From contig JAVCCE010000052.1 in the NCBI GenBank assembly GCA_030765645.1, positions 13,662 to 77,661 of the forward strand: a stretch of 64,000 nt of DNA. The letters are read 5' to 3'. Made by a program: the position numbers and the translations under genes. The notes below the pieces were generated by a model. The model searched no databases. It was not told the origin of the DNA and was given only the letters and a program-made list of their open reading frames with translations. Position 1 is the first letter of the stretch. Every line of letters begins with the position of its first letter. This document shows, piece after piece, positions 1 through 64,000 of this stretch. Source of the DNA: Candidatus Hinthialibacter antarcticus. GTDB taxonomy: Bacteria; Hinthialibacterota; Hinthialibacteria; Hinthialibacterales; Hinthialibacteraceae.

Positions 1-294
1 GCCGTCGCACTCAATAAAGGTTTTTTTGAAACATTGCCAACTTTAAAGCCTGTAAGTAAAGAGGAAGCGGAAATTGCCTGGCTGATTTATGATTTAGAAC
101 CCGATCAAACGAAACTTATACTTAAAAAAGTTGACATTATCTACACCAAATTTAAAAATGCTCTCGATTCAATCACAAAGTCCAAGCCGGGCAACATTGA
201 TGCGTTTATGAATATATTGCAAAACAAAGTTGATAAAAAACTTGAAACGCCGCCGGTCAATAAAACAATTGAAAACCCAATTGAGTCGGAATGA
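1..294 (+). CDS. C-terminal part of a probable type II restriction endonuclease (NotI-like family), truncated by the window edge
   Basis: Frame 1 is open from base 1 (AVALNKGFFETLPTLKPVSKEEAEIAWLIYDL...). This resembles the C-terminus of NotI-family homologues as I recall them. The stop overlaps the ATG of a DNA methyltransferase (ATGA at 291-294). AT-rich. Confidence 0.55.
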   Translation, partial: AVALNKGFFETLPTLKPVSKEEAEIAWLIYDLEPDQTKLILKKVDIIYTKFKNALDSITKSKPGNIDAFMNILQNKVDKKLETPPVNKTIENPIESE

Positions 295-1175
295 TGCAAA
301 CCTATCTTTTTCAAGACGCCGAAAACCAGCTGCATCACAAAGCGGTGAATGTCGCTTCGGTTCCACAGCGCAGCCCGTTCCGGTATCCAGGCGGAAAAAC
401 GTGGTTTGTTCCCCGTTTTCGAGAATGGATTCGAAGCAAACCAACTAAACCAACGTATTTAGTTGAACCATTTCTTGGCGGCGGCATCATTTCTCTTACT
501 GCTGCTTTTGAAGATTTAGTCGAACAAGTCATCATGGTAGAAATTGATGAAGAAGTTGCGGCTGTATGGAAATGCATCATAAACGGAGATTCGGAGTGGT
601 TAGCAAACTGCATTCTTAACTTTCAAATCAATAAAGACAACGTCTTAAAAGAACTTGCGAAAAAAAACAGCGATATCAAAAGCCTCGCCTTTAAAACGAT
701 TCTGAAAAATCGAACCTTTCACGGCGGCATTTTAGCGGCGGGTTCCGGGCTATTAAAAAATGGTGAGAATGGCAAGGGAATTCAATCGCGATGGTATCCT
801 GAAACCTTAGCTCGACGACTCCGCCAGATTGATCAGATCAAACATAAAATTACTTTTATTCAAGCAAATGCATTTGATATTTTGAATGAATACTCCAATC
901 AAGGAAATGTTGTCTTTTTTATTGATCCTCCCTACACCGCTGGCGGCAAAAAAGCAGGAAAAAGGCTTTACACGCATTCTGAGTTAGATCATCAAAAACT
1001 TTTTTCTTGTTGCGCAAAGTTAAAAGGTGATTTTATTATGACCTATGATAATGCAGACGAAGTAAAAGATTTATCTAATGAATATGGATTTTCATCAAAA
1101 ACAATACCAATGAAAAATACGCATCACGCGAACATGACAGAACTTGTTGTCGGGCGTGATTTAATGTGGCTTTAG
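291..1175 (+). CDS. Dam/D12-class N6-adenine DNA methyltransferase
   Basis: SPFRYPGGK N-terminal motif, EPFLGGG SAM-binding motif I, catalytic DPPY motif IV. Confidence 0.9.
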   Translation: MMQTYLFQDAENQLHHKAVNVASVPQRSPFRYPGGKTWFVPRFREWIRSKPTKPTYLVEPFLGGGIISLTAAFEDLVEQVIMVEIDEEVAAVWKCIINGDSEWLANCILNFQINKDNVLKELAKKNSDIKSLAFKTILKNRTFHGGILAAGSGLLKNGENGKGIQSRWYPETLARRLRQIDQIKHKITFIQANAFDILNEYSNQGNVVFFIDPPYTAGGKKAGKRLYTHSELDHQKLFSCCAKLKGDFIMTYDNADEVKDLSNEYGFSSKTIPMKNTHHANMTELVVGRDLMWL

Positions 1176-1221
1176 GGTATTAACGGGTAATTCAACCTCA
1201 AAGAGAGGCGCATCCATCCGC

Positions 1222-2274
1222 ATGATGGCGATACTTCGATTTTTGTTTCGGCTGGCGGGCAATTTTGTCTTCATCTTGTTTCTGCTGGCGGTTCTCATGG
1301 CTGGCATGGGGCTGGGCGGGTTTTTTCTGCTTGATTATCTCATCAAGGGCGAAACCGTGGTGGCGCCCAACGTGATGGGCATGTCCAAATCCCGCGCCAT
1401 CGAGACGCTCACCGAGAGCGAACTGCTGGTTAAAGTGCCTATCGAAGAAGTTAGCGACGAAGACACCCCGCCCGGCATCGTCATTGAACAGCGCCCGTTC
1501 CCGAATACCGTCGTTAAAAAAGGCCGCCGCATCAGCGTCAAAATCAGCAAAGGCCCGCGCCTGGCGATGATCCCAAACCTGATCGGGCGCCCCGACAAAG
1601 AAACCGTCTACGACTTGCGCAGCGTTGATCTGCAAATCGACCAACGCAGCAACGTCTTTCATTCGACCCAGCCCGAAAGCGTGGTGGTCGCCCAAGACCC
1701 GCTGCCGGGCGCGCGTCTGGTGCCGGAAAAGTCGATGGACATTCTGGTGAGCCTCGGCCCCAAGCCGGTCGATTACATCATGCCCAATTACACCGGCATG
1801 GATAGCAAAGACGTGTTGAGTTCCGCTTCGCCCAAACCATTTATTTTTAGCGAAGATGAAATTGAATATAAAAAAAGCAGCGACCCCGCCGAATGGGGGC
1901 GCGTCATCGAGCAGCGTCCTGAACCCGGCGCGCGGATTGCGGCGGGCGAGCACGTAACCTTTACGGTCGCGTCTAGCGGAATGACATTGGGCGCGATCCG
2001 TTTTGTGAACATTCGCTTTGATGCGCCGCCGGTGATGATTTACCCCCGGCGTCCTGCGCTGCTGGTTTGGGACAACGCCTCTAAACTCAACGGCGCTCCA
2101 TCGGTGTTGCCCTTGCGCCTCGATACGCAATTCAGCCCGGTCAATGTATGGATGCCCGTCTACGGCGACGCCGTCGCAGCCTTGTGCGCCATGCGCGACG
2201 ACCAGTCGCTGCCTGAGTATGAGATCATCGATAAACGGTTTTATCCCGCCGTGTTTGAACCAAGCGATCTGTAA
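1222..2274 (+). CDS. Membrane-anchored PASTA-domain protein (about 3 PASTA repeats, no kinase domain)
   Basis: N-terminal hydrophobic helix. Repeats APNVMGMSKSRA..VIEQRP, IPNLIGR..VVAQDP and MPNYTGM..VIEQRPEPG. Confidence 0.85.
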   Translation: MMAILRFLFRLAGNFVFILFLLAVLMAGMGLGGFFLLDYLIKGETVVAPNVMGMSKSRAIETLTESELLVKVPIEEVSDEDTPPGIVIEQRPFPNTVVKKGRRISVKISKGPRLAMIPNLIGRPDKETVYDLRSVDLQIDQRSNVFHSTQPESVVVAQDPLPGARLVPEKSMDILVSLGPKPVDYIMPNYTGMDSKDVLSSASPKPFIFSEDEIEYKKSSDPAEWGRVIEQRPEPGARIAAGEHVTFTVASSGMTLGAIRFVNIRFDAPPVMIYPRRPALLVWDNASKLNGAPSVLPLRLDTQFSPVNVWMPVYGDAVAALCAMRDDQSLPEYEIIDKRFYPAVFEPSDL

Positions 2275-2297
2275 TAAAGACGTTCAGCCTTCATCTT

Positions 2298-2371
2298 TTG
2301 ACAAAGGCCGTCAACAAGCGGCAATTGTTTTATGATTTGAATATTGACAAAATTTATATAGATTATAGTTT
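2298..2371 (+). promoter_or_regulatory. Candidate sigma70 promoter with upstream palindromic operators
   Basis: TTGACA 2344-2349, 16-bp spacer, TAGTTT 2366-2371. Palindromes TTGAC-N7-GTCAA (2298-2314) and AACAA-N7-TTGTT (2313-2329). Confidence 0.4.
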
Positions 2372-2415
2372 GTATGGTAGACGCAGCTTCACAGAATGCT
2401 TGCTTGGATGGATCA

Positions 2416-3057
2416 ATGTCAGAAACTACGAACCAACGTCCGACACGGATGACCATACTTTGCCTACTCAAGAAAAACGGCAAAATGACCGCCAAGCAGA
2501 TCGGCGAGCTGCTGGGCGTGACCGCGATGGGCGCCCGGCAACACCTGACCGCGATGGAAAAAGAAGGCATTCTGCAATCCGAATTTGTCCGTCAAAAAGC
2601 GGGGCGGCCTGCGTTGTATTTTAGTCTCGCTCAACCGTCGGAAAAATTTTTCCCTCAGCAATACAACGATCTCATCGTCAGTCTGCTCAAAACAATGGAA
2701 GAGGTGGACGGGCGCGACAAGATCGGGCAGTTGCTTGAAATTCGCCGTCACAAATTAAAAGAGCAATATGAAGGCCGCATGAACGGCGACGCTACGCCGG
2801 ATCGCATCAAGACATTGGCCGACTTGCGCGACAACGACGGCTATATGGCCGATTTGAACGAAAACGCCGAGCAATTTGAACTGGTCGAACACAATTGTCC
2901 GATTGCGCAGGTCGCGCGTGAGTTTCCCGAAGTCTGTCAGCATGAGTTGGAACTATTCAAAGAACTGATTGGCCTCCCGGTCGAACGGGTGCATCACATG
3001 ATGAACGGCGGTCACGCCTGCGTTTATAAAATCATCAAAACCAAAAACAAAAAATAA
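2416..3057 (+). CDS. SufR-like winged-helix transcriptional regulator (ArsR/COG2345 type)
   Basis: HTH MTAKQIGELLGVTAMGARQHL, then GRP wing. C-terminal EHNCP..x13..C..x23..C Cys pattern. Start uncertain (2374, 2416 or 2449). Confidence 0.8.
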   Translation: MSETTNQRPTRMTILCLLKKNGKMTAKQIGELLGVTAMGARQHLTAMEKEGILQSEFVRQKAGRPALYFSLAQPSEKFFPQQYNDLIVSLLKTMEEVDGRDKIGQLLEIRRHKLKEQYEGRMNGDATPDRIKTLADLRDNDGYMADLNENAEQFELVEHNCPIAQVAREFPEVCQHELELFKELIGLPVERVHHMMNGGHACVYKIIKTKNKK

Positions 3058-3082
3058 CTCATTGATAGAATGAAAACCCAAG

Positions 3083-3112
3083 AGGCCGGATGAACTCATC
3101 CGGCCTTTTTTT
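3083..3112 (+). terminator. Intrinsic terminator
   Basis: AGGCCGGATGA-AC-TCATCCGGCCT followed by a T-run, between convergent genes. Confidence 0.85.
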
Positions 3113-3130
3113 ATCTATATGGAAAGCACG

Positions 3131-6073
3131 CTAATTAAACCGAATCGGAACATAGTTCAGATAATCATTGGCGGGGCTTGTTTCTATTCCGACCGCCGCA
3201 TTCATCAACCACACTGGCTTTTCAACAAACGCTTCGCGAACCGGTTCCAGTGAGATGACCGCTTCGAGCGTAACCAAACTGCCGTCCTGCTCAATGGAAG
3301 CCTTCCACGGAAAGCCTTCATCGGGTTCTGGTTCATTTTCTGCGAGCAGTTCTTTCGGCAGCCAATCAAATTCCTGTTTGGTTAAGTCTTTCATAATTGA
3401 TTGAAACGTCTTTAAAATATCGTCGCCGGAAGGCGCTTCTGTTGCATTCAATTGGAAGTCAAACGGATCGTCATTGATCTTGTTCGCGGATTGCCGCAAG
3501 ATCGACCACCCATCGCCGCTGTTGTGGGCCATGACCGAATAATCAACCCGGCTGGCGTAATCGCGCGATGGACTCAGCGAAATGCGAAACTCCACTTCAT
3601 CGGATGCGACCTCTGCCCCCGGCAGTTGAATGGCGACGTATAATCCGTCGTTGGATTGGGCGACCATCGCCTTTGCGTTTGGAGGCGACAGCAAATCAAA
3701 CGATGGGGCGTCGCTCCACTCGGCGTCATTCTCATTGATGGCTGGAACTAGAATCACTTCATTTGTATTTTCATTTTGCAACAACTGAGACTCGAATTTC
3801 GCAGACGCTGCGACAGGAGATTGCCCATACGTAGTCGTGATTTTTTGCAGAAGCGATTGGGCCGCTTCGATTCTGCCTAAGTCGCGCAACGAAGTCGCGA
3901 CGCCAAACAAGACCATGGCGGCGTCAATCTTTGAATTTGCCTGAGCGAACGACTGAATGCGCTGCCGAATTTCATCGGCGGAACTGGAACCCAGCGCGAC
4001 TTCGCGGGCGATGAGCAGCGACGCGGTCGGGCTGGTTTTTAACGCCAATGCGTAGGCTTCTTCCGCCGCCTGTGGATTGCCCTGGCGTTGATAGGCCGAA
4101 GCCAGGCCGGTGAGATAATCGAGATGAGCGGGGCGTTGTTTGAGTAAGTTTTGATACAAGCGTACAGCGCGTTCGTCGTCCCCACGCTTGGCGCAACTTT
4201 TCGCCCAAGTGAAGACCAATTCTTCCATGCCAACCGAAACCGGGCGGCGCTTGATGTTGGCGGTACTGGGCGTGGCGCGTAAATCCTTCGACACCACCCA
4301 TTTTTCTGTGTGGATTTCTTCTTTAGAGAAGTTTGACTGCTTAGCCGATGCGCGATAAATCTGCATACACCCTAACCAATAGGCGACGCGGTCAATGACG
4401 GCTTCGGCCAGCGCAATCTCATCGGGGTTAGAGTCATTCGCCAGTTGAGTCAGCGAGGTGATGCGCAAAAGCGATTCGCGGGTGGTATAAAATTCGGAGG
4501 CGATATCTTGAAAGGCAATCTTGTGCGCGGGCTGTAAGATTTTATCTTGCAACGCCTGATAGTCGCGGCTTTTCTGGATGCTGGGGCGGCGCCCGTTGCG
4601 CACGTCAATCATCTCGCGAATGAAATTCACGTTAGTGGACAGAATAAACCGGCCTTCGTCAATGCACCAACTCGGCGTGACGGGAACAAACGGCAGGTCG
4701 GAGCCAATCGAGGTAATGGCAACGCCGCGATGGGTTTCTTCATTCACGCCAATGGGGATTTTAAATTGCAGCATGGCGTTGACGAACGCGTCTTGAATTT
4801 TGCTGAGCGATTGCCGCAAGCGGGCTTCATCGTTCGCTTCAATGATTAAAGCAACGTGGTTGGCGGGCGCGACCGCGTTGAGGTCAGCCAACGGACGCAC
4901 CATGCATAATGAATCGCCCATCCACGAGAGCAAGTCGCGCTCAATGTCGACGCCGATCTCATTCATAAACCCGGTCATGTCGGACTTCATTTTTTCGCCT
5001 TGCGGCAAAGTCGCAAGCATCTGGTTCGACAGCGCCCAAAGGTCTTTGAGATTAAAGACATTGCTATACCAAAACGAACCGGTTTGCCTCGGCAGTGACT
5101 CTTGCAGCGGGAACGCCGCCTGCTCGCGCTCGAAAATCTCAGCGAGAAACGAGTCTAAGCGCTCCGGGTCGAGCTCGACGATTGTGGTGGTTTGTTTGAC
5201 GCCGCCTTCTTGAACAATCGACGCCATGCCGTTGGCGCGAACGGCGCGCACGGCGTTCAGCCCGGCCTGAACGCCGCCGAACAGCGATTGGCTCCATTCG
5301 CTATCGTCGCCTTTGCTGGAACCCATCTGAGCGAACCCTTGCGCGGTTTTTGCAATATTCGAGACGCTCTCGACCATCCCCGCGACCGGCATGAACGACA
5401 TCCACGAATGGGGGTTGGGCAAGCGCCCGATGATGGATTGATAATCTTCGTCGTCAACCAAGACATCGTTGGGGTAATCAAACTGCTCAATCAAATCAAT
5501 CACCAACGGTTTGCTGGTGGTGAGAACCAATTTGTTTTCATAAACCGTGTATGACAAACTCAAGCCGGGAATGCGCCCCGGCCCCAACAACGACGTGAGC
5601 GATAAGCCGTCATAAAAATCTTCTTCGACTTCTAACGCCGGCAACACGCTGGCCACGCCGCTGAGCAGATGGTGCAAGTAGAGGTTGGCTTGTTCTTCGT
5701 TCTTGAGTTCTGAAATAAAGATCAGCGTTGGGATGCGGTTGAATTGCTGCCCGAATCCAGTGATCGCCATACACCAGCGGTCGCCAAACACGCCCTCGAG
5801 ATCGCCGATGTCGGCGGATTCGAGCGCTGCGTTCCATTCGTCCATGAGAACGCGCCATTCCAACACGTCGTTCATGGTGTCGCCCAATTGGCGCATGGCT
5901 TCGTCAAAATGAGGGAACGCTTGCTCTGCGTCGAGCGAGGCGTCGCCTTCCATATAGAAAATTATGTCCGCAGGAACGATCTGGTCGAATTGGATCTGCT
6001 GGCTAAAGGCTGTCGACCCGGTCAAGACCGCGATTATGAGTAACGCAAGACGAATTGGCTTCAACATCTTCAT
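3131..6073 (-). CDS. Large exported protein: DUF3352-like region, TPR repeats and a C-terminal CBM9/DOMON-like domain
   Basis: GGAG RBS before ATG 6073. Signal peptide MKMLKPIRLALLIIAVLTGSTAFS. 'GVDIERDLLSWMGD' and 'EETHRGVAI' are DUF3352-like. TPR helices at AVRLYQNLL..AEEAYALAL. 'WSDAP..MVAQSNDGLYVAI' is CBM9-like. Confidence 0.6.
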   Translation of the reverse strand: MKMLKPIRLALLIIAVLTGSTAFSQQIQFDQIVPADIIFYMEGDASLDAEQAFPHFDEAMRQLGDTMNDVLEWRVLMDEWNAALESADIGDLEGVFGDRWCMAITGFGQQFNRIPTLIFISELKNEEQANLYLHHLLSGVASVLPALEVEEDFYDGLSLTSLLGPGRIPGLSLSYTVYENKLVLTTSKPLVIDLIEQFDYPNDVLVDDEDYQSIIGRLPNPHSWMSFMPVAGMVESVSNIAKTAQGFAQMGSSKGDDSEWSQSLFGGVQAGLNAVRAVRANGMASIVQEGGVKQTTTIVELDPERLDSFLAEIFEREQAAFPLQESLPRQTGSFWYSNVFNLKDLWALSNQMLATLPQGEKMKSDMTGFMNEIGVDIERDLLSWMGDSLCMVRPLADLNAVAPANHVALIIEANDEARLRQSLSKIQDAFVNAMLQFKIPIGVNEETHRGVAITSIGSDLPFVPVTPSWCIDEGRFILSTNVNFIREMIDVRNGRRPSIQKSRDYQALQDKILQPAHKIAFQDIASEFYTTRESLLRITSLTQLANDSNPDEIALAEAVIDRVAYWLGCMQIYRASAKQSNFSKEEIHTEKWVVSKDLRATPSTANIKRRPVSVGMEELVFTWAKSCAKRGDDERAVRLYQNLLKQRPAHLDYLTGLASAYQRQGNPQAAEEAYALALKTSPTASLLIAREVALGSSSADEIRQRIQSFAQANSKIDAAMVLFGVATSLRDLGRIEAAQSLLQKITTTYGQSPVAASAKFESQLLQNENTNEVILVPAINENDAEWSDAPSFDLLSPPNAKAMVAQSNDGLYVAIQLPGAEVASDEVEFRISLSPSRDYASRVDYSVMAHNSGDGWSILRQSANKINDDPFDFQLNATEAPSGDDILKTFQSIMKDLTKQEFDWLPKELLAENEPEPDEGFPWKASIEQDGSLVTLEAVISLEPVREAFVEKPVWLMNAAVGIETSPANDYLNYVPIRFN

Positions 6074-6104
6074 GGCTCCGTTGGCGTACTGCGCCAGTTT
6101 TAGG

Positions 6105-6827
6105 CTATATAATCGACATAAAACTAAATAAAGACGCACCCAGCCCAATCACGGCTTGGCGGCGTTTGAGTTCTTCTAATTGATTGACGGCCTCAGTGGC
6201 TTCGGTTTTGATTTGCGTTTGTTCGTCGTTAGCGCGCAACGAAGTGATGCCCTCGCGAATTGCGCTGAGCGCGATTGAGGCTTCGGATTTCGTTTCGATG
6301 GCTTTGTAGGTCTCAGCCAATGCGCCAGAGCGTTCGCTGATGGCGTTGACGCCGGACGAAATCGCACTGCCTGCGAAACTGGCGGTCGCGAGAAGGGCTT
6401 GTTGTTGAATGGGGTCGAGTTCCGCCGTCGGGTTGTCATCCGCCGGGGCTTCAGCGATTCGTTGGCTGCCGTCGTCAACGGGCGCTTGCATCTGCGGGAC
6501 GATGACAATTGAAACCAACGCCAACACAACGCAAGCCGCCATCATAAAACGCGGCGCCAAAAGCCAACTCCAACTGGCGTTGACGCGCCGCGTCGGCATC
6601 GCCAGGCGCTGATGGACTTGCTGCACCGTGTCCGACACCAGGCCGTCGATTTCTGCGTCTGATAAATCAGGTTGCAGCGCATCGTCAAACAGGGCGTAGG
6701 TTTCCAACAGCTGGTGCGCTTCGGGGTCGCTTTCAATGGACTGCGCGACGCGCCGGGCTTGGTCGTCGTCGAGCAGGCCGTCGTAGTAGCGCGAAAGCAT
6801 GTCGGGCGTAATGGGTTGTTTCGCCAT
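6105..6827 (-). CDS. Transmembrane anti-sigma factor
   Basis: Directly downstream of the ECF sigma. N-terminal LSRYYDGLLDD anti-sigma helix, then one TM segment. Confidence 0.8.
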   Translation of the reverse strand: MAKQPITPDMLSRYYDGLLDDDQARRVAQSIESDPEAHQLLETYALFDDALQPDLSDAEIDGLVSDTVQQVHQRLAMPTRRVNASWSWLLAPRFMMAACVVLALVSIVIVPQMQAPVDDGSQRIAEAPADDNPTAELDPIQQQALLATASFAGSAISSGVNAISERSGALAETYKAIETKSEASIALSAIREGITSLRANDEQTQIKTEATEAVNQLEELKRRQAVIGLGASLFSFMSII

Positions 6828-6849
6828 AATCTTTTTCCTGTGTTGCTTG

Positions 6850-7491
6850 TTAGTCCGCCGGGCCGTAAACTTCTTGCAAGACCGGCTGGAGCCGTTTGGT
6901 TAATTTTTTTCTCGCGGCAAATAACGTCGTGCCGACGGTTTGTTCGCTGCATTCCATTACTTCGGCGATTTCTTTCATCGACAGGCCTTCGCAACTTCTC
7001 ATCGTCATCACCATGCGTTGGTTTTTCGGTAATGACTGAATCGCCTGCATGATTGTTTCCTGCTGCGCCGATTGCATGGCGGCTTCGTCGGGGCGCAACG
7101 TGGTGCGTTCGTCGATTGAGGCCGCTTCGATCACAGCAAGAGTTTCGGGCGCCTGATGGTCGAAGGCGGTAACGCGCCCGGGCTTATGTTTGCGGAAGTA
7201 GTCGATGCACAAGTTGTTGGCGGTGCGAAACAGCCACGACTTCAGGCTTTTATCTTCGCGCAACGACGCCAGCGAGCGGTGGAGACGGACGAAGGTTTCT
7301 TGCAGCAGGTCTTTGGCTTCGTCGCGGTCGCGCAACATCCGGTAAATAAAGTGAAACAAGGGTTTTTGGTAGCGCTCCACCAACTCATTGTACCCCCGCT
7401 GGCTGCCGTTTTTCCAAAGCCGCAACGACTGCGCATCAATCTCCCGGTCGGAGACAGGTTCTTGGGCCTCTTTCGCCGCTGGGGGCGCCAT
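6850..7491 (-). CDS. ECF-family sigma-70 factor
   Basis: Region 2 AKDLLQETFVRL..KSWLFRTANNLCIDYFRK. Region 4 LPKNQRMVMTMRSCEGLSMKEIAEVM. The start may be GTG 7506. Confidence 0.92.
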   Translation of the reverse strand: MAPPAAKEAQEPVSDREIDAQSLRLWKNGSQRGYNELVERYQKPLFHFIYRMLRDRDEAKDLLQETFVRLHRSLASLREDKSLKSWLFRTANNLCIDYFRKHKPGRVTAFDHQAPETLAVIEAASIDERTTLRPDEAAMQSAQQETIMQAIQSLPKNQRMVMTMRSCEGLSMKEIAEVMECSEQTVGTTLFAARKKLTKRLQPVLQEVYGPAD

Positions 7492-7788
7492 GTCTAACAC
7501 GATCACTTGTGACTCCCAGGTTTGAACAATTTGGCTACTGCCTCCATCAAGTAATACGTAGCCCGGCCTGAGAATATTTATAAAAAAAACAATTTTTGAT
7601 AAAAGAAAAAGCGCCATGGTTCGTATAGACCAGTATGCGGTTTTTTGGGAAATAAAATCAACGCCTAAATTGCATGATAACGGTTTTCGATCAAATGTCA
7701 CGAAAAGCCTGAACGCGTCTATACTACAGCAGGTTTTTCATGCAATTTTATGGGGAATACGCAGTTTAAAGGGACCAATTCAAATAAA

Positions 7789-8715
7789 ATGACGACTGAA
7801 CAAGCCGCCGTTGCGCTCGACCGCCTCACCGTATCGTTTGGGACGAAAACCATTCTGCAAGATTTGTCCGTCCAGTTTCCATCGGGCGGGATCGGCCTCT
7901 TGGGGCCGAACGGCGCAGGCAAAAGCACCCTGCTCAAGACGCTGATGGGCTTTTTGACGCCCGATCAGGGAACGGCGTCTATCTTTGGCTTGAACCCGGC
8001 CCGCGAAGGCGCGGAGGTTCGCCAGATGTTGGGGTATATGCCCGAAGAAGAGGCCTATATTCCAGGCATGACCGCTGTCGAGTTTGTCTCGTATAATGGC
8101 CGCCTTTCGGGCCTGCCGCCGAACGAGGCGGTGCTGCGCGCCCATCAGTCGCTGCATTATTGCGGGCTGGGCGAAGCCCGTTACCGTAAAATCGACACCT
8201 ATTCGACCGGCATGAAACAACGCATCAAACTCGCGCAAGCGCTAATCCATGACCCCAAATTAATGCTGCTCGACGAACCGACCAACGGGCTTGACCCCGA
8301 AGGCCGCAAAGCGATGCTCGATTTAATTGAAGATATCACCGTCAACAAAGGCATTTCCGTTATCCTGTCGAGCCATCTGCTGCCCGACGTCGAAGCGGTG
8401 TGCGAGTCGGTGATGGTGCTCTTTCAAGGGCGAATTGTCGCTTCCGGCAAAATTGACGACCTCAAGCAACTCGCGCAACGGGCGTTTGAAGTCAACATCA
8501 AAGGAGACGAGACGCGCTTTCGCGAGGCGGTGCAACGCTTCGGCGGCAATTGCGTGATGAAAGAGAACGGCCTCTTGCGGGTGACGTTGCGCGAAGGGCT
8601 GGGCCAGCGCGAGATTTTTGTCGCGGCGCGTGACAGCGATGTGCAGGTACGCCGTATGACCCAGGAAGAAATGACCTTGCAGGAAGTATTCGCCAAAGCG
8701 ATTCAGGCGGCGTAA
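7789..8715 (+). CDS. ABC transporter ATP-binding protein
   Basis: Walker A GPNGAGKS, signature YSTGMKQR, Walker B LLDEPT, H-loop SSH. Confidence 0.95.
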   Translation: MTTEQAAVALDRLTVSFGTKTILQDLSVQFPSGGIGLLGPNGAGKSTLLKTLMGFLTPDQGTASIFGLNPAREGAEVRQMLGYMPEEEAYIPGMTAVEFVSYNGRLSGLPPNEAVLRAHQSLHYCGLGEARYRKIDTYSTGMKQRIKLAQALIHDPKLMLLDEPTNGLDPEGRKAMLDLIEDITVNKGISVILSSHLLPDVEAVCESVMVLFQGRIVASGKIDDLKQLAQRAFEVNIKGDETRFREAVQRFGGNCVMKENGLLRVTLREGLGQREIFVAARDSDVQVRRMTQEEMTLQEVFAKAIQAA

Positions 8716-8733
8716 ACCAGAAGGGAGCCAACA

Positions 8734-9669
8734 GTGCCCGTATATCCACAGACCTACCGCCACTATACTGGCCAATGGCGTCCGCGCTCGCTGGGCTGGA
8801 CGGTGATTGCGCTATCCGGCATCACCCGCTTGTGGCGCAACAAAGGCATCCGATTTATCTTGATGGCCGTCGGGGCCATGTTTATGTTATCGGTGGCGCG
8901 CTTGTATCTGGCGGCGAATATTGAATTATTAGACTATTTGGGAATCAACCTAAACAATGATTCAGGCTTTCGGATTGATGATTTTCAAACAAACCGCTTC
9001 AAGGCCATATTCGCGGTTAACGACGCGTTTTATTTCAACTTTTTCCAATCGGTGTATTTAGGCTTTTTCTTTATCGCCCTTCTTGCGGGCGCAGGGGCCA
9101 TCGCTTCTGACCGCCGCAGCAAAGCGCTGATTTTATACCTTTCCAGGCCGCTGACGCCGTTGGATTACTTGTTCGGTAAATCAGCGTTCATTCTGTTTTA
9201 TTTATACGTAGTGTCGCTTGTCCCCGCGTTATTATTGATGTTTTTACACGCATTCTTTAATGAAGACTGGGGCTACCTGTTCACCCATATTCCATTGGCG
9301 ATGAAAATTTTCGCCTACGCCAATGTGATTGCGATTCCGCTGACCATTTTAATTCTGACGCTATCGTCATTGTTTAAATCCAACGAAGCGGCGGGCGCAT
9401 TTTTCGCTGCGCTCTATTGGCTGCCGGACGTTCTCGTGCAGGCGATTCGCGGCCTGTTGGGACGCTGGTTGTGGGGTTCAAACGACCCCGAATGGTGGTC
9501 GCTGTTGTCTTTATCAAACATCTGGCAGCAGATCGGGTCGTACTTATTCTTAGAGGAAACCACATTTCGATTGCCCTGCGTCTTTCATCTTATTGCGCTG
9601 ATCGTGATGTGCGTGTTGCTCTCGGTTGTGTTATACCGCCAGATTCGCGCAGTGGAGGTGATAACCTGA
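8734..9669 (+). CDS. ABC-2-type exporter permease
   Basis: Multiple TM helices and 'LILYLSRPLT...YLFGK' motif. GTG start with GGGAG RBS. Confidence 0.85.
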   Translation: MPVYPQTYRHYTGQWRPRSLGWTVIALSGITRLWRNKGIRFILMAVGAMFMLSVARLYLAANIELLDYLGINLNNDSGFRIDDFQTNRFKAIFAVNDAFYFNFFQSVYLGFFFIALLAGAGAIASDRRSKALILYLSRPLTPLDYLFGKSAFILFYLYVVSLVPALLLMFLHAFFNEDWGYLFTHIPLAMKIFAYANVIAIPLTILILTLSSLFKSNEAAGAFFAALYWLPDVLVQAIRGLLGRWLWGSNDPEWWSLLSLSNIWQQIGSYLFLEETTFRLPCVFHLIALIVMCVLLSVVLYRQIRAVEVIT

Positions 9670-10589
9670 TGGCGATTGTTTCCCTGCAAAACGTATCAAA
9701 ATGGTACGGCGAAGTCATCGGCGTCAGCGACGTGACTTGTGAGATCCGCCCCGGCGTGACCGGGCTGCTCGGCCCCAACGGCGCGGGCAAGACAACGCTG
9801 TTCAAAGTGTTGACCGGACTGATGCAAGTCGATACCGGGCGCATCAGCATTGACGGTAAGCCCGTTTGGAACAACCCCGATATCTATCATCTGATCGGGT
9901 TGTGCCCCTCGTCGGAAGCGCTGTACGAGCAACTCACCGGGTTGGAATTTTTAACCTACATGGGGCGGCTGCATGGAAATTCTGACAGCGACGCCCGCGA
10001 ACGCGCTATGCACACCCTAGGCGAAGTGGGGCTGACCGAAGCCGCCCACAAACCCATCGGCGCCTACAGCAAGGGCATGCGCCAACGGGTCAAATTTGCG
10101 CAATCCATCCAGCATGATCCACGAGTGTTGCTTTTGGACGAACCGCTGTCCGGCATGGACCCGATCGGGCGCCACGCGGTGGTGCAGCGCATCAAACATT
10201 ACGGCGAAGAAGGCAAGACGGTCATCGTCTCCAGCCATATTTTGCATGAAGTCGAAGAGATGACCAACCGTATTATGTTGCTTAATAACGGCATGTTGCT
10301 CGCCGAAGGCGTCGTTCAGGAAATTCGTGAACTGATCGAAGAACAACCGCGCCAGGTACAGATTGTTTCGCCGGAGATGCGGCGCTTGTCGAACCGCTTA
10401 ATCGAATTTCCCGAAGTCAAAACCATACGCTTCGGCGAAGACCCTAACGAACTGATCGTACAAACTCATTCGCCGGATCTGTTCTTTCCGCGCTTGACGG
10501 AACTGATTTTAGAAGAAGACATCCCCGTGACGCAAATGAACACGCTGGACGATAACTTACAATCCGTATTCGAGTATCTAGTCAAATGA
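9669..10589 (+). CDS. Second ABC transporter ATP-binding protein
   Basis: GPNGAGKT, YSKGMRQR, LLDEPL. TGATG overlap with the upstream stop. Confidence 0.95.
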   Translation: MAIVSLQNVSKWYGEVIGVSDVTCEIRPGVTGLLGPNGAGKTTLFKVLTGLMQVDTGRISIDGKPVWNNPDIYHLIGLCPSSEALYEQLTGLEFLTYMGRLHGNSDSDARERAMHTLGEVGLTEAAHKPIGAYSKGMRQRVKFAQSIQHDPRVLLLDEPLSGMDPIGRHAVVQRIKHYGEEGKTVIVSSHILHEVEEMTNRIMLLNNGMLLAEGVVQEIRELIEEQPRQVQIVSPEMRRLSNRLIEFPEVKTIRFGEDPNELIVQTHSPDLFFPRLTELILEEDIPVTQMNTLDDNLQSVFEYLVK

Positions 10590-11455
10590 ACGAACCGATG
10601 AGCCGTCTTTCACAATATGGAAACAGCCTGGCCGCGCTGATCGCGGTCAACGCCAAGATGAAACTATTGGGCCGCAGCCCGTTGTTTCCGATTATCTTAG
10701 TTTTGTTGTCATTGATGCCAGTGATTTTATGGCGGCTGGTGTTCGCCTGGCTATCGAAGGCGGCGTCGATTGAGAGCATCTGGGTCGACGCCTACACGGT
10801 ATACGCCATTTTTTGCAGCACGCTTTACATGCAATTTTACGTCCCCCTGCTGGCGATCTTTTTGGGCATGTCGGTCTTTAGCGAAGAGATTGAAAACGAG
10901 ACAGTGGTGTTTCTGTTGTTGCGTCCCGTGCCGCGCACCATTCTCGTGCTAGGAAAATTCCTCTCCTATGTCGTGGTCTCGTCGTCGTTGTTGGGCGTGT
11001 CGCTGGTGTTGTCGTATCTCATCATCGGCAGCATCCCCGAAGCGGGTTTGATTACCGCAAACCTCGACATGCTGGTGCAAGACTGGATGGTATTCACGCT
11101 GGGCTTGGCGTCTTATGGCGCGGTGTTGATGCTCATCGGCGTGTTCACTAAACACCGCTTAATGACGGGCATCTTCTTGTTGTTTGTGTGGGACCCGATG
11201 GCGGCCTATTTTCCCGGCAGCGCCTATCAACTGACAGTGCGCCATTATCTGTTTTCCATCTTCTCGCATAGCGACGTACAAACGGGCCAAGCCTCGCTTA
11301 GCGACGCGCTCTTGCTTTTCTTAAGCGACCATCCGTCGGCGTCTGGCTTGATGTCGGTGATTGTGTTATTGCTACTCATTGCAACATGCATCGCGCTGAC
11401 CACTTATATTGTGAAAAACCGCAACCTGCGGTTAGGACAAGCGCAAGAAGCATAA
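10586..11455 (+). CDS. Second ABC-2-type permease
   Basis: 'SEEIENETVVFLLLRPVPR...GKF' motif, TM helices, ATGA overlap. Confidence 0.85.
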   Translation: MNEPMSRLSQYGNSLAALIAVNAKMKLLGRSPLFPIILVLLSLMPVILWRLVFAWLSKAASIESIWVDAYTVYAIFCSTLYMQFYVPLLAIFLGMSVFSEEIENETVVFLLLRPVPRTILVLGKFLSYVVVSSSLLGVSLVLSYLIIGSIPEAGLITANLDMLVQDWMVFTLGLASYGAVLMLIGVFTKHRLMTGIFLLFVWDPMAAYFPGSAYQLTVRHYLFSIFSHSDVQTGQASLSDALLLFLSDHPSASGLMSVIVLLLLIATCIALTTYIVKNRNLRLGQAQEA

Positions 11456-11509
11456 ACAAATTGAGGCGACCTGCGTTTAGATAATCTCTTACAATCTCTT
11501 ACAAGGACC

Positions 11510-12760
11510 TTATTTTTCCGGCTTGGGGCATTGGTCGACGAATTTTAACGACTCGTTGATGAGAATCTCACCGGTTTTCTCTCCTAAACTTGTCCGGGTG
11601 ATGTAGGCATAGCGCTCGAAACTGTCGTAATCTTCCTTGGTCAGAATATAACCGAAGGCGTCATTGGTCAGACCAAACAAGAAATTATGCTCGCCGTGCA
11701 TTTTTCGCTTTAAGTAATAGCCGATGTTGGGCAACGCCTCTCCGGGGATGGTCAGAATTTGGGCGTTGCCAAGATTGATGACGTTCACCTGAGTGGAAAT
11801 TGATTTTTCGCTTTCCATGTCATACCCAAGCGGCGAGGCGGACACGATGGCGCGTAAGAGGGGCGAGTCAATCGGAAAGGTAATCGCCGTCGCGGCGCAA
11901 AACAGGCCGGGGTCTGCAACGGCTTTGGCTTCGCCCGCTATGCGAAGCGCTTCGTCGGCGAGCCGGTTTCCGATACGGATACACTCGTCCCAGGTTTGAA
12001 TGTCCTTGCCGTCGGCGCCGCGACAATCCGCCGTCACCATGCCGCCCTGAGCGCTGTTCATAAAGACGCCGGTCCCGCCGCCGTTTGCTTGAATGCGGTC
12101 ATAAAGCGGGCCGATCAAATCGGGGCTGATGACGCCCTGGCTGGAGCCGATCACTTCTGGGTGAATCGCGTAATTGACCAATGTTGAAATTGCTTGACCG
12201 TCATCAGCGATGAATTGCATAACGTGACAGCGCGGATCGTATAACTTTGGCGCATAGTAATTGTAAGCGATTCCCTCTACGGTTTCTCCGGTATTGATTT
12301 TGACCTTGGCGGGTTCCAGGTTCGATACCGCATCGTTGATCGCGTCCACCATTTGCGCGCAGACAAAATCGAGATATTTCAGGTCCGTCGAAAAATTGCC
12401 TTGTTCATCAGGGAACCCATAACAATCAGGCGCGCTATGCGTATGCGTAACGCCGATGAGGATGTTCTCCGGCTTAATATTTTTGATTTGCTTACGGACG
12501 CGGTTTCCCAACACGGCGGGGAACCCCAAAAAGTCCGCGCTGACGATAGCGACGCGGACATCGTCGTCTTCAACCACCAATGCGCGTACGGACAATTCGC
12601 CCAGCGCTTTTGTCGCCGGGTTCGATGGGCCGATTCCGCCGGAGACGGGCAGCAGCGGATCGGGCATGACCGAACGGACGGCGACGCCCGCTTTAAATTC
12701 TGCAAAGGATGTTGTCGCGAACAAACAAAGCGCGGCAATAATGACTATGATTTGCTTCAT
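11510..12760 (-). CDS. Secreted neutral/alkaline ceramidase-like hydrolase
   Basis: Signal peptide, then 'VRALV', 'THTHSAP', 'NYAIHP' and 'PGE' motifs. Confidence 0.7.
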   Translation of the reverse strand: MKQIIVIIAALCLFATTSFAEFKAGVAVRSVMPDPLLPVSGGIGPSNPATKALGELSVRALVVEDDDVRVAIVSADFLGFPAVLGNRVRKQIKNIKPENILIGVTHTHSAPDCYGFPDEQGNFSTDLKYLDFVCAQMVDAINDAVSNLEPAKVKINTGETVEGIAYNYYAPKLYDPRCHVMQFIADDGQAISTLVNYAIHPEVIGSSQGVISPDLIGPLYDRIQANGGGTGVFMNSAQGGMVTADCRGADGKDIQTWDECIRIGNRLADEALRIAGEAKAVADPGLFCAATAITFPIDSPLLRAIVSASPLGYDMESEKSISTQVNVINLGNAQILTIPGEALPNIGYYLKRKMHGEHNFLFGLTNDAFGYILTKEDYDSFERYAYITRTSLGEKTGEILINESLKFVDQCPKPEK

Positions 12761-12840
12761 TATTCTTCCCCGTTCTAACAAATTCACTTGAATCAAGATT
12801 TAAATTGAAGTGAATAGTTTTTGTGATGCTATGCTGACAC

Positions 12841-12875
12841 AAAAATCCCCGCCTCTCAACCGAGAAGCGGGGATT
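12841..12875 (-). terminator. Intrinsic terminator (possibly bidirectional)
   Basis: AATCCCCGC..GCGGGGATT stem with an A-run on the left and a T-run on the right. Confidence 0.75.
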
Positions 12876-12899
12876 GTCTTTTTAAATCAATGCCCAGGA

Positions 12900-14129
12900 T
12901 TACAACTTGATTTTTGCGTCGTATTTCAAGTTTGATTTCATCATCTCGTCCCAGGTGACTTCTTTGTTGCCATAGGCGGCCATGCGGCCCAAGACGCAAG
13001 TCAGCGTGCTGGTCGCGCCGATTTCAGCCTGGTTGACGAAGTTACCGCTGCGGATGCTTTCTTCGAGTTTCTTCACTTTGCTTTCTTCGGCGCCGCCTAA
13101 GAGGCTCTTGCGTTCCGAGTGCCAATCGTTGGGGCCGGTGATGTGTCCGCCGCCGCCGTATGATGCTTCGCCGACCCCTTTTGTCCCGAAGACGCGGTCG
13201 AGACATTCGCCCCAGCCGGTCAGATATTGCGACGACCCGAATGAGATTTTTACCTCGCCGGGGTAGTCGTAAATCACTTCGAAATGGTCCCAGCAATCGC
13301 CAACGTCAGTACGCGCTTTGCGTCCGCCCGTTCCAACGGCTTTGACAGGATGCCCGTCGAGGAACCAGTTGCATACGTCGATGACGTGGACGTTCTGCTC
13401 AGTAATGATGTCGCCGGAGAGCACCTGGTCGAATACCCAGTTGCGCAGGCGGAATTCCTGTTCGCTGGCGTTGTCGAGTTTCTTCACGCCCAGGCGCCCG
13501 GAGTGATAATGGACCATGCCCGCGACGGGGTCGCCGATGTCGCCGTTTTGGATGCGTTTTTGCACTTCTTGATATTCGGGACTCTCGCGAATCTGGAAGC
13601 CGACCATCAAACTGACTTTGCCGTGGGCTTTTTTGCCGATTTCCATCACGCGCTTGGCGCCCGCTACGTCGACCGCTACCGGTTTTTCGCAATAGACGTG
13701 TTTGCCTGCGTTGACCACTGCCTCCAGGTGTAAGGGGTGATAATAGGGCGGGCTGGTAATCAACACATGGTCGAGGTCTTCTTCCAGCAATTTCTTATAG
13801 CCGTCCATGCCCGCAAACAGTTTGGACGACTCAATTTTTTTGCGGTCCATCGCAAGCAGGCGCTCGCCGAGGCCTTGCTGGGTGCTTTCCAAACGGTCTT
13901 GGAAGAAGTCGGCCAGGCCGATAATTTGCGAATTGGTGTTACGGATAAACACGCCCGATACGTGGTTGCCGCGTCCGCCGCAGCCAATCACGCCCATGCG
14001 CAGGGCGCTGTTTGCGGTTGCGGTAAATGCGGTCTTCGAACTCACGAGCATTAAACTTGCGGTAGAGGCCGCGCTGGTGGTGAGAAAGTTGCGGCGCGGC
14101 ACAGCGGTTTGATCGCTTGATTGGTTCAT
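12900..14129 (-). CDS. Tat-exported Gfo/Idh/MocA oxidoreductase
   Basis: RRNFL Tat motif, GVIGCGGRG, CEKP, EQNVHVID. Confidence 0.9.
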   Translation of the reverse strand: MNQSSDQTAVPRRNFLTTSAASTASLMLVSSKTAFTATANSALRMGVIGCGGRGNHVSGVFIRNTNSQIIGLADFFQDRLESTQQGLGERLLAMDRKKIESSKLFAGMDGYKKLLEEDLDHVLITSPPYYHPLHLEAVVNAGKHVYCEKPVAVDVAGAKRVMEIGKKAHGKVSLMVGFQIRESPEYQEVQKRIQNGDIGDPVAGMVHYHSGRLGVKKLDNASEQEFRLRNWVFDQVLSGDIITEQNVHVIDVCNWFLDGHPVKAVGTGGRKARTDVGDCWDHFEVIYDYPGEVKISFGSSQYLTGWGECLDRVFGTKGVGEASYGGGGHITGPNDWHSERKSLLGGAEESKVKKLEESIRSGNFVNQAEIGATSTLTCVLGRMAAYGNKEVTWDEMMKSNLKYDAKIKL

Positions 14130-14337
14130 GCTTGCCTCGTTTGATTCAGATTTGTTTTTTTTATTTATTGCCAAAATTGTGTGCGGATTGATTTGGCAAC
14201 AATCACGTTGCCCGTGTGATTCTTGCCGATTGTACCTGAACTCATTATAAATACACTTTTTATAACCGCACTTCAACTCAGCGCCTTATTATTAAGCAAA
14301 CATAATAAAAGCGCAACCTGGAAATAAAATAATACCA

Positions 14338-14552
14338 AGTTCATCCGGTCAGTGAGTACTTACAGTGATGGATGACCATGATTGTATTACGAAAACATAT
14401 TCCGGCATATCAAAAATTGAAAAACCAAATTAGGCATGGGGGCAACTCTGGGAGCGCCTGTGTATGAGGGCCTGAAAGCCCGCACTGAAGCGAGCAGAGT
14501 TGTACCCATGCCACATGCAGCCTGGTAGGGTAGGCTCGCGGAGCAGCCCACC
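14338..14552 (+). repeat. Composite repeat: MITE-A left arm, 80-bp hairpin copy A (14433-14512) and a GTAG REP (14525-14552)
   Basis: AGTTCATCCGG start aligns with 52685 and 57665. The hairpin aligns with the other copies. Confidence 0.85.
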
Positions 14553-14679
14553 GGAAAACGAACAAAACGAAAATTGGTTTCGCGTTCTTTGATAAGTTGA
14601 ATGAGGAGAGGTGTTCCTAAAAAAACGCCCCACCGAATGTTCGATGAGGCGTTGTAGCGGCTGATCTTGTCGTGTGGGT

Positions 14680-15351
14680 TTATGATTTGGCGCGGGCGGC
14701 GCGCTTTTCTTCTTTTTTCTTCTGCGCGATGTAATACTCCGGCAAGTCGTGCGAAACCGGGACGGTTTTCTCTTCTTCTTCCTTCCACGTCATGCCTTTA
14801 CGGAACCATTCGTCTTTTTTCTCAATCGGAACCAGCAGGCGGTCTTTGGTATAGATGAAGTCGTCGCGATGGGTGCTGGCGGCTTCCCAATTGGGGCCCA
14901 TGACAATGGCGTCTTCGGGGCAGGCTTCTTCACAAAAGCCGCAGAAGATGCAGCGCAGCATGTCGATCTGGTAAAATTTCGCATGACGTTCGCCGTGCGA
15001 CACCATGTTATCGGGCGTGTTTTCGCAAGCTTCGAGATAGATCGCGTCTGACGGGCAGACCACCGAACAAAGGCCGCACCCTACGCAGCGTTCTTTTCCA
15101 TCCTCGAAGCGCTGTAAGCGGTGCACCCCGCGAAAGCGCGGCGATTGAGAGCGCTTCTGGTTGGGATAGTTAAACGTAACTGGTTTACGGAACAGGTGGC
15201 GAAAGGTCAACGACATGCCTTTGACGATCGCCAAAAAAATCTGGAACGAGCGCGACCAGCCAAGGGTTTTGATTTGCCCCGCCGTGACATGGACTTTTAC
15301 GCGGCCTTGTTTGGGTTCCGCAGGAATCTGTTTAAACACCGCTTCTTGCAT
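14680..15351 (-). CDS. nuoI: NADH-quinone oxidoreductase subunit I (2x[4Fe-4S])
   Basis: FRGVHRL, CVGCGLCSVVCP, YQIDMLRCIFCGFCEEACP. Confidence 0.92.
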   Translation of the reverse strand: MQEAVFKQIPAEPKQGRVKVHVTAGQIKTLGWSRSFQIFLAIVKGMSLTFRHLFRKPVTFNYPNQKRSQSPRFRGVHRLQRFEDGKERCVGCGLCSVVCPSDAIYLEACENTPDNMVSHGERHAKFYQIDMLRCIFCGFCEEACPEDAIVMGPNWEAASTHRDDFIYTKDRLLVPIEKKDEWFRKGMTWKEEEEKTVPVSHDLPEYYIAQKKKEEKRAARAKS

Positions 15352-15761
15352 CGGACAGTATCCTTAAAATAGGGTGGACATTTTTTTTGAAGCGCCGAAG
15401 GTGCAGGTCGTCACATGAGCGTATATTTAACCCGAAACGAGAGTAAATTCCAGTGTGTCTTGGTTTTTTTCCTGTTGTAGTCAAATGAGTTACATCTGGC
15501 TGGCTGCGGCAATTTGCCGCGCAAGAATGCCGCAGTTAAGTCACGAATGGCTGCGGCATTATTGCTGAATTGTAGTATGTGTAACATGAATATCAGATAG
15601 GAAAATACGATTTAACGCGCTGTTTTATTGAGGTTTATTGAGTAGGGTGTTAAAACTTACTGGTTCGATCAAACTCGCATGGTAATTGCATGTTTCCTAC
15701 ATAGCTGTATAACGATTTATTCAAAAGCCCTGACTTTAATGAGGAAGAGAGCCAACTTAGG

Positions 15762-17111
15762 ATGATGGATCAACAACGCGCCGAATCTTCTTCCTGCCAC
15801 TTTATCGTTCTGAGTTTTAACCATCAGAATCTCGCGCTGCCTGACTTACGCCAGTATCTTTTTGAGCAAGATGAACTGGACGCATTTTTAGCCAGCCTGA
15901 AAACGCGATGCCACATTGACGACGCGATCGGGTTGTGTACGTGTAACCGCGCTGAAATCTATATCATTACCAATTCCGTTCGCGAAGGTATGACCACAGC
16001 GTTACAAGCGCTGGCGGAACGCAACCATGTTTCGGTTGAAGACTTGCTTTCGATCCTGACCGTGAAGGTCGATTCAAACGCGGTGACCCATCTCGCCCGG
16101 CTGGCGTCCGGTTTGGAGTCAATGGTGGTGGGCGACGGGCAGATATTAGGGCAACTAAAAAAGTCTTACCAACAGGCCAACCAAGATAATGGCGCCCATC
16201 GGGCGACCCATATTCTCTTGCAAAAAGCGTTTTCCATTGCCAAGCGGGTGCGCAACGAAACCGGGCTGGGCAAAGGCCGGGTGTCGGTCAGCGCCTTGGC
16301 GGTCGAGTTTGCCAAAGAGCATTTCGGCTCCATGCACAAAGTACGCGCCGCTGTAGTCGGCGCTGGCAAGATGAGTTCGCTGGCGGCGAAGTATTTATAT
16401 CAGGCGGGCGTGAAAGAACTGCGCATCGTTAACCGCACCTACGAAAGTGCGCAAGAACTCGCCCAGCAAGTCAACGCGACCGTGTTTGGGTTAGACGAAA
16501 TCGAACGCGCCCTGCAAGGCTGCGACTTGATTATCTGCGGCACCGCCTCGACTGAGCCCGTGATTACTCCCGCATTGTTTGAATCCGAACGCCTGCGCGG
16601 TCAAGCGCCGCAGATGGCGATTGATATTGCCTTGCCGCCCGACATCGACCCCGCCGTCGCTGAAATGGACTGCGTTGAAGTGGTCAGCTTAGAAGACCTG
16701 CGCGCTTGCGCCGAACGAAACCAGGCGGGCCGCGAAAGCGAACTGGCTCACGCCGAAGAAATTGTAATGAGCGAACTCAAACAACTCGGTCCTTGGCCGC
16801 AACCCATTCAACTTGACCAGATCGCCAAAGACCTGGGCGTTTATGCAGACCGTATTTATCAAGAAGAATTGCAAGGCTTGTATGATCTGGTTCCTGATTT
16901 AACGCCAGAGCAGCAAGAAGCCGTCGCCGCCCGCATGAAACGCATGGCGGAACGCATCGTGCTCGCGCCGCGCCGCAATTTGCGCCGGGGCGAAACCATT
17001 AAATCATGCCCCGAAGCAGTCAAGTGTCTGGCGGAAGTATTTCGCGAAGCCAGCGGCGCGCGTTCGCTGGCAGCCGTGACGCTTGAACCTGCATCCACCA
17101 ACGAAAAATAA
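15762..17111 (+). CDS. hemA: Glutamyl-tRNA reductase (divergent)
   Basis: TCNRAE catalytic Cys, GLESMVVG..QILGQ, GAGKM, NRT, DIALP. First gene of the hem cluster. Confidence 0.88.
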   Translation: MMDQQRAESSSCHFIVLSFNHQNLALPDLRQYLFEQDELDAFLASLKTRCHIDDAIGLCTCNRAEIYIITNSVREGMTTALQALAERNHVSVEDLLSILTVKVDSNAVTHLARLASGLESMVVGDGQILGQLKKSYQQANQDNGAHRATHILLQKAFSIAKRVRNETGLGKGRVSVSALAVEFAKEHFGSMHKVRAAVVGAGKMSSLAAKYLYQAGVKELRIVNRTYESAQELAQQVNATVFGLDEIERALQGCDLIICGTASTEPVITPALFESERLRGQAPQMAIDIALPPDIDPAVAEMDCVEVVSLEDLRACAERNQAGRESELAHAEEIVMSELKQLGPWPQPIQLDQIAKDLGVYADRIYQEELQGLYDLVPDLTPEQQEAVAARMKRMAERIVLAPRRNLRRGETIKSCPEAVKCLAEVFREASGARSLAAVTLEPASTNEK

Positions 17112-17133
17112 TCCAATTTAGAGAGAGCATTCG

Positions 17134-18210
17134 ATGACGCAAGCCTCATCCCCAAAACCGACAACGCAGCTGACGAAAAAACAACGCTTCATGGGGGCCA
17201 TCGAACACAAGCCCATTGACCGCCCGCCCGTATGGCTGATGCGCCAGGCGGGACGTTACCTGCCCGAATATCAGGCGGTGAAGGCGAAATACACCTTCCA
17301 TGAAATGTGCCGTATGCCCGACATCGCGGCGGACGTTTCCATCCAACCGATGGACCGGTTTGGTATGGACGCGATCATTGTGTTCAATGATATTTTGATT
17401 CCCCTGCAAGACATGGGCTTCACGGTGGAATACAAAGAAGGCGGCCCGGTGGTTGATCCGCCTGCGCGTTGCCATGGCGATTTGTCGCGCATTCAACCCG
17501 CGCGTTTCGATGAAACCCCGGCGGTGTTTGATTCGTTGACTGAGATCCGCCGACGCGTAGGCGATGACGTCCCGGTGCTCGGTTTTGCGGGCGCGCCCTT
17601 CACCATGGCGGCCTATATGAGCGAAGGCGTGACCAGCAAGAACCTGCGCCACATCAAAACCCTGACCTATGGACAACCGGATTTGCTGCAGCAGTTGCTG
17701 GAGCGGGTAACCGAAACCGTGATCGACTACCTGCGCATCCAAATCAAAGCAGGCGTGAACGCAGTGCAGATTTTCGACACCTGGGCGGGCGCGCTCTCGA
17801 AAGAGGCGTACCGCAAATTTGCGCTGCCATACCAACAACAAGTCATCAAGACAATTCAAGACGAGGGAACCCCGGTTATACTCTATGTGAAGAATTCACC
17901 GCATGTGTTAGATGAACTGGGCGACAGCGGCGCCGCCGTGGTCAGCGTCGATTGGCTCACGCCGCTCAACGAAGCGCATGTGCGTTTAGGTAAATCGGTT
18001 GCGCTGCAAGGCAACATGGACCCGACGGTGTTGTATGCGAATCCCGAAGCGGTCGCGCAAGAGGCTCAACGCATACTCGAAGGCCTCGACCGCACCACCG
18101 GACACATCGTCAACTTAGGACACGGCATCTTGCCCGAAACGCCGGTCGAGAGCGTGCGCGCATTTGTAGAAACGGTCAAAGGATATGAATACGCTTCCCA
18201 CAGCGCCTAA
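17134..18210 (+). CDS. hemE: Uroporphyrinogen decarboxylase
   Basis: PPVWLMRQAGRYLPEY, GFAGAPFT, QGNMDP, NLGHGI. Confidence 0.97.
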   Translation: MTQASSPKPTTQLTKKQRFMGAIEHKPIDRPPVWLMRQAGRYLPEYQAVKAKYTFHEMCRMPDIAADVSIQPMDRFGMDAIIVFNDILIPLQDMGFTVEYKEGGPVVDPPARCHGDLSRIQPARFDETPAVFDSLTEIRRRVGDDVPVLGFAGAPFTMAAYMSEGVTSKNLRHIKTLTYGQPDLLQQLLERVTETVIDYLRIQIKAGVNAVQIFDTWAGALSKEAYRKFALPYQQQVIKTIQDEGTPVILYVKNSPHVLDELGDSGAAVVSVDWLTPLNEAHVRLGKSVALQGNMDPTVLYANPEAVAQEAQRILEGLDRTTGHIVNLGHGILPETPVESVRAFVETVKGYEYASHSA

Positions 18211-19600
18211 ACCCGAGATCGACCGCGATCTCATCAATAAATACAGTATGCGCGGGCCGCGCTACACCAGCTATCCGACTGCGCCTGAATGGAGCGACGC
18301 CGTCGGCGAAGAGGCCTATTGGCGCCATATCGAAGCCACCAATCCCGGCGATTCCACCCAACCGCTGTCGTTGTATATTCACATTCCATTCTGCGGCGAA
18401 CGCTGCCATTTCTGCGGCTGCAACGTCATCATCACCAGTCGTGAAGATATTCACAATAATTACGTCGATCTGGTTTGTATGGAGGTCGAGCGGGTCGCGG
18501 CGAAAGTCGACAAAACCCGCCGCGTGATTCAGTTTCACCTCGGGGGCGGAACCCCAACCGAAATTTCGCCCGCCGCGCTGGAACGGCTGCTCAAGTTTGT
18601 GAAGGGGCAATTTAACTTTGACCCCGCCGCCGAACTCTCCATCGAAGTCGACCTGCGAGTGACCACGCCCCAACATCTCGACGTGTTAATTGGCTGCGGC
18701 TTCAACCGCATCTCGATGGGCGTACAGGATTTTTCAAAAGAAACCCAGGAAGCCATTAACCGCCTTCAGAGTCGCGAACAAACAGAGGATTTCATCAAAC
18801 TCTGCCGCGAAAAAGGCTTTGTCAGCGTCAATGTTGACTTGGTCTACGGCCTGCCGCATCAAAGCACAGATACAGTTAACAAGACGCTGGATGCGATTTT
18901 TGAAATTGACCCCGACCGCATCGCGTTATACAACTACGCATTTTTGCCTGGCAAACTCGGCAACCAGCGCCGCATGGAAGAATCGTGGCTGCCGTCCGCC
19001 GAAGAACGCTTTAACATCTTTCAACTCGCGATTGACCGCTTTACCGAAAACGGATTTGTCTATATCGGCATGGACCACTTCGCCAAGCCCGACGACGAAC
19101 TCACCATCGCCCAGCGCGAAGGTACGCTTCAGCGTAACTTCATGGGCTTCACCACCCGCGCCGGGGCCGATCTCTATTCGTTCGGGGTGTCGTCAATCAG
19201 CAGCCTGGACGCGATTTACACGCAAAATATCAAAAAATTACACACGTATGAAAAACTGGTTCGCGGCGGCGCGTTGCCAATCGAGCGCGGCATCGAACTT
19301 ACGAAGGACGACCGCATGCGCCGCTGGGTCATCATGGAACTCATGTGTAATCTGCGCCTGCCCGTTGAGCGCTTCAACCAGACTTGGGACGAAAACTTCC
19401 ATGACTATTTCGCCGATGAACTGACGCGCTTAAAACCGTTTATCGACGATGGGTTGATCGAGCCCAATATCACCAAAGAAATCCATGTGCTCGAATTGGG
19501 ACGCATTATCATTCGCCCCATCGCCATGGTGTTTGATTATTACTTGCAACAGGCGCAACAAACCGGACGCAAGACGCCGACGTTTTCAAAAACTTTATAA
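18185..19600 (+). CDS. hemN: Oxygen-independent coproporphyrinogen III oxidase (radical SAM)
   Basis: GPRYTSYPTA N-terminal motif typical of true HemN, CxxxCxxC (CGERCHFC), GGGTP, GMDHFA, RNFMG. Confidence 0.95.
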   Translation: MNTLPTAPKPEIDRDLINKYSMRGPRYTSYPTAPEWSDAVGEEAYWRHIEATNPGDSTQPLSLYIHIPFCGERCHFCGCNVIITSREDIHNNYVDLVCMEVERVAAKVDKTRRVIQFHLGGGTPTEISPAALERLLKFVKGQFNFDPAAELSIEVDLRVTTPQHLDVLIGCGFNRISMGVQDFSKETQEAINRLQSREQTEDFIKLCREKGFVSVNVDLVYGLPHQSTDTVNKTLDAIFEIDPDRIALYNYAFLPGKLGNQRRMEESWLPSAEERFNIFQLAIDRFTENGFVYIGMDHFAKPDDELTIAQREGTLQRNFMGFTTRAGADLYSFGVSSISSLDAIYTQNIKKLHTYEKLVRGGALPIERGIELTKDDRMRRWVIMELMCNLRLPVERFNQTWDENFHDYFADELTRLKPFIDDGLIEPNITKEIHVLELGRIIIRPIAMVFDYYLQQAQQTGRKTPTFSKTL

Positions 19601-19619
19601 GCAATATTCTTTAGACGAT

Positions 19620-19784
19620 TAGAAGCCATCTCAAAAATATGTGAGCCAAACATAGTGAGGAATCAAGGCGACCGAACCGAGGGGGAGGGCGAGGCTCCCG
19701 ACGAGCCGCGTCGTATCGAATCGCTTTCTTTCTACCTCGGCTCACCAGGAGGTTCGCCCTCCCCGCATTTTGAGATAGATTCTA
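19620..19784. mobile_element. MITE-B (165 bp) carrying an inverted pair of GGAG-type REPs
   Basis: Ends TAGAAGCCATCTCAAAA / TTTTGAGATAGATTCTA (15/17 inverted match, TA at both outer ends). Inside: GGGGAGGGCGAGGCTCCCGACGAGCCG (19682-19708) and CGGCTCACCAGGAGGTTCGCCCTCCCC (19738-19764). Confidence 0.7.
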
Positions 19785-19817
19785 TCTAAAACCAATTAAC
19801 GCATAGTGAAAAACATC

Positions 19818-21215
19818 ATGTCAAAAACCATCATTATTGGCGGGGGCGTCTCAGGCCTGACCGCAGCGCACCGATTACAACAACAAGGCCGCGACGTTTG
19901 CGTTCTTGAATCCAGCCCGCGCGTCGGCGGCGCGATCGAAACGAGTCCGCAAGACGGCTTTTTGTTTGAACGCGGCCCTAATTCATTCATGGACAACGAA
20001 CCCGCCATGATGGATCTGTGTCATGAATTGCGACTCGAAAACCGCTTGCTCAAGCAGTCCATGCGCGGCAACAAGCGTTACATTTTTCTCAACGGCGCAT
20101 TGCAAGAGGCGCCGATGGGGCCGGGCGGCTTATACAAGACGCCGTTGCTGTCCGGGGCGGCCAAGCGGGGTTTGCTGGCGGAACCGTTTCGCCGCTCCAA
20201 CCGCAACGTCGAAGACGAACCGCTGGCCGATTTTGTCCGGCGGCGCTTGGGCAAAGAGGTGCTCGACAACATGGTGACGCCCTTCGTTTCGGGCGTGTAT
20301 GCCGGCGACCCTGAGAAACTCAGCCTGCGTTCGAGTTTTTCGATCTTATATGATTTAGAACGCCAAAGCGGCAGCCTGGTTTTGGGCGGCCTTAGCAAAG
20401 CGTTTGCAAAAAAAGACCCCAATAAACCCAAGAAGCCGCGCTCGAAAAATTTGTGTTCATTTATCGACGGCATGGATGAATTGCCGCGCGCGTTGTCGGC
20501 GTCGTTGGGCGAAAGCCTGCGGGTCAACGCGCCCGTCAGTAAGGTTGAACAGAACGAAAACGGCGGCTGGCGCGTGTTTGTCGAAGGCGATGCGAATCCC
20601 ATCGAAGGCGGCGCTGTGATCGCGACCGCACCTGCTTACACGTTGGGCGAGTTGCTCAAAGAGCAACTGCCCAAGACGGCGGACTATTTCAAAACCATAA
20701 CCTATAACCGTATGGTGGTGATGGGGCTGGGCTTTCAGCGGGCCGACATCGAACACCCCTGCGACGGCTTCGGCTATCTTGTGCCGCGTCGGCAAGGGCC
20801 GCGCTTTTTGGGCAGCATTTGGAGCTCAACGCTGTTCCCGCTGCGGGCGCCGGGCGGTTGTATCGCCTTTACCTGTTTCATCGGCGGAGGCCTCGACCCT
20901 GAGGCCTATGACATGAGCGACGACGACCTGCGTTCTACCGTCATGCGCGATCTTCACCTATGCGTCGGCGTCAAAGGCGAACCGGTCGCCGAACAAATCG
21001 TGCGTTGGCATAAGGCCATCCCACAGTATCCCGTTGGACACCATGACCGCTTGGAAACCTTAGCGCAAGAATTGAAAAAGGCGCCCGGCTTATTTATCAC
21101 GGGCAACTTCACGCGCGGCGTTTCGGTCAATGACTGTATCCGCAACGCCCGTCAGACCGCCGATGCGGTCGCCGCGTTTTTGCCGTCGGCGCCTGCCCGG
21201 GAGGCTGTTACATGA
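19818..21215 (+). CDS. hemY: FAD-dependent protoporphyrinogen oxidase (HemY type)
   Basis: IIGGGVSGL FAD motif, FERGPNSF, GVYAGD, GFGYLVP, AIPQY. Confidence 0.93.
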   Translation: MSKTIIIGGGVSGLTAAHRLQQQGRDVCVLESSPRVGGAIETSPQDGFLFERGPNSFMDNEPAMMDLCHELRLENRLLKQSMRGNKRYIFLNGALQEAPMGPGGLYKTPLLSGAAKRGLLAEPFRRSNRNVEDEPLADFVRRRLGKEVLDNMVTPFVSGVYAGDPEKLSLRSSFSILYDLERQSGSLVLGGLSKAFAKKDPNKPKKPRSKNLCSFIDGMDELPRALSASLGESLRVNAPVSKVEQNENGGWRVFVEGDANPIEGGAVIATAPAYTLGELLKEQLPKTADYFKTITYNRMVVMGLGFQRADIEHPCDGFGYLVPRRQGPRFLGSIWSSTLFPLRAPGGCIAFTCFIGGGLDPEAYDMSDDDLRSTVMRDLHLCVGVKGEPVAEQIVRWHKAIPQYPVGHHDRLETLAQELKKAPGLFITGNFTRGVSVNDCIRNARQTADAVAAFLPSAPAREAVT

Positions 21216-22225
21216 AAATTGACGTATTAGTAATGACCTACGGCGAACCGCCGGAGCGAAAATTTTTCCAGCAATGGACCTATTCCAACAAAATTCTCTA
21301 TAAACTCACGCGCATGGTTGCGCCCATTCCCAAACTGATTGTCCCGATTATTGGCGCGATGCGTGGATGGGGGCGGATCAAAGATTGGCGCGCGTTAGAT
21401 TATACGTCGCCGCTCGAAGCGATTACTGAAAGACAAGCCGCTGGCGTTGCGCGCGAGTTGCAGGCGCAGTTTCCTGATATCGAATGGCGTGTGCATATTG
21501 GTTATGAATTTCGCGATCCGTCGCAAGCGGCCATGTTGGAGAATATCCGCCAGTCGGGCTGCGAAGAGTTGGTGATCGTTCCCATGTACGCCGCTGAGTC
21601 GGATTTCACTGACGGTATTACTAAGAGCGATTTTGAAGCCTATCAATCCAAAAACGGGCGCCCGCTGCCCGAAGCCAAATTCGTTACCTTTCATCCCCAT
21701 CACGCTGAATTGGCTGACGTGATGACGCAGTATATTCTCGCCGAAGCCGAAACCTTGGGCTATAGCGAAGAAGACCGCAAGAAAACCGGCTTGCTGCTGG
21801 GCTGCCATGGCACGGTCATCAACCCGCCGCCAGGCATTTTTGATACGGGCTATTGCGGCACGAGCATGGTGTATCAATTGCTCAAAGAACGCCTGGAACC
21901 TCACTTCGCCGCAGCGCCCATCGGTTGGTTTAACCATCGCCTCGGCGGAGACTGGACGCAGCCCACAGCGGATATTTCGCTTAAAGAAATGATGGACGCG
22001 GGCATCGAGCGCTTTCTTTATTTCCCCTTTGGCTTCGTCGCCGATAACGCCGAAACGCAACTCGAACCCAAAGCAGTTTTCGAAGGTGCGGGTAAAGAGT
22101 ACGATCACTTGTTGTGTGTGAACGACAACCCGGCGTTTCTACAAATGCTGGCGCGCGTCATTCACTATCGTCTCGATCACGAGCCGCCCCAACACGAGCC
22201 GTTGCCCGAACATCAAGCGGCGTGA
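21212..22225 (+). CDS. hemH: Ferrochelatase (divergent)
   Basis: SPL..IT..QA segment, PMY, CHG (metal-binding His), FVADNAETQLE (conserved Glu). Position inside the hem operon. Confidence 0.78.
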   Translation: MKIDVLVMTYGEPPERKFFQQWTYSNKILYKLTRMVAPIPKLIVPIIGAMRGWGRIKDWRALDYTSPLEAITERQAAGVARELQAQFPDIEWRVHIGYEFRDPSQAAMLENIRQSGCEELVIVPMYAAESDFTDGITKSDFEAYQSKNGRPLPEAKFVTFHPHHAELADVMTQYILAEAETLGYSEEDRKKTGLLLGCHGTVINPPPGIFDTGYCGTSMVYQLLKERLEPHFAAAPIGWFNHRLGGDWTQPTADISLKEMMDAGIERFLYFPFGFVADNAETQLEPKAVFEGAGKEYDHLLCVNDNPAFLQMLARVIHYRLDHEPPQHEPLPEHQAA

Positions 22226-22247
22226 TTCGATTGGAAACCAAAATACG

Positions 22248-23192
22248 ATGACGGAAGACCGGACTTTTATTTTAGGAACGCGCGGCAGCCCGCTTGCGCT
22301 TTGGCAGGCGGAGCGCGTCAAAACGTTGTTGGCGGAGGCCCAGCCTGGCTGCAACGTCAAAATTGAAATCATCCACACCATCGGCGACAAAATTCTCGAC
22401 AAGCCGTTGGTGCAAGTCGGCGGCAAAGGCATTTTTACCAAAGAAATTGAAAACGCTTTGCTCGACAAGAGCATCGACTTCGCCGTGCACAGTTTTAAAG
22501 ACCTGCCGACGATGTTGCCGGAGGGCCTCGGCGTGACCGCGATTCCCGAACGCGACTCGCCGTTCGACGCGCTCATTTCGCGGCGCTACTCGTCATTGTT
22601 AGAAATGCCCGAAGCGCCCGTCATCGCGACGGGGAGCCTGCGCCGGCGCGCCCAGGTTTTGGCGCTACGTCCGAATGCGCAAGTGATCGACCTGCGCGGC
22701 AACGTCAATACGCGCTTTCAAAAATATAACGACGCCGATTGGGACGGCATGATTATGGCCCACGCCGCCATTCGCCGCATGGAATGGGAAGACCGTATTG
22801 CAGGCGTGATCCAACCCGGCGAAATGTTGCCCGCGCCCGCCCAAGGCGCCATCGCGATTGAATCGCGCATCGACGACGAAGAAACCCGGACGCTGCTACA
22901 AAGCATCCATGACGCCGAAACCGCAATTAGCGTCATGGCGGAGCGCTCGTTTCTCGCGACTTTGGAGGGCGGGTGTCAGGCGCCGATGGCGGCCTATGCG
23001 ACGGTGAAAGACGGCCTTGTTACGTTGGAAGGGATGACATCGGCGCTCGACGGCAAGCCGATGTTGCGCGAGTCAAAACAGGCGCCATGCAAAGACGCCG
23101 AAGCGCTGGGCCGCGAGCTGGCGCAGTCGCTGCTCGACCAAGGCGCCGACGAAATTATCGAAACGCTCAAATCCCTCAATCAAAAATCCTGA
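22248..23192 (+). CDS. hemC: Hydroxymethylbilane synthase
   Basis: GTRGSPLALWQA, GKGIFTKEIE, VHSFKDLP, SLRRRAQ, RGNVNTR, LEGGC. Confidence 0.98.
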   Translation: MTEDRTFILGTRGSPLALWQAERVKTLLAEAQPGCNVKIEIIHTIGDKILDKPLVQVGGKGIFTKEIENALLDKSIDFAVHSFKDLPTMLPEGLGVTAIPERDSPFDALISRRYSSLLEMPEAPVIATGSLRRRAQVLALRPNAQVIDLRGNVNTRFQKYNDADWDGMIMAHAAIRRMEWEDRIAGVIQPGEMLPAPAQGAIAIESRIDDEETRTLLQSIHDAETAISVMAERSFLATLEGGCQAPMAAYATVKDGLVTLEGMTSALDGKPMLRESKQAPCKDAEALGRELAQSLLDQGADEIIETLKSLNQKS

Positions 23193-23228
23193 CAAGCATA
23201 ATAGCGACAATGTTTGCAGCGCTATGTC

Positions 23229-23831
23229 TTACGCGCAGCCTTCGAGAATGATGGTTCCGCCCTCGCCGATTGTCTCATATTCGCCGATGCGCTTCACCAG
23301 GCATTTTGCCAAAGCGGCGTCGTCTACTGCGACCCACTTGGCTTCAGTCACTTCACTGAAATTCGGCGTGACCGAAGGCGGGAACGAAGTCGGCAGCCCC
23401 AACTGAAAATAATGCACCATCAACATACGGTCGGCGCTATCGTCAATCGCGTATCCATAGGCGAATAGCGCCGTCTTGCTGACTTGGACGGGCAGCGTCG
23501 CCTGTGAGTGCGCATAGCGGGTGACTGCGGTGACCAGGTCGGCGTTGGCGGCCGTTTTGAGGCCGTGGCGGTTGGGGTCGACAATGCCGCCGGGAAACGA
23601 CCAGCCCAACGGCGAGCGATGGCGCACCAAAACAAACCCGCCGCCAAGATGCACAACCGCGAAGACCATCTCGTCTCCCGTCCATTCCATGCGGCGCGCT
23701 GCGTGGGCTTTCGCATCGACCTTGATGTCGCCCATTTCTTCAAAAAATTTAGATGTGGTGCAGCCTGCTAGCGCAATCGGGGCCGTCAGTAAAAAACGCC
23801 GACGGTTGAGCGTGATGGTTTGCGGGTCCAT
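23229..23831 (-). CDS. Putative Tat lipoprotein with a degenerate Nudix-like fold
   Basis: RRRFLL..IALAGC signal, WSFPGGIVD Nudix-like start, E..EAKWV end. Nudix-box glutamates are absent. Confidence 0.5.
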   Translation of the reverse strand: MDPQTITLNRRRFLLTAPIALAGCTTSKFFEEMGDIKVDAKAHAARRMEWTGDEMVFAVVHLGGGFVLVRHRSPLGWSFPGGIVDPNRHGLKTAANADLVTAVTRYAHSQATLPVQVSKTALFAYGYAIDDSADRMLMVHYFQLGLPTSFPPSVTPNFSEVTEAKWVAVDDAALAKCLVKRIGEYETIGEGGTIILEGCA

Positions 23832-23939
23832 TTCAATTATCCTCACAAGAAGTATGCAGTACAGACAATAATAAGCCAAAAGCGGCCCGGCGTCGACTTG
23901 CGCCTTGCCCAAGCGGCGCGCTTCCGTTTCAATGGCGCC

Positions 23940-26564
23940 ATGAGCGAACGCGCAAACCATTCCCGTGAGAATTGGCAATTCAGCCCCCGTCTGGCGCAAA
24001 AAATCCTCCTGGGTTTTGGGGGCGGCTTTGCGTTGCTATTGGCCGGGTTGATGATCGCCTCGTCGCATTTGCGCTATGCCTATGGAGACGCCGAGTATTT
24101 GACGGCGTTGTTTGCGCGCGGGTTCTTTCATCCAGGCGACGACCTCAACCCGTTAGTCCCGTATTCGCAAATTCATTTTCCCGCAGCGATTGTGATTTGG
24201 CTGTCGCTGCGTCTTGGCCCGTTGGGCGGATTATTGTTGTGGGCGGCGCAATCGCTGGTCGCATTCATGCTCATTCAGCGTATCTATCAGCTGGCGCAAC
24301 GCCTGACGTCGCAAGCGCAAGCGTCGGCGGTTCTTGGCGTCGCGCTGGTTCACCCGGGCGTTTGGGCGGCGATGCTCTATGCGCCCACTCAAGCCGCGAC
24401 TGCGTGGCTGGCGCTTGAAGCCATGCGGCGCGTCATGGACGCTCCGGTAAAGCGCAATCAAGCAGCCGCCATGTTTGCGCTGTTGGTGTTGTCGTTCTGC
24501 GGCGGCAATGGTTTCTTCTGGGCGCTAGCGATTAGCGCGTTTGGCGGCTTCATCTGTTTTCATGCGAAGCGGTATGCGTCGGGTGGGATGTTGTTGGCGG
24601 CATTGGCGCCTGCGTTGTCGATGTACTGCGTATTAAGCGCCGCTTGGGGAACCGTTGGCGGGCCGGGTTTGTTAAACCTCCCCCGATTGTGGAACACCGT
24701 CGGCTGGACGCCGTTGATGAACGGCCTCTGGACGCAAAACGCGCAAGCGGCGTTGGTATGGTTGGGGCAGGGCGCCTTGCTGCTGCCGCCCGCGATGATT
24801 GCATTTGGCGTGTTGGCGCTGCTGGGCGTCTCGACGGCTCGCGGCGCAGCGGTTTTCTTTTGCCGGTTTGTATTGATTGCGTGTATTGCGCACCTCTGCG
24901 TGGGTGCGTTTTCTCCATTGGGCGACTATCAAACCTTCGCGCTGGTTTCTCAGCTTTCTTTGTTGCTTCTTGCGGTGATGGGGCTTGGCTGGCTGGCGCA
25001 GCAATTTCACGCCGATTGGCTCTTGCCCGCAGGCGTAGCCGTCTTTGCATTGACGCTGCTGGTTTCGGTATTTTTTGAATTGCAACCGAAATGGGACCGG
25101 GCGCGCTTTCGTCAATCTCTCATTGAGGCGACGCGATCTGTGCTTGATGAACGCGGGGGCGGCGGCATGATGCAATTTTCGCCCGCGTTATTTGCTCACT
25201 TACCGGCGGATGTCGAAGTCGCTCCGATGGGAATGCACTGGCGTGTACGCTATCAAGAAAATTCAGTCCGCATGGCGCCGCCGACGATTGAAGCGGCGCT
25301 TCGCGTTCCCTGCCAATGGTTGGGGTTTTATCAACCGTTCGATGCTTCACAAACAGGGATGCTGGATTCCGCCCAAGGCCCGCTTCTCGACTCAGTCCGA
25401 GAAAACTATACGACGGAACGCAGCGGCGCCCTCGAACTTTGGCTGCGCTCACCAACCCGCTCGATTGCGTCAAGCCTTGATGCAGCCGGACAACAAACAA
25501 CAGATGAAAAAGAATATTTCTCAAATGGGGGCGAAACTGCGCTGCAATCATTGGGCGAGCCGGTCGGGTTCGTCTGGGATTTTGAACACGGGTTTTCACG
25601 CACCCGGCAGGTCGGCGCTGCTTTTGGTTTGGAGCCGGACGTGAGCCAGAGCGCCGTCGGGTTCGCGAGCGCGGGGCCGGGCGGGGGCGGCGCCGGGCGA
25701 ATGATGGGGTCGATTGCGTCTGAACCGTTTGTCATCGAAGGCGATGAACTGCGCTTCTTTGCTGACATCCCCAAGAGTTCCACCCAGACATTTTTTGCGT
25801 TGGCTGTCTACGATGAAGAACCCTGGGGCAACGCTGCGAAAATACAAACGGCCAAACATCTTTATGACCGCGCGCCCGGTGAAGTGTTGATGGGCGGCGC
25901 GTTTGTTTATATTCAGCCTGCGCAGTTGTCCTATGATGACGACAGCGTTTCAGGATGGCGGGTGGTTCGAACTTTGCAGAACTTCTCCAAACCGGGGTGG
26001 AACGAGTTTCGCTGGTCGATTGGAGCCTGGGCCGGGCGGCAGGCGATATGGTTGGCGGCTGACCGCGACCCGAACGCTGAGTTTCGGATAGACCATATCC
26101 AACAATGGAAGCGCGCGCCGGGCCGCTATTGGAACTTTGAAACCGGGGATTACGCGGGGTGGCAAGTTGAAGGCGAAGCCTTTGGCGACGCGCCTGCGAT
26201 TGCTTCGCTCGGCGCACAAACGACTGTCTCCGGCTTTGAGGGAAACTACTTCGTTAATTCGTTCCATCAGGGGTCTGACGCGGCGCAGGGGCGTTTGATT
26301 TCGGAACCATTTTTGATCGAACACAACAAGTTATCTTTTTCTGTCGGCGGCGGTGATGATTTGCAGCGTACGTTTATTGGGTTGGACATCGGCGGCGAAT
26401 TTGCGCTTCGCGCCAGCGGCGAACGCGACGAAACCCTGCGCCCGTTGGTATGGGACCTGACGCCGTGGCTGGGGCAATCGGCCCGGATCATCATCGAAGA
26501 CAAATCCAGCGGTGCATGGGGACACGTTTTGGTCGATGATATCCAGATGACGAATACGCAATAA
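23940..26564 (+). CDS. Polytopic membrane protein (GT-C-like) with two C-terminal CBM38-like beta-sandwich repeats
   Basis: Many TM helices, with 'GDAEY' in the first loop. Repeats WDFEHG..SEPFVI..WSIGAWAG and WNFETGDYAGW..SEPFLI..WDLTPWLGQSARIIIED..WGHVLVDDI. Confidence 0.55.
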   Translation: MSERANHSRENWQFSPRLAQKILLGFGGGFALLLAGLMIASSHLRYAYGDAEYLTALFARGFFHPGDDLNPLVPYSQIHFPAAIVIWLSLRLGPLGGLLLWAAQSLVAFMLIQRIYQLAQRLTSQAQASAVLGVALVHPGVWAAMLYAPTQAATAWLALEAMRRVMDAPVKRNQAAAMFALLVLSFCGGNGFFWALAISAFGGFICFHAKRYASGGMLLAALAPALSMYCVLSAAWGTVGGPGLLNLPRLWNTVGWTPLMNGLWTQNAQAALVWLGQGALLLPPAMIAFGVLALLGVSTARGAAVFFCRFVLIACIAHLCVGAFSPLGDYQTFALVSQLSLLLLAVMGLGWLAQQFHADWLLPAGVAVFALTLLVSVFFELQPKWDRARFRQSLIEATRSVLDERGGGGMMQFSPALFAHLPADVEVAPMGMHWRVRYQENSVRMAPPTIEAALRVPCQWLGFYQPFDASQTGMLDSAQGPLLDSVRENYTTERSGALELWLRSPTRSIASSLDAAGQQTTDEKEYFSNGGETALQSLGEPVGFVWDFEHGFSRTRQVGAAFGLEPDVSQSAVGFASAGPGGGGAGRMMGSIASEPFVIEGDELRFFADIPKSSTQTFFALAVYDEEPWGNAAKIQTAKHLYDRAPGEVLMGGAFVYIQPAQLSYDDDSVSGWRVVRTLQNFSKPGWNEFRWSIGAWAGRQAIWLAADRDPNAEFRIDHIQQWKRAPGRYWNFETGDYAGWQVEGEAFGDAPAIASLGAQTTVSGFEGNYFVNSFHQGSDAAQGRLISEPFLIEHNKLSFSVGGGDDLQRTFIGLDIGGEFALRASGERDETLRPLVWDLTPWLGQSARIIIEDKSSGAWGHVLVDDIQMTNTQ

Positions 26565-26636
26565 AAAACGACAGCAAAGAGATTTTCAGATCATGCGTTG
26601 AGAGAGGTTCAAAAATCAATCGAGAGCGGCTTGCTC

Positions 26637-26900
26637 TCAAACAAAGATATCGAGTTGAGCGCCGAGGCCAGCGGGGCGGATGCGTTCGCGTAATGACGCG
26701 CGCTGTTGTGGTTCTTCCAGTTTTGGGGCGTCGCTTTCCACTTTTTTTGCGGTGGCTTCGCGCATCTCTTGGAAATTCTCGTCGACAAAATCGGCGGTGC
26801 GTTGAAAATGTTCGGCCAGGTTTTGTTGCAGCTGCGACGCCGGGACGGGCCGGAACAATGATGTGCTTTGCAAATTTGGGTTGATCGCATTGAGTGCCAT
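26637..26900 (-). CDS. Small hypothetical protein ending in GLGAQLDIFV
   Basis: 87-aa ORF with a consensus sigma54 promoter directly upstream. The LGxxLDxxx terminus recalls YjfB-like small proteins. Confidence 0.55.
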   Translation of the reverse strand: MALNAINPNLQSTSLFRPVPASQLQQNLAEHFQRTADFVDENFQEMREATAKKVESDAPKLEEPQQRASLRERIRPAGLGAQLDIFV

Positions 26901-26935
26901 AGTCGTGTCCAATCAATGAATTGCTCTATCAAAAG

Positions 26936-26952
26936 GGCAATTGATATGCCAA
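26936..26952 (-). promoter_or_regulatory. sigma54 (-24/-12) promoter
   Basis: Minus strand reads TTGGCATATCAATTGCC, i.e. GG-N10-GC with TGGCA and TTGC. Confidence 0.75.
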
Positions 26953-27209
26953 ACTCCATCAATTCGCATCATTGATCTTCAACACGTTGTAATAATTGGA
27001 TTTACCTTGGCGCGAGACCGCAGCGGCGTGATTGATTTCGAGGCCGCTTCAGGCACTTTTTGCCGGAACGTCTTCGTTGTCAGTAAGCCATTTTTGCCCT
27101 TGGGTTTGGAACCCGCCTCCGGTATTGTTATAAACTCTGCTTCGATCATCGAAGTAGGGGTAAATGATGAATTGTTTTTTTGCCAAATGAAAAAAGGGGA
27201 GATGATCAA

Positions 27210-28787
27210 ATGGAAGAAGCCGCTGGAATTCGGACAGGCGACTTAATTACATTACTGGCGTATTTTGCCGTCACCATCGGCATTGGCGTTTGGTGTGCGC
27301 GCCGCATGAACTCGACCGAAGGCTACTTCGTCGGTGGACGCGCCATGCCCGGCTGGGCGGTGGGCATCTCCATCATCGGCACCGCCATTAGTTCGGTCAC
27401 GTTTCTGGCGTATCCCGGTTCGGCCTTCGTGGGCGACTGGAGCCGCCTGGTTCCCAATTTTACCATCCCCATCGGCGCGATATTTGCGGTGTTGGTGTTT
27501 GTTCCGTTCTATCGCCGCGCCCGCATCGTCAGCGTCAATGAATATCTCGAACTGCGTTTCGCGCCCTGGGCGCGCGCCTATAGCTGCGTCATGTGGACCA
27601 TCATCCAGTTTTTCCGTATGGGCGTGATTTTGTTTTTGATCGCGCTGGCGGTGAACGCCATGACCGGCTACAGCATTTCGTTTCTGATTGTCGTCTTAGG
27701 AATTTTAATCATCATTTATACCGTCATGGGCGGGATCGAGGCCGTCATCTGGACGGACGTGATCCAAACCATCGTGTTGATGCTGGGCGGGTTGGTTTGT
27801 ATTGCCGTCGTGTTCCTGGAAGTGCCGGGCGGCGCATCGGGCGTGTTCAACCAGGCATGGGACGCCTCAAAATTTCACCTGTCCGCCGACCTCGATTGGA
27901 ACTTCACCCAAATGACCATCTGGGTCGCGATTCTGTTTGGGCTCAATCAAAACATACAGGAATTCGCCTCTGACCAGACCAAGGTGCAACGCTATTGCGC
28001 GGCAAAGAGCGACAGCCAGGCTGCGCAGGCGACCCTGTTCGGCGGCTTCGGCTGCATCCCGGTGTGGATGATCTTCATGTTCGTCGGTACCTGTCTGTGG
28101 GCGTTTTATACGGTTGCGTTCCCGGCGGTATTGCCGGCGGGCATTCTCGAAGACCAGGTGTTCCCCTATTTCATTCTCACTGAATTGCCGATTGGCCTGG
28201 CGGGCTTCGTCATGGCGGCGGTGATGGCGGCGGCGATGTCGTCGATTGACTCGAGCCTGAATGGTACCGCAGCGGTCATCACCAGCGATTTGTACAAGCG
28301 CTTTTTTGTTCCAGGAAAAGACGATTCGCATTATCTCAACGTCGGGCGGACGCTCACCATTATTTGCGGCGGATTGATGATTTTCAGTTCATGGGGGCTA
28401 TATAACATCATCACCGCAGGCATGATCGAGCAGAAGACCTTTCTCGATTCGATCTTCTTCTTCTACGCGTTGCTCGCGGGCGGAGTTGGCGGATTGTTCA
28501 TACTCGGCTTCTTCACCACCCGCGCCAATAGCCAGGGCGTGTTGGTTGGAATCATCTTTGCAATCATTGTGACTTTGTGGATGAGTGCCAGTTCGTTGGG
28601 GATTTTAACAGGCGAATCGGCGTCGACGTTTCATAAGCTGATGATCGGCGTGGTCAGCAACATCGTCGCGTTTGTGTTGGGATACGCGTGTAGTTATCTG
28701 TTTGCGAGACCGACTCAAGATAAACTCGATAACCTGACCGTATGGACGTGGAATAAAGAGGCTACTGATACATCATCCAATCCGTAG
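27210..28787 (+). CDS. Sodium:solute symporter (SSS family)
   Basis: YFVGGRAMPGWAVGISI..S, MGGIEAVIWTDVIQ, AAAMSSIDSSLN. Confidence 0.92.
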   Translation: MEEAAGIRTGDLITLLAYFAVTIGIGVWCARRMNSTEGYFVGGRAMPGWAVGISIIGTAISSVTFLAYPGSAFVGDWSRLVPNFTIPIGAIFAVLVFVPFYRRARIVSVNEYLELRFAPWARAYSCVMWTIIQFFRMGVILFLIALAVNAMTGYSISFLIVVLGILIIIYTVMGGIEAVIWTDVIQTIVLMLGGLVCIAVVFLEVPGGASGVFNQAWDASKFHLSADLDWNFTQMTIWVAILFGLNQNIQEFASDQTKVQRYCAAKSDSQAAQATLFGGFGCIPVWMIFMFVGTCLWAFYTVAFPAVLPAGILEDQVFPYFILTELPIGLAGFVMAAVMAAAMSSIDSSLNGTAAVITSDLYKRFFVPGKDDSHYLNVGRTLTIICGGLMIFSSWGLYNIITAGMIEQKTFLDSIFFFYALLAGGVGGLFILGFFTTRANSQGVLVGIIFAIIVTLWMSASSLGILTGESASTFHKLMIGVVSNIVAFVLGYACSYLFARPTQDKLDNLTVWTWNKEATDTSSNP

Positions 28788-29634
28788 CCGATGAAGCGGG
28801 TGCGCGTTGGTGTGAGAGCATCCACTGAAAGAGTTCTTCGTTGTAGGCGAACGGCCCGACGTCGTGCAGCAGCCCGTTGATGACGGTCAGGCGCGTATCG
28901 CCGCCCGCTGCCTGGATATCAGCGACGAAGTCCTGCACCAGTTCGAGTGGAATCAACGGGTCGCGGTCGGCGACGAAAGCCCAAACGGGCGTTTGAGCAA
29001 GCGCGACCGCATCGCCGACGAAGGTCTCTTCAGGATGCGCATCGCGAAAATCGAAGCCTCGTTTTGCGCCTTCCGGCCCGAAGATAATTTGAAAGATCAA
29101 CTCGCGTTCCTGATAGGCGAGTTCGAGGTTGCCGTTGGCCGCTTGCGGCGCAATCGCGGCGAAGCGCTGTGGATAGGCCGACGCCATCGCCCACGAACCA
29201 AAGCCGCCCATGCTGAACCCCGTCAGGTAAATCCGCGTCAGGTCAATTGGATAGTGCTGACGAATTTCGACTAACAGCTCATCCAGTTTGGTGGAGCGCC
29301 ACAGCGGGTCAGTTCGCAATGGCGTGACGATGATGAACTCGTTCAAACTCGGATATTGCGCATCGACAACGGCGGGCAATTGCAATAAGCCGGGAATGTT
29401 TTCGTTCAGCGTTGCCCCCATGTCGCTATCCAGCCCTTCGCCGCCGTGCAGGTAAATCATCAGCGGCCAGATCATATCGACGTCAGGATTATAATTCGGC
29501 GGCAGCCAGATCAGGTAATTGAAATAGCCCGGCGAATCAACGAACGCCTGCCGCCCGGCAGACGGTTCCTGCGCATGTGCGATGTGAAATAAAAACGCCA
29601 GACCAAAACAAATACCGAAGATATATTTTTTCAT
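28762..29634 (-). CDS. Secreted alpha/beta hydrolase (esterase/peptidase-like)
   Basis: Signal peptide, PLMIYLHGG, nucleophile GFSMG, D..DP..P and distal His. Confidence 0.8.
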   Translation of the reverse strand: MKKYIFGICFGLAFLFHIAHAQEPSAGRQAFVDSPGYFNYLIWLPPNYNPDVDMIWPLMIYLHGGEGLDSDMGATLNENIPGLLQLPAVVDAQYPSLNEFIIVTPLRTDPLWRSTKLDELLVEIRQHYPIDLTRIYLTGFSMGGFGSWAMASAYPQRFAAIAPQAANGNLELAYQERELIFQIIFGPEGAKRGFDFRDAHPEETFVGDAVALAQTPVWAFVADRDPLIPLELVQDFVADIQAAGGDTRLTVINGLLHDVGPFAYNEELFQWMLSHQRAPASSATDWMMYQ

Positions 29635-29733
29635 TTTCAATTCAATCATAAAATTCTCTGGGTGCATTCACGCTTATGTGTTCTGTTTTATTCTAGTGTT
29701 CCATGATTTTTTTCTTCAAGGTGGTCAGCGATT

Positions 29734-29985
29734 TCATGAATCGCGAAAACGATGCGCCTCAACACGGATAATCCATAAACGACAAGAAAGAAAGCAAAAG
29801 CGATATACAGTATGGGAAATATCAGACCAACCAAACCCGTCAGCATGAGGTCGCCGCCTTTCTTCTTTGTTGATTGATTGATTTAACGCTTTCTCAACAC
29901 GCTCTAAGCCATGCGCAAGACGCACCAATAAATAGAGAAAATAGAATGGCATGACTAACCAGAACAATAAAAATATGAGTTCCAC
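29734..29985 (-). CDS. Small membrane protein, hypothetical
   Basis: AGGAGA RBS 6 nt before the GTG. One N-terminal TM helix followed by a charged helix. Confidence 0.5.
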   Translation of the reverse strand: MELIFLLFWLVMPFYFLYLLVRLAHGLERVEKALNQSINKEERRRPHADGFGWSDISHTVYRFCFLSCRLWIIRVEAHRFRDS

Positions 29986-30080
29986 CGTCGTCTCCTGTTT
30001 GCGTTCAATCTAGTATATTTTCAAATCGAGACTCTAATAGATACCCTAAACCACAATAAAACATTCATGCCTGGAATTCT

Positions 30081-30575
30081 ATGATTACTTTTGATTTACC
30101 CACTATGTTTCCGCCGGGGACAATGATTTCGTTGCTGCAATCGAGTTATCTGGAACTGCCCGCGACGACCGAAGAGACGGCCTATCATCACGCGCAATGG
30201 CGGCGGACGGAGCGGCTCGCGCTTGAAGACCCCGACGTTGCGGCGTGCGTGTTCATCACCTGTCTGGACGGGCAGCCGATTGGCTTTGGTTCGTTTGATC
30301 CGCGAGGAAAAATCGGAGCCGTGGGGCAGAACGTGATTCACCCTGACCATCGCGGCGGGGGCTACGGGCGCGAGCAACTGCGCGAGATTCTGAAACGCTT
30401 GCGAGAACGCGGCTGCACGTTCGCCCGCGTCAAAACCGGAGAACACGCATTCTTCGCGCCTGCGCAGGCGATGTATCTATCCTGTGGATTTAAAGAACGC
30501 CGCCGCTATTGGCGCGAGGAAATCGACTCGTTCCGCATGGTGGAGTTTGTGGTTGATCTCGAAGCAGCGCTCTAA
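30081..30575 (+). CDS. GNAT-family N-acetyltransferase
   Basis: Motif A 'VIHPDHRGGGYGR' and 'AQAMYLSCGF'. Confidence 0.82.
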   Translation: MITFDLPTMFPPGTMISLLQSSYLELPATTEETAYHHAQWRRTERLALEDPDVAACVFITCLDGQPIGFGSFDPRGKIGAVGQNVIHPDHRGGGYGREQLREILKRLRERGCTFARVKTGEHAFFAPAQAMYLSCGFKERRRYWREEIDSFRMVEFVVDLEAAL

Positions 30576-30584
30576 TTGTCTGAA

Positions 30585-31667
30585 TTATTCTGCTTCATTC
30601 ATCCGCTGCAAGAGGTAATGGTCGGTCAACACCAGCGCCGCCATGGCTTCGACAATCGGCACCGCGCGCGGCAACACGCAGGGGTCATGGCGCCCGCGCG
30701 GTTTGAGCACAGTTTTCTTCTTATCGGATGTGATAGTTTTTTGCGGCTGCAAGATGGTGGCGGTCGGTTTGAAGGCCACACGAAACACAATGTTCTCGCC
30801 GTTGCTGATGCCGCCCTGTACGCCGCCGGAACGGTTGGTGCGGGTGCGCACCTTGCCGCGTGAGACATAAAACTCGTCGTTGTGCTCCGAGCCTTTCATC
30901 TCAATGGATGAAAACCCCGAACCGATTTCGAACCCTTTGGTCGCGGGCAGCGACATCATCGCTTTCGCCAGATCAGCTTCGAGGCGGTCGAACACCGGGT
31001 CGCCCAATCCAACCGGGACATTGCGCACCACGCATTCGATGATCCCCCCCACCGAATCGCCTTCGCGCCGCATTTTGTCCACATACTGGTACATTTTTTC
31101 CGCAAGCACGGGGTCGGGGCATCGTACGTCGTTTGCTTCTATATCTTTCATGCGCACTTTGTTGGGGTCTACTTCGGCGACGAGTTTGTGAATCTGCTTG
31201 ACGTAAGCGATCACCTCGACGCCGCAGCGCGTTTTTAAAATGGTCTTGGCGATCGCGCCCGCCGCCACCCGTCCGATGGTTTCGCGCGCGCTGGTGCGTC
31301 CGCCGCCGCGATGGTCGCGAAAGCCGTACTTGGCGTCGTAGGTATAGTCGGCGTGTGAAGGGCGGTAGGCCGCCGTCATTTCGTTGTAGTCTTTCGAGCG
31401 GTGGTCTTTGTTGCGCACCATCATCGAAATGGGCGTACCCAGCGTCTGGCCTTCAAACACGCCGGAAAGAATTTCGACCTCATCGCCTTCGCGGCGCTGG
31501 CTGACAATCAGGCTCTGGCCGGGTTTGCGGCGGTCGAGTTCGCGTTGAATGGTTTTAATTTCAACCGGGACCTGCGGCGGACAACCGTCCACCACCACGC
31601 CGACCGCGCCGCCGTGCGACTCGCCCCAGGTTGAGATGCGAAAAACATGTCCAAAAATATCGCCCAT
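30585..31667 (-). CDS. aroC: Chorismate synthase
   Basis: [31 protein letters not shown]. Confidence 0.98.
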
Positions 31668-31868
31668 AATCTTTTATCGTTCTTGAAATAGATTTAATCA
31701 ATATCCAGTCTATCGTCTCAAACAACATTCGTGAATGTTTTCGCTTGATAGTAAGCGCGGTTGTCTTTACGCTAGAGGCTTCGCATTGGATGAAAGCCTT
31801 TTCACATCGAGTCAGTCGTTCATAATACCCAACGGTCAAATAAATTTGAACAGACGAACGGATCCCGC

Positions 31869-34268
31869 ATGAAACGCGACGCGCTGGCGTTGGCGATGGT
31901 GTTCATCGCTATTTTATTGTTTACGCATGAAGCCTGGCTGGGCGGACAAAGCCCCTATGGCGGCGATGTCGCTGAACAATTTTATCCCTGGAAAGTATTC
32001 GAACGCGCCCAACTCGCGCAAGGCGAAATTCCCTATTGGAACCCGTACGCCTATGCGGGCGCTCCGTTTCTCGCCAACGTGCAATCGGCGGTGTTTTATT
32101 TGTTTGACTGGATGTTGTTCGTCTTTCCAATGGAACGCTTCTTCGGCCTGTCGTTGGTACTGCATTTCTTGATCGCGGGCGCGGGGGCGTATTGTTTCGC
32201 CCGTATCTGCGGCGCCACCCAGTTTCCGTCAATGATCGCGGGCGCGGCCTATGGGCTGAACGGCTTTGCGATGATCCACATTCCGTTCGGCAACCATCTG
32301 ACCTATGCGGGCGCGGCCTGGGCGCCGTGGATGTTGTTCGCCGCGACCGGGTTTCTGTTCACCCGCGAGCGGCGGCTGGCTTGGGCAATGGCTGCGACGG
32401 CGATCACGTTTTTGCATTTCACCTGCGGGCATCCGCAGATGTTATTTTATTCAATCGTGTTTAGTTTGGTCTTTGTCTTTACGCTGCAAGCCTGGCGGGT
32501 GCGCCGCGACGGCGCCTTTACCTGGACGCAGCCCCTTTGGATGACGACGTTATTTGGGTTCGCCCTGTTGTTGGGCGTATTGATGGCGTCATTTCAATTG
32601 TTCGCTACGTTGGATTATTTGGCGCTGGCCAATCGCGCCGCCTCGCTCGACGTGAATGCGGCCACCGAGTTTTCGTTCGCGCCGCACCGTTTGATTACGC
32701 TGCTGTTCCCTGAATTTTATGGCAGCCAAATCGCTTTTCATTATGATTTCTACGTGTATTGGTCGTGCGCCTATGCGGGGGTGATCGTTCCCTTTTTGGC
32801 GTTGTCGATGTTTCGCAAGGGCGAGCGTCCAGTCGCGGCGGTCCCGCTGGCGGTGATTGCGCTGTTGGGTTTATTTCTCGCCTGTGGACGCGGCAACCCT
32901 ATTTACACGCTGTTGCTTCAAATGCCGGGCTTCGGTTATTTTCGCGCGCCTGCGAAGTTTTTGCCGTATTATCTTGTTGCCGTGAGTGCGCTGGCGGCGT
33001 TGGGGCTTGAGCGTCTCGCGGCGGAAGCGTACCAGAAATTCACCTTGAAGACGCAAAGCAAAGCAGCGAAAGAAGCCGAGTTTGTCGGCTTGGCGCCGTC
33101 AGACAATACCGTCGGGTGGATGCGCATTTTCGGCTTGGTTATTGTGCTGGCCGTTGTGTTTTTCTTTGGCGTTCCGCATTTGTATGGTTTGGTGGATACG
33201 TTACGAACTCAGATGTTGGTCAACATAGCCGGGCCGGAGAGTTTGCGCCAGGCGATTAGCAATATTCGCGCGTATTCGATGTCAATCGGCGGCGTGTTGA
33301 TGTTGAGCGGGTTGGCGATTTATTTGTATGCGAAAAAAGTCCCGAAGGCGCCGCGCGCGGTGATGTCGTTCTCGTTGATGTTGTTGTTATGTTTAGACCT
33401 CTTTTTATTCGGGCGGCAATATTTTTTGGCGACCTTGTATTCCGCTGATGAAATTCAAGCGAACGCTTCAACGCCCGCCGCAGTGAAGTTCATCAAATCC
33501 ATGCCCGATTTTCAGATCGAAGACCGCTTGCAGACGCTCGCGAATTACCGTACGCCCAACCACGCCGTCATGTGGAGAGTTTCAAACACGGCGGGCTACG
33601 ACCCCATGAGTTTGAAATCATACAACAGCCGCATGGCCGTGATGGAAGGCTGGCAAGACGGCGACTATCACGATGACATTGACCTCAAGCAGTATGACCA
33701 TCCTGTCCTCGATGAATTGAATGTGCGTTTTATTTTAACGACGGAACCAATCGACGACCCTGCGGTCAAGCCCTTATTTACCGGCCCGCGTTTACGCGCC
33801 TATGAACGCGCCAGCGATCAACGCAGTTGGGCGGCGATTGCGCAGCGGGCGGCAAGCGACGAAGACGATGCGCTGTCGGACGAGGTTGCAGAAATCGCTG
33901 ACTGGGCGCCGACCCGCGCGACGGTGCAACAATATGAACCCCAGCAGATCGTTTTTGATGTTGACGTTGCTTCGCCGGGCTGGCTGCGGGTGTCCGAGTG
34001 GAACTATCCCCATTGGCGCGCGCGCATTCGTACGGGTGAAGAGCGGTGGCGCCCGCTGAGCGTTTATGCAACCGCAAACGGCTATCGCGCACTGGCGCTA
34101 GACGCGGGGCATTGGACGGTTGAGTTGACTTACAATGAACCGTGGGGACGCTGGTTGTTGACCGGCCTCGCTTGGGTGGTTTTCATCAAACTGGCGGCGC
34201 TCGCGTACCTGCTGGCTACCGGGAAATTCTGGACGTTTATCCAACGCGCATTTGGACGCTACTACTAA
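31869..34268 (+). CDS. YfhO-family membrane protein (GT-C-like glycosyltransferase)
   Basis: GEIPYWNPYAYAGAPFLAN, YFRAPAKF, C-terminal 'SEWNYPHW.A..NGYRA' YfhO-like segment. Confidence 0.82.
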   Translation: MKRDALALAMVFIAILLFTHEAWLGGQSPYGGDVAEQFYPWKVFERAQLAQGEIPYWNPYAYAGAPFLANVQSAVFYLFDWMLFVFPMERFFGLSLVLHFLIAGAGAYCFARICGATQFPSMIAGAAYGLNGFAMIHIPFGNHLTYAGAAWAPWMLFAATGFLFTRERRLAWAMAATAITFLHFTCGHPQMLFYSIVFSLVFVFTLQAWRVRRDGAFTWTQPLWMTTLFGFALLLGVLMASFQLFATLDYLALANRAASLDVNAATEFSFAPHRLITLLFPEFYGSQIAFHYDFYVYWSCAYAGVIVPFLALSMFRKGERPVAAVPLAVIALLGLFLACGRGNPIYTLLLQMPGFGYFRAPAKFLPYYLVAVSALAALGLERLAAEAYQKFTLKTQSKAAKEAEFVGLAPSDNTVGWMRIFGLVIVLAVVFFFGVPHLYGLVDTLRTQMLVNIAGPESLRQAISNIRAYSMSIGGVLMLSGLAIYLYAKKVPKAPRAVMSFSLMLLLCLDLFLFGRQYFLATLYSADEIQANASTPAAVKFIKSMPDFQIEDRLQTLANYRTPNHAVMWRVSNTAGYDPMSLKSYNSRMAVMEGWQDGDYHDDIDLKQYDHPVLDELNVRFILTTEPIDDPAVKPLFTGPRLRAYERASDQRSWAAIAQRAASDEDDALSDEVAEIADWAPTRATVQQYEPQQIVFDVDVASPGWLRVSEWNYPHWRARIRTGEERWRPLSVYATANGYRALALDAGHWTVELTYNEPWGRWLLTGLAWVVFIKLAALAYLLATGKFWTFIQRAFGRYY

Positions 34269-34307
34269 TCCCTATATTTCTATATTCAGGCTGCGTGAGT
34301 CGGGGCA

Positions 34308-34480
34308 GGCGTGGGTACGTCTCTCTTCGCTTCCGTGCGGGCTATCAGGCCCTATGCACAGGCGCTCAACGCCACCCTACTTGAAACGCATCATTCATCT
34401 GCGGTAGGGTGGGCTCGCGTTAGCAGCCCACCATGCAATGTTTCAACAATTCAAACGGGTGGGTTTTTAATCCACCCTAC
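34308..34480. repeat. REP cluster: partial or chimeric 80-bp hairpin (34308-34380, minus) and an inverted GTAG REP pair (34404-34432, 34458-34480)
   Basis: Aligns directly to the other copies. GTAGGGTGG ends. Confidence 0.8.
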
Positions 34481-34505
34481 AAAAAGTGAATGAAAAATCG
34501 CCGTC

Positions 34506-36713
34506 TTATTTCGTTAGCGCGAGCAGCGGCAAGCGCCCTGAACCTTTGCAATGCGCACAGGTGTAGGTCAATCGTTTGGTCAGGCTGCGGCCCGAACGCT
34601 GGCGCGTGATCTGCACCAAGCCCAGATCGGTAAACTGCTGCAAATCGGTCGGGGTGCGGTCTTTGGCGAGCTCGCGTTCGATGGTTTTAAATACGCGGTC
34701 TTGGTTTCGTTTGAGCCGCATGTCGATGAAGTCCACAATGATGATGCCGCCCAACTGGCGCAGCCGCATCTGACGCGCCACTTCAACCGCCGCTTCCTGA
34801 TTGGTCGTCGAGATCATTGCTTCGAGGTCTTTGCCGCTGACGTTTTTGCCGGAGTTTACGTCGATGGCGGTGAGCGTTTCCATTTCTTCGATAATGATGT
34901 AGCCGCCGCAATCCAGATAAACGATATTGCTGAATAAATGGTCGATGTCTTTGGTGAGGTTGTACGCCTTCCAGATCGACTGGGTCGGGTCGTCAAAAAA
35001 GCGGATGAAATCGTCAGCGTCGCGTCGCGGCGAGACCAGTTTCATTGATTGAGTGATGCGGTATTTTAAACGTGGATGATACAGCACCACTTCATCAACT
35101 GCAGTAGAGAAGTGATCGCGCAGCACTCGCTCGAACAGATGCAGCTCGCGGTGAAGGCACTTGGGTTTCGAGCCGGATTCAAACTCGCTCTGTATTTCTT
35201 TCCAACTGCGGGTGAGATATTGCAGGTCCTGGCGAATTTCGCGGGCGCTGTTTCCCGCGGACGCGGTGCGGAAAATCAGCCCGCCGTCGGTCCCGATTTC
35301 TTGCTCGGCCAGTTCGTAGAGCGCCTTGCGTTCTTTATCGTTTAACTGGCGCGACATGCGTACCACTTGGGTGTAGGGCATGTAGATCAAGAAGCGGCCT
35401 GGCATGGAAATTTTCGAGGTCAACGCCGGGCCTTTGTCGCCGATGGCTTCTTTGGCCATTTGCACCAACACTTTATCGCCGGGGCGCAGCGCGTCTTCGA
35501 TTTTGTCGATGCGCTTCTTGCTGCCGCTGCTCTTGCGCTGCCGATAGACCTCCGGGCCCATCTCTTGAAAACTAAGAAAGCCTTCTTTATCGAGACCGAT
35601 ATCAACAAACGCCGCCTGTAGCGCGGGAATCACTTTCGATACCACCCCGCAATAGATGCTGCCTGCTGAGCCGCGGTCAACGCGGTGTTCTTCTTCGACC
35701 CAAAAGTCGGTTACATTCCCGTCTTCGGTAATGACGGCGATGCTGTACGAAGATTCTTCCGCAAAGATCATGCGGCATACTGGCTTTTTAGACGCAGGCG
35801 CCCGTTTGGTCGCGCTGCGGGGCCGCGACGTCTTGGTTCGATCTTGGACGGTAGTTTTTGCTGGTTCAGCGCTGGGTGTTTTCGAAGCGGCAGCCGCTTG
35901 AGGCCGCGCATTACTCGTGCGTTTTGATGAACTTCTACGCCTGGAGGCCGGGCGCTTCGTTTCTGTGGGCGCTTCGTCGGTTGTTGCTGGAGCCTCAACG
36001 GTCGGTTCGCTTGGCGCTGCGCTTTCGGCTACATCGGTTTGTTCAGCCGCTGCGGCCTTGCTTGCAGGACGCTTACGTCCAACGCCGCCGCGTCGACCCC
36101 GACGCGAGGGACGTTTTTTCTCTGTGGTCGCTTCGTCGGTTGTTGCTGGAGCCTCAACGGTCGGTTCGCTTGGCGCTGCGCTTTCGGCTACATCGGTTTG
36201 CTCAGCCGCTGCGGTTTTGCTTGCAGGACGCTTTCGTCCAACGCCGCCGCGCCGACCCCGCCGCGAGGGACGTTTTTTCTCAGCGGAATTTTCGTCTGTT
36301 GTTGCCGGAGCCTCAACGGTCGGTTCGCTTGGCGCTGCGCTCTCGGTCGCAGTTGTTTGCTCAGCCGCTGCGGTCTTGCTTGCGGGACGCTTTCGTCCGA
36401 CGCCGCCGCGTCGACCCCGCCGCGAGGGACGTTTTTTCTCAGTGGAGGTTTCGTCGGTCATTGTCGGAGCCTCAACGGTCGGTTCGCTTGGCGCAGCGCT
36501 CTCTGCAGCAGTTGTTTGCTCAGCCGCTGCGGTCTTGCTAGCAGGACGCTTTCGTCCGACGCCGCCGCGCCGTCCACGACGGGTTGGACGCTTTTTTTGC
36601 GTCTCGTCGCTGCCTGCGGACGCACTTAACTCGGCGCTGTCTGCGTTTTGGTTACGGGATTGACTGTCGGGGGTTGTTTTACTTCGGGTGGTTTTTTTTG
36701 TTGTGGTTTTCAT
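34506..36713 (-). CDS. rne: Rne/Rng-family ribonuclease with a long repetitive N-terminal extension
   Basis: S1 region GSIYCGVV..LQAAFVDIG, QMAKEAIGDKG, TAIDVNSG, IIVDFIDM, Zn-link CAHCKGSG. The rne versus rng label is uncertain. Confidence 0.88.
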   Translation of the reverse strand: MKTTTKKTTRSKTTPDSQSRNQNADSAELSASAGSDETQKKRPTRRGRRGGVGRKRPASKTAAAEQTTAAESAAPSEPTVEAPTMTDETSTEKKRPSRRGRRGGVGRKRPASKTAAAEQTTATESAAPSEPTVEAPATTDENSAEKKRPSRRGRRGGVGRKRPASKTAAAEQTDVAESAAPSEPTVEAPATTDEATTEKKRPSRRGRRGGVGRKRPASKAAAAEQTDVAESAAPSEPTVEAPATTDEAPTETKRPASRRRSSSKRTSNARPQAAAASKTPSAEPAKTTVQDRTKTSRPRSATKRAPASKKPVCRMIFAEESSYSIAVITEDGNVTDFWVEEEHRVDRGSAGSIYCGVVSKVIPALQAAFVDIGLDKEGFLSFQEMGPEVYRQRKSSGSKKRIDKIEDALRPGDKVLVQMAKEAIGDKGPALTSKISMPGRFLIYMPYTQVVRMSRQLNDKERKALYELAEQEIGTDGGLIFRTASAGNSAREIRQDLQYLTRSWKEIQSEFESGSKPKCLHRELHLFERVLRDHFSTAVDEVVLYHPRLKYRITQSMKLVSPRRDADDFIRFFDDPTQSIWKAYNLTKDIDHLFSNIVYLDCGGYIIIEEMETLTAIDVNSGKNVSGKDLEAMISTTNQEAAVEVARQMRLRQLGGIIIVDFIDMRLKRNQDRVFKTIERELAKDRTPTDLQQFTDLGLVQITRQRSGRSLTKRLTYTCAHCKGSGRLPLLALTK
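35961..36596 (-). repeat. Coding tandem repeat, 4 x 159 bp (53 aa)
   Basis: Units begin KKRP at 36596, 36437, 36278 and 36119. Unit consensus KKRPSRRGRRGGVGRKRPASKTAAAEQT..ESAAPSEPTVEAPATTDE. Confidence 0.95.
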
Positions 36714-36971
36714 AAATTCCTATGACCAATTGATTTGGCCTCTAAATTCATTATAGAGGAATTTACAGAGAATGCAAAGAACACATTTTCTCTATAAAAT
36801 TGCAACAGTAGTTGAAAATTCTAATCTAGTATGAGATAGTTGCACTAGATTTATTGCATTGTTTTCTTTTCCGTTCCAGCAAATGTTTCATTAAGTGTAA
36901 TATTTCAAGAACCTTAAGTTGTTTAAAAGATGTGAACCCCGGTTGAATAATTTCACTTTTATGTTAAAAAT

Positions 36972-37337
36972 ATGAGTATAGAGCCGATAGTAGAAGGTAA
37001 GATATCTTTCTTCGTCTATGTGAACAGCAAGACAAGTAGGTGCCAAATAACTAAGTTTGTTGATTCGTTAGAGCAGGATCAACAAATTAAGTTCAGTAAG
37101 CGGATACAGCGCTGGGCTGCCAAGGGAATACCGAATAATGATGAACAATTTAAGCATGAACAAGGAAAAATCTTCGCTTACAAACAAGGCCAAGTCCGAA
37201 TCTACGGTTTTTATAAGTGCAAAACAGAATTTGTATTCACGAATGGCTGCTTAAAGAAAACAGATAAAGCGGATCCGAATGAGCTGTCCCGCGCCGAAGA
37301 ATGCAGACTGCAATGGGAGAAAGAAAATGAACAATAA
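36972..37337 (+). CDS. RelE/ParE-superfamily toxin (Gp49-like)
   Basis: 'FKHEQGKIFAYKQGQVRIYGF..FVFTNGCLKKT' matches the RelE-like Gp49 pattern. Overlaps a downstream HTH gene. Confidence 0.72.
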   Translation: MSIEPIVEGKISFFVYVNSKTSRCQITKFVDSLEQDQQIKFSKRIQRWAAKGIPNNDEQFKHEQGKIFAYKQGQVRIYGFYKCKTEFVFTNGCLKKTDKADPNELSRAEECRLQWEKENEQ

Positions 37338-37683
37338 AGATCAATCGTTCAAAGATTGGTTTCAAAATCTTGAAGATGAGTTTAAAGACGATCCCCGCTA
37401 TGCGCTTGAGGACGTCCTTCTCGATTTTTCTGAAATGATTTGCAAAGCAATGGAAGAACAAAGAATCAGCAAAAGTGAACTCGCCAAGAAAATGGGCAAG
37501 CAGCCGTCTTGGCTTTCCCGTATTTTGGGCGCAGAACATAACCTGACGTTTCTGACCGCCGTTGAAATTGCAATGGCGTTAGATATGAATTTAAAAGTAA
37601 GTTGGAAACCGACAAAGCAAGCAGCAAGTAAATCTTCATCGAAAAACGGTAAGCAGAATCGCGTTATTCAAAACGTAGCGTGA
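37327..37683 (+). CDS. XRE-family HTH antitoxin
   Basis: ISKSELAKKMGKQPSWLSRIL..NLT HTH. Confidence 0.82.
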   Translation: MNNKDQSFKDWFQNLEDEFKDDPRYALEDVLLDFSEMICKAMEEQRISKSELAKKMGKQPSWLSRILGAEHNLTFLTAVEIAMALDMNLKVSWKPTKQAASKSSSKNGKQNRVIQNVA

Positions 37684-37707
37684 AGTTTTATTTATAAGAG
37701 ATGAACT

Positions 37708-38294
37708 CGCTCCGCTCGTTCTTGCCCTTGGTACCCAAACACATTCTAAGGAAGTATTTAAGATTTGATAATCGCAATTAATCCTGTTAATGCACCAAGC
37801 ACTCCGGTGAATGCCGCTATCCAAATTAGATATACTTCCCTCTCTTTTCTCACCAATGTTCTTAGTTCAAGAACTGCTTCTTTAGTGAGACATCTTTTTC
37901 CATTGTACTTTCCCTCCGTCCACTTATTAGCCTCTCTATCGATTGCCGGTATTGGCAAACAATACCTTCGGGCTAAATCAGTCCAGTAACGAGTGTTGAG
38001 GTCGTCTATTTCTTCATCAATGCAATCTGTTTCAAACCATGCTTGTGATCTTATTCCTGAAATTTCATCTCGACTTTTATTATTGTTTTTGGCATTTTTA
38101 ATATCTTTCTGAAAAGAATTTGTGGTACTGTTGCGGCTATTTTGTAATTTCCACAGACTATACCTATAATGAATATAATTCATTATACACACCTCGTATT
38201 TAATAATGAAACTAAAATGGTAAGATATTGTACTATGTTTAATTGCTTGTAATAAGATATGTTTTGGGTGCCAAGGGCAAGGCAGCGCGAAGCG
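37708..38294. mobile_element. Orphan-gene cassette bounded by approximately 35-bp inverted repeats
   Basis: Left CGCTCCGCT..CTTGCCCTTGGTACCCAAACACAT (37708-37744). Right ATGTTTTGGGTGCCAAGGGCAAG..GCGAAGCG (38259-38294). Confidence 0.5.
37758..38183 (-). CDS. AT-rich hypothetical protein with a C-terminal TM helix
   Basis: 141-aa ORF ending IWIAAFTGVLGALTGLIAIIKS. No family recognised. Confidence 0.6.
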   Translation of the reverse strand: MNYIHYRYSLWKLQNSRNSTTNSFQKDIKNAKNNNKSRDEISGIRSQAWFETDCIDEEIDDLNTRYWTDLARRYCLPIPAIDREANKWTEGKYNGKRCLTKEAVLELRTLVRKEREVYLIWIAAFTGVLGALTGLIAIIKS

Positions 38295-38352
38295 CCGACA
38301 GCCCTTGATGAAACCTATGAAAAAATAAAATCAAATCACACGACACTCATTC

Positions 38353-38380
38353 GGTGGGCTGCTTCGCGAGCCCACCCTAC
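38353..38380 (-). repeat. GTAG-type REP
   Basis: Reverse complement GTAGGGTGGGCTCGCGAAGCAGCCCACC, identical to 42159-42186. Confidence 0.85.
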
Positions 38381-38425
38381 CCTGGAAGTGATATACATTT
38401 CACAAAACTGTATTGTTTATTTCAA

Positions 38426-38459
38426 CAAAAAAACGGAGCGACCGTTCAGCCGCCCCGTT
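38426..38459 (-). terminator. Intrinsic terminator after aspS
   Basis: AACGGAGCG..CGCCCCGTT hairpin preceded by an A-run. Confidence 0.6.
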
Positions 38460-38485
38460 CGATAATTCTAAATTGTAATACTCCC

Positions 38486-40240
38486 TTACCCCTTCAACTT
38501 CAGCCCTAATTCTCTCAATTGGTCGGCGTCAACGGCGGAGGGCGCGTCTTCCATCACGGCTTGTGCGCGTTGGTTTTTGGGGAACGCCATCACCTCGCGA
38601 ATGTTATCCAAGCGGCGCATCAACATCATCATGCGATCAAAGCCAAACGCGATGCCGCCGTGAGGCGGCGCGCCGTAACGAAAGGCGTCCAAGAGAAATC
38701 CAAACTTCTCCTGCGCCATCTCTTCGTCAATGCCCAGTTCAGTGAACATCTTGTATTGGATGTCGCGGCGATGAATACGAATGCTGCCGCCGCCCAGTTC
38801 GATGCCGTTCAATATCAAGTCGTAGGCCAGCGAGCGAATCTTGAACGGCTCCTTGCCGAACAGGTCCATGTCGTCGGGGTGCGGATGCGTGAACGGATGG
38901 TGCGACGGCGTGGGGTTGCCGTTGTCGTCTTTGTTATACAGAGGGAAATCAACCACCCACAGGAAGTTGTCTTCGTTCGGATCAAATAGTTGCTTCAGCC
39001 CGGCGATGTGCAGCCGCAGGTGCGCCAGCGCAGCGTAGACCACTTCTGGCTCATCGGCGACGAACAGCAGAATGTCGCCCGGTTCCGACTCCAACCGCTC
39101 GATCAATTTGGCCTGCAAACCTTCGTTGAAGAATTTGACGATGTTCGATTCAAGGCCCGCTTCGCCGTGCTTCATCCAGGCGAGACCCTTGGCGCCATAG
39201 ACGCCCGCCTCTTTGGTCAGGTCTTCGATTTCTTTGCGGCTGAACGAAGCGCCGCCTTTGACGCAGATACCAGAAATCTTGCCGCCGTTTTCTACAATCT
39301 GGCGGAATACTTTGAAATCGCTTTCGGAACCAATGTCGCCCACGTTGCGCAGTTCCATACCGAAGCGCACGTCGGGGCGGTCGCAACCAAAACGCTCCAT
39401 CGCTTCCCAATAATCCATGCGGGGGAACGGCAGCGTTAATTCGACGCCCATCAGTTCCTTCCACAGTTTGGCCATCAAGCCTTCCATGAGGGCGTAGATG
39501 TCTTCGGGGTCAATAAACGCCATCTCGACGTCGATCTGGGTGAATTCGGGCTGGCGGTCGCGGCGTTGATCTTCATCGCGGAAGCACTTCACGATCTGGA
39601 AATAGCGGTCGAGGCCGCCCACCATGCACAGCTGTTTGTAAATCTGGGGCGACTGGGGCAGCGCGAAAAACTCGCCGGGCGAGACGCGGCTCGGTACCAG
39701 AAAGTCGCGGGCGCCTTCCGGCGTCGATTTGCTGAGGATAGGCGTTTCGACTTCGACGAAGCCCGTATCGAAGAAATAGTTGCGCACCACCTGGTAGGCG
39801 CGGCTGCGGAACATCAACGTATCGCGCAGGCTGGGGCGGCGCATATCGAGGTAGCGATATTTGAGGCGCACGTCCTCGCCGACGTCCACATGGTCATCAA
39901 TCGGGAACGGCGGGGTCTCGGCTTCGCTGTAAACCAGCAGTTCGGTCACGACGACTTCGACCATGCCAGTCGGCAGTTTGGGGTTGACCGTGCCCTCCGG
40001 GCGATGCCGCACCACGCCCGTAATTTGAATGCAGAACTCGCTGCGCAAGTCGTTGGATTGCTTGTGCAGTTCCGCGTTTTCTTGTGGATCAAACACCAGT
40101 TGCGCATGTCCGGTGCGGTCGCGTACGTCAATAAAGATGACGCCGCCGTGGTCGCGCCAGTGCCAGACCCAACCGCACAGGGTCACCGTTTCGCCAATAT
40201 GTTTGTCCCGCAAGTCGCCGCAATAATCCGTTCGTTTCAT
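38486..40240 (-). CDS. aspS: Aspartate--tRNA ligase (likely non-discriminating Asp/Asn)
   Basis: RDHGGVIFIDVRD, KSTPEGARDF, FRDEDQRRDRQPEFTQ, GAPPHGG. Confidence 0.97.
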   Translation of the reverse strand: MKRTDYCGDLRDKHIGETVTLCGWVWHWRDHGGVIFIDVRDRTGHAQLVFDPQENAELHKQSNDLRSEFCIQITGVVRHRPEGTVNPKLPTGMVEVVVTELLVYSEAETPPFPIDDHVDVGEDVRLKYRYLDMRRPSLRDTLMFRSRAYQVVRNYFFDTGFVEVETPILSKSTPEGARDFLVPSRVSPGEFFALPQSPQIYKQLCMVGGLDRYFQIVKCFRDEDQRRDRQPEFTQIDVEMAFIDPEDIYALMEGLMAKLWKELMGVELTLPFPRMDYWEAMERFGCDRPDVRFGMELRNVGDIGSESDFKVFRQIVENGGKISGICVKGGASFSRKEIEDLTKEAGVYGAKGLAWMKHGEAGLESNIVKFFNEGLQAKLIERLESEPGDILLFVADEPEVVYAALAHLRLHIAGLKQLFDPNEDNFLWVVDFPLYNKDDNGNPTPSHHPFTHPHPDDMDLFGKEPFKIRSLAYDLILNGIELGGGSIRIHRRDIQYKMFTELGIDEEMAQEKFGFLLDAFRYGAPPHGGIAFGFDRMMMLMRRLDNIREVMAFPKNQRAQAVMEDAPSAVDADQLRELGLKLKG

Positions 40241-40426
40241 GATTAACCTATCGTTATTTCTATCAGTTTTCAGACGTTATGTTCGTGTCAGAGAAGACGC
40301 CGATTGTCCAGAGCTTCCCTAATACATTGAAGGCAAATAATATATCTTCTTTGCCGGATTGGGCGAAGGCATACCTGCTCGCGCCATTTTCAAGAAAATG
40401 TTCGGTTGAAAGAACTACAGAATCGC

Positions 40427-40548
40427 AACGCTTTGATGCGCCGCGAGTATAAACCCGGCGCAGGGCGCAACTCAGCACCCACGAAAACATTTTCCGAACA
40501 AGACGCCCGCGCCTGAGTTCCGGTGGATTGCGTCAAACCAAAGACGCT
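40427..40548 (-). ncRNA. Candidate rod-like structured RNA (6S-like 3' end)
   Basis: Minus strand: CUUUGGUUUGACGC pairs with GCGGCGCAUCAAAG (12/14 including G-U), plus CCGG/CCGG and AACUCAG/CUGAGUU stems. Shorter than a typical 6S RNA. Confidence 0.3.
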
Positions 40549-40591
40549 TCGTTTACGTTAGCCGTATAGATTCGTGAGCGGAGGTAAGGAT

Positions 40592-41740
40592 ATGGCCACA
40601 ATGGCGGACAAACGAGATTATTACGATATTTTAGGCGTCTCCCGCGAAGCCTCAGCGGAAGAGGTCAAAAAATCTTATCGCAAGACAGCGCTCAAATATC
40701 ACCCCGACCGCAACCCCGGCGATGCGGCGGCGGAAGATAAATTTAAAGAAGCGACCGAAGCTTATGAAGTATTAAGCGACACTCAAAAACGCCAACGATA
40801 CGACCAATATGGTCATGCGGGCGTCGGCGGCGCAGCAGGCGGCTTTCATGATTCCGCCGCCTATCATGATTTTCAGGATATTTTTGGCGGTTTCGGCGAT
40901 ATTTTTGAAGAAATTTTCGGCGGCAGCCGAGGCGGACGCGGCGGGCGTTCACGCTCTCGCATGAGACGCGGCGATGACCTGCGCTACGACATGGAAATTA
41001 CCCTGGTCGAAGCGTTCGGCGGCGTTGAAAAGCAGATCGAAGTCCCGCGCCAGGACGCCTGCGACACATGCACCGGCTCGGGCTGCGCCAAGGGCTACCA
41101 GCCCGAAACCTGCCCGCAATGCCAGGGGACGGGGCAGATCAACATCACCCAAGGGTTCTTCAGCATCTCCCGCACCTGTAACCGCTGTAATGGCAACGGA
41201 CGCATTATCACCAAACCCTGCGTTCAATGCCACGGCTCGGGGCGCGTACTCAAACACAATCATGTCCGCATCAAAATCCCACCGGGATCAATGACCGGGC
41301 TGAAACTGAAGGTTTCCGGCGAAGGCGAAGCCGGGTTTAATGGCGGGCCGTCGGGCGATTTATACATCGTCTTACGCGTAGCGGCGCATCCGTTGTTCAA
41401 GCGTGAAAACGACGATTTGATCTGCGAAGTGCCGATCTCAATCACTCAAGCGGCGCTGGGCACGGAACTCAAAGTGCCTACCCTGAGCGGCAATATCAAT
41501 CTCAAAGTGCCGGCGGGAACCCAGACAGGCAAAATCTTTCGCGTTGCGGGCAAGGGAATGCCCAGCGTGCGCGGCTATGGAAACGGCGACTTGCTGGTGC
41601 GGGTGGTGGTTGAAACTCCAACCAAACTCAGCGCGAAACAAAAAGAACTTTTAGCCGAATTCGCCAAAATCAGCGGTGAGGAAACCAATCCGCAATCAAA
41701 CGGATTTTTTGAACGCGTGAAACAAGCGTTCGGCGGTTGA
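40592..41740 (+). CDS. dnaJ: Chaperone DnaJ
   Basis: J-domain HPD, G/F-rich region, four CxxCxGxG repeats. Confidence 0.98.
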
Positions 41741-41777
41741 TCCCGCTATGATTGTAGGGTAAACAAGGAGTCACGCG

Positions 41778-42053
41778 ATGAAAAGTGCTTATGAACTCGC
41801 CATGGAGCGGTTAGAAAAAGATTCACCCTCCGGCCCGGCGTTGTCTGATGAACAAAAAACGCAACTGGCTGAGGTCGATAATAGAATTGACGCCAAGATC
41901 GCCGAGCGGAAAATTCTCAGCCAGAACGAAATGAAACAAACCATGGGCAACCCCGCTGAGATGGAATCCATCAATGCGCGGATGCAGCAAGATATTCATC
42001 GCCTCGAAACCGAGCGCGAAGAACAAAAAGACGCGGTTCGTAAGGGCGCGTAG
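41778..42053 (+). CDS. Conserved hypothetical coiled-coil protein (MKSAYELAMERL type)
   Basis: AAGGAG RBS and a charged helical sequence. Confidence 0.75.
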   Translation: MKSAYELAMERLEKDSPSGPALSDEQKTQLAEVDNRIDAKIAERKILSQNEMKQTMGNPAEMESINARMQQDIHRLETEREEQKDAVRKGA

Positions 42054-42086
42054 AGTTCCTCTCTTTCAACGGATGATTGGAGCAAT

Positions 42087-42325
42087 GGGTGGGCGAGACT
42101 CCCGCCAAGCCAAATAAAGTAGGGTGGTTCTTAACCCACCAAAAAAAATTAAAGCAGGGTAGGGTGGGCTCGCGAAGCAGCCCACCGGATGAAACCGCCC
42201 CTCACCCCAACCCCTGCCTGCGGCAGGCAGGCTCTCCCATAGGGAGAGGGAGCAGATTGTGGTTTAGCCGTAGGGTGGGTTCTTAATCCACCAAAGAAAA
42301 TGTAGGGGCGCAGCGCGTTGCGCCC
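42087..42325. repeat. Mixed REP cluster
   Basis: GGAG-like REP 42087-42111. GTAG REPs at 42119-42140, 42159-42186, 42270-42292 and 42302-42325. CCCTCACCCC..GGGAGAGGG repeat 42198-42250 containing a 19-bp palindrome. Confidence 0.85.
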
Positions 42326-42364
42326 GCAATTAAAGAATGATTCGCAACAAGAAGGAGTCGGCAA

Positions 42365-43159
42365 TTGGACAAATGTTTTGAAGGCGAATGGGCTTTAATT
42401 CTCGGGTCATCCAGCGGCATGGGGTTGGCGTCCGCCAAAGCCCTGGCGTCTCATGGAATGAACATACTCGGCGTTCACTTCGACCGTCGTTCTGCAATGA
42501 AAAAAATCGAAGAAGAAATTGCCTGGATGAAAGACCAGGGCGTTGAGGTGGAGTTTTTCAACCAAAACGCCGCCGACGAAGAAAAACGCCGCGCCACTGT
42601 TGATGCGATCAAAGAACGCACCGGCGGCAAACGGTTGCGTACGCTATTACATAGCCTCGCGTTTGGAACCCTCAAGCGATTTATCAACGAGAGCGAAGAC
42701 GGCGAGTTGACCCAAAAACAAATGGAGATGACCCTCGACGTGATGGCCAATAGCCTGGTCTATTGGGTGCAAGACCTGCGCCGCGCCGGGCTGATCGCCT
42801 CCGGCTCGCGTATCTTTGGCCTGACCAGCGCGGGCAGCCACACCGCATGGCCCAACTATGGCGCCGTATCCGCCGCCAAGGCCGCGCTCGAGTCGCACAT
42901 TCGTCAGATCACTTTCGAAGGCGCCAAAGACGGCGTCAGCGCCAACGCCATCCAGGCGGGCGTCGTGGTGACCCCCGCGTTAGAAAAAATCCCCGGGCAT
43001 GAGAAACTGATTTCTGAGGCCTTGGCGCGTAACCCATCAGGCCGCATGACCACAGTAGAAGACGTGTCGAAAGTGGTGTGCCTGCTGTCGCGTCCTGAAG
43101 CGGATTGGATTCGCGGCAGCGTGGTCTTCTGCGACGGCGGCGAAGACATCGTCGGCTAG
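42365..43159 (+). CDS. SDR-family enoyl-ACP reductase (FabL/FabI-like)
   Basis: LILGSSSGMG, Y-x6-K (YGAVSAAK), DGG near the C-terminus. TTG start with AAGGAG RBS. Confidence 0.82.
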   Translation: MDKCFEGEWALILGSSSGMGLASAKALASHGMNILGVHFDRRSAMKKIEEEIAWMKDQGVEVEFFNQNAADEEKRRATVDAIKERTGGKRLRTLLHSLAFGTLKRFINESEDGELTQKQMEMTLDVMANSLVYWVQDLRRAGLIASGSRIFGLTSAGSHTAWPNYGAVSAAKAALESHIRQITFEGAKDGVSANAIQAGVVVTPALEKIPGHEKLISEALARNPSGRMTTVEDVSKVVCLLSRPEADWIRGSVVFCDGGEDIVG

Positions 43160-43179
43160 GGCGCCGCAGGCGCCTTTTT
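43160..43179 (+). terminator. Intrinsic terminator
   Basis: GGCGCC-GCA-GGCGCC-TTTTT. Confidence 0.55.
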
Positions 43180-43299
43180 GTTTGAACTTATTGAAGTATT
43201 AGAAGCACAACCGTTACCTGTCTCTATCGCTGAGCCGTTCCGGCGCGCTGACACTCTGCTTGTCAGTATGACCGGGCTGCCTCGCCATCTTATAGCCGG

Positions 43300-43371
43300 G
43301 TAGGGTGGGCTCGCGAAACAGCCCACCAGAAAAAACTGAAGCAAGCAGAGTTGTACCCATCCCACATGCAG
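43300..43371 (+). repeat. GTAG REP followed by the 3' part of the 80-bp hairpin
   Basis: GTAGGGTGGGCTCGCGAAACAGCCCACC, then ACTGAAGCAAGCAGAGTTGTACCCATCCCACATGCAG. Confidence 0.8.
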
Positions 43372-43517
43372 ATTTATGAAAAAGTATCCAATTAACCAAA
43401 GAACCCAAATGAATGTAATAACGCCCGTCAGGAATCCCTCTTCATCTTGAGCCGGAGCGAATTTTTCGTTCTAATGTACGAGTTACCTCAGCCGAGTGAA
43501 TTCAAAGGAGATTGTCC

Positions 43518-46373
43518 ATGAGTGCATTTTGGGGACGTGTGCAGACCGCACCGTTTTTATTGGTATTATTCGCTGTTTTATTTACCGCTTCAGCGTTTGC
43601 CGACATCCCGAGGCCCGAACATCCGCGCCCCGACCATTGGCGCGACCAGTGGGTCAACCTGAACGGGCAATGGAACTTCAAGTTCGACCCGGATAATACA
43701 GGCGTCGAAGACGAATGGTTTAAAGCCGACTATAACGACTGGCCGAAAAAGAAAATCACTGTACCTTTCCCCTGGGAAAGCCGCCTGTCGGGCATTGAAC
43801 AACCCGATTACAAGGGCGTCGCCTGGTATCAGCGCACCATTGAACGCCCCGCTGGCTGGGAAGGCAAAAATATCCTGCTCAATTTCAGCGCGGTTGACTG
43901 GTCGTTTGACGTGTGGCTTAACGGCAAGAAGATCGAACCCGAAAAGGGCGGCATGTCTGACTACCCGCCGCATGGCTATGTACCCGTGGTCTTCAACATC
44001 ACCGATGCGCTGCAAGACGGCGTCAACGTGTTGAGCGTACGGGTCGAAGACAACACCACGCCCACCCAACCCGTCGGCAAACAGGTCAACTGGTACACCC
44101 GCACCAGCGGCATCTGGCAGACGGTCTACATGGAAGCCACCCAAAAAAACGGCCTCAAATACATCGCGCCGTTTCCAACCATCGACGGCAATGTCGAGTT
44201 CCGCGTGGTCGCGTTTCAACCGTCCGACAACCTCAGCGTACGCATCTTACCTGACATGCCCTATGACGCATCCGGCCCGTCCAAGACCGTCCCGGCGAAA
44301 CTCGAGCAAACCGTCGAAACTAAAAGCGACCACATCAAAGTCAAATTCAAACTCGACGACGTCGAACTCTGGTCGCCCGATTCGCCCACGCTCTACTTCG
44401 TTGAAGTGCAACTATTAGACGACGGCGAAGTGGTCGACACGGTACATACCTATTTCGGTTTTCGTGAAATCACGCGTAAGCAGAATGGCGACAATCCATA
44501 CGAAACCATTCATCTCAACGGCAAGCCGTTTTACATTCTTAGCGCACTCAATCAGGCGTTTCATCCCGAGGGAATCTACACCTATCCCAGCGATCAGTTG
44601 ATTCGCCAGGACGTGGAAGACGCGCTCGAATTTGGTTTCAACAACCTGCGCCTGCACATTAAAGTCGATGAGCCGCGCTTTTATTATTGGTGCGACCGCC
44701 TGGGGATGACCCTAATGTATGACTTCCCCTGCCCGTGGCAGTTTGACGCCGACATGCGCGACAATTTCAAGAAGGTGTTCTTCGAAGCGCTGCTGCGCGA
44801 CTTCAACCACCCGTCGATCATCACCTGGGTCATCTTTAATGAAACCTGGGGCATCCCCGGCGTGAAAGACAACCCTGAAGTGCAAGACTACGTCAAAGAA
44901 ATGGTGGGACTCACCAAGCAGATCGACCCCACCCGGCTGGTCGAAGACAACTCGCCCTGCAATTACGACCACGTTGTCACTGATGTGAATTCGTGGCACC
45001 TCTATATCAATGAACATGACCACGCCCGGCGGCATATTCAAGAAGTGGTCGATAAGACCTTTCCCGGCTCACAATTCAATTTCGTCAAAGGCTACAAACA
45101 GGAAAACCAGCCGTTGATTAACAGCGAATACGGTGGCATCAGCGCCGACATGGGCGACCGCGATGTTTCGTGGTGCTTCCATTTTCTCACGCAGGAACTG
45201 CGCCGCCACGACAAGATCGGCGGGTACGTCTATACCGAGTTGCAAGACATCGAGTGGGAACATAACGGCTTTATGAACTACGACCGCAGCCGCAAAATTT
45301 TCGGCTATGAAGAATACGTCCCCACGCCGGACGATCATCCGCCCTTCACCTACCGCGATCTCAATAATCAGAATTTTCTGGTATTGGACGCGATGAATAA
45401 TGAACGCGCGACGCCGTTTGAAACCAAACATATCAAGACGGCGTTGAGCCTGTATTGCGGGCATGATGGCGGCAAGTTCCCCTTGCGTTGGCGCGTGTGG
45501 AAGCAGACGCGCCTCGACCTCGGCTGGCAGTCTGACCAAGCGGGGAGCGGTTGGGTCAACGCCAAAGCCTATGGCATGGCGGATGGCGACGACGTGACTT
45601 TTGTCCCTGAGCCGGACGCGCTCTATTGCGTCTACGCCTGGGTGGAAGACGGTGACGGCGAATTGATCGCGCGTAATTTCTGGACAATCAATACGCTCAG
45701 CGGCGATTATTCGGGCGAAGAACGCCACGTTCAGATGATGGCGGGCGGCGACCGTAAGTATATCGAAGCGCCGGAATGGTATGTCCGCTGGAACCCGACC
45801 GACTATACGGAAGCGACAGGCGAGATTGAGCAGATTCCCAAAGAGAACCGCGACTCGGTTTCGGTCCCCGGCAAGGCGCAACTGACCTATCAAGTGTCGC
45901 TGCCCAGCGGCGTCGATCTCAGCAAAGTAAAGAAAGTCAAACTGCAACTCGAACTGGCGGCCTGTTCGGGCGGGATGCGCATTGACGCGCTCGAACGAGC
46001 GGGGCGTTTTGAAAAACCGGAATGGCGCGCCAACCGCAACCCGCTGCATTTCCCGCAGACTGACGTTGGCAATGAGTATCCATCGACGATTGAAGTGTTG
46101 GTCAATGGCCAGGTGGTGAAAGAGATTTGCCTGCCCAACGATCCGGCGGATTATCGCGGCGTGTTGAGCAACATCTTCGAACAGGCGCCGCCCAGCGTGT
46201 ATGGCTACTTGCAGCGCATTTACGTGCCGGTTTCAGCCGTCACCGCAGACCGCTCGAACGAAATCGTGATTCGCACCAAAGAAGGCAGCGATACCGGTGT
46301 ACGGCTCTTCGGCGCTTATAGCGGACGGCATCCTTTCCCACCCAGCATGATTTTGTATGAGTCAGGACAGTAA
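43518..46373 (+). CDS. Secreted glycoside hydrolase family 2 with an extra C-terminal domain
   Basis: PRPEHPRP, LNGQWNF, YFGFREI, RLHIK, RDFNHPSIITWVIFNE (acid/base), NSEYGG (nucleophile). Confidence 0.9.
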   Translation: MSAFWGRVQTAPFLLVLFAVLFTASAFADIPRPEHPRPDHWRDQWVNLNGQWNFKFDPDNTGVEDEWFKADYNDWPKKKITVPFPWESRLSGIEQPDYKGVAWYQRTIERPAGWEGKNILLNFSAVDWSFDVWLNGKKIEPEKGGMSDYPPHGYVPVVFNITDALQDGVNVLSVRVEDNTTPTQPVGKQVNWYTRTSGIWQTVYMEATQKNGLKYIAPFPTIDGNVEFRVVAFQPSDNLSVRILPDMPYDASGPSKTVPAKLEQTVETKSDHIKVKFKLDDVELWSPDSPTLYFVEVQLLDDGEVVDTVHTYFGFREITRKQNGDNPYETIHLNGKPFYILSALNQAFHPEGIYTYPSDQLIRQDVEDALEFGFNNLRLHIKVDEPRFYYWCDRLGMTLMYDFPCPWQFDADMRDNFKKVFFEALLRDFNHPSIITWVIFNETWGIPGVKDNPEVQDYVKEMVGLTKQIDPTRLVEDNSPCNYDHVVTDVNSWHLYINEHDHARRHIQEVVDKTFPGSQFNFVKGYKQENQPLINSEYGGISADMGDRDVSWCFHFLTQELRRHDKIGGYVYTELQDIEWEHNGFMNYDRSRKIFGYEEYVPTPDDHPPFTYRDLNNQNFLVLDAMNNERATPFETKHIKTALSLYCGHDGGKFPLRWRVWKQTRLDLGWQSDQAGSGWVNAKAYGMADGDDVTFVPEPDALYCVYAWVEDGDGELIARNFWTINTLSGDYSGEERHVQMMAGGDRKYIEAPEWYVRWNPTDYTEATGEIEQIPKENRDSVSVPGKAQLTYQVSLPSGVDLSKVKKVKLQLELAACSGGMRIDALERAGRFEKPEWRANRNPLHFPQTDVGNEYPSTIEVLVNGQVVKEICLPNDPADYRGVLSNIFEQAPPSVYGYLQRIYVPVSAVTADRSNEIVIRTKEGSDTGVRLFGAYSGRHPFPPSMILYESGQ

Positions 46374-46398
46374 TGAAGTTATAATTCCTCGAACGATT

Positions 46399-46429
46399 AA
46401 GGGCGCAACGAAAGTTGCGCCCTTTTTTT
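46399..46429 (+). terminator. Intrinsic terminator
   Basis: AAGGGCGCAAC-GAAA-GTTGCGCCCTT-TTTTT. Confidence 0.9.
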
Positions 46430-46496
46430 GTAGAATTTCAATGGTTCTTTCGCTCGCACCGAAATGAAGAGAGACCTCCCCACGCATTTTTTAATC

Positions 46497-47033
46497 TTAC
46501 CACCCTTCGCGCTCTCGCAGCGACGTGATGTGGGCGATGTGGTGTTTGCCATGCCAGGCGTAGGTACCCACCGCTTCATCTAATGAAATCGCTCGCGCTG
46601 CTTCGGGGTGAAAATATGTCATCTGAAAATGCGAATCTTCGAGAGAATGTAACAAGAGCGCCCAGCGCTCATGCAGTGCGCCGACCAGCGTCAGCGACAA
46701 TTCAACGGGCGCATGTTGCGCGTCTTCGAGCCGCGCCCAGCGGTCTTCAAAATAGGGGCGAATGCTGGGTTCATCTTCCGTCAACGCCAAGCGAAAACGA
46801 ATATAACTATTGATATGGCTGTCGGCCAGATGGTGAACCACCTGCCGCAGCGTCCAGCCGTCGGGGCGGTATTGCGTATCGAGTTGGCCTTCGTTCAATC
46901 CTTCTACCGCAGCCCGCAGTTGCGCGGGCGCAGCGGCGATTTCATTGATTAAGCGACTCCGTTCTTCTGCAGAGTACGCTTCGTCATAAGTGAATTCGCC
47001 AATAGGAAATTTCAACGCATTCAAATCAGTCAT
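46497..47033 (-). CDS. YfiT/BstA-like DinB-family thiol S-transferase
   Basis: LKFPIG, YRPDGWTLRQVVHHLADSH, YAWHGKHH. Confidence 0.88.
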   Translation of the reverse strand: MTDLNALKFPIGEFTYDEAYSAEERSRLINEIAAAPAQLRAAVEGLNEGQLDTQYRPDGWTLRQVVHHLADSHINSYIRFRLALTEDEPSIRPYFEDRWARLEDAQHAPVELSLTLVGALHERWALLLHSLEDSHFQMTYFHPEAARAISLDEAVGTYAWHGKHHIAHITSLREREGW

Positions 47034-47058
47034 GCACATTCTCCCCAAATCATCTAAA

Positions 47059-49020
47059 TCATTCCTGCAATTTTAACATAGGGAATTCCGTAATACGCAA
47101 CCGCGTGCAGCCGTATGGAATCAACTGAATATCTTCTAACGGCTCATCTGAAACAATCGGGCTTTTGGGCGTCTCGCCTGCGGAGTTCATTTCCAGTTTC
47201 CATTCGGGAACCTTACGCGCTTTGGCATGAATTACGACAGGCGGATCTCCATGAGAGAAGGGCGTATCTTGAATCGGGTTCGCATTTATCACCAAGTTCT
47301 GTTCGACGTAATCTGGATCAATATTCAGCGCATAATTCCAATCCGTGGTTGGATGTACCGCCCAATCAATCACAGGCAATTCATCGTGATGGCGCGCGAT
47401 CTCTTCAAATTTCTCGCCGATTTTAAGTGAGAACAATACAGGGCCGCGAAATACAGATAGCGCATTGTTATAGCGTTGTTCTAATCGAAGCGGCATGTTA
47501 ATTATTATTTGAACCACATCGCCGTTTTCCCATGTTTGGTTCAACGAAATCATATTGCCTTCGGTTTCACGATTGGTTAATTTTGTTTCCCCATTTTTGG
47601 TCGTGATCGTCATTTCGGTTGACCATGCGGGGAAACGAAACGCCAAGGGAAATTCAACCGGCTTAGGCGTTTTGATGGTGAATTTCAGGCTGCCGTCGAA
47701 CGGGTAGTTGGTCTCCTCCACAATCGTTACTTCGACGCCGTCGGCGACTTTGGCGGTGACTTTCGAGGGGCCGTAGGCAATCGCCGCCAGCCCGCCGTCT
47801 GGAGTCGCCGCCCACAGGCTCGCGACAAACTTAGGCCAGCCCTGGTGCATGTTCGCCGTACAGCATCCAAAGTGCGGTTCAAGGCCATACAGGTTCGACG
47901 TATCGCTGTTGTCAGTCCAAGTGCGCTTGGCGATGGTGCACAACACCTGGTTGGCCTGTTGGTCGTATTGGTGCGCCCAGAAGTCAGGGGTGCAAGCGCC
48001 GGGCAGTGCGTTATACGCCAGCGTTTCCAGGCGGTCGGCGAACTTCACGTCGCCAGTGATGCGCACTAGGTTTTCCAAACTGAACATCGACTCGACGATG
48101 GCGCACAGTTCGGTGCCTTGGGTAGGCGACTTGCCCGCGATGTGCTCGTCGCCGCTGAAGCGTCCGCCCGCTTGTCCGTGATATTTGTCGAGCATTTCAA
48201 GCGCGGTGGATGACGCTTGCAAGTCGCTTGGGTCGCCTGACTGCAGCCAGCGCAAAGCCGGATACTTAATCGCCATGCCGTTATTGACGACGTGGGTCTG
48301 GTGGTAATTGGCGCGGATATCGGTGGTGTATCCAAAGAACGGAAAATTCTGGTAGTGTTTGATCCAGTTGAAACTGTTGTCGTGAATCGACTGCGCTGCT
48401 GTAAGCGCGTTGGCGTCGCCGCTGCGGTTGTAATACCAATAGGCGGCGACCATATTTTCGCGGGCGCGCACGCCGCGCCATTCTTTGTCGGGCCAGTCAG
48501 GCGGCGTTGCGGCGAGATAGCGAAAGTAGTTTTTCATCAACTCGATCACGCGCTCGTCTCCGGTCGCTTCGTGATATTGCATTAATACTTTCAGCGTCAC
48601 AGCCAGCGGCCAGCGGTCGTTATTTTTTGCGGGGCCAAACCAACCGTTTTCCTGCCCACTGGCGAGGATGGGCTCGATCCAGCCTTCGACTTTTTTTATG
48701 AGGCGTTCGTCTTTGAGGATGTACGCCAGCGGGACCAATCCGTCGAGATAGTAGGGGCCGCGTTCCCAGGCGTCGCCGTCTTTGCCGCGCCAGGCCGATT
48801 CAGACACCGTCGGCCAGAACTCATCGAGATGTCCGGTGAGGCCGTTGGCGACGATGTTCAACTGGTCGCGTAGCCAGCCCTCCGGCTCGACCGCTCCGAC
48901 GGGCAGCGCGATAAACTTCGACGGCTGCAACGGCGCCCGGTTAGCGGGATAATTCGCCTGCGCGTGAGCGCAGAGTGAGCCGATCATCAGTAGCGACGAC
49001 AATACCCATTGATATTTCAT
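47059..49020 (-). CDS. Secreted GH127-like beta-L-arabinofuranosidase
   Basis: WERGPYYLDG, HVVN, GTELC, GCCTAN, EETNYPF, LIPYGCT. Confidence 0.85.
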   Translation of the reverse strand: MKYQWVLSSLLMIGSLCAHAQANYPANRAPLQPSKFIALPVGAVEPEGWLRDQLNIVANGLTGHLDEFWPTVSESAWRGKDGDAWERGPYYLDGLVPLAYILKDERLIKKVEGWIEPILASGQENGWFGPAKNNDRWPLAVTLKVLMQYHEATGDERVIELMKNYFRYLAATPPDWPDKEWRGVRARENMVAAYWYYNRSGDANALTAAQSIHDNSFNWIKHYQNFPFFGYTTDIRANYHQTHVVNNGMAIKYPALRWLQSGDPSDLQASSTALEMLDKYHGQAGGRFSGDEHIAGKSPTQGTELCAIVESMFSLENLVRITGDVKFADRLETLAYNALPGACTPDFWAHQYDQQANQVLCTIAKRTWTDNSDTSNLYGLEPHFGCCTANMHQGWPKFVASLWAATPDGGLAAIAYGPSKVTAKVADGVEVTIVEETNYPFDGSLKFTIKTPKPVEFPLAFRFPAWSTEMTITTKNGETKLTNRETEGNMISLNQTWENGDVVQIIINMPLRLEQRYNNALSVFRGPVLFSLKIGEKFEEIARHHDELPVIDWAVHPTTDWNYALNIDPDYVEQNLVINANPIQDTPFSHGDPPVVIHAKARKVPEWKLEMNSAGETPKSPIVSDEPLEDIQLIPYGCTRLRITEFPMLKLQE

Positions 49021-49054
49021 GATGTTCTCCCCGTTGATGTATTGTGAGTTTTTT

Positions 49055-49239
49055 GAATCTATCTTAAAACAATGATAACGAAAAGGATGTGCGAGATATC
49101 ATAATATGACAACTCATTACTGGCCTGGGTGTAACTCTGGGAGCGCCTGTGCAAAAGGGCCTGAAAGCCCGCACTGAAGCGAGCAGAGTTGTACCCAGGC
49201 CTTTTGCAGCGAACGATCAATTATTTCGAGATGGCTTCT
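49055..49239. mobile_element. MITE-B shell carrying 80-bp hairpin copy E (49122-49201)
   Basis: GAATCTATCTTAAAA..TTTCGAGATGGCTTCT ends match the 19620 element in the opposite orientation. Confidence 0.62.
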
Positions 49240-49241
49240 CG

Positions 49242-50423
49242 TTATTTGTTTTCTCCATCCATCAGCCAGGCGAGGTTGAAGCGCGCCAGGGTCAGAAAAC
49301 GATACCCCTTGTTCGTCTCATTGTCACCGCGTTCATACAAGCAATAAACGGTTTGATCCGGCCCAACGATGATATCGCTATAAGCGGCGAGCCCAGGGTC
49401 TAGTATTTTCGCAATCGGCCAAGTTTCGCCCTCATCATAACTCATTTTGATGACAAGGTTCTGTCGCGCGTTGGGTTTTTGCGCAGGCGCGTCACCGTAT
49501 TGGTTGTCAGGATTCACAAACAGAATGCGGTTTTTATCCGTCGAATAGCGCGTCAGCCCCGCCATGCAGGTCGGTTCAAACAACGCGTCGTTATAGACGG
49601 GCGTTGTCCAATTGGTTGCGCCGTCGGGGCTGATCGAAACCAGGCGGCGGCGGTTGGGTGACTCGTTGCGCATGTTGACCATCACCCGCCCGTCAGCGAG
49701 TTGAAGCGCCAGCGTTTCGCTAGGATTTTTTGCGAGGTCGCTATTGTTGACGATGATGTCGCCCGCTAGCCAGGTCGCGCCGTGGTCGTCGCTGTAGATG
49801 GTGGTTACGCACGAGGGGCGGTGCCCATGCTCTCCTGTCGAAAGCCACACCGGAACGACCAGCCGTCCGTTCTTTAATTGAATGCCGTGGTTCGGCCCCG
49901 TCGCCAAGACATGCCAGTCGTATTCGGGGCGATAGGCGTCAAAGGTTGAGGTGATTTCAATCGGCGACGAAAAGGTCAGGCCGTCATCGTCGCTGCGCAT
50001 GTAGAAGCAGCGACCGTATTCTATACAATACAAAAAATGCACCGCGCCGCTCTGGTCGGCGATTGCGAGAGGATTGTTAATCGTCAAATTGTCTTCAATG
50101 GTCATGCCCTCTTTCGCCGCGACAGGGTTCAGCTGCGCGTCGGCGGGCGGCTCAACAATCTTCTTCATCGGCGACCATGTTATGCCGCCGTCAGTGCTGC
50201 GCCTCATCATCACGTCGATGCGTCCCCAGTCGCTGCCGGATTTCCGCGCTTCGCAATAGGCCAGCAGCGTTCCCTTGCTGGTAACGACCATTCCCGGGAT
50301 GCGAAAAATTTCGTACCCGCCCTCGCCCGCAATAAACAAGTCGCGGGAATTGAAAAATGCGTCTTGCGCAAATGATGGCAATAAACATGACAATACGAAG
50401 ACACTTAAAATCAAAATCCTCAT
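49242..50423 (-). CDS. Sialidase (GH33)
   Basis: FRIP motif and five Asp-boxes (STDGGITW, SDDDGLTF, SDDHGATW, SPDGATNW, SYDEGETW). Confidence 0.9.
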   Translation of the reverse strand: MRILILSVFVLSCLLPSFAQDAFFNSRDLFIAGEGGYEIFRIPGMVVTSKGTLLAYCEARKSGSDWGRIDVMMRRSTDGGITWSPMKKIVEPPADAQLNPVAAKEGMTIEDNLTINNPLAIADQSGAVHFLYCIEYGRCFYMRSDDDGLTFSSPIEITSTFDAYRPEYDWHVLATGPNHGIQLKNGRLVVPVWLSTGEHGHRPSCVTTIYSDDHGATWLAGDIIVNNSDLAKNPSETLALQLADGRVMVNMRNESPNRRRLVSISPDGATNWTTPVYNDALFEPTCMAGLTRYSTDKNRILFVNPDNQYGDAPAQKPNARQNLVIKMSYDEGETWPIAKILDPGLAAYSDIIVGPDQTVYCLYERGDNETNKGYRFLTLARFNLAWLMDGENK

Positions 50424-50438
50424 CGAATTCTCCAATTC

Positions 50439-51233
50439 CTATTGTTGTCTTTCTTTCAACCGCAGCGTCATCTCTCTAAATGTCGGGACCCAGATGGCGC
50501 TGTCGCTGGCGAGATACTTGCACACGCCTTCAAATTTTTGCGGCGTGATCGGGTTCCAGCCTTCGTCATTCATGCCGTGCAGACCGATCACCAGCCAGTG
50601 ACCATTGGCCTTGGCTTCATCAATCTTGGCGATGATCTCCTCCAGCGGCATATTGGATAGCGGCCACCAACTATTGACGGCTTGCAAGTCGATGGGGCCG
50701 ATTTTATTGAACGGCTTGCCGCCGATGCGCGCAGAAAGGTAATGCCCTGAAATCATTTGTTTCACTTCCGGCGAGGACTGGTTGTAGGGATACGCAAAAG
50801 TGATTGGCTCTTGCAAGCCGAGTTCGTCGATGAGTTGCTGTTTCGATTCAGTGATTTCCATCAGCGCATCTTTTGCGTCGATGGTGGGCAGCGCCGGGTG
50901 CGTGCAAGAATGGCTGCCGATTTCGTGTCCGCGTTCGAGGATGGATTTCCACTGCTGCCATGTCCCGTGGCTGGCGCCTTCGTTGTATCCGTCGCCGATC
51001 TCGTCCGTCTTCATCGGCGCCACCCAATGGGTTACCAGATAAAAGCTCGCCTTGAGTTGATAGCGGTCGAGAATATCCGCCATCTGTTCTGACGAACCCC
51101 AAAACCCATCGTCGATAGAAAACGTCACCGCGCATTGTTTCCCTTCAGGAAACGGGGCGCCGGATTCCGACCCACTTACGCGAAATGAAAAAAGCAGAGT
51201 GAAAATAATGATGCTAGAGAATATAATTTTCAT
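50439..51233 (-). CDS. Secreted polysaccharide deacetylase (CE4)
   Basis: TFSIDDG, HEIGSHSCTHP, FAYPY. Confidence 0.88.
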   Translation of the reverse strand: MKIIFSSIIIFTLLFSFRVSGSESGAPFPEGKQCAVTFSIDDGFWGSSEQMADILDRYQLKASFYLVTHWVAPMKTDEIGDGYNEGASHGTWQQWKSILERGHEIGSHSCTHPALPTIDAKDALMEITESKQQLIDELGLQEPITFAYPYNQSSPEVKQMISGHYLSARIGGKPFNKIGPIDLQAVNSWWPLSNMPLEEIIAKIDEAKANGHWLVIGLHGMNDEGWNPITPQKFEGVCKYLASDSAIWVPTFREMTLRLKERQQ

Positions 51234-51573
51234 AATGGGAGCCTTCCAGTTCGTATGATGGAATCATGCCACAGACTGGAAGTTGCAATCAAGTCAACAG
51301 CGGCAACATCAAAAGCGTGGGCCTCTCTGTGAAGGGCTGGGAATGCGGCGATGAAGTTTGGTCATAGCATCCTCACTGCGATGAATCTCAGCAATCTATC
51401 CGAAAAACTATTACTAGAGAGGCGACTTGAATGGCCTCTCTAGCTTGTGACATATTGATTTATTGAATGTGTTAGTGGAAACTAAAGCAGATTCTCAAGA
51501 GCAAAAATTTATGAATAGATACTCTCATCATAGGCAATCCAAAACAAAACGAATCGCAATGGAGGTTATAAAC

Positions 51574-52524
51574 ATGAAGCAAACTCACGATAAATTGAAT
51601 CGGCGTACTATGTTGATGACGAGCGCGGCGGCAATGGTCGCGACGGGCGGCGCAGCAAAGACAGCCCGGGCGCAAGGACCGCAAATCGTAACGCCGCCGA
51701 TGGAGAACCGCATACTCTTATCCTGCAAACTGGGCATGATTCCCAAAGATGCAGACGGTAAAACGCTATCTATTGCTGACCGTTTAACAATGGCGGGGGA
51801 TGCGGGATTCGACGGCGTTGATTTTGACCAGGCGGCGGAATTCACCCCGCAACAAGCGAGAGACGCAGTGCAGGAATCCGGCGTGTTTGTTCACAACGCC
51901 ATCAACCACGCGCACTGGTCGCAGCGGTTAACCAGCCCCAAAGAAGAAGAACGCAACCAGGGCCGCGCCAACATTGAGCACTGCATCCGCGTATCTCATG
52001 CGGCGGGCGGCAGCGGCGTATTGATCGTCGTGGGGCGTGGAGCAGACGGCTCCGTCGATGAAGTCGAACAACGCGCGTACGAAGAGATCAAAAAATTGCT
52101 CCCGCTGTCTGCGGCGTTGGGGCAAATGATTCTTGTTGAAAATGTTTGGAACCAGATGATGTATGAGCATGACGCGCCCGCCGATCAAGGCGCTGAGCGC
52201 TTCATTGATTTCATCGACCGTTTCAAAAGCCCCTGGGTCGGCATGTACTACGATATAGGCAACCACTGGAAATACGGACAGCCTGGCGAGTGGGTGCGCG
52301 CTTTCGGCCACCGCTGCGTCAAATTGGATATTAAAGGGTTCAGCCGGGTCAAAAACGAATTCGTCGAAATTACCAGCCCTGACGACGATGTGCCGTGGGA
52401 CCAAGTCCGCATAGCGCTTGATGATATTGGATTCACCGGGTGGGCGACCGCTGAAGTTGGCGGCGGCGGTTTAGAAAGACTAACGACTGTCCGCAAGCAA
52501 ATGCAAACCGCGTTGGGCCTATAG
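51574..52524 (+). CDS. Tat-exported sugar phosphate isomerase/epimerase (xylose-isomerase-like TIM barrel)
   Basis: GGAGG RBS, NRRT Tat-like signal, VENVWN, YYDIGN, DIK, TAEV. Confidence 0.85.
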   Translation: MKQTHDKLNRRTMLMTSAAAMVATGGAAKTARAQGPQIVTPPMENRILLSCKLGMIPKDADGKTLSIADRLTMAGDAGFDGVDFDQAAEFTPQQARDAVQESGVFVHNAINHAHWSQRLTSPKEEERNQGRANIEHCIRVSHAAGGSGVLIVVGRGADGSVDEVEQRAYEEIKKLLPLSAALGQMILVENVWNQMMYEHDAPADQGAERFIDFIDRFKSPWVGMYYDIGNHWKYGQPGEWVRAFGHRCVKLDIKGFSRVKNEFVEITSPDDDVPWDQVRIALDDIGFTGWATAEVGGGGLERLTTVRKQMQTALGL

Positions 52525-52637
52525 CGATTCGATTCAGAGAGGCGGCTCAGGTCGCCTCTCTTGTTTTATCTTACAAATACGGCCTTCCCGCCATGACGCC
52601 AGAAGGGCGCGGGAACGTCTCTGTGATAATGTACAAA

Positions 52638-52673
52638 GCATGAAAGAGCGTACTCAAACACGCTCTTTCATGC
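52638..52673. terminator. Perfect 14-bp hairpin between convergent genes
   Basis: GCATGAAAGAGCGT-ACTCAAAC-ACGCTCTTTCATGC. Confidence 0.45.
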
Positions 52674-52684
52674 ATACTTATTTG

Positions 52685-52900
52685 AGGTTCATCCGGTAAG
52701 TGAGTACCTACATTGATGGATGGCCATAATATTTATTCAGAAACAGGCTCCGGCATTTCACAAATTGAAAAACCAAATATAGGCATGGGTGCGACTCTGG
52801 GAGCGCCTGTGCATAAGGGCCTGAAAGCCCGCACTGAAGCGAGCAGAGTTGTACCCATGCCGCATGCGATGAAATCTCAATCCAATTTATGGAAGAACCT
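52685..52900. mobile_element. MITE-A (216 bp) carrying 80-bp hairpin copy B (52782-52861)
   Basis: Left AGGTTCATCCGGTA, right ATGGAAGAACCT. Arms align with 57665-57929. Confidence 0.72.
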
Positions 52901-52942
52901 ATTTTTAATAATCCTTTCATTCAATCACCGACGCCCTTCGTT

Positions 52943-52976
52943 AAAAAAAATCCCCGCTGGCCGAAGCAAGCGGGGA
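52943..52976 (-). terminator. Intrinsic terminator after acnA
   Basis: A8-TCCCCGCT..AGCGGGGA. Confidence 0.75.
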
Positions 52977-53004
52977 CCTGTTGATTCATGCAGATCGCGT
53001 TGCC

Positions 53005-55674
53005 CTACGACGCCAGGTTGCGTAAGACATAGTGCAAGATGCCGCTGTTTTGGTAATAGACAATCTCGTCGAGCGTGTCGATGCGGCAAAGCAATTTGAC
53101 TTCTTCTTTGGAACCGTCTGCGCGGGTAATCGTGCAGGCGATGTCCATGCGCGGTTTAAGGCCGCTGGCGATTCCCGCGATGTCGAAGGTTTCGCTGCCG
53201 TCGAGTTTGAGCGTATTGCGGTCTTGTCCGTCTTTGAATTGCAGCGGCATGACGCCCATCCCGATCAGGTTGGAACGGTGGATGCGCTCGAAACTCTCGG
53301 CGATGACGGCGCGGACGCCCAACAACCGCGTACCCTTCGCCGCCCAGTCGCGCGACGATCCCGTGCCGTATTCTTTGCCCGCCACGACGACTAGCGGCGT
53401 GTCGGTTTCCATATATTTCATAGCGGCGTCGTAGATGCTCATCTCTTCGCCGCCGGGGATGTACTTGGTGTAGCCGCCCGCGACTTCCACCATTTCGTTG
53501 CGCAAACGGATGTTGGCGAATGTGCCGCGCATCATCACTTCATGGTTGCCTCGGCGCGAGCCGTACGAGTTAAATTCCGCCGGAGTGATATTACGCTCCT
53601 GCAAGTACGCGCCCGTCGGGCCGTCGGTTTTGATCGCGCCTGCTGGCGAGATGTGGTCCGTCGTGACGCTGTCAGCCAATAGCGCCAACACGCGCGCGCC
53701 CTGGATATCGGTAACCGCTTCCGGTGTCTTGGGCATATTAACAAAGTAAGGCGGCAGTTTGACGTAGGTGCTGTCGGCTTGCCATTCGTAGGTTTGTCCG
53801 CCCGAGACTTCGATATTTTGCCAGGCTTCATCACCTTCAAATATCGCGCCGTATTGCGTAGCGAACTGCTCCTTCTTAACCGACTTCAATACCGTTTCCT
53901 GAATTTCTTTGGTCGTTGGCCAGATGTCTTTGAGATAGACCGGCTGTCCGTCGGCGCCTTCGCCCAATGGTTCCGTGGTGAGATTCACGCGCATCGAACC
54001 CGCCAGCGCATACGCCACCACCAACGGCGGCGAAGCGAGGTAATTGGCTTTGGTATGTGGATTAACGCGGCCTTCAAAATTGCGGTTGCCGGAGAGCACC
54101 GCCGCGACGGTGAGGTCGCCGTCAACGATGGCCTTTGCAATCGGTTCTGGCAGCGGGCCGGAGTTGCCGATACACGTGGTGCAGCCATAGCCGACCAGGT
54201 TAAAGCCCATCGAGTCGAGGTCGTCTTGCAGGCCGGATTCATTCAAATAATCAGTAACAACTTTGGAACCCGGCGCCAGCGAGGTCTTGACCCAGGGCTT
54301 TACCTTGAGGCCCTTCTGCGCCGCGTTGCGCGCCACCAAGCCCGCCGCGATCATAACGGACGGGTTGGAGGTGTTGGTGCAGCTGGTGATCGCGGCGATA
54401 ACAACATCGCCGTCGGTGAGTTTATAGTCAGACGCTTCAACCGCGACGCTCTTCGGCGCGGCAGGGTCTCCGCCGAAGCCTTTCAACGCTTCGTTATAAT
54501 TGGCGTCGGCGTCGGAGAGATACACTTTGTCTTGCGGACGCTTGGGGCCTGCCATCGAAGGTTTCACTTCGCCCATGTCGAGTTCGAGCGTGTCTGTGAA
54601 TTCCGGCTCGTTGTTTGAGTCGCGCCACATGCCCTGCGCCTTGGCGTAGGCTTCGACAAGCGCAATGCGCTCCGGGTCGCGACTGGTGAGTTCGAGATAG
54701 GTAATCGTTTCTTTATCAATTGGGAAGAAGCCGCAAGTCGCGCCGTATTCCGGTGACATGTTGGCGAGGGTGGCGCGGTCAGCCAGCGGTAGGTTATCAA
54801 GACCGGGGCCGAAGTATTCGACAAACTTGCCGACAACGCCCTTCGCCCGCAGCATCTGGGTGACGGTCAAGACGAGGTCTGTTGCGGTGGCGCCCTCGGG
54901 CATGGTTCCCTTCAGGCGGAAGCCAACCACTTCAGGGATCAACATCGAAACCGGCTGGCCTAACATCGCGGCTTCGGCTTCGATGCCGCCTACGCCCCAA
55001 CCAAGAACTGCGAGGCCGTTAATCATGGTGGTGTGGCTGTCGGTTCCAACCAACGTGTCAGGATAAGCGATTGGGTTGCCGTCGGTATCCGCCGTCCAAA
55101 CTACCTGCGCCAGGTTTTCTAAATTGACCTGGTGGCAGATGCCCGCGCCGGGCGGCACCACGCGAAAATTATTAAACGCAGTTTGTCCCCAACGTAGGAA
55201 CTCATAACGCTCAATGTTACGTTTGTATTCCATCTCGACGTTATGTTGAAACGCGCCTGCCGTGGCGAACTGGTCAACCATAACCGAGTGGTCAATGACC
55301 AAATCAACCGGCGTGAGCGGATTGATCTTTTGTGGATCGCCGCCGAGGTCTTTCATGGCGTCGCGCATGGCGGCGAGGTCAACCACGGCGGGAACGCCGG
55401 TGAAGTCCTGCATCAAAACGCGCGCAGGGCGATAGGCGATTTCGTGCGATGATTTTTTTTCTTTCAACCAATCGGCGACGGCCTGGGCGTCAGCGGCGGT
55501 GACGGTGCGGTCGTCTTCAAAGCGCAGCATGTTTTCCAGCAAGACCTTGAGCGTATACGGCAGGCGCGAAATATCGCCAAGTCCGTTCTGGCTCGCGGCG
55601 GGCAGGCTGAAATAATCGTACGATGTTCCGTTTACATCCAGCGTCTTTTTACATTTGAAATGGTCGAGACTCAT
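53005..55674 (-). CDS. acnA: Aconitate hydratase A
   Basis: [38 protein letters not shown]. Confidence 0.98.
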
Positions 55675-55854
55675 TATCAATCTCACTTTGTGATTAGATT
55701 TATCGGACAAGTATTATAGTCGAACCATAGTCTGCTCCGTAGCGGGAGGAAAAATGGCAAGCGAGAACAAACGCTTTGAATCCATCGACTGCTAGAAGCG
55801 GCTTTTTTGCGGGCCTAGTCTTTAGCATCTGGAGAAATTCATTTACAGTTTGTC

Positions 55855-56048
55855 TAGAAGCCATCTCATAAAACAGGATTTCAGCAGATCGTAAATTGAC
55901 AAACCAAATCCGGCATGGGTGCAACTCTGGGAGCGCCTGTGCAACAGGGCCTGAAAGCCCGTACTGAAGCGAGCAGAACCGTACCCATGCCGCCCGCACC
56001 GAAATCTCAATTCAATTTATAATAAAGCACCCCGTTTTCGGAAGAACC
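55855..56048. mobile_element. Chimeric element: MITE-B left end, 80-bp hairpin copy C (55912-55991) and MITE-A right end
   Basis: TAGAAGCCATCTCATAAAA at 55855. CGGAAGAACC at 56039-56048. Confidence 0.62.
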
Positions 56049-56222
56049 AGAATACACCCAATACTGAACTATTTTGGAGCCGCGTCGGCTGGCGTTGTTT
56101 TTCGCTGCGCTTACCCGCCTCAAGGCTTTTCATCTTTGAGAATAACAATTTTCAGAGTGAACATTTTAAGTTAAACTGTATTTTGGCGGGTGCAAACTTG
56201 AATCACGCCTTGGAGCAAAACA

Positions 56223-56513
56223 ATGGGCATTGACGAAATCATTGGCGACAAACGCGATGAGATATTAAAGATTGCGGAAAAGCACGGCGCGTTAAACGTA
56301 CGCGTCTTCGGCTCGGTCGCGCGCGGCGAAGCCACCGAAGACAGCGATATTGACTTTTTGGTGGACCTTGAGAAAGATCGAAACCTACTCGACCTCGGCG
56401 GCTTATTGATGGACTTGCGAGATTTGATGCCGATGAGCGTTGATGTGTTTACTCCGAACTCACTCAAAGCCTATATTCGAGAAGAAGCGCTGCGAGACGC
56501 GAAACCATTATGA
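56223..56513 (+). CDS. mntA: MNT (minimal nucleotidyltransferase) antitoxin
   Basis: VFGSVARGE..DSDIDFLV. Confidence 0.9.
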   Translation: MGIDEIIGDKRDEILKIAEKHGALNVRVFGSVARGEATEDSDIDFLVDLEKDRNLLDLGGLLMDLRDLMPMSVDVFTPNSLKAYIREEALRDAKPL

Positions 56514-56839
56514 GAAGACCCAAACAACGGCTTCAAGATATTCTTGATGCGATTGAAAAAATAGAACGCTATGTGCTACAAGGAAAAGAACGCTTTGTTG
56601 AAGATGAACTCGTGCAGAATTGGTTCGTCACTCAAATCTTAATCATAGGCGAAGCGGCAAAACACTTGCCTGAAAGCGTTTATCACGAAAATCCTGATGT
56701 TGAGTGGAATAAAATCATTGGCATGAGAAACATTCTTGTGCATGGATATTTCACCATTGACTTGGATACTGTCTGGGGAGTCGTCACGGATTACATGCCT
56801 GAATTGAAAAAGAATATACTGAGGATTTTGGATGAGTAG
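56510..56839 (+). CDS. hepT: HEPN (DUF86) RNase toxin
   Basis: IIGEA, RNILVH (R-x4-H), ATGA overlap with the MNT gene. Confidence 0.9.
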   Translation: MRRPKQRLQDILDAIEKIERYVLQGKERFVEDELVQNWFVTQILIIGEAAKHLPESVYHENPDVEWNKIIGMRNILVHGYFTIDLDTVWGVVTDYMPELKKNILRILDE

Positions 56840-56921
56840 AATAAGCAGTTATGAGCGAATCAAGTTTAATTAGCGACGCCTTGTGAGGATTATAAAATTC
56901 TTTCAGGAGGGATATTAAATT

Positions 56922-57683
56922 ATGAATACCTATATCGCTTTTTATAACACTGAAAAAGAGCGCGAAAATTTTAACGCCAACCCATTCAATGAAGTGGAAA
57001 TATATGTGAAAAATGCGGAAATAAAACAAGGTGATTTAGTTTATTTGTATTTATACGGCAAGTTAAAGGATGGCATTGTAGCAAAAGGAATCGCATTGAC
57101 GGATTCATGTGGAGAAACAAATAAAAAATATATACCTTTTAGAATAGAACAATCCATTGATGAAAAAAGTGCTTTAAGGTGTAGTCAGTTACCAATTGAT
57201 CGAACCAAATTATATATAAAACGAAAAGAAGGAGAACGAAAAAAAGACTCTGCATTCAATATTAATAATGTGGCAGAGGAATTGAATCAAATTTGGGGGA
57301 ATTGGCTTGACGGTTTGGATGTTAAATCGCCTGAAGAAATAAGCAATAGACAAAATGTATATGAAGGCGCAAAGAAGAAAGTCTATGTCAATGCTTATGA
57401 AAGAAATAAAAAAGCGAGAGAAATGTGCCTTGCACACCATGGATGTAAATGCTCGGTTTGTGACATCTTATTAGAAGATAAATATGGTGAAATAGCAAAG
57501 GATTTCATTCATGTTCATCACCTTGTTCCTCTATCAAGCGTCAACGAAACTTACAAAGTAGATCCTATCAAAGATTTAATACCAGTTTGCCCCAATTGCC
57601 ATTCAATATTACATAAACGTGATAGGCCATATTCAGTAGATGAATTGAAAGAAATATTAAATTTTGGTTCATCCGGTAAGTGA
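56922..57683 (+). CDS. HNH endonuclease (McrA-like C-terminus, possible PUA/EVE-like N-terminus)
   Basis: VNAYERN..R..C..HHG..CSVC, VHHLVP, VCPNCHSILH. Strongly AT-rich. Confidence 0.85.
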   Translation: MNTYIAFYNTEKERENFNANPFNEVEIYVKNAEIKQGDLVYLYLYGKLKDGIVAKGIALTDSCGETNKKYIPFRIEQSIDEKSALRCSQLPIDRTKLYIKRKEGERKKDSAFNINNVAEELNQIWGNWLDGLDVKSPEEISNRQNVYEGAKKKVYVNAYERNKKAREMCLAHHGCKCSVCDILLEDKYGEIAKDFIHVHHLVPLSSVNETYKVDPIKDLIPVCPNCHSILHKRDRPYSVDELKEILNFGSSGK

Positions 57684-57929
57684 GTACCTACATTGATGGA
57701 TGGACATGATTTTGGTTATGAAAACCTATTCCGGCATTTCACAAATTGACAAACCAATCAGGTATGGGTGGAACTCTGGGAGCGCCTGTGCATAAGGGCT
57801 TGAAAGCCCGCACTGAAGCAAGCAGAGTTGTACCCATGCCTGATACAGCAAAAGATCAAGAATTCACGAAAAAGCGTCAAAAAACGCAATTCAATTTGTG
57901 ATAAAGTACCCAAATACCGGAAGAACCTA
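57665..57929. mobile_element. MITE-A (265 bp) carrying 80-bp hairpin copy D (57761-57840)
   Basis: GGTTCATCCGGTA..TACCGGAAGAACC (12/13 inverted match). Confidence 0.75.
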
Positions 57930-57992
57930 AATTTTGAATGCAATTGCAAAAAGTAGCGTAGGTTAGGTACTCAATCTACTCTGCGGTTTTCC

Positions 57993-59093
57993 TCACACGC
58001 TAAAGCGGAACAGTACCACGTCGGCGTCTTGCATGACGTATTCTTTGCCTTCGAGGCGCATCTTGCCCGCCGCCTTGGCGCCCGGCTCGCCGTTGCAGGT
58101 GAGATAATCTTCATACGAAATAATTTCGGCGCGAATAAAGCCGCGCTCAAAATCATTATGGATCACGCCCGCCGCCTTGGGCGCCGTCCAGCCGCGTTTG
58201 ATGGTCCAGGCGCGCGCTTCCTTGGGCCCGGCGGTGAAGTAACTCATCAGCCCCAAGCCGTGATACCCCTTGTGGATCACCTGATGCAGACCGTCTTCAG
58301 TGACGTTCATTGATTCGAGAAACTCGGCGCGTTCTTCGTCGCTCAGCCCCGCCATTTCTTCTTCAAACTTGGCGCACAACTTCACAAACTCGGCGTCTTC
58401 TTTTTCGGCGATCGCTTTCACTGCTTTGACGTAATCGCTGTCGCTTTCAAGGCCGTCTTCATCGACATTGCCTACATAAATTACCTTCTTGCCGGAGAGA
58501 AAACGCAACTCACGGTCGAGTTCGACAAAAGCGTCGCTCTCTTTTTTCGCGAACGACGACGCGGGGTCGCCCGCTTCAAGATGGGCGAGAAGTTCCTTGC
58601 CCAATTCAAACGCAGCGGCGAGAGATTTGTCGCCTTTCGACTGGCGTTCGAGGCGTTGCAGTTTTTTATCGAGTTGCTGAAAATCGGCGATGATGAGTTC
58701 GGTCTGGATGACGGCGATATCGCTTTCCGGGTCGCATTTCCCGTGGACGTGCGTGATATTTTCATCGTCGAAACAGCGTACGATATGCACAATCGCTTCG
58801 GTCTCGCGGATATTGGCGAGAAACTGGTTGCCGAGGCCTTCGCCCTGGCTGGCGCCTTTGACCAGGCCCGCAATATCAACGAACTCGACCGTCGAGTAAA
58901 TCGTCTGTTTGGGATTTACGATTTCAGCGAGTTTATCTAAACGGTCGTCCGGTACCGCAACGATGGCTTTGTTGGGTTCGATGGTACAGAACGGATAGTT
59001 CGCCGCCTCGGCGTTTTGCGCCTTGGTCAGTGCGTTAAAGGTTGTGCTTTTGCCCACGTTGGGCAGGCCGACGATACCGACTCGAAGCGCCAT
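57993..59093 (-). CDS. ychF: Ribosome-binding ATPase YchF
   Basis: [47 protein letters not shown]. Confidence 0.98.
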
Positions 59094-59201
59094 GTTCTTC
59101 TCCTGGATACTATTTCGATTAAGCCACTGAGTAGTGTATCTTCGTATGCGTAGGATTCACGGGGCGCGAACAAAATCAGACCAGAACCGGTCATTGCGTA
59201 A

Positions 59202-59281
59202 GGCTTGAGTACAACTCTCTTCGCTTCAGCGTGGGCTTTCAGACTCTAAAACACAGGCGCTCACAGAGTTACACCCAAGCC
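59202..59281 (-). repeat. 80-bp hairpin copy F
   Basis: Reverse complement GGCTTGGGTGTAACTCTG..GAGAGTTGTACTCAAGCC. Confidence 0.85.
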
Positions 59282-59361
59282 TTTTGTCATCAATATTTCA
59301 GAATGTATGTTTAAATTGGCTTGATCCCGATATAATGTTGGCAGCGATAGGAGATAAATAT

Positions 59362-59538
59362 ATGTCAAGCGCAAAAACGGAAGTCGAGTTACTTTTGCAG
59401 AAATTGCCGGATGACTGCACAATTGAAGACATCCAGTATCACCTCTATGTGGTCGATAAAATTAACCGGGGGGTAGAACGGGCCTCTCTAGAGGGGACTT
59501 TCACGCAAGATGAGGTTGAAATACGGCTTAAACAATGA
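59362..59538 (+). CDS. Small antitoxin of a ParE/RelE TA pair
   Basis: AGGAG RBS and 58 aa 'LPDDCTIEDIQYHLYV..INRG'. The stop overlaps the toxin ATG. Confidence 0.72.
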   Translation: MSSAKTEVELLLQKLPDDCTIEDIQYHLYVVDKINRGVERASLEGTFTQDEVEIRLKQ

Positions 59539-59816
59539 AACGAAAAATCGTTTGGTCTCCAGAAGCTGTTGATGACGTTGAGTCAATTTATAACTTTATC
59601 GCCCGTGATTCCAATGCGTATGCAAAATCTGTAGTCGACAAGATCATTCAAACAGTAAAATTTATCCCCGACCACCCTTATGCTGGACGCATTGTTCCAG
59701 AAATCAACCAAGAAACCGTTCGAGAAAAATTAGTATTCAGTTACCGTTTAATCTACAAAATTTCTGAAACTGAAATTTTGATTGTCACGGTTCTGCACGA
59801 TAAGCGTCTATTATAG
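59535..59816 (+). CDS. RelE/ParE-family toxin
   Basis: IVWSPEAVDDVESIYNFIA..GRIVPE..YRLIY..TVLH. Confidence 0.88.
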   Translation: MKRKIVWSPEAVDDVESIYNFIARDSNAYAKSVVDKIIQTVKFIPDHPYAGRIVPEINQETVREKLVFSYRLIYKISETEILIVTVLHDKRLL

Positions 59817-59859
59817 TGGTTGCCAGAATACTGTGCGGATTGAGTTTCAACTGTATCTA

Positions 59860-59892
59860 TTGCTGCGCCCCTGCCTGCGGCAGGCAGGCTAC
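59860..59892 (-). repeat. GTAG REP remnant interrupted by the 19-bp palindrome CCTGCCTGCGGCAGGCAGG
   Basis: GCTGCGCC + CCTGCCTGCGGCAGGCAGG + CTAC. Removing the insert gives GCTGCGCCCTAC, the reverse complement of a GTAGGGCGCAGC REP. Confidence 0.7.
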
Positions 59893-59956
59893 AGGTGCGC
59901 TTTACGCACATATTTTTGACAGATGTTCTAGCGCTTGAAAGCTGATCTCGAACCAT

Positions 59957-59987
59957 AAAAAACGGGAGCGACGTTGCGCCGCTCCCG
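59957..59987 (-). terminator. Intrinsic terminator
   Basis: A-run then CGGGAGCG..CGCTCCCG. Confidence 0.75.
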
Positions 59988-60012
59988 CGTAAATGCTAAT
60001 TCAATGATCGAA

Positions 60013-61317
60013 TTATGCGCCCGGGTCTGGCACCCAGCCGTCGTTTTTGTCATACGGTTTGCCGCCGGGAATCTGTATCGGACGCGTCGGCACGGGGCCG
60101 AGTTTGTAGTCTTCATACTTAGCGTGCAGCCCGAGGGTCTGGTTTGATTTGAGCGCTTCGTCCCAAGTGACTTCACGCGCTTCGTAGCCCGCCATGCGCC
60201 CCATGATGGCGGTCATGGTCGAATAGGCGACGTTTCTCGCTTCGTTGATGTAGCCGCCGCCAGTGATCGCGGCGATCAGGTCGGCGTGTTCCTGGACGTA
60301 ATCTTTGGTTGCGTCTTTGTCAAACGTCCAGTTTTTGCCGTCGGCGTTGATCCAGTTGCTGCAATTGGATTGCCCTTTGGTCCCGCGCACGATTTCATGC
60401 ACGCGGCTGAACTCGCCTGGTTGTTGTTCGCAGTAACTGCTGATGCGAATTCCATTTTCAAATTCAAAATCAACGGCGTGGTGGTCCCAGATGTCGCCGC
60501 GTTCCTGCCACGAGCGACCGCCGATTGCGGCTGCTTTGGCGGGGTGCGAACCTTCGCCCATTGTCCACAGCGCCACGTCGAGGTTGTGAACGTGTTGCTC
60601 AACGATGTGGTCGCCGGAGAGCCACTGATAGTGATACCAGTTGCGGATGTGATATTCCATCTCGGTGATATCGTCAGTCTTTTCGCTAAAACCGATGGGC
60701 CCGCCGCACCAGTAGACGTAAAACGCCATGATGTCGCCAATGGCGCCATCGTGGATACGGTCGATGGTTTCGATGTATCCGGCGTTGTGGCGTCGCTGGG
60801 TTCCCGCCGCGATGTTGATTTTTTTCGCTTTGGCTTTTTCGTATGCGTCGAGAATACTACGGATGCCGGGGGCGTCGATGGCGGCGGGTTTTTCCATGAA
60901 GCAGTGCTTGCCCGCGTCGATGACCGCGTTCAACATCATCGGGCGAAACACCGGCGGCGTGGCCAGAATGATGTAATCAACATCGCTGGCGATGACGTGC
61001 TTATAGCCGTCCCAGCCGGTGAAGCAGTTGGCCTCATCAATCGACTGGTCAAACTTGGCGAGACGCTCCTGGGTTTGTTTGATCTTGCGCGGGAACAGGT
61101 CCGCGATGGCAGTGATCTTGACGCCGTCGTGTGCGCGGATCGCATCTTCGATAGCGCCTTTGCCGCGGCCTCCGCAGCCGATGACGCCGACTTTAATCGG
61201 AGTTGCAGCGCGCGCGTCTTTTGATTTTAGCGCTGAAAAGGCTGCAATTGACGCGGCGCTGGCCGCGCTTTTGGCGACAAAATTGCGCCGGGTTAAAATG
61301 GTCGGTCTGTCAGTCAT
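60013..61317 (-). CDS. Tat-exported Gfo/Idh/MocA oxidoreductase
   Basis: TRRNFV, GVIGCGGRG, MEKP, EQHVHNLD. The start may be 61332. Confidence 0.9.
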   Translation of the reverse strand: MTDRPTILTRRNFVAKSAASAASIAAFSALKSKDARAATPIKVGVIGCGGRGKGAIEDAIRAHDGVKITAIADLFPRKIKQTQERLAKFDQSIDEANCFTGWDGYKHVIASDVDYIILATPPVFRPMMLNAVIDAGKHCFMEKPAAIDAPGIRSILDAYEKAKAKKINIAAGTQRRHNAGYIETIDRIHDGAIGDIMAFYVYWCGGPIGFSEKTDDITEMEYHIRNWYHYQWLSGDHIVEQHVHNLDVALWTMGEGSHPAKAAAIGGRSWQERGDIWDHHAVDFEFENGIRISSYCEQQPGEFSRVHEIVRGTKGQSNCSNWINADGKNWTFDKDATKDYVQEHADLIAAITGGGYINEARNVAYSTMTAIMGRMAGYEAREVTWDEALKSNQTLGLHAKYEDYKLGPVPTRPIQIPGGKPYDKNDGWVPDPGA

Positions 61318-61461
61318 TTTGCATATCCCCATTTTTATAATTGAGTAAACTCACGTCATTATCTCAAACGCCGTAGCCGATGGCAAGAAGCGCGGCTAAG
61401 ATAATTATTCACCCCGGAAAATCCCCCTCTGACACCAATTATAAATGAAGGATATTCACCA

Positions 61462-61878
61462 ATGGGTCTATTGGATTGGTTGTTTGGAAAAAGCCAGAAA
61501 ACGACGCTGCCCGAGTTGGATGACGCGCCGCCTGAAGCGCAGCAAGAATACTCGTCGCCGGAAATTTCACCGCCGGAAGTCAAACAAAAACTTGATGCGG
61601 GCGAGTCGGTCATTCTGCTTGACGTTCGCCAGCCGGAAGAATTAGACATTTGCCGCATCGAAGGCGCCATGCACATTCCCATGATGGATGTGCACGAGCG
61701 CTATAAGGAAATTTCCGACGAGCCCAATGCGGAGATCATCGTCTTTTGCCATCACGGTTCGCGCAGTATGCAGGTGATGCATCAGTTGTGGGGGCTTGGC
61801 TATCAAAACGCCAAGAACATGTCGGGCGGAATCCACGCCTGGTCGCTCGACGTTGACCCCAAAGTGCCAAGGTATTAA
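61462..61878 (+). CDS. Rhodanese-domain sulfurtransferase
   Basis: LLDVRQPEE, HIPM, FCHHGSRS, MSGGIHAW. Confidence 0.9.
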   Translation: MGLLDWLFGKSQKTTLPELDDAPPEAQQEYSSPEISPPEVKQKLDAGESVILLDVRQPEELDICRIEGAMHIPMMDVHERYKEISDEPNAEIIVFCHHGSRSMQVMHQLWGLGYQNAKNMSGGIHAWSLDVDPKVPRY

Positions 61879-61896
61879 AAACGGTTGCACAGGTTT

Positions 61897-61940
61897 GGGT
61901 GCATCTTTCCTCGCTTCAGTGCGGGGCTTACCGCCCTGTT
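61897..61940 (-). repeat. Degenerate 3' half of the 80-bp hairpin
   Basis: Reverse complement CAGGGCGGTAAGCCCCGCACTGAAGCGAGGAAAGATGCACCC. Confidence 0.65.
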
Positions 61941-62000
61941 CAATCCACGCAATATTTTGATAATCAGTCTAGCGAAGGCATTTGGAGCGCGACGGATTTC

Positions 62001-62453
62001 TTACGCGGTGATGGTGGTTCCGTTTTTGGGGTTTTGAAGGAAGAGAAATGAGACGACGTCGAGTAGGTCGTTTTTGCGAAATGGTTTTGAGAGAAAAAAC
62101 CGGATGCCGGCTTCGAGGCTTTTCTTGCGGGTTTCTTCGTTGGGGTACGCGGTAATCATGACGATCTTGCTTGAGGGTTTGACTTCGTGAATCTTTTCAG
62201 CGAACTCGATGCCGTCGATGCCCGGCATGTTTTTGTCAACGATCATCAGGTCAAAATTGCTGGTGAGAGCGCATCCCATCGCGGAGACGGGGTCGCATGA
62301 CCGGGTCACATAACATCCCTGCATACTAAAAACTTCGTCGAGCGCTTCTGCGTAGTCGGTATCGTCGTCAACAATGAGTACGTTTTTTCCCCGTAACAAT
62401 TTACGTATGACCTCCCGGTCGTTGTCTTTTTCACTGGCAAGAGCATTCATCAT
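62001..62453 (-). CDS. Single-domain response regulator (receiver)
   Basis: LIVDDD, phospho-Asp IVDKNMPGIDG, ITAY, LSKP. Confidence 0.9.
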   Translation of the reverse strand: MMNALASEKDNDREVIRKLLRGKNVLIVDDDTDYAEALDEVFSMQGCYVTRSCDPVSAMGCALTSNFDLMIVDKNMPGIDGIEFAEKIHEVKPSSKIVMITAYPNEETRKKSLEAGIRFFLSKPFRKNDLLDVVSFLFLQNPKNGTTITA

Positions 62454-62490
62454 AGTATTGCTCCCCTTTGAATGTTCGAGGGTACGTTAA

Positions 62491-62507
62491 TGCAGCAAAT
62501 ATGCCAA
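62491..62507 (-). promoter_or_regulatory. sigma54 (-24/-12) promoter
   Basis: Minus strand TTGGCATATTTGCTGCA = GG-N10-GC, about 40 bp upstream of the receiver gene. Confidence 0.6.
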
Positions 62508-62533
62508 CATTTCATTTTGTTACACCGCTAGCG

Positions 62534-63934
62534 TTACTTTTCTAATGCTGACTCCTCCAACTCACGCAATTTCGGCAAGCGTCGATACAGAGAGCTTCTT
62601 GACAACCCCAATACGCGGGCGGCTTCTTCCTTGTTGCCGCCGACATTCTCCAAGGTCTGTCGAATGATTTCCAGTTCGGCGTCTTCGAGCGGCATCCCAA
62701 GTGGAATCAGTATGTTCTTGCCATCGTTGCTACTGGCTTCCATCCGTGCGGCGAAGATGGGAGTTTGACCGGATGTAATTTCGGGCGGCATGTCTCGCGG
62801 CTCGACGGTTGCGCCCTTCGCGAAGATGACGGCGTGCTCAATGGCGTGTTGTAATTCGCGCACATTTCCCGGCCAGGGGTATGAAAATAACACCTGCATA
62901 CAGTCGTCTGAGAATTCAGCCAGCGGTTTTCCGGTCTCCTGACAGTACCGTTTCAGGAACGACTGTGCCAGAATCGGGATATCATTGTGACGTTCTCTCA
63001 GCGGTGGGATTTGAATCTGGACCACCCGTAGACGATAATATAAGTCTTCGCGAAACTTCTTTTCCAAAATTCGTTGTTGTAGTTCACGGTTGGTGGCGGC
63101 GATGACCCGAACATCCACATGAAGCGTGGTGCTGCTGCCGACCCGCTCCAGTTCAGAATCCTGTAGGATGCGCAACAAGCGCTGCTGGGCGCTGGCCGAC
63201 ATCTCGCCGATTTCGTCTAAGAAGATGGTGCCGCCGTCGGCCATTTCAAAGCGGCCTTTGCGGTCTTTGATCGCCCCGGTGAATGATCCTTTGACGTGGC
63301 CGAACAATTCTGATTCCAACAACGATTCAGGTAAGGAGCCGCAGTCAACTTTAATTAATGGTTTATTGTTGCGGCGGCTTTGTTCGTGAATCTCGCGGGC
63401 CACCTGGTCTTTTCCTGTACCGGTTTCGCCGGTGATGAGCGCGGTGCTCGAAGTCGGAGCAACCTGTTCAATCATGTGAAAAATGCGTTGCATGGCAGGC
63501 GAACGCCCCAACAGGCGTCCCGAAAGGCGCGCGGCCTGGCGGCGCCACTCGTCGCGTTCTTCAGCGACTTTCTTCAACTCAATGGCGCGGTCGATGACCA
63601 CACGCAGTTCTTTGAGGCGCATGGGTTTGGTCAGATAATCTAACGCGCCCAAGCGCATCGCTTCTACTGCGCTATCAACTTCGTTCAGCCCGGTCAGCAT
63701 GATGACCTGGGTTTCCGGCTTCAGTTCTTTGATTTTGCGCAGGGTTTGCAGCCCGTCGGTTCCAGGAAGCATGACATCGACTGTGGCAACGTCTACATCG
63801 TTGCTTGAAGCGAGTTCAATGGCTTTTTCGCCGCTTTCCGCCTCTAAAAAGTGAAAGCCGCGCCCATCCAACGCATCGCGCACGACCTCGCGCGATTCTT
63901 GATCGTCATCAATAATTAATATGGTTCTACTCAT
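62534..63934 (-). CDS. sigma54-dependent response regulator (NtrC/AtoC-type enhancer-binding protein)
   Basis: Receiver (VDVMLP), GETGTGKD, ESELFGH..GSFTGA, FLDEIGE, WPGNVREL, C-terminal Fis-type HTH. Confidence 0.96.
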   Translation of the reverse strand: MSRTILIIDDDQESREVVRDALDGRGFHFLEAESGEKAIELASSNDVDVATVDVMLPGTDGLQTLRKIKELKPETQVIMLTGLNEVDSAVEAMRLGALDYLTKPMRLKELRVVIDRAIELKKVAEERDEWRRQAARLSGRLLGRSPAMQRIFHMIEQVAPTSSTALITGETGTGKDQVAREIHEQSRRNNKPLIKVDCGSLPESLLESELFGHVKGSFTGAIKDRKGRFEMADGGTIFLDEIGEMSASAQQRLLRILQDSELERVGSSTTLHVDVRVIAATNRELQQRILEKKFREDLYYRLRVVQIQIPPLRERHNDIPILAQSFLKRYCQETGKPLAEFSDDCMQVLFSYPWPGNVRELQHAIEHAVIFAKGATVEPRDMPPEITSGQTPIFAARMEASSNDGKNILIPLGMPLEDAELEIIRQTLENVGGNKEEAARVLGLSRSSLYRRLPKLRELEESALEK

Positions 63935-64000
63935 AGAGTTTTGCTTTCTTTGGGCAGTGCAGGCAAAAAGATGCGCACCGCCGTGCCTTGTCCTTCTTCG
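63931..64000 (-). CDS. 3' end of a sensor histidine kinase (window-truncated)
   Basis: Reads EEGQGTAVRIFLPALPKESKTL*, a G2-box HATPase end. The TGA overlaps the regulator's ATG. Not in the ORF track. Confidence 0.75.
   Translation of the reverse strand, partial: EEGQGTAVRIFLPALPKESKTL

Follow-up and report, generated by a model that had tools for sequence, protein, structure and literature searches.

The 80-nt hairpin dispersed through the window (the whole 64,000-nucleotide stretch of DNA analysed) is the central module of a non-coding, non-autonomous DNA transposon (MITE) of 258–263 bp. Taken as a whole, the evidence is best explained by a MITE with a constrained central hairpin that the element needs for its propagation, a reading to which we assign a probability of roughly 0.6. 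MITEs are a known kind of element; the unusual part here is the well-kept structured core. The preliminary description took the repeat unit to be 80 bp, but similarity between copies runs on for ∼90 nt either side of the hairpin, up to terminal inverted repeats.

One intact 262-bp copy occupies positions 57666–57927 (+), matching nhmmer profile positions 1–262 (E = 2e-90) and comprising a left terminal repeat, left arm, hairpin (57761–57840), right arm and right terminal repeat. Its architecture is that of three nested inverted repeats: terminal, subterminal and the central hairpin of 80–88 nt. The terminal repeats are ∼22–30 bp long and begin GGTTC(A/T)TCCGG; in the intact copy GGTTCATCCGGTAAGTGAGTAC pairs in the fold with its reverse-complement partner GGTTCTTCCGGTATTTGGGTAC, with 18 of 22 positions matching. 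The subterminal repeat is CACAAATTGA / TCAATTTGTG. The whole intact element folds at −97.4 kcal/mol (z = −9.1) with all three repeat tiers paired. The terminal repeat was found three times in the window, where none is expected by chance, and also in 15 related loci, and six complete copies of 258–263 bp could be aligned end to end.

The same octamer, TAAATTTT, stands on either side of the intact copy (57658–57665 and 57928–57935) as an 8-bp target-site duplication. This copy landed in an HNH gene, replaced its final codons and supplies its stop codon; the original HNH frame is readable past the duplication, the broken frame picking up at the right octamer (...NFECNCKK*). The element marks recent gene-altering insertions, such as this one at the HNH C-terminus. 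More generally, 8-bp A/T-rich direct repeats flank nine of ten complete copies, five of them perfect and four with one mismatch, and insertion sites are A/T-rich and mostly intergenic.

The collection of ∼50 copies draws on the window, one MAG (GCA_964556895.1), close relatives and one metagenome; nine lie in the window and ∼45 in related loci. The hairpin starts GGCATGGG and is 80–88 nt long. Metagenome contigs with the element are mostly just 1–3 kb, and the element fragments assemblies of an uncultured lineage, to which Candidatus Hydrogenedentes and Hinthialibacter are the closest named kin. Scored with the nhmmer profile, copies range continuously from full elements, by way of partial ones, down to hairpins alone. 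The same full-to-degenerate gradient is reported for other prokaryotic MITEs (PMC10969869).

The six full 80-nt hairpins first described in the window, at 14433, 49122, 52782, 55912 and 57761 on the plus strand and 59202 on the minus strand, were all confirmed. Besides the intact copy, that at 14338–14521 (+) retains the left terminal repeat (two mismatches), left arm and hairpin (14433–14512; profile 2–183, E = 3e-52), with a REP-like insertion (14515–14561, family D5) in place of the right arm. The copy at 52686–52893 (+) has a perfect left terminal repeat (0 mismatches), hairpin 52782–52861 and a shortened right arm (profile 1–204, E = 1.5e-59). A partial MITE at 55871–56048 (+; profile 56–262) has lost its left end and keeps hairpin 55912–55991, with three A-C mismatches in the stem, and the right terminal repeat; an older one at 49076–49238 (+; profile 51–212) keeps hairpin 49122–49201 without terminal repeats. 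The hairpin-only copy at 59192–59300 (−), upstream of ychF, is the most diverged in the window (hairpin 59202–59281; profile 73–184; 81 bits with model R1) and has two additional G-U pairs.

Three partial copies had also been reported. They exist, but their descriptions required revision. The first, 34304–34385 (−), is a near-whole hairpin-only copy with a degenerate 5′ arm (49.9 bits), lying between convergent genes, YfhO-like at 31869–34268 (+) and RNase E/G at 34506–36713 (−). The second, 43335–43390 (+), is truncated to the hairpin 3′ half and the beginning of the right arm, a REP-like element (43290–43336) taking the place of its 5′ part. The third, 61890–61937 (−), is a weak degenerate remnant of the 3′ half of the core and the 3′ arm (nhmmer E = 0.0014), with a 16-nt exact core match by blastn. 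An 18-nt arm pattern has 12 matches in the window at ≤3 mismatches, against 0.04 expected from shuffles; one, at 29407–29424 (three mismatches), has no further element sequence nearby and was treated as chance.

Staggered-cut DDE transposition leaves target-site duplications, while HUH elements insert without them. Terminal inverted repeats and 8-bp target duplications on complete copies therefore indicate DDE transposition and not a substrate of the HUH transposases (REP/RAYT, IS200/IS605) that the preliminary description had proposed. A RAYT/TnpA gene flanked by the motif was looked for in the window, by Pfam scans of 50 ORFs, and none was found. The consensus hairpin folds stably both as RNA (−50.6 kcal/mol, z = −7.1) and as ssDNA (−26.7 kcal/mol, z = −7), and it may act in either form. 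The ssDNA fold would suit a hairpin that is itself the substrate of an HUH (Y1) transposase, the terminal-repeat unit having merely captured one copy; so would the stem covariation described below, the hairpin-only copies with unrelated flanks and neither terminal repeats nor consistent duplications, and the frequency with which REP-like elements of this genome abut the hairpins. We nonetheless consider such an origin very unlikely. It is the evidently recent, complete copies that bear terminal repeats and duplications, and traces of the MITE right arm survive in many hairpin-only copies (profile to 197–221), as expected of decayed MITEs. The window has no Y1 transposase. REPs, which RAYT (HUH) mobilises, measure 20–40 nt, carry a GTAG head and have neither terminal repeats nor duplications, whereas this hairpin is 80–88 nt and has no GTAG head. 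A separate, shorter GTAG-type family in the same genome, GGGTAGGGTGGGCT..AGCCCACC, fits the REP traits and is the better REP candidate.

The MITE would instead be moved in trans by a DDE-type transposase of an insertion sequence, each insertion duplicating 8 bp of A/T-rich target. A transposase or autonomous partner was looked for in the window and in all fetched loci, and none was found; the loci have no protein in common that could be a shared transposase, and Pfam scans of the 50 window ORFs showed no cognate insertion-sequence transposase. The 8-bp duplication and GG-start ends would presumably fit ISL3-, IS1595-, IS256-, IS6- or IS66-like families, which we take as candidate parents and as a lead only; ISL3 ends such as GGCTCTTCCG presumably resemble the GGTTCATCCGG of this element.

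As the preliminary description stated, the repeat matches no named family. Rfam gave 0 matches at the gathering score over the window, the hairpin had none even with E allowed to reach 10, and BLAST of the whole MITE against plasmids and phages gave no match. Searching the literature for the sequence itself, for the study behind the MAG and for repeats of Hydrogenedentes returned nothing. Scanning viral contigs gave 0 matches to the core pattern; with the terminal-repeat pattern there were two matches, one due to chance (L040) and the other a MITE copy (L041), whose contig is identical to locus L009 and is the same locus.

Within a stretch of 44% GC, the copies at 55912, 57761 and 59202 bracket MNT/HepT, HNH and ParE-type modules. 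Such an arrangement at 55.9–59.3 kb could recall a chromosomal integron or attC cluster, with hairpins as attC-like sites flanking small accessory genes (toxin-antitoxin, HNH); attC sites also work as folded ssDNA, and AAC and GTT triplets are present in the stem arms. This is contradicted by orientation, gene content and target duplications: the copies lie in both orientations, large housekeeping genes (aconitase, ychF, GH127) are found among them, and terminal repeats with duplications show transposition. Moreover, no integrase is encoded in the window, and the stem is fully paired, whereas attC sites, with R″/R′ core sites and in co-oriented arrays, contain extrahelical bases and a spacer that stays unpaired. 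We regard an integron origin as extremely improbable.

The preliminary description held that the fold is under selection, and the covariation test supports this. Among 41 distinct copies, 15 of 22 outer-stem pairs changed on both sides and 0 of 500 shuffles reached this or any of the five measures used, although the shuffle tests are inflated by the close kinship of the 41 sequences, the majority of which derive from a single metagenome. Slid controls paired in 27–41% of cells, against 88% observed. Pair 4 in the window is, as first noted, A-T in four copies, C-G at 49122 and T-A at 59202; across the 41 copies all four Watson-Crick types occur. The asserted restriction of G-T wobbles to one orientation, by contrast, failed. 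Non-consensus single changes in the stem numbered 27 G-U versus 22 A-C over the 41 copies, and 55912 alone has three A-C/C-A mismatches; in diverged copies the wobbles were ∼12 G-U versus 5 A-C (p = 0.14). The strand bias was not significant in either set.

Could the hairpin be a historical palindrome of a recently amplified element, with no function, its compensation produced by differing master copies together with intrastrand template switching or repair? Young copies do mismatch at random (27 G-U, 22 A-C and 47 other, against 44 compensated cells), the kinship of the 41 sequences weakens the shuffle tests as noted, some hairpins are plainly decaying (43335, 61890), and the closest relative shares no hairpin-only copies. 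We think this quite unlikely in view of ∼10 independent diverged copies, in which 78–100% of pairs are kept despite substitution of 19–53% of arm positions, mostly as double changes. In the same copies only 7–14% of the core is substituted, 2–5 times less than the stem arms. Mobile copies argue in the same direction: mean pairwise identity among 20 long copies was 0.90 and 0.86 for the terminal repeats and 0.92 for the core; the stem arms reached 0.86 and 0.88, and the drifting element arms 0.76 and 0.74. In mobile copies, then, conservation of the core equals that of the terminal repeats and exceeds that of the element arms. Finally, copies of the MAG subfamily have the apical GGGC-CUGAAA-GCCC swapped for a short GGC-GGA-GCC and yet keep both internal loops.

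Two modes of constraint are seen within the hairpin, the outer 18–22-bp stem being kept by compensatory changes and the core being kept in sequence. The 44-nt core is near-invariant, GGAGCGCCUGUGC-AUAA-GGGC-CUGAAA-GCCC-GCACUGAAGCGAG, and varies only in the A-rich bulge, at N19/N62 and in the apical stem-loop. The nested stems of the preliminary description agree with fold prediction (GC/GC, GUGC/GCAC and GGGC-CUGAAA-GCCC); apart from the apical exchange the inner helices never vary, so covariation is silent on them. We infer a function for the hairpin, which would be a cis-acting structure required for propagation of the element, perhaps a site where a transposase or host factor binds or folds it, with the structure formed by a single strand or as a cruciform.

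Functional RNAs typically combine, as this hairpin does, an asymmetric core that does not vary with a covarying closing stem and an apical stem-loop that can be exchanged. The core might accordingly be a structured RNA in its own right, such as a small RNA, a ribozyme or a motif that binds a protein or ligand, with a host-level function, picked up and spread by the MITE. Consistent with this, the G-U at stem position 10/71 is kept in 33 of the 41 copies, diverged ones included, candidate tandem sheared G-A pairs (G20-A61 and A21-G60) are invariant, and one copy (L003) has four U-G pairs that would be A-C mismatches on the opposite strand. We judge it unlikely all the same, for the hairpin has no Rfam match even at the permissive E value, scans of the intact copy showed no promoter-like site, nor any terminator-like one at the hairpin, and the wobble bias is not significant. 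In addition, neighbouring genes are met in both orientations, no gene class consistently adjoins, and several copies are truncated without replacement. A related proposal we put forward tentatively, at odds well below even: the core may hold an undescribed functional nucleic-acid motif, spread by the MITE across a little-known phylum and retained by the host at gene 3′ ends after the arms decay. Its features might be the tandem G-A pairs, the GCCU/UGAA internal loop, the conserved G-U and the replaceable apical stem-loop. Conceivably it is an RNA that binds a protein or ligand, an element that is ribozyme-like or serves in processing, or a cofactor site in ssDNA that transposition requires.

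Other candidates were tried and rejected. Coding is excluded by stop codons in the frame of the 59202 copy and by the length changes of the apical stem-loop in MAG copies. In particular, a small peptide starting from an ATG at hairpin positions 4–6 fails: variants at pair 4 remove the ATG, an in-frame stop interrupts the 59202 copy and the frame is shifted in the MAG copies. A promoter in the element, suggested by a TTGACA that precedes the hairpin, was also dismissed: this hexamer belongs to the subterminal inverted repeat, a −10 box at proper spacing is lacking, and the promoter scan was negative. Resemblances to SRP RNA, 5S rRNA, k-turn, sarcin-ricin and tetraloop-receptor motifs were discarded on unfitting loop sequences and lack of Rfam support.

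The element is much like prokaryotic MITEs such as QMITE1 and QMITE2 of Coxiella burnetii (reviewed in PMC10969869), which are small and non-coding, with terminal inverted repeats of ∼23–29 bp, direct repeats of 7–9 bp, A/T-rich intergenic sites, very stable transcript stem-loops, and full and degenerate copies together. It has no sequence similarity to them, and no cognate insertion sequence was identified here. Its centre also differs, being a separately conserved asymmetric 44-nt core within a covarying stem that outlasts the terminal repeats. This makes it a clean case of conservation of MITE internal structure, beyond the ends. The Correia elements (NEMIS) of Neisseria, MITEs that abound between genes, give rise to RNA hairpins that RNase III processes; they can terminate transcripts or alter mRNA stability, and their functional central site binds IHF. 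Correia elements measure 100–155 bp, duplicate TA and build their hairpin from the 26-bp terminal repeats. The present element differs in its 262-bp length, its 8-bp duplication and its conserved internal hairpin, ∼90 nt from either end. ERIC/IRU and REP/BIME of Enterobacteria are dispersed imperfect palindromes, transcribed and intergenic, often at gene 3′ ends, that stabilise or process mRNA. ERIC is ∼127 bp and is not known to make a target duplication of this kind. Neither ERIC nor REP showed sequence or Rfam similarity to this hairpin.

Hairpin-only or short copies lay between convergent ORFs in 7 of 10 cases, as against 3 of 15 long copies (Fisher p = 0.034, with gene calls that were crude ORFs). 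This enrichment of old copies parallels the distribution of REPs. Enrichment between convergent genes is also predicted by neutral survivorship. No orientation bias was seen relative to flanking genes at tandem sites (three sense versus four antisense). Inspection of flanks showed no consistent target duplication around hairpin-only copies, so they may have spread by another route. Between the window and its closest relative (∼85% nucleotide identity) no hairpin-only sites were common, and long-term retention finds no support there. Comparison of orthologous sites (ychF in three relatives, the YfhO-like neighbourhood and the apparent L019 synteny) found a different gene order at every hairpin site, which shows neither shared retention nor a clean empty site.

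The armless copies retain a paired stem. Hairpins of REP, ERIC and Correia elements have been described as 3′-end barriers, terminator-like structures or sites of RNase III-type processing. In transcripts the 22-bp stem here might, less certainly than its role in propagation, act in any of these three ways; alternatively, armless copies may merely survive where insertion was harmless. If the core is necessary for transposition or active in transcripts, it would show how a gene-end signal can be recruited from a transposon-borne hairpin; otherwise the family is an ordinary repeat, which annotators of these genomes should mask. A scan for Rho-independent terminators found none at the hairpin, whose consensus has no plus-strand U tract and a U-rich tail on the minus strand only; in the intact copy the sole terminator-like site lies in the right arm, where the minus strand forms a small stem. 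Some old copies do have a T-run that forms a canonical terminator, as in L042 downstream of ychF, and T7 runs were seen in individual old copies (L042, L019/L036).

The 18-nt arm of the hairpin, GGCATGGGTGCAACTCTG, has 12 matches in the window at ≤3 mismatches, where shuffles predict 0.04. BLAST with the 80-nt consensus of the preliminary description recovered all six of its full hairpins (14433, 49122, 52782, 55912 and 57761 on the plus strand and 59202 on the minus strand), and the three partial copies it had listed returned partial matches at 34327-34367(-), 43335-43360(+) and 61910-61925(-). The nested stems were reproduced in the consensus RNA fold (-50.6 kcal/mol, z = -7.1), and pair 4 varied as reported, being A-T in four copies, C-G in one and T-A in another. 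The hairpin observation is confirmed by this agreement in arm count, copy coordinates, fold and pair-4 variants. The opposite strand and the DNA form of the consensus likewise give good folds. The preliminary description could not match it to a named family, and it is without match in Rfam, plasmids, phages and the searched literature; a scan of the whole 64 kb at Rfam gathering thresholds yielded neither tRNAs nor riboswitches nor any other known RNA.

The repeat unit, taken at first to be 80 bp, proved longer. Copies aligned with their flanks share conserved sequence on both sides of the hairpin, and a repeat finder returned a 136-nt family plus a further 92-nt upstream family common to three copies. 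Copies from the genome and metagenome scans give a unit of 258–263 bp with the hairpin central. Its 5' end is GGTTCATCCGGTAAGTGAGTAC and its 3' end is the reverse complement of GGTTCTTCCGGTATTTGGGTAC; the two ends agree at 18 of 22 positions (end patterns GGTTCWTCCGGTA ... TACCGGAWGAACC). A subterminal inverted repeat, CACAAATTGA / TCAATTTGTG, forms a second tier, and the whole-unit fold pairs all three repeat tiers (-97.4 kcal/mol, z = -9.1). Direct repeats of 8 bp, A/T-rich, flank nine of ten complete copies, five perfectly and four with one mismatch. Terminal inverted repeats, a target duplication of fixed length, small size, absence of coding sequence and many copies are the hallmarks of miniature inverted-repeat transposable elements, or MITEs (PMC10969869). 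The element is a bacterial MITE whose family is new and whose internal hairpin is unusually well conserved; its lineage has received little study. It evidently transposes into A/T-rich sites via 8-bp staggered target cuts, and would be mobilised in trans by a DDE transposase encoded by a separate insertion sequence. An 8-bp duplication with GG ends would presumably fit ISL3-, IS1595-, IS256-, IS6- or IS66-like families. Pfam scans of 50 window ORFs turned up no transposase gene of any type.

The intact copy at 57666-57927, flanked on both sides by TAAATTTT, is inserted in the last codons of an HNH gene (56922-57683). The gene now ends ...GSSGK-stop, supplied by the element, and the original ...ECNCKK-stop is readable past the right duplication; six codons were replaced (ECNCKK to GSSGK; relevant coordinates 56922-57683 and 57928-57956). 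The same insertion allele is present on ENA contig ERZ27316069 k141_33328 (locus L006). A profile built from six complete copies was used to class the collected copies, which form a gradient from full (profile positions 1-262) through partial (~51-214, for example 49076-49238) to hairpin-only (~91-177, for example 59192-59300 and 34304-34385). Coding capacity was excluded by inspection of the copies. Two copies stand in direct tandem, ~211 bp apart, at L002 3879-4269 in the metagenome-assembled genome described below, and at locus L027 a pair of copies, nested or adjacent, has one outer duplication (AAAAACAT) in common.

The preliminary description had proposed the hairpin as an HUH transposase substrate of the REP kind. 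This is contradicted by the terminal repeats and target duplications of the element, by a hairpin size unsuited to that role and by the missing GTAG head; moreover, a separate GTAG-type, REP-like family in the window is a better HUH candidate. This second, shorter repeat has the classic REP architecture, a GTAG head followed by a G+C-rich palindrome, GGGTAGGGTGGGCT-N8-AGCCCACC. Copies lie at 14515-14561, 38353-38376, 42149-42195, 43290-43336 and ~34390-34440(-), and outside the window at L019 ~1122-1145 and upstream of the hairpin in L034. They often adjoin hairpins, three of those in the window abutting or truncating copies 14433, 43335 and 34304. Integron-type attC sites were ruled out by copy orientation, gene content and target duplications.

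Genome and metagenome collections were scanned with patterns based on the hairpin's invariant core. The genome scan gave five loci, all in one metagenome-assembled genome (MAG; uncultured bacterium SRP141376_co3_53, GCA_964556895.1), and the metagenome scan gave 33 contigs, 30 of them genuine, nearly all from Ga0222672. Young copies are present in the window's own contig, in GCA_964556895.1, in the ERZ23487398 scaffolds and in Ga0222672. The window is ordinary chromosome; its identified genes include chorismate synthase, AspRS, DnaJ, RNase E/G, aconitase and ychF, a cluster for haem biosynthesis, glycoside hydrolases, GFO/IDH/MocA oxidoreductases, two toxin-antitoxin pairs and an NtrC-type regulator. 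Among named organisms, Candidatus Hydrogenedentes and Hinthialibacter MAGs have the proteins closest to its YchF and to a YfhO-like protein (~45–68% identity); closer relatives stand at 94%, 88% (GCA_964556895.1) and 82%. Copies of the element occur in the relatives at 94% and 88%, and none was found in 21 kb of the 82% relative (GCA_016125385.1, 57% GC).

Among 41 distinct hairpins, 15 of the 22 outer-stem pairs have changed on both sides, and pair 4 occurs as A-U, G-C, U-A and C-G. Pairing drops from 88% to 27–41% when the partner is slid by 1–3 columns. None of 500 shuffles reached any of five covariation measures, a result to be read with the tool's warning that related sequences may beat shuffles even without structure; we therefore added copy-by-copy inspection. 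In some ten diverged copies, 19–53% of the 36 arm positions are substituted, mostly by double Watson-Crick changes, and 78–100% of pairs are kept; only 7–14% of positions differ in their 44-nt core, mainly in the A-rich bulge and at N19/N62. The double changes, the shuffles and the pairing kept in diverged copies support the earlier proposal that the fold is under selection. Covariation is silent on the inner helices, since these are invariant. Two full-length copies in the MAG have the apical GGGC-CUGAAA-GCCC swapped for a short GGC-GGA-GCC or a variant, and retain GAGCGCCUGUGC and GCACUGAAGCGAG.

Mean pairwise identity over 20 long, presumably mobile copies was 0.92 in the core, 0.90 and 0.86 in the terminal repeats, 0.86 and 0.88 in the stem arms, and 0.76 and 0.74 in the element arms. 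Judged from these identities, constraint on the hairpin is therefore about as strong as that on the putative transposase-binding ends. A neutral palindrome, a hairpin without function, is quite unlikely, given that diverged copies stay paired with a core less substituted than the arms and that mobile copies conserve the core like the terminal repeats. The central hairpin is conserved, its stem in structure and its core in sequence, and would be a cis-acting module of the MITE.

Wobble pairs had been described as limited to one orientation, which is wrong: copy 55912 has three A-C mismatches. Single stem changes in all copies number 27 G-U to 22 A-C, as random decay of young copies predicts; in diverged copies only, the count is ~12 to 5 (p = 0.14). 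Stem pair 10/71 is still G-U in 33 of the 41 copies, and four U-G pairs occur in a single MAG copy. These pairs lean towards the plus strand without deciding for it, and sequence alone does not tell RNA from single-stranded DNA. Scans of the element for sigma-70-like promoters were negative, as was the search for terminator-like sites at the hairpin. Where the neighbouring genes run in tandem, the element lies sense to them in three cases and antisense in four. An independent functional RNA that the MITE has spread is an unlikely reading. The finding would gain in interest if the core proved to work as an RNA or as a cofactor site for transposition.

By crude ORF calls, convergent ORFs flank 7 of the 10 resolvable hairpin-only or short copies (25% expected, p = 0.0035), with both stops usually 15–140 nt away, versus 3 of 15 long copies (Fisher p = 0.034). 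A T7 run turns some old copies into textbook terminators, for example 3' of ychF in the related contig L042. REP, ERIC and Correia elements have transcript-level roles at gene 3' ends. Convergent placement would fit such a role here, and survivorship in harmless sites would fit equally. In the relatives compared, none of the hairpin sites has kept its gene order, so retention at orthologous sites was not demonstrable. After arm decay, the hairpin would persist mainly at convergent gene ends, and its 22-bp stem may act on transcripts as a barrier, a terminator-like structure or an RNase III-type site.

A third dispersed repeat, ATAGTGGTTGCCAGAATACTGTGCGGATTGAGTTTCAAC..., bears two small hairpins and could be another mobile element's end or a regulatory site. 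It occurs in the window at 59811-59930 and 14154-14194, and at L042 19958-20081, L045 2034-2137 and L001 5088-5199; in L045 and L001 it adjoins a MITE copy, whose right arm is shortened in L045. Accessory genes around ychF (56223-57683 and 59284-59816) encode an MNT/HepT toxin-antitoxin, the HNH protein and a ParE-type toxin-antitoxin, within a 56-60 kb stretch of 44% G+C. The ychF-flanking positions differ in close relatives: L042 has a helicase, L045 another HepT/MNT and an HTH gene, and L046 nothing between GFO and ychF. The RNase E/G gene (ORF 34506-36713(-)) contains 4–5 tandem 159-bp (53-residue) repeats of 90% identity at 35965-36597, upstream of the catalytic domain. Finally, a motif, GCCCGTGAA ... 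GATACACTA, is conserved upstream of ychF in three genomes (window 59110-59180, L045 9930-9990, L046 9900-9990), possibly as a ychF promoter or leader element.

Follow-up and report, generated by a model that had tools for sequence, protein, structure and literature searches.

A precise 19-nucleotide palindrome inside other repeats of Candidatus Hinthialibacter antarcticus: a candidate mobile element

Results

Two identical hairpins interrupt different host repeats

Within the 64,000-nucleotide stretch of the Candidatus Hinthialibacter antarcticus genome analyzed here (contig JAVCCE010000052.1, positions 13,662 to 77,661; the window), the 19-nt hairpin CCTGCCTGCGGCAGGCAGG, which we call T1, is present as an exact match on the plus strand at 42213-42231 and, identical in every letter, at 59870-59888. 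This confirms the sequence-only reading, which had reported the same palindrome at both sites. The identity extends over 23 nt (42211-42233 and 59868-59890), as CC^CT is, by coincidence, the target sequence at either site. Only 0.02 matches to T1 are expected by chance in the window, and the observed number was reached in none of 100 shuffles.

At the first site T1 separates the left half (CCCCTCACCCCAACC, 42198-42212) from the right half (CTCTCCCATAGGGAGAGGG, 42232-42250) of a host repeat named family F, neither half being assigned to a strand. Both halves are joined in uninterrupted copies, for example at C32:94154 and C32:94400, and the right half forms a hairpin with a 9-bp stem once it is rejoined to the left two C's; the empty form is predicted to fold as CCCTCTCCC-ATA-GGGAGAGGG with -10 kcal/mol. 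The second host repeat, family A, has a length of roughly 120 nt. Its left part (CTGTGCGGATTGAGTTT...CTATTGCTGCGCC, 59831-59869) aligns with many family-A copies and its right part (59889-59931) starts with CTAC, the reverse of the GTAG tag, followed by GGTGCGCTTTACGCAC..., again with no strand assigned to either part. Here T1 is located at the standard family-A site GAGCC^CTACGGG, directly 5' of CTAC and separated by a single base from the TAC loop of the small consensus hairpin GCCC-TAC-GGGC.

The architecture of T1 is CCTGCC-TGC-GGCAGG-CAGG, in which a stem of 6 bp with a loop of 3 nt is followed by a 4-nt tail; alternatively, it can be read as an 8-bp stem with a 3-nt loop. Read on the opposite strand, a CCTG tag precedes the hairpin, as in the layout of tagged REPs. 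The predicted DNA hairpin has a free energy of -8 kcal/mol (z = -3.1). Neither the 19-mer nor its 17-nt core turned up in a full-text literature search.

The initial description knew only two copies, a number that has to be corrected: T1 has 23 exact copies in the genome, a number that rises to about 70 loci when up to 3 mismatches are allowed (71 in the flank table), and the exact word is present in at least eight different sequence contexts. In this genome T1 is intergenic, with none of the ~70 loci in a real coding frame. T1 copies are often close to contig ends. A screen of the genome's repeats for precise palindromic inserts of 15-45 nt returned essentially T1 alone.

Filled and empty sites define a unit of exactly 19 nt

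Exact removal of the 19 nt gives sequences which exist uninterrupted elsewhere, as seen in at least six families of host repeats that are unrelated to one another. At the first site of the window the joined flanks, CCCTCACCCCAACC followed by CTCTCCCATAGGGAGA, are uninterrupted at no fewer than 22 places in the genome, and two places lie within one mismatch over 32 nt. At the second site the host family is empty in 41 of its 66 copies, so that the proposed restoration of the host repeats is borne out at both. As a BLAST-based control was too lax and scored shifted deletions too, an exact 9+9 k-mer control was used for the empty sites. Only a deletion of 19 nt gave a joined 9+9 flank found exactly elsewhere in the genome, and deletions of 17, 18, 20 or 21 nt failed. 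In this control 18 of 59 loci were positive at shift 0 and four at shift +3; shifts of +-1 were positive too because of register ambiguity.

Uninterrupted copies also prevail in families B (67 of 79), C (19/26) and D (30/33), which shows that the palindrome is not a constant part of its hosts. T1 occupies the standard site in 13 of the 66 family-A copies, in all 13 in the same orientation, and is found in family B at one phosphodiester (GAAC^CTCC) in both orientations, each with its own sequence variant. Some family-D copies with 97-98% identity to one another over 175-188 nt are distinguished by the T1 insert. No target-site duplication was detected at T1 sites having empty counterparts. The filled and the empty state alone cannot separate insertion from precise excision of T1, and at the syntenic places the congener and the nearest other genus lack the entire host repeats, so that the search for orthologous empty sites in these relatives gave none.

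At least one flank is common to another T1 locus in 62 of the 71 loci, which means that these 62 lie in other repeat families. The flanks are not random in this respect, and a target bias is visible only at position -1 (C or purine) and +1 (nearly always pyrimidine), while the bases before T1 vary (GCC, AAC, TCG, CGA, GTC and others). The proposed CC^CT junction without duplication thus stands as far as the missing duplication is concerned, but CC^CT is one of several junctions: AAC^CTCC, TCG^CTTC, GCGA^TCTC and GTC^TTCT occur as well, together with R^Y in a gammaproteobacterium described below. Neither the family-C junction GCGA^TCTC nor most sites of this gammaproteobacterial genome contain CT. 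In families A, B and D, the small hosts of REP type, T1 adjoins the hairpin tip of the host repeat itself and precedes its loop by one base.

About 10 of the 71 loci are chimeric repeats joined exactly at T1, as in the combination of a left part of family A with a right part of family C (C14:54535), of a MITE-like left part with a right part of family A (C40:50845) and of a left part of family B with an inverted family C (C63:5017). The T1 variants partly track the host family, with a CCAG variant in families B and C, and the composites of family B with T1 and of family C with the CCAG variant are also present in the sister species. Therefore, many T1 copies of the source genome were inherited with their carriers, and the independent insertions may number only 10-20. 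In a family-A tree built from the flanks the filled copies are scattered (11 changes versus 11.9 in shuffles), but the weak resolution of this tree does not allow the insertions to be proven independent.

A second 19-mer, T2 (CTAGCC-TAC-GGCTAG-CAGG, 6 copies), keeps the design of 6-bp stem, 3-nt loop and CAGG tail and differs from T1 by two compensatory stem-pair changes. T2 was found solely inside T1, at CCTGC^CTGCC, in hosts of family A and family B, and the surrounding T1 is in each case the subvariant proper to that host family.

T1 in other genomes

The exact 19-mer is present in MAGs and isolates of more than 10 phyla among the matches listed, with no cyanobacterium seen among these genomes. 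Cultured carriers include Algoriphagus (for example A. halophilus), Cyclobacterium (for example C. roseum) and Winogradskyella, and a genome of the Acidiferrales contains about 110 copies. Contamination of bins as a source of the cross-phylum copies is unlikely, because T1 is present in isolates and megabase contigs. Within the own family, order and class, T1 is absent from 33 of 34 sampled relatives, the exception being one congener (G001) with 7 copies. A scan of viral contigs gave 6 matches only, so phages are no obvious vehicle.

A complete gammaproteobacterial chromosome (G066, OZ251218.1) harbors about 540 copies. Two IS copies of 99% identity differ there by the exact presence or absence of the 19 nt at two sites, and removal of T1 gives back intact frames of five transposase families. 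Likewise, removal gives back the intact frame of a reverse-transcriptase gene (RVT_1) in a Cyclobacterium isolate, which we read from its YADD motif as a putative group II intron-type gene. The density on the gammaproteobacterial chromosome is 5-7 inserts per kb in five IS families versus about 1 per kb in other non-coding DNA. In a 400-kb sample of this chromosome no housekeeping gene was broken mid-frame, and the mid-frame coding matches that were identified are transposases. The centre base of T1, which may not mark polarity, was A in 37 and T in 35 cases of this sample, with no clear replichore from the skew. A few non-IS frames of the sample do contain T1, either close to one end or because the gene that carries it is truncated.

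Most target sites in the transposase frames show no evident hairpin when judged by eye. A targeting of repeat hairpins by T1 is consequently a possible rather than a demonstrated mechanism: in the source genome the sites do lie in repeats and, for families A, B and D, near hairpin tips, but this does not appear to extend to most of the inserts in transposase frames. It is possible that the location in repeats of the source genome is partly due to survivorship and hitch-hiking on the host repeats.

Search for a corresponding enzyme

A co-occurring HUH gene had been proposed as something to look for, and none was found that tracks T1. Y1_Tnp (PF01797) is encoded in 48 of 61 sampled genomes, with or without T1; many genomes free of T1 have such genes, and no PF01797 match was obtained in the gammaproteobacterium with ~540 copies or in the congener with 7. 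The source genome contains three Y1 (RAYT-like) genes. GTAG REPs flank the gene on C29, family-D-like repeats the one on C46 and family-B repeats the one on C66. No solo T1 copy is located beside any of the three genes, and the sole nearby T1 is embedded in a family-B copy next to the gene on C66. The 61-genome sample and the flanks of the three genes rule out Y1/RAYT as a simple correlate of T1 presence.

Discussion

Taken as a discrete 19-nt unit that lacks a duplication, occurs in both orientations in family B, carries nested T2 copies and is polymorphic between IS copies of the gammaproteobacterium, T1 agrees well with the initial idea of a tiny mobile palindrome. We consider T1 likely to be a mobile DNA element that is non-autonomous and measures exactly 19 nt, which would place it among the smallest such elements known. 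T1 is inserted as one unit into a single phosphodiester bond, without gain or loss of target bases, and perhaps it is excised as one unit too. As a tentative suggestion, T1 could move as a folded single strand with the help of a trans-acting HUH/Y1-like strand-transferase, which would be encoded elsewhere or supplied by the host. The chimeras joined exactly at T1 are pointers to strand transfer at its borders, and the missing target duplication as well as the hairpin-plus-tag design would, by analogy, point in the same direction, since they parallel IS200/IS605 ends and REP/RAYT substrates (PMC3479197; PMC3733652). Inside another repeat, such as the REPs of two RAYT systems, MITE-like families or IS elements, T1 would be multiplied passively as the carrier spreads, part of which is already apparent. 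Riding in such carriers would explain the spread of the same 19 bases to many phyla. Against this explanation speak the poor match of T1 with the occurrence of Y1 genes, the 18 nt (and not 19) that we would expect from a simple C^T cleavage at both ends and, as far as the centre base marks polarity, its even use of A and T in the 400-kb sample.

It is rather unlikely, and yet worth weighing first, that T1 entered each host family once, long ago, that all copies here descend via their carriers (REPINs/MITEs) and that T1 is no longer mobile in this genome. The correlation of the variants with the host family (CCAG in B and C), the single orientation of the 13 family-A inserts, the composites common to the sister species and strongly supported family-A branches compatible with a single origin fit such a history. 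It accommodates less easily the 23 letter-perfect copies in at least eight contexts, whose carriers differ by 10-20%, the two orientations at one family-B bond, the scattered filled copies on the family-A tree and the nesting of T2 in two host families, each with its own T1 subvariant. Moreover, at least 10 true insertion events are still needed, so that this explanation changes the timing of T1 but not its nature.

That T1 is a substrate of the source genome's own RAYT (Y1 HUH) transposases, which would serve the family-B and family-D REPs, cut a REP near its loop and join T1 there, appears improbable to us. The repeats beside the three Y1 genes and the analogous place of T1, a single base ahead of the loop in families B, D and A, speak for it, and many junctions are at CT, which is required by TnpA-REP (PMC3479197). 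On the other hand, T1 lacks GTAG, no RAYT gene has solo T1 flanks, and the congener and the gammaproteobacterium carry T1 without a PF01797 match. CT is also lacking in family C and at most sites of the gammaproteobacterium. Cleavage at C^T on both ends fails to give the 19-nt unit; following the cleavage by E. coli TnpA-REP, we reason that an insert of 18 nt would be expected.

The chimeras could also suggest that T1 is a joint of recombination or mosaic assembly, in which short palindromes shuffle repeat modules in a BIME-like manner and are copied by gene conversion instead of transposition. We regard this as very improbable. Conversion needs flanking homology, but T1 sits base-exact in unrelated sequences including unique transposase codons, and 19 nt is at or below the usual length needed for homologous exchange. 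The chimeras are a minority and would be expected just as much from strand transfer at the element borders.

Finally, the strong predicted hairpin, the intergenic location in the source genome and the copies near contig ends would be in line with a selected functional motif that arose convergently (terminator stem, protein-binding site or RNA hairpin) or with an assembly artefact, but this has next to no credibility and is already contradicted by the insertion polymorphisms: T1 is present or absent in otherwise identical repeats, causes frameshifts in transposase genes and occurs in finished isolate genomes and megabase contigs, no T-run follows it, an Rfam scan of the window gave no match and a reversed-word control was zero in all genomes. 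By reasoning only, we also rejected three further ideas: a resolution of extruded cruciforms of the Holliday-junction type, which yields hairpin-capped breaks instead of excising the unit; a footprint left by a larger transposon on excision, as neither a duplication nor a parent element is seen; and a coincidence with type IIS or type III restriction sites.

Among the known systems, tagged REPs come close to T1, as both are short, extragenic, high-copy palindromes with a stem and a 4-nt tag at one end. The tagged REP super-families comprise 20-40 bp with a 6-9 bp stem and an unpaired GTAG or CGTC at one end (Di Nocera, 2013; PMC3733652). Some REPs are located inside other palindromes or genes, subfamilies differ by compensatory stem changes, and the CGTC REPs have no dedicated transposase (PMC3733652). 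With 19 nt, T1 is below this size range, whereas its 6-8 bp stem and one-end tag fit; the tag is CCTG/CAGG instead of GTAG/CGTC and can pair with the other end. Strand transfer by TnpA-REP leaves no duplication (PMC3479197). In contrast to REP/RAYT systems, no RAYT gene is flanked by solo T1 copies, and REP families are usually lineage-specific, whereas the T1 word occurs across phyla. Base-exact empty and filled alleles, which are abundant for T1, are rarely documented for single REPs.

IS200/IS605 elements and their miniature derivatives (PATEs) share with T1 the lack of a target duplication, a hairpin with a 4-nt guide or tag beside the stem and a defined bond. The IS ends, however, are two different hairpins, and the IS elements insert 3' of a tetra- or pentanucleotide that is fixed, strongly favouring one strand. 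T1 consists of one hairpin only, its target is loosely defined, and its centre base, which may not mark polarity, showed no bias in 400 kb of the gammaproteobacterial chromosome; T1 also shows no co-occurrence with a Y1 gene among the sampled genomes. Like T1, MITEs are non-autonomous and depend on mobilization in trans; they are often nested and have multiplied in intergenic DNA. They measure 70-300 bp, end in terminal inverted repeats and owe their target-site duplication to DDE transposases, whereas T1 is 4-15 times shorter and makes no duplication. We know of no IS with terminal repeats matching the halves of T1. Cyanobacterial SDRs are reportedly hairpin repeats of 21-27 nt that are nested in each other and in MITEs and were judged mobile from their presence and absence, and to our knowledge no enzyme has been assigned to them. 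SDRs have been reported only in Nostocaceae (PMC5861425). As far as their description allows a comparison, the nesting and the presence/absence behaviour are alike, whereas T1 has 19 nt, probably another sequence and a distribution over many phyla. The GC clusters or "byp" elements of yeast mitochondria are organellar, 27-55 nt long and tolerated via translational bypassing. They resemble T1 as short, GC-rich, palindromic mobile inserts able to land in coding genes, but the coding sequences hit by T1 belong to transposase and RT genes, with no sign of bypassing. A removal or bypass of T1 at the RNA level in transposase genes is unsupported, with no mid-frame housekeeping hit in the 400-kb sample.

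A more far-reaching reading, to which we give little weight, is that T1 would be the smallest self-propagating DNA parasite yet seen, lacking an element-encoded or lineage-specific transposase, relying for cleavage and joining on a host activity that is widely conserved and works on folded single strands, and crossing phyla inside IS elements, group II introns and REP or MITE carriers. If a sharper variant of this were true, bursts of T1 would preferentially shred transposase genes and thereby brake other mobile elements, either by accident or by domestication.

The movement of REP-like and other very small repeats has been an open question for decades, and T1 provides an unusually clean handle on it, with a fixed 19-nt word, base-exact borders, abundant empty and filled alleles and T2 to reveal the conserved features. 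Sister genera have 0 copies and one finished chromosome has about 540, so that a regression of this number against gene content could name the enzyme. A single short hairpin can rewire other repeats, including the REPs of two RAYT systems and MITE-like families, and knock out transposases. T1 therefore bears on genome stability and on the reading of repeat mosaics in MAGs.

A 19-nt hairpin element in other repeats

The sequence-only reading had proposed a mobile 19-bp palindrome from two identical copies in the window, and the exact core at both positions bears these copies out: CCTGCCTGCGGCAGGCAGG (T1) lies at 42213-42231 and at 59870-59888, where 0.02 matches are expected by chance in the window. 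The identity extends to 23 nt at the two sites because both targets read CC^CT (^ marks the insertion bond). The window spans C44:13662-77661 of a draft genome (5.15 Mb, 51% G+C), in which T1 is exact at 23 places and matches about 70 loci at ≤3 mismatches, nearly all of them located in other repeats, and none was found inside real coding frames of this genome.

For four host families both flanks were anchored and the intervening sequence was listed. In family A (site ATCGCTGAGCC^CTACGGGCGCGC) 41 of 66 copies are empty, 13 carry a 19-nt insert and one a 38-nt composite of T1 and T2, a second 19-mer. Family B (GGAGGGCGAAC^CTCCTGGTGAGCC) comprises 79 copies, with 67 empty, eight carrying 19 nt (four per orientation), two 38 nt and one a 20-nt variant. 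T1 is inserted in 4-5 of 26 family-C copies (GCGAAGCGA^TCTCGC; 19 empty) and in three of 33 family-D copies (GGGCTGCCGTCG^CTTCGCGACGCC; 30 empty). The fifth family, host of the first window site (CCCTCACCCCAACC^CTCTCCCATAGGGAGAGGG), has at least 22 uninterrupted copies, and there are further contexts beyond these five. An exact k-mer control on 59 loci confirmed the unit length: deletion of 19 nt at shift 0 recreated a 9+9 junction existing elsewhere at 18 loci, and deletions of 17, 18, 20 or 21 nt gave essentially none. Shifts of ±1 were also positive owing to register ambiguity, and a shift of +3 gave matches at 4 loci. No target duplication was found at T1 inserts, and when the repeats of the genome were screened for any precise palindromic insert of 15-45 nt, essentially T1 alone was returned.

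The 20-nt T1 variants (CCGYGCCTGCGGCAGGCAGG or ACTCGCCTGCGGCAGGCAGG; C38:9541, C38:9732, C50:31562 and C59:16394 of this genome) reside in a family-B-like repeat, GGCTCGYCGGGAG^ACTCGCCCTCCCC. One of them is flanked by ACTCGC on either side and could be a diverged T1 or reflect a different insertion mode. The commonest repeat of the genome (core ...GGGTACAACTCTGCTCGCTTCAGTGCGGGCTTTCAGGCCCTTATGCACAGGCGCTCCCAGAGTTGCACCC..., roughly 200 copies by 14-mer counts) has one copy, at C40:50845, that is joined via T1 to a family-A right half, and a diverged copy lies at about 59215-59300 of the window, just upstream of two small ORFs beside the second T1 site (59284-59816; 84 and 93 aa, 4-nt overlap). 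These look like a toxin-antitoxin-type pair; the sole congener and the nearest other genus have neither the pair nor the family-A repeat at the syntenic place, and the spacer there measures just about 160 nt.

Design of the element and its target

T1 is predicted to fold into an 8-bp stem with a 3-nt loop (-8 kcal/mol). T2 (CTAGCCTACGGCTAGCAGG, six copies) always lies within T1, at CCTGC^CTGCC, and was found in family-A and family-B hosts, each time in the T1 subvariant of that family. Compared with T1, two base pairs of its 6-bp stem are exchanged in a compensatory manner (C-G to T-A, T-A to A-T), so that the stem is kept; the loop length as well as the CAGG tail are also retained, which indicates a conserved design of stem(6)-loop(3)-stem(6)-CAGG. 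On the opposite strand the hairpin is preceded by a CCTG tag, an arrangement shared with tagged REPs (PMC3733652). Hosts of families A, B and D have a small hairpin of their own, in which T1 is inserted a single base ahead of the loop; folding predicts an intact host stem with T1 stacked above it in A and D, and a rearranged minimum-energy fold in B.

The proposed CC^CT target is present among the observed junctions, but does not hold as the rule. The junctions in this genome are GCC^CTAC, AAC^CTCC, TCG^CTTC, ACC^CTCT, TGC^CTGC (T2 into T1), GAA^CTCG, GTC^TTCT, GGC^TTCG and CGA^TCTC, and CC^CT is therefore one case within a looser preference for C or a purine before the insert and, nearly always, a pyrimidine after it. 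About ten loci are chimeric with the joint exactly at T1, for example family-A left/T1/family-C right at C14:54535 and MITE left/T1/family-A right at C40:50845.

Insertion events and hitch-hiking

At the single family-B bond T1 occurs in both orientations with one variant per orientation (CCTGCCTGCGGCAGGCAGG versus CCTGCCTGCCGCAGGCTGG), and must therefore have entered this site at least twice. Some family-D copies with 97-98% identity over 175-188 nt differ by the T1 insert. Filled family-A copies are scattered on a weak flank tree (11 changes versus 11.9 in shuffles), with which one origin of these inserts is also compatible. As T1 variants correlate in part with the host family and composites of T1 with families B and C also occur in the sole congener, many copies were inherited or multiplied with their carriers. 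We estimate 10-20 true insertions in this genome followed by hitch-hiking, an uncertain count, and the comparison of filled and empty sites does not distinguish insertion from precise excision.

Distribution across bacteria

In a sample of 60 other genomes, T1 (≤1 mismatch) was found at seven loci of the congener and in 2-3 of 26 unrelated genomes, and none of 33 further genomes of the family, order and class carries it. A scan with one genome per species returned at least 120 stretches with exact T1, where about 4 are expected by chance assuming uniform composition. Among the matches listed are Acidobacteriota, Bacteroidota (including isolates of Algoriphagus, Winogradskyella, Cognataquiflexum and Cyclobacterium), Patescibacteria, Ignavibacteriota, Planctomycetota, Omnitrophota, Elusimicrobiota, Nitrospirae, delta-proteobacteria, Verrucomicrobia and others. 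A scan of viral contigs found only six that carry it. Copy numbers start at 1-3; an Acidiferrales genome has about 110, and the finished gammaproteobacterial chromosome OZ251218.1 (3.66 Mb) about 540. T1 copies in other phyla again lie within repeats and can be nested in T1 itself, at CCTGCCTAC^CGCAGGCAGG.

Six stretches of Flavobacteriaceae MAGs (L063, L077, L085, L098, L102, L139) have a common context, AACAAATTTTGATACACA..GAATGATTAAT.GCGAA [T1] C.GCA.CTGTTACCGCTAAAAAATAAAA. This context may represent orthologous non-coding DNA or the gene of a small RNA, in either case with a long-standing insert. Family C (GTCATYGCGAGCGNAGCGAAGCRATCTCG..., inverted partner ...CTCGCAATGAC) and look-alikes (..CTCGGAATGAC) occur in Acidobacteriota, Patescibacteria and others (L033, L043, L058, L083, L090, L091, L096, L100), frequently with T1 at a similar position; several small repeat families of this genome thus seem to belong to a cross-phylum pool.

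Interrupted frames in OZ251218.1

The common T1 variants of OZ251218.1 have A or T as centre base, and the target is R^Y (purine at -1 in 26 and pyrimidine at +1 in 28 of 30 sites); most sites, judged by eye, have no evident hairpin. Its transposase genes are riddled with inserts: one 344-aa integrase-type frame contains seven, and four further frames contain 2-3 apiece. Excising exactly 19 nt per insert restores intact frames of two rve-type families, DDE_Tnp_1, DDE_3 and IS1595. One IS has two copies of 99% identity that are polymorphic for exactly the 19-mer at CTCTGA^TTGA and at GCA^CRTAG, and that have the other five inserts in common. This polymorphism is direct evidence that T1 was recently gained or lost, and the borders match those in the Hinthialibacter-like genome. 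IS copies with the five common frameshifting inserts occur at several loci (L155, L156, L160-L162, L163-L182; G066, OZ251218.1), which implies trans mobilisation after disabling or copying by another route.

In a 400-kb sample of this chromosome T1 density was about 1/kb in non-coding versus 0.12/kb in 'coding' DNA. Most coding hits are transposase frames, the identified ones with up to 5-7 T1/kb; a few frames outside IS elements contain T1, either close to one end or in a gene that is truncated, and no mid-frame insert was seen in a housekeeping gene of the sample. Removal at the RNA level is therefore not needed to explain tolerance. Many T1 copies are paired 55-110 nt apart in a REPIN-like manner. 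In a Cyclobacterium isolate a reverse-transcriptase frame (RVT_1) is broken by T1 and restored on its removal; from the YADD motif we read it as probably of group II intron type.

Candidate enzyme and mechanism

The genome of the window encodes three Y1 (RAYT-like) genes outside the window itself, which are bracketed by GTAGGGTGGGTTCTTAACCCACC GTAG REPs (C29:9182-9553), family-D-like GGTGGCAAGGGCAAGAACGAGCAGAGCGAGTTCAGCCCTTGAGG (C46:60111-60416) and family-B GGGGAGGGCGAACCTCCTGGTGAGCC (C66:146816-147043). The genome thus has three REP-RAYT systems in parallel, and the REPs of two of them host T1. No solo T1 copies flank the three genes. The corresponding domain (PF01797) is not tied to T1: 48 of the 61 genomes sampled have it, and it is missing from the congener and from OZ251218.1 with its ~540 copies. 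TnpA-REP of E. coli requires a 5' GTAG and cleaves at C^T (PMC3479197); a C^T/C^T cleavage model for T1 would predict a unit of 18 and not 19 nt. A-centre and T-centre copies show no strand bias in the 400-kb sample of OZ251218.1 (37 versus 35), as far as the centre base marks polarity. The lack of duplication, the tag-plus-hairpin design, the insertion beside loop tips and the chimeras at the borders point to strand transfer on folded single strands as a candidate route, and the moving enzyme may belong to a different family or be a general host function. CGTC-tagged REPs likewise have no known dedicated transposase (PMC3733652).

Relation to known elements

The empty host copies, the exact 19-nt unit and the IS-copy polymorphism support the tiny mobile palindrome first proposed, with a corrected target rule. 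By analogy, with SDRs compared by description, T1 behaves in the manner of REPs and cyanobacterial SDRs, i.e., as a very small, hairpin-forming, nested and apparently trans-mobilised repeat. It is placed outside the GTAG and CGTC REP super-families because of its different tag, its length of 19 nt and the lack of a REPtron (a RAYT gene flanked by its REPs), and the lack of a target duplication separates it from MITEs. SDR-like repeats have been stated to be found only in Nostocaceae (PMC5861425). What is new is an exact 19-mer word common to several phyla, together with base-exact polymorphisms, a covarying relative nested in it, the REPs of two RAYT systems as insertion sites and a burst that disrupts five IS families.
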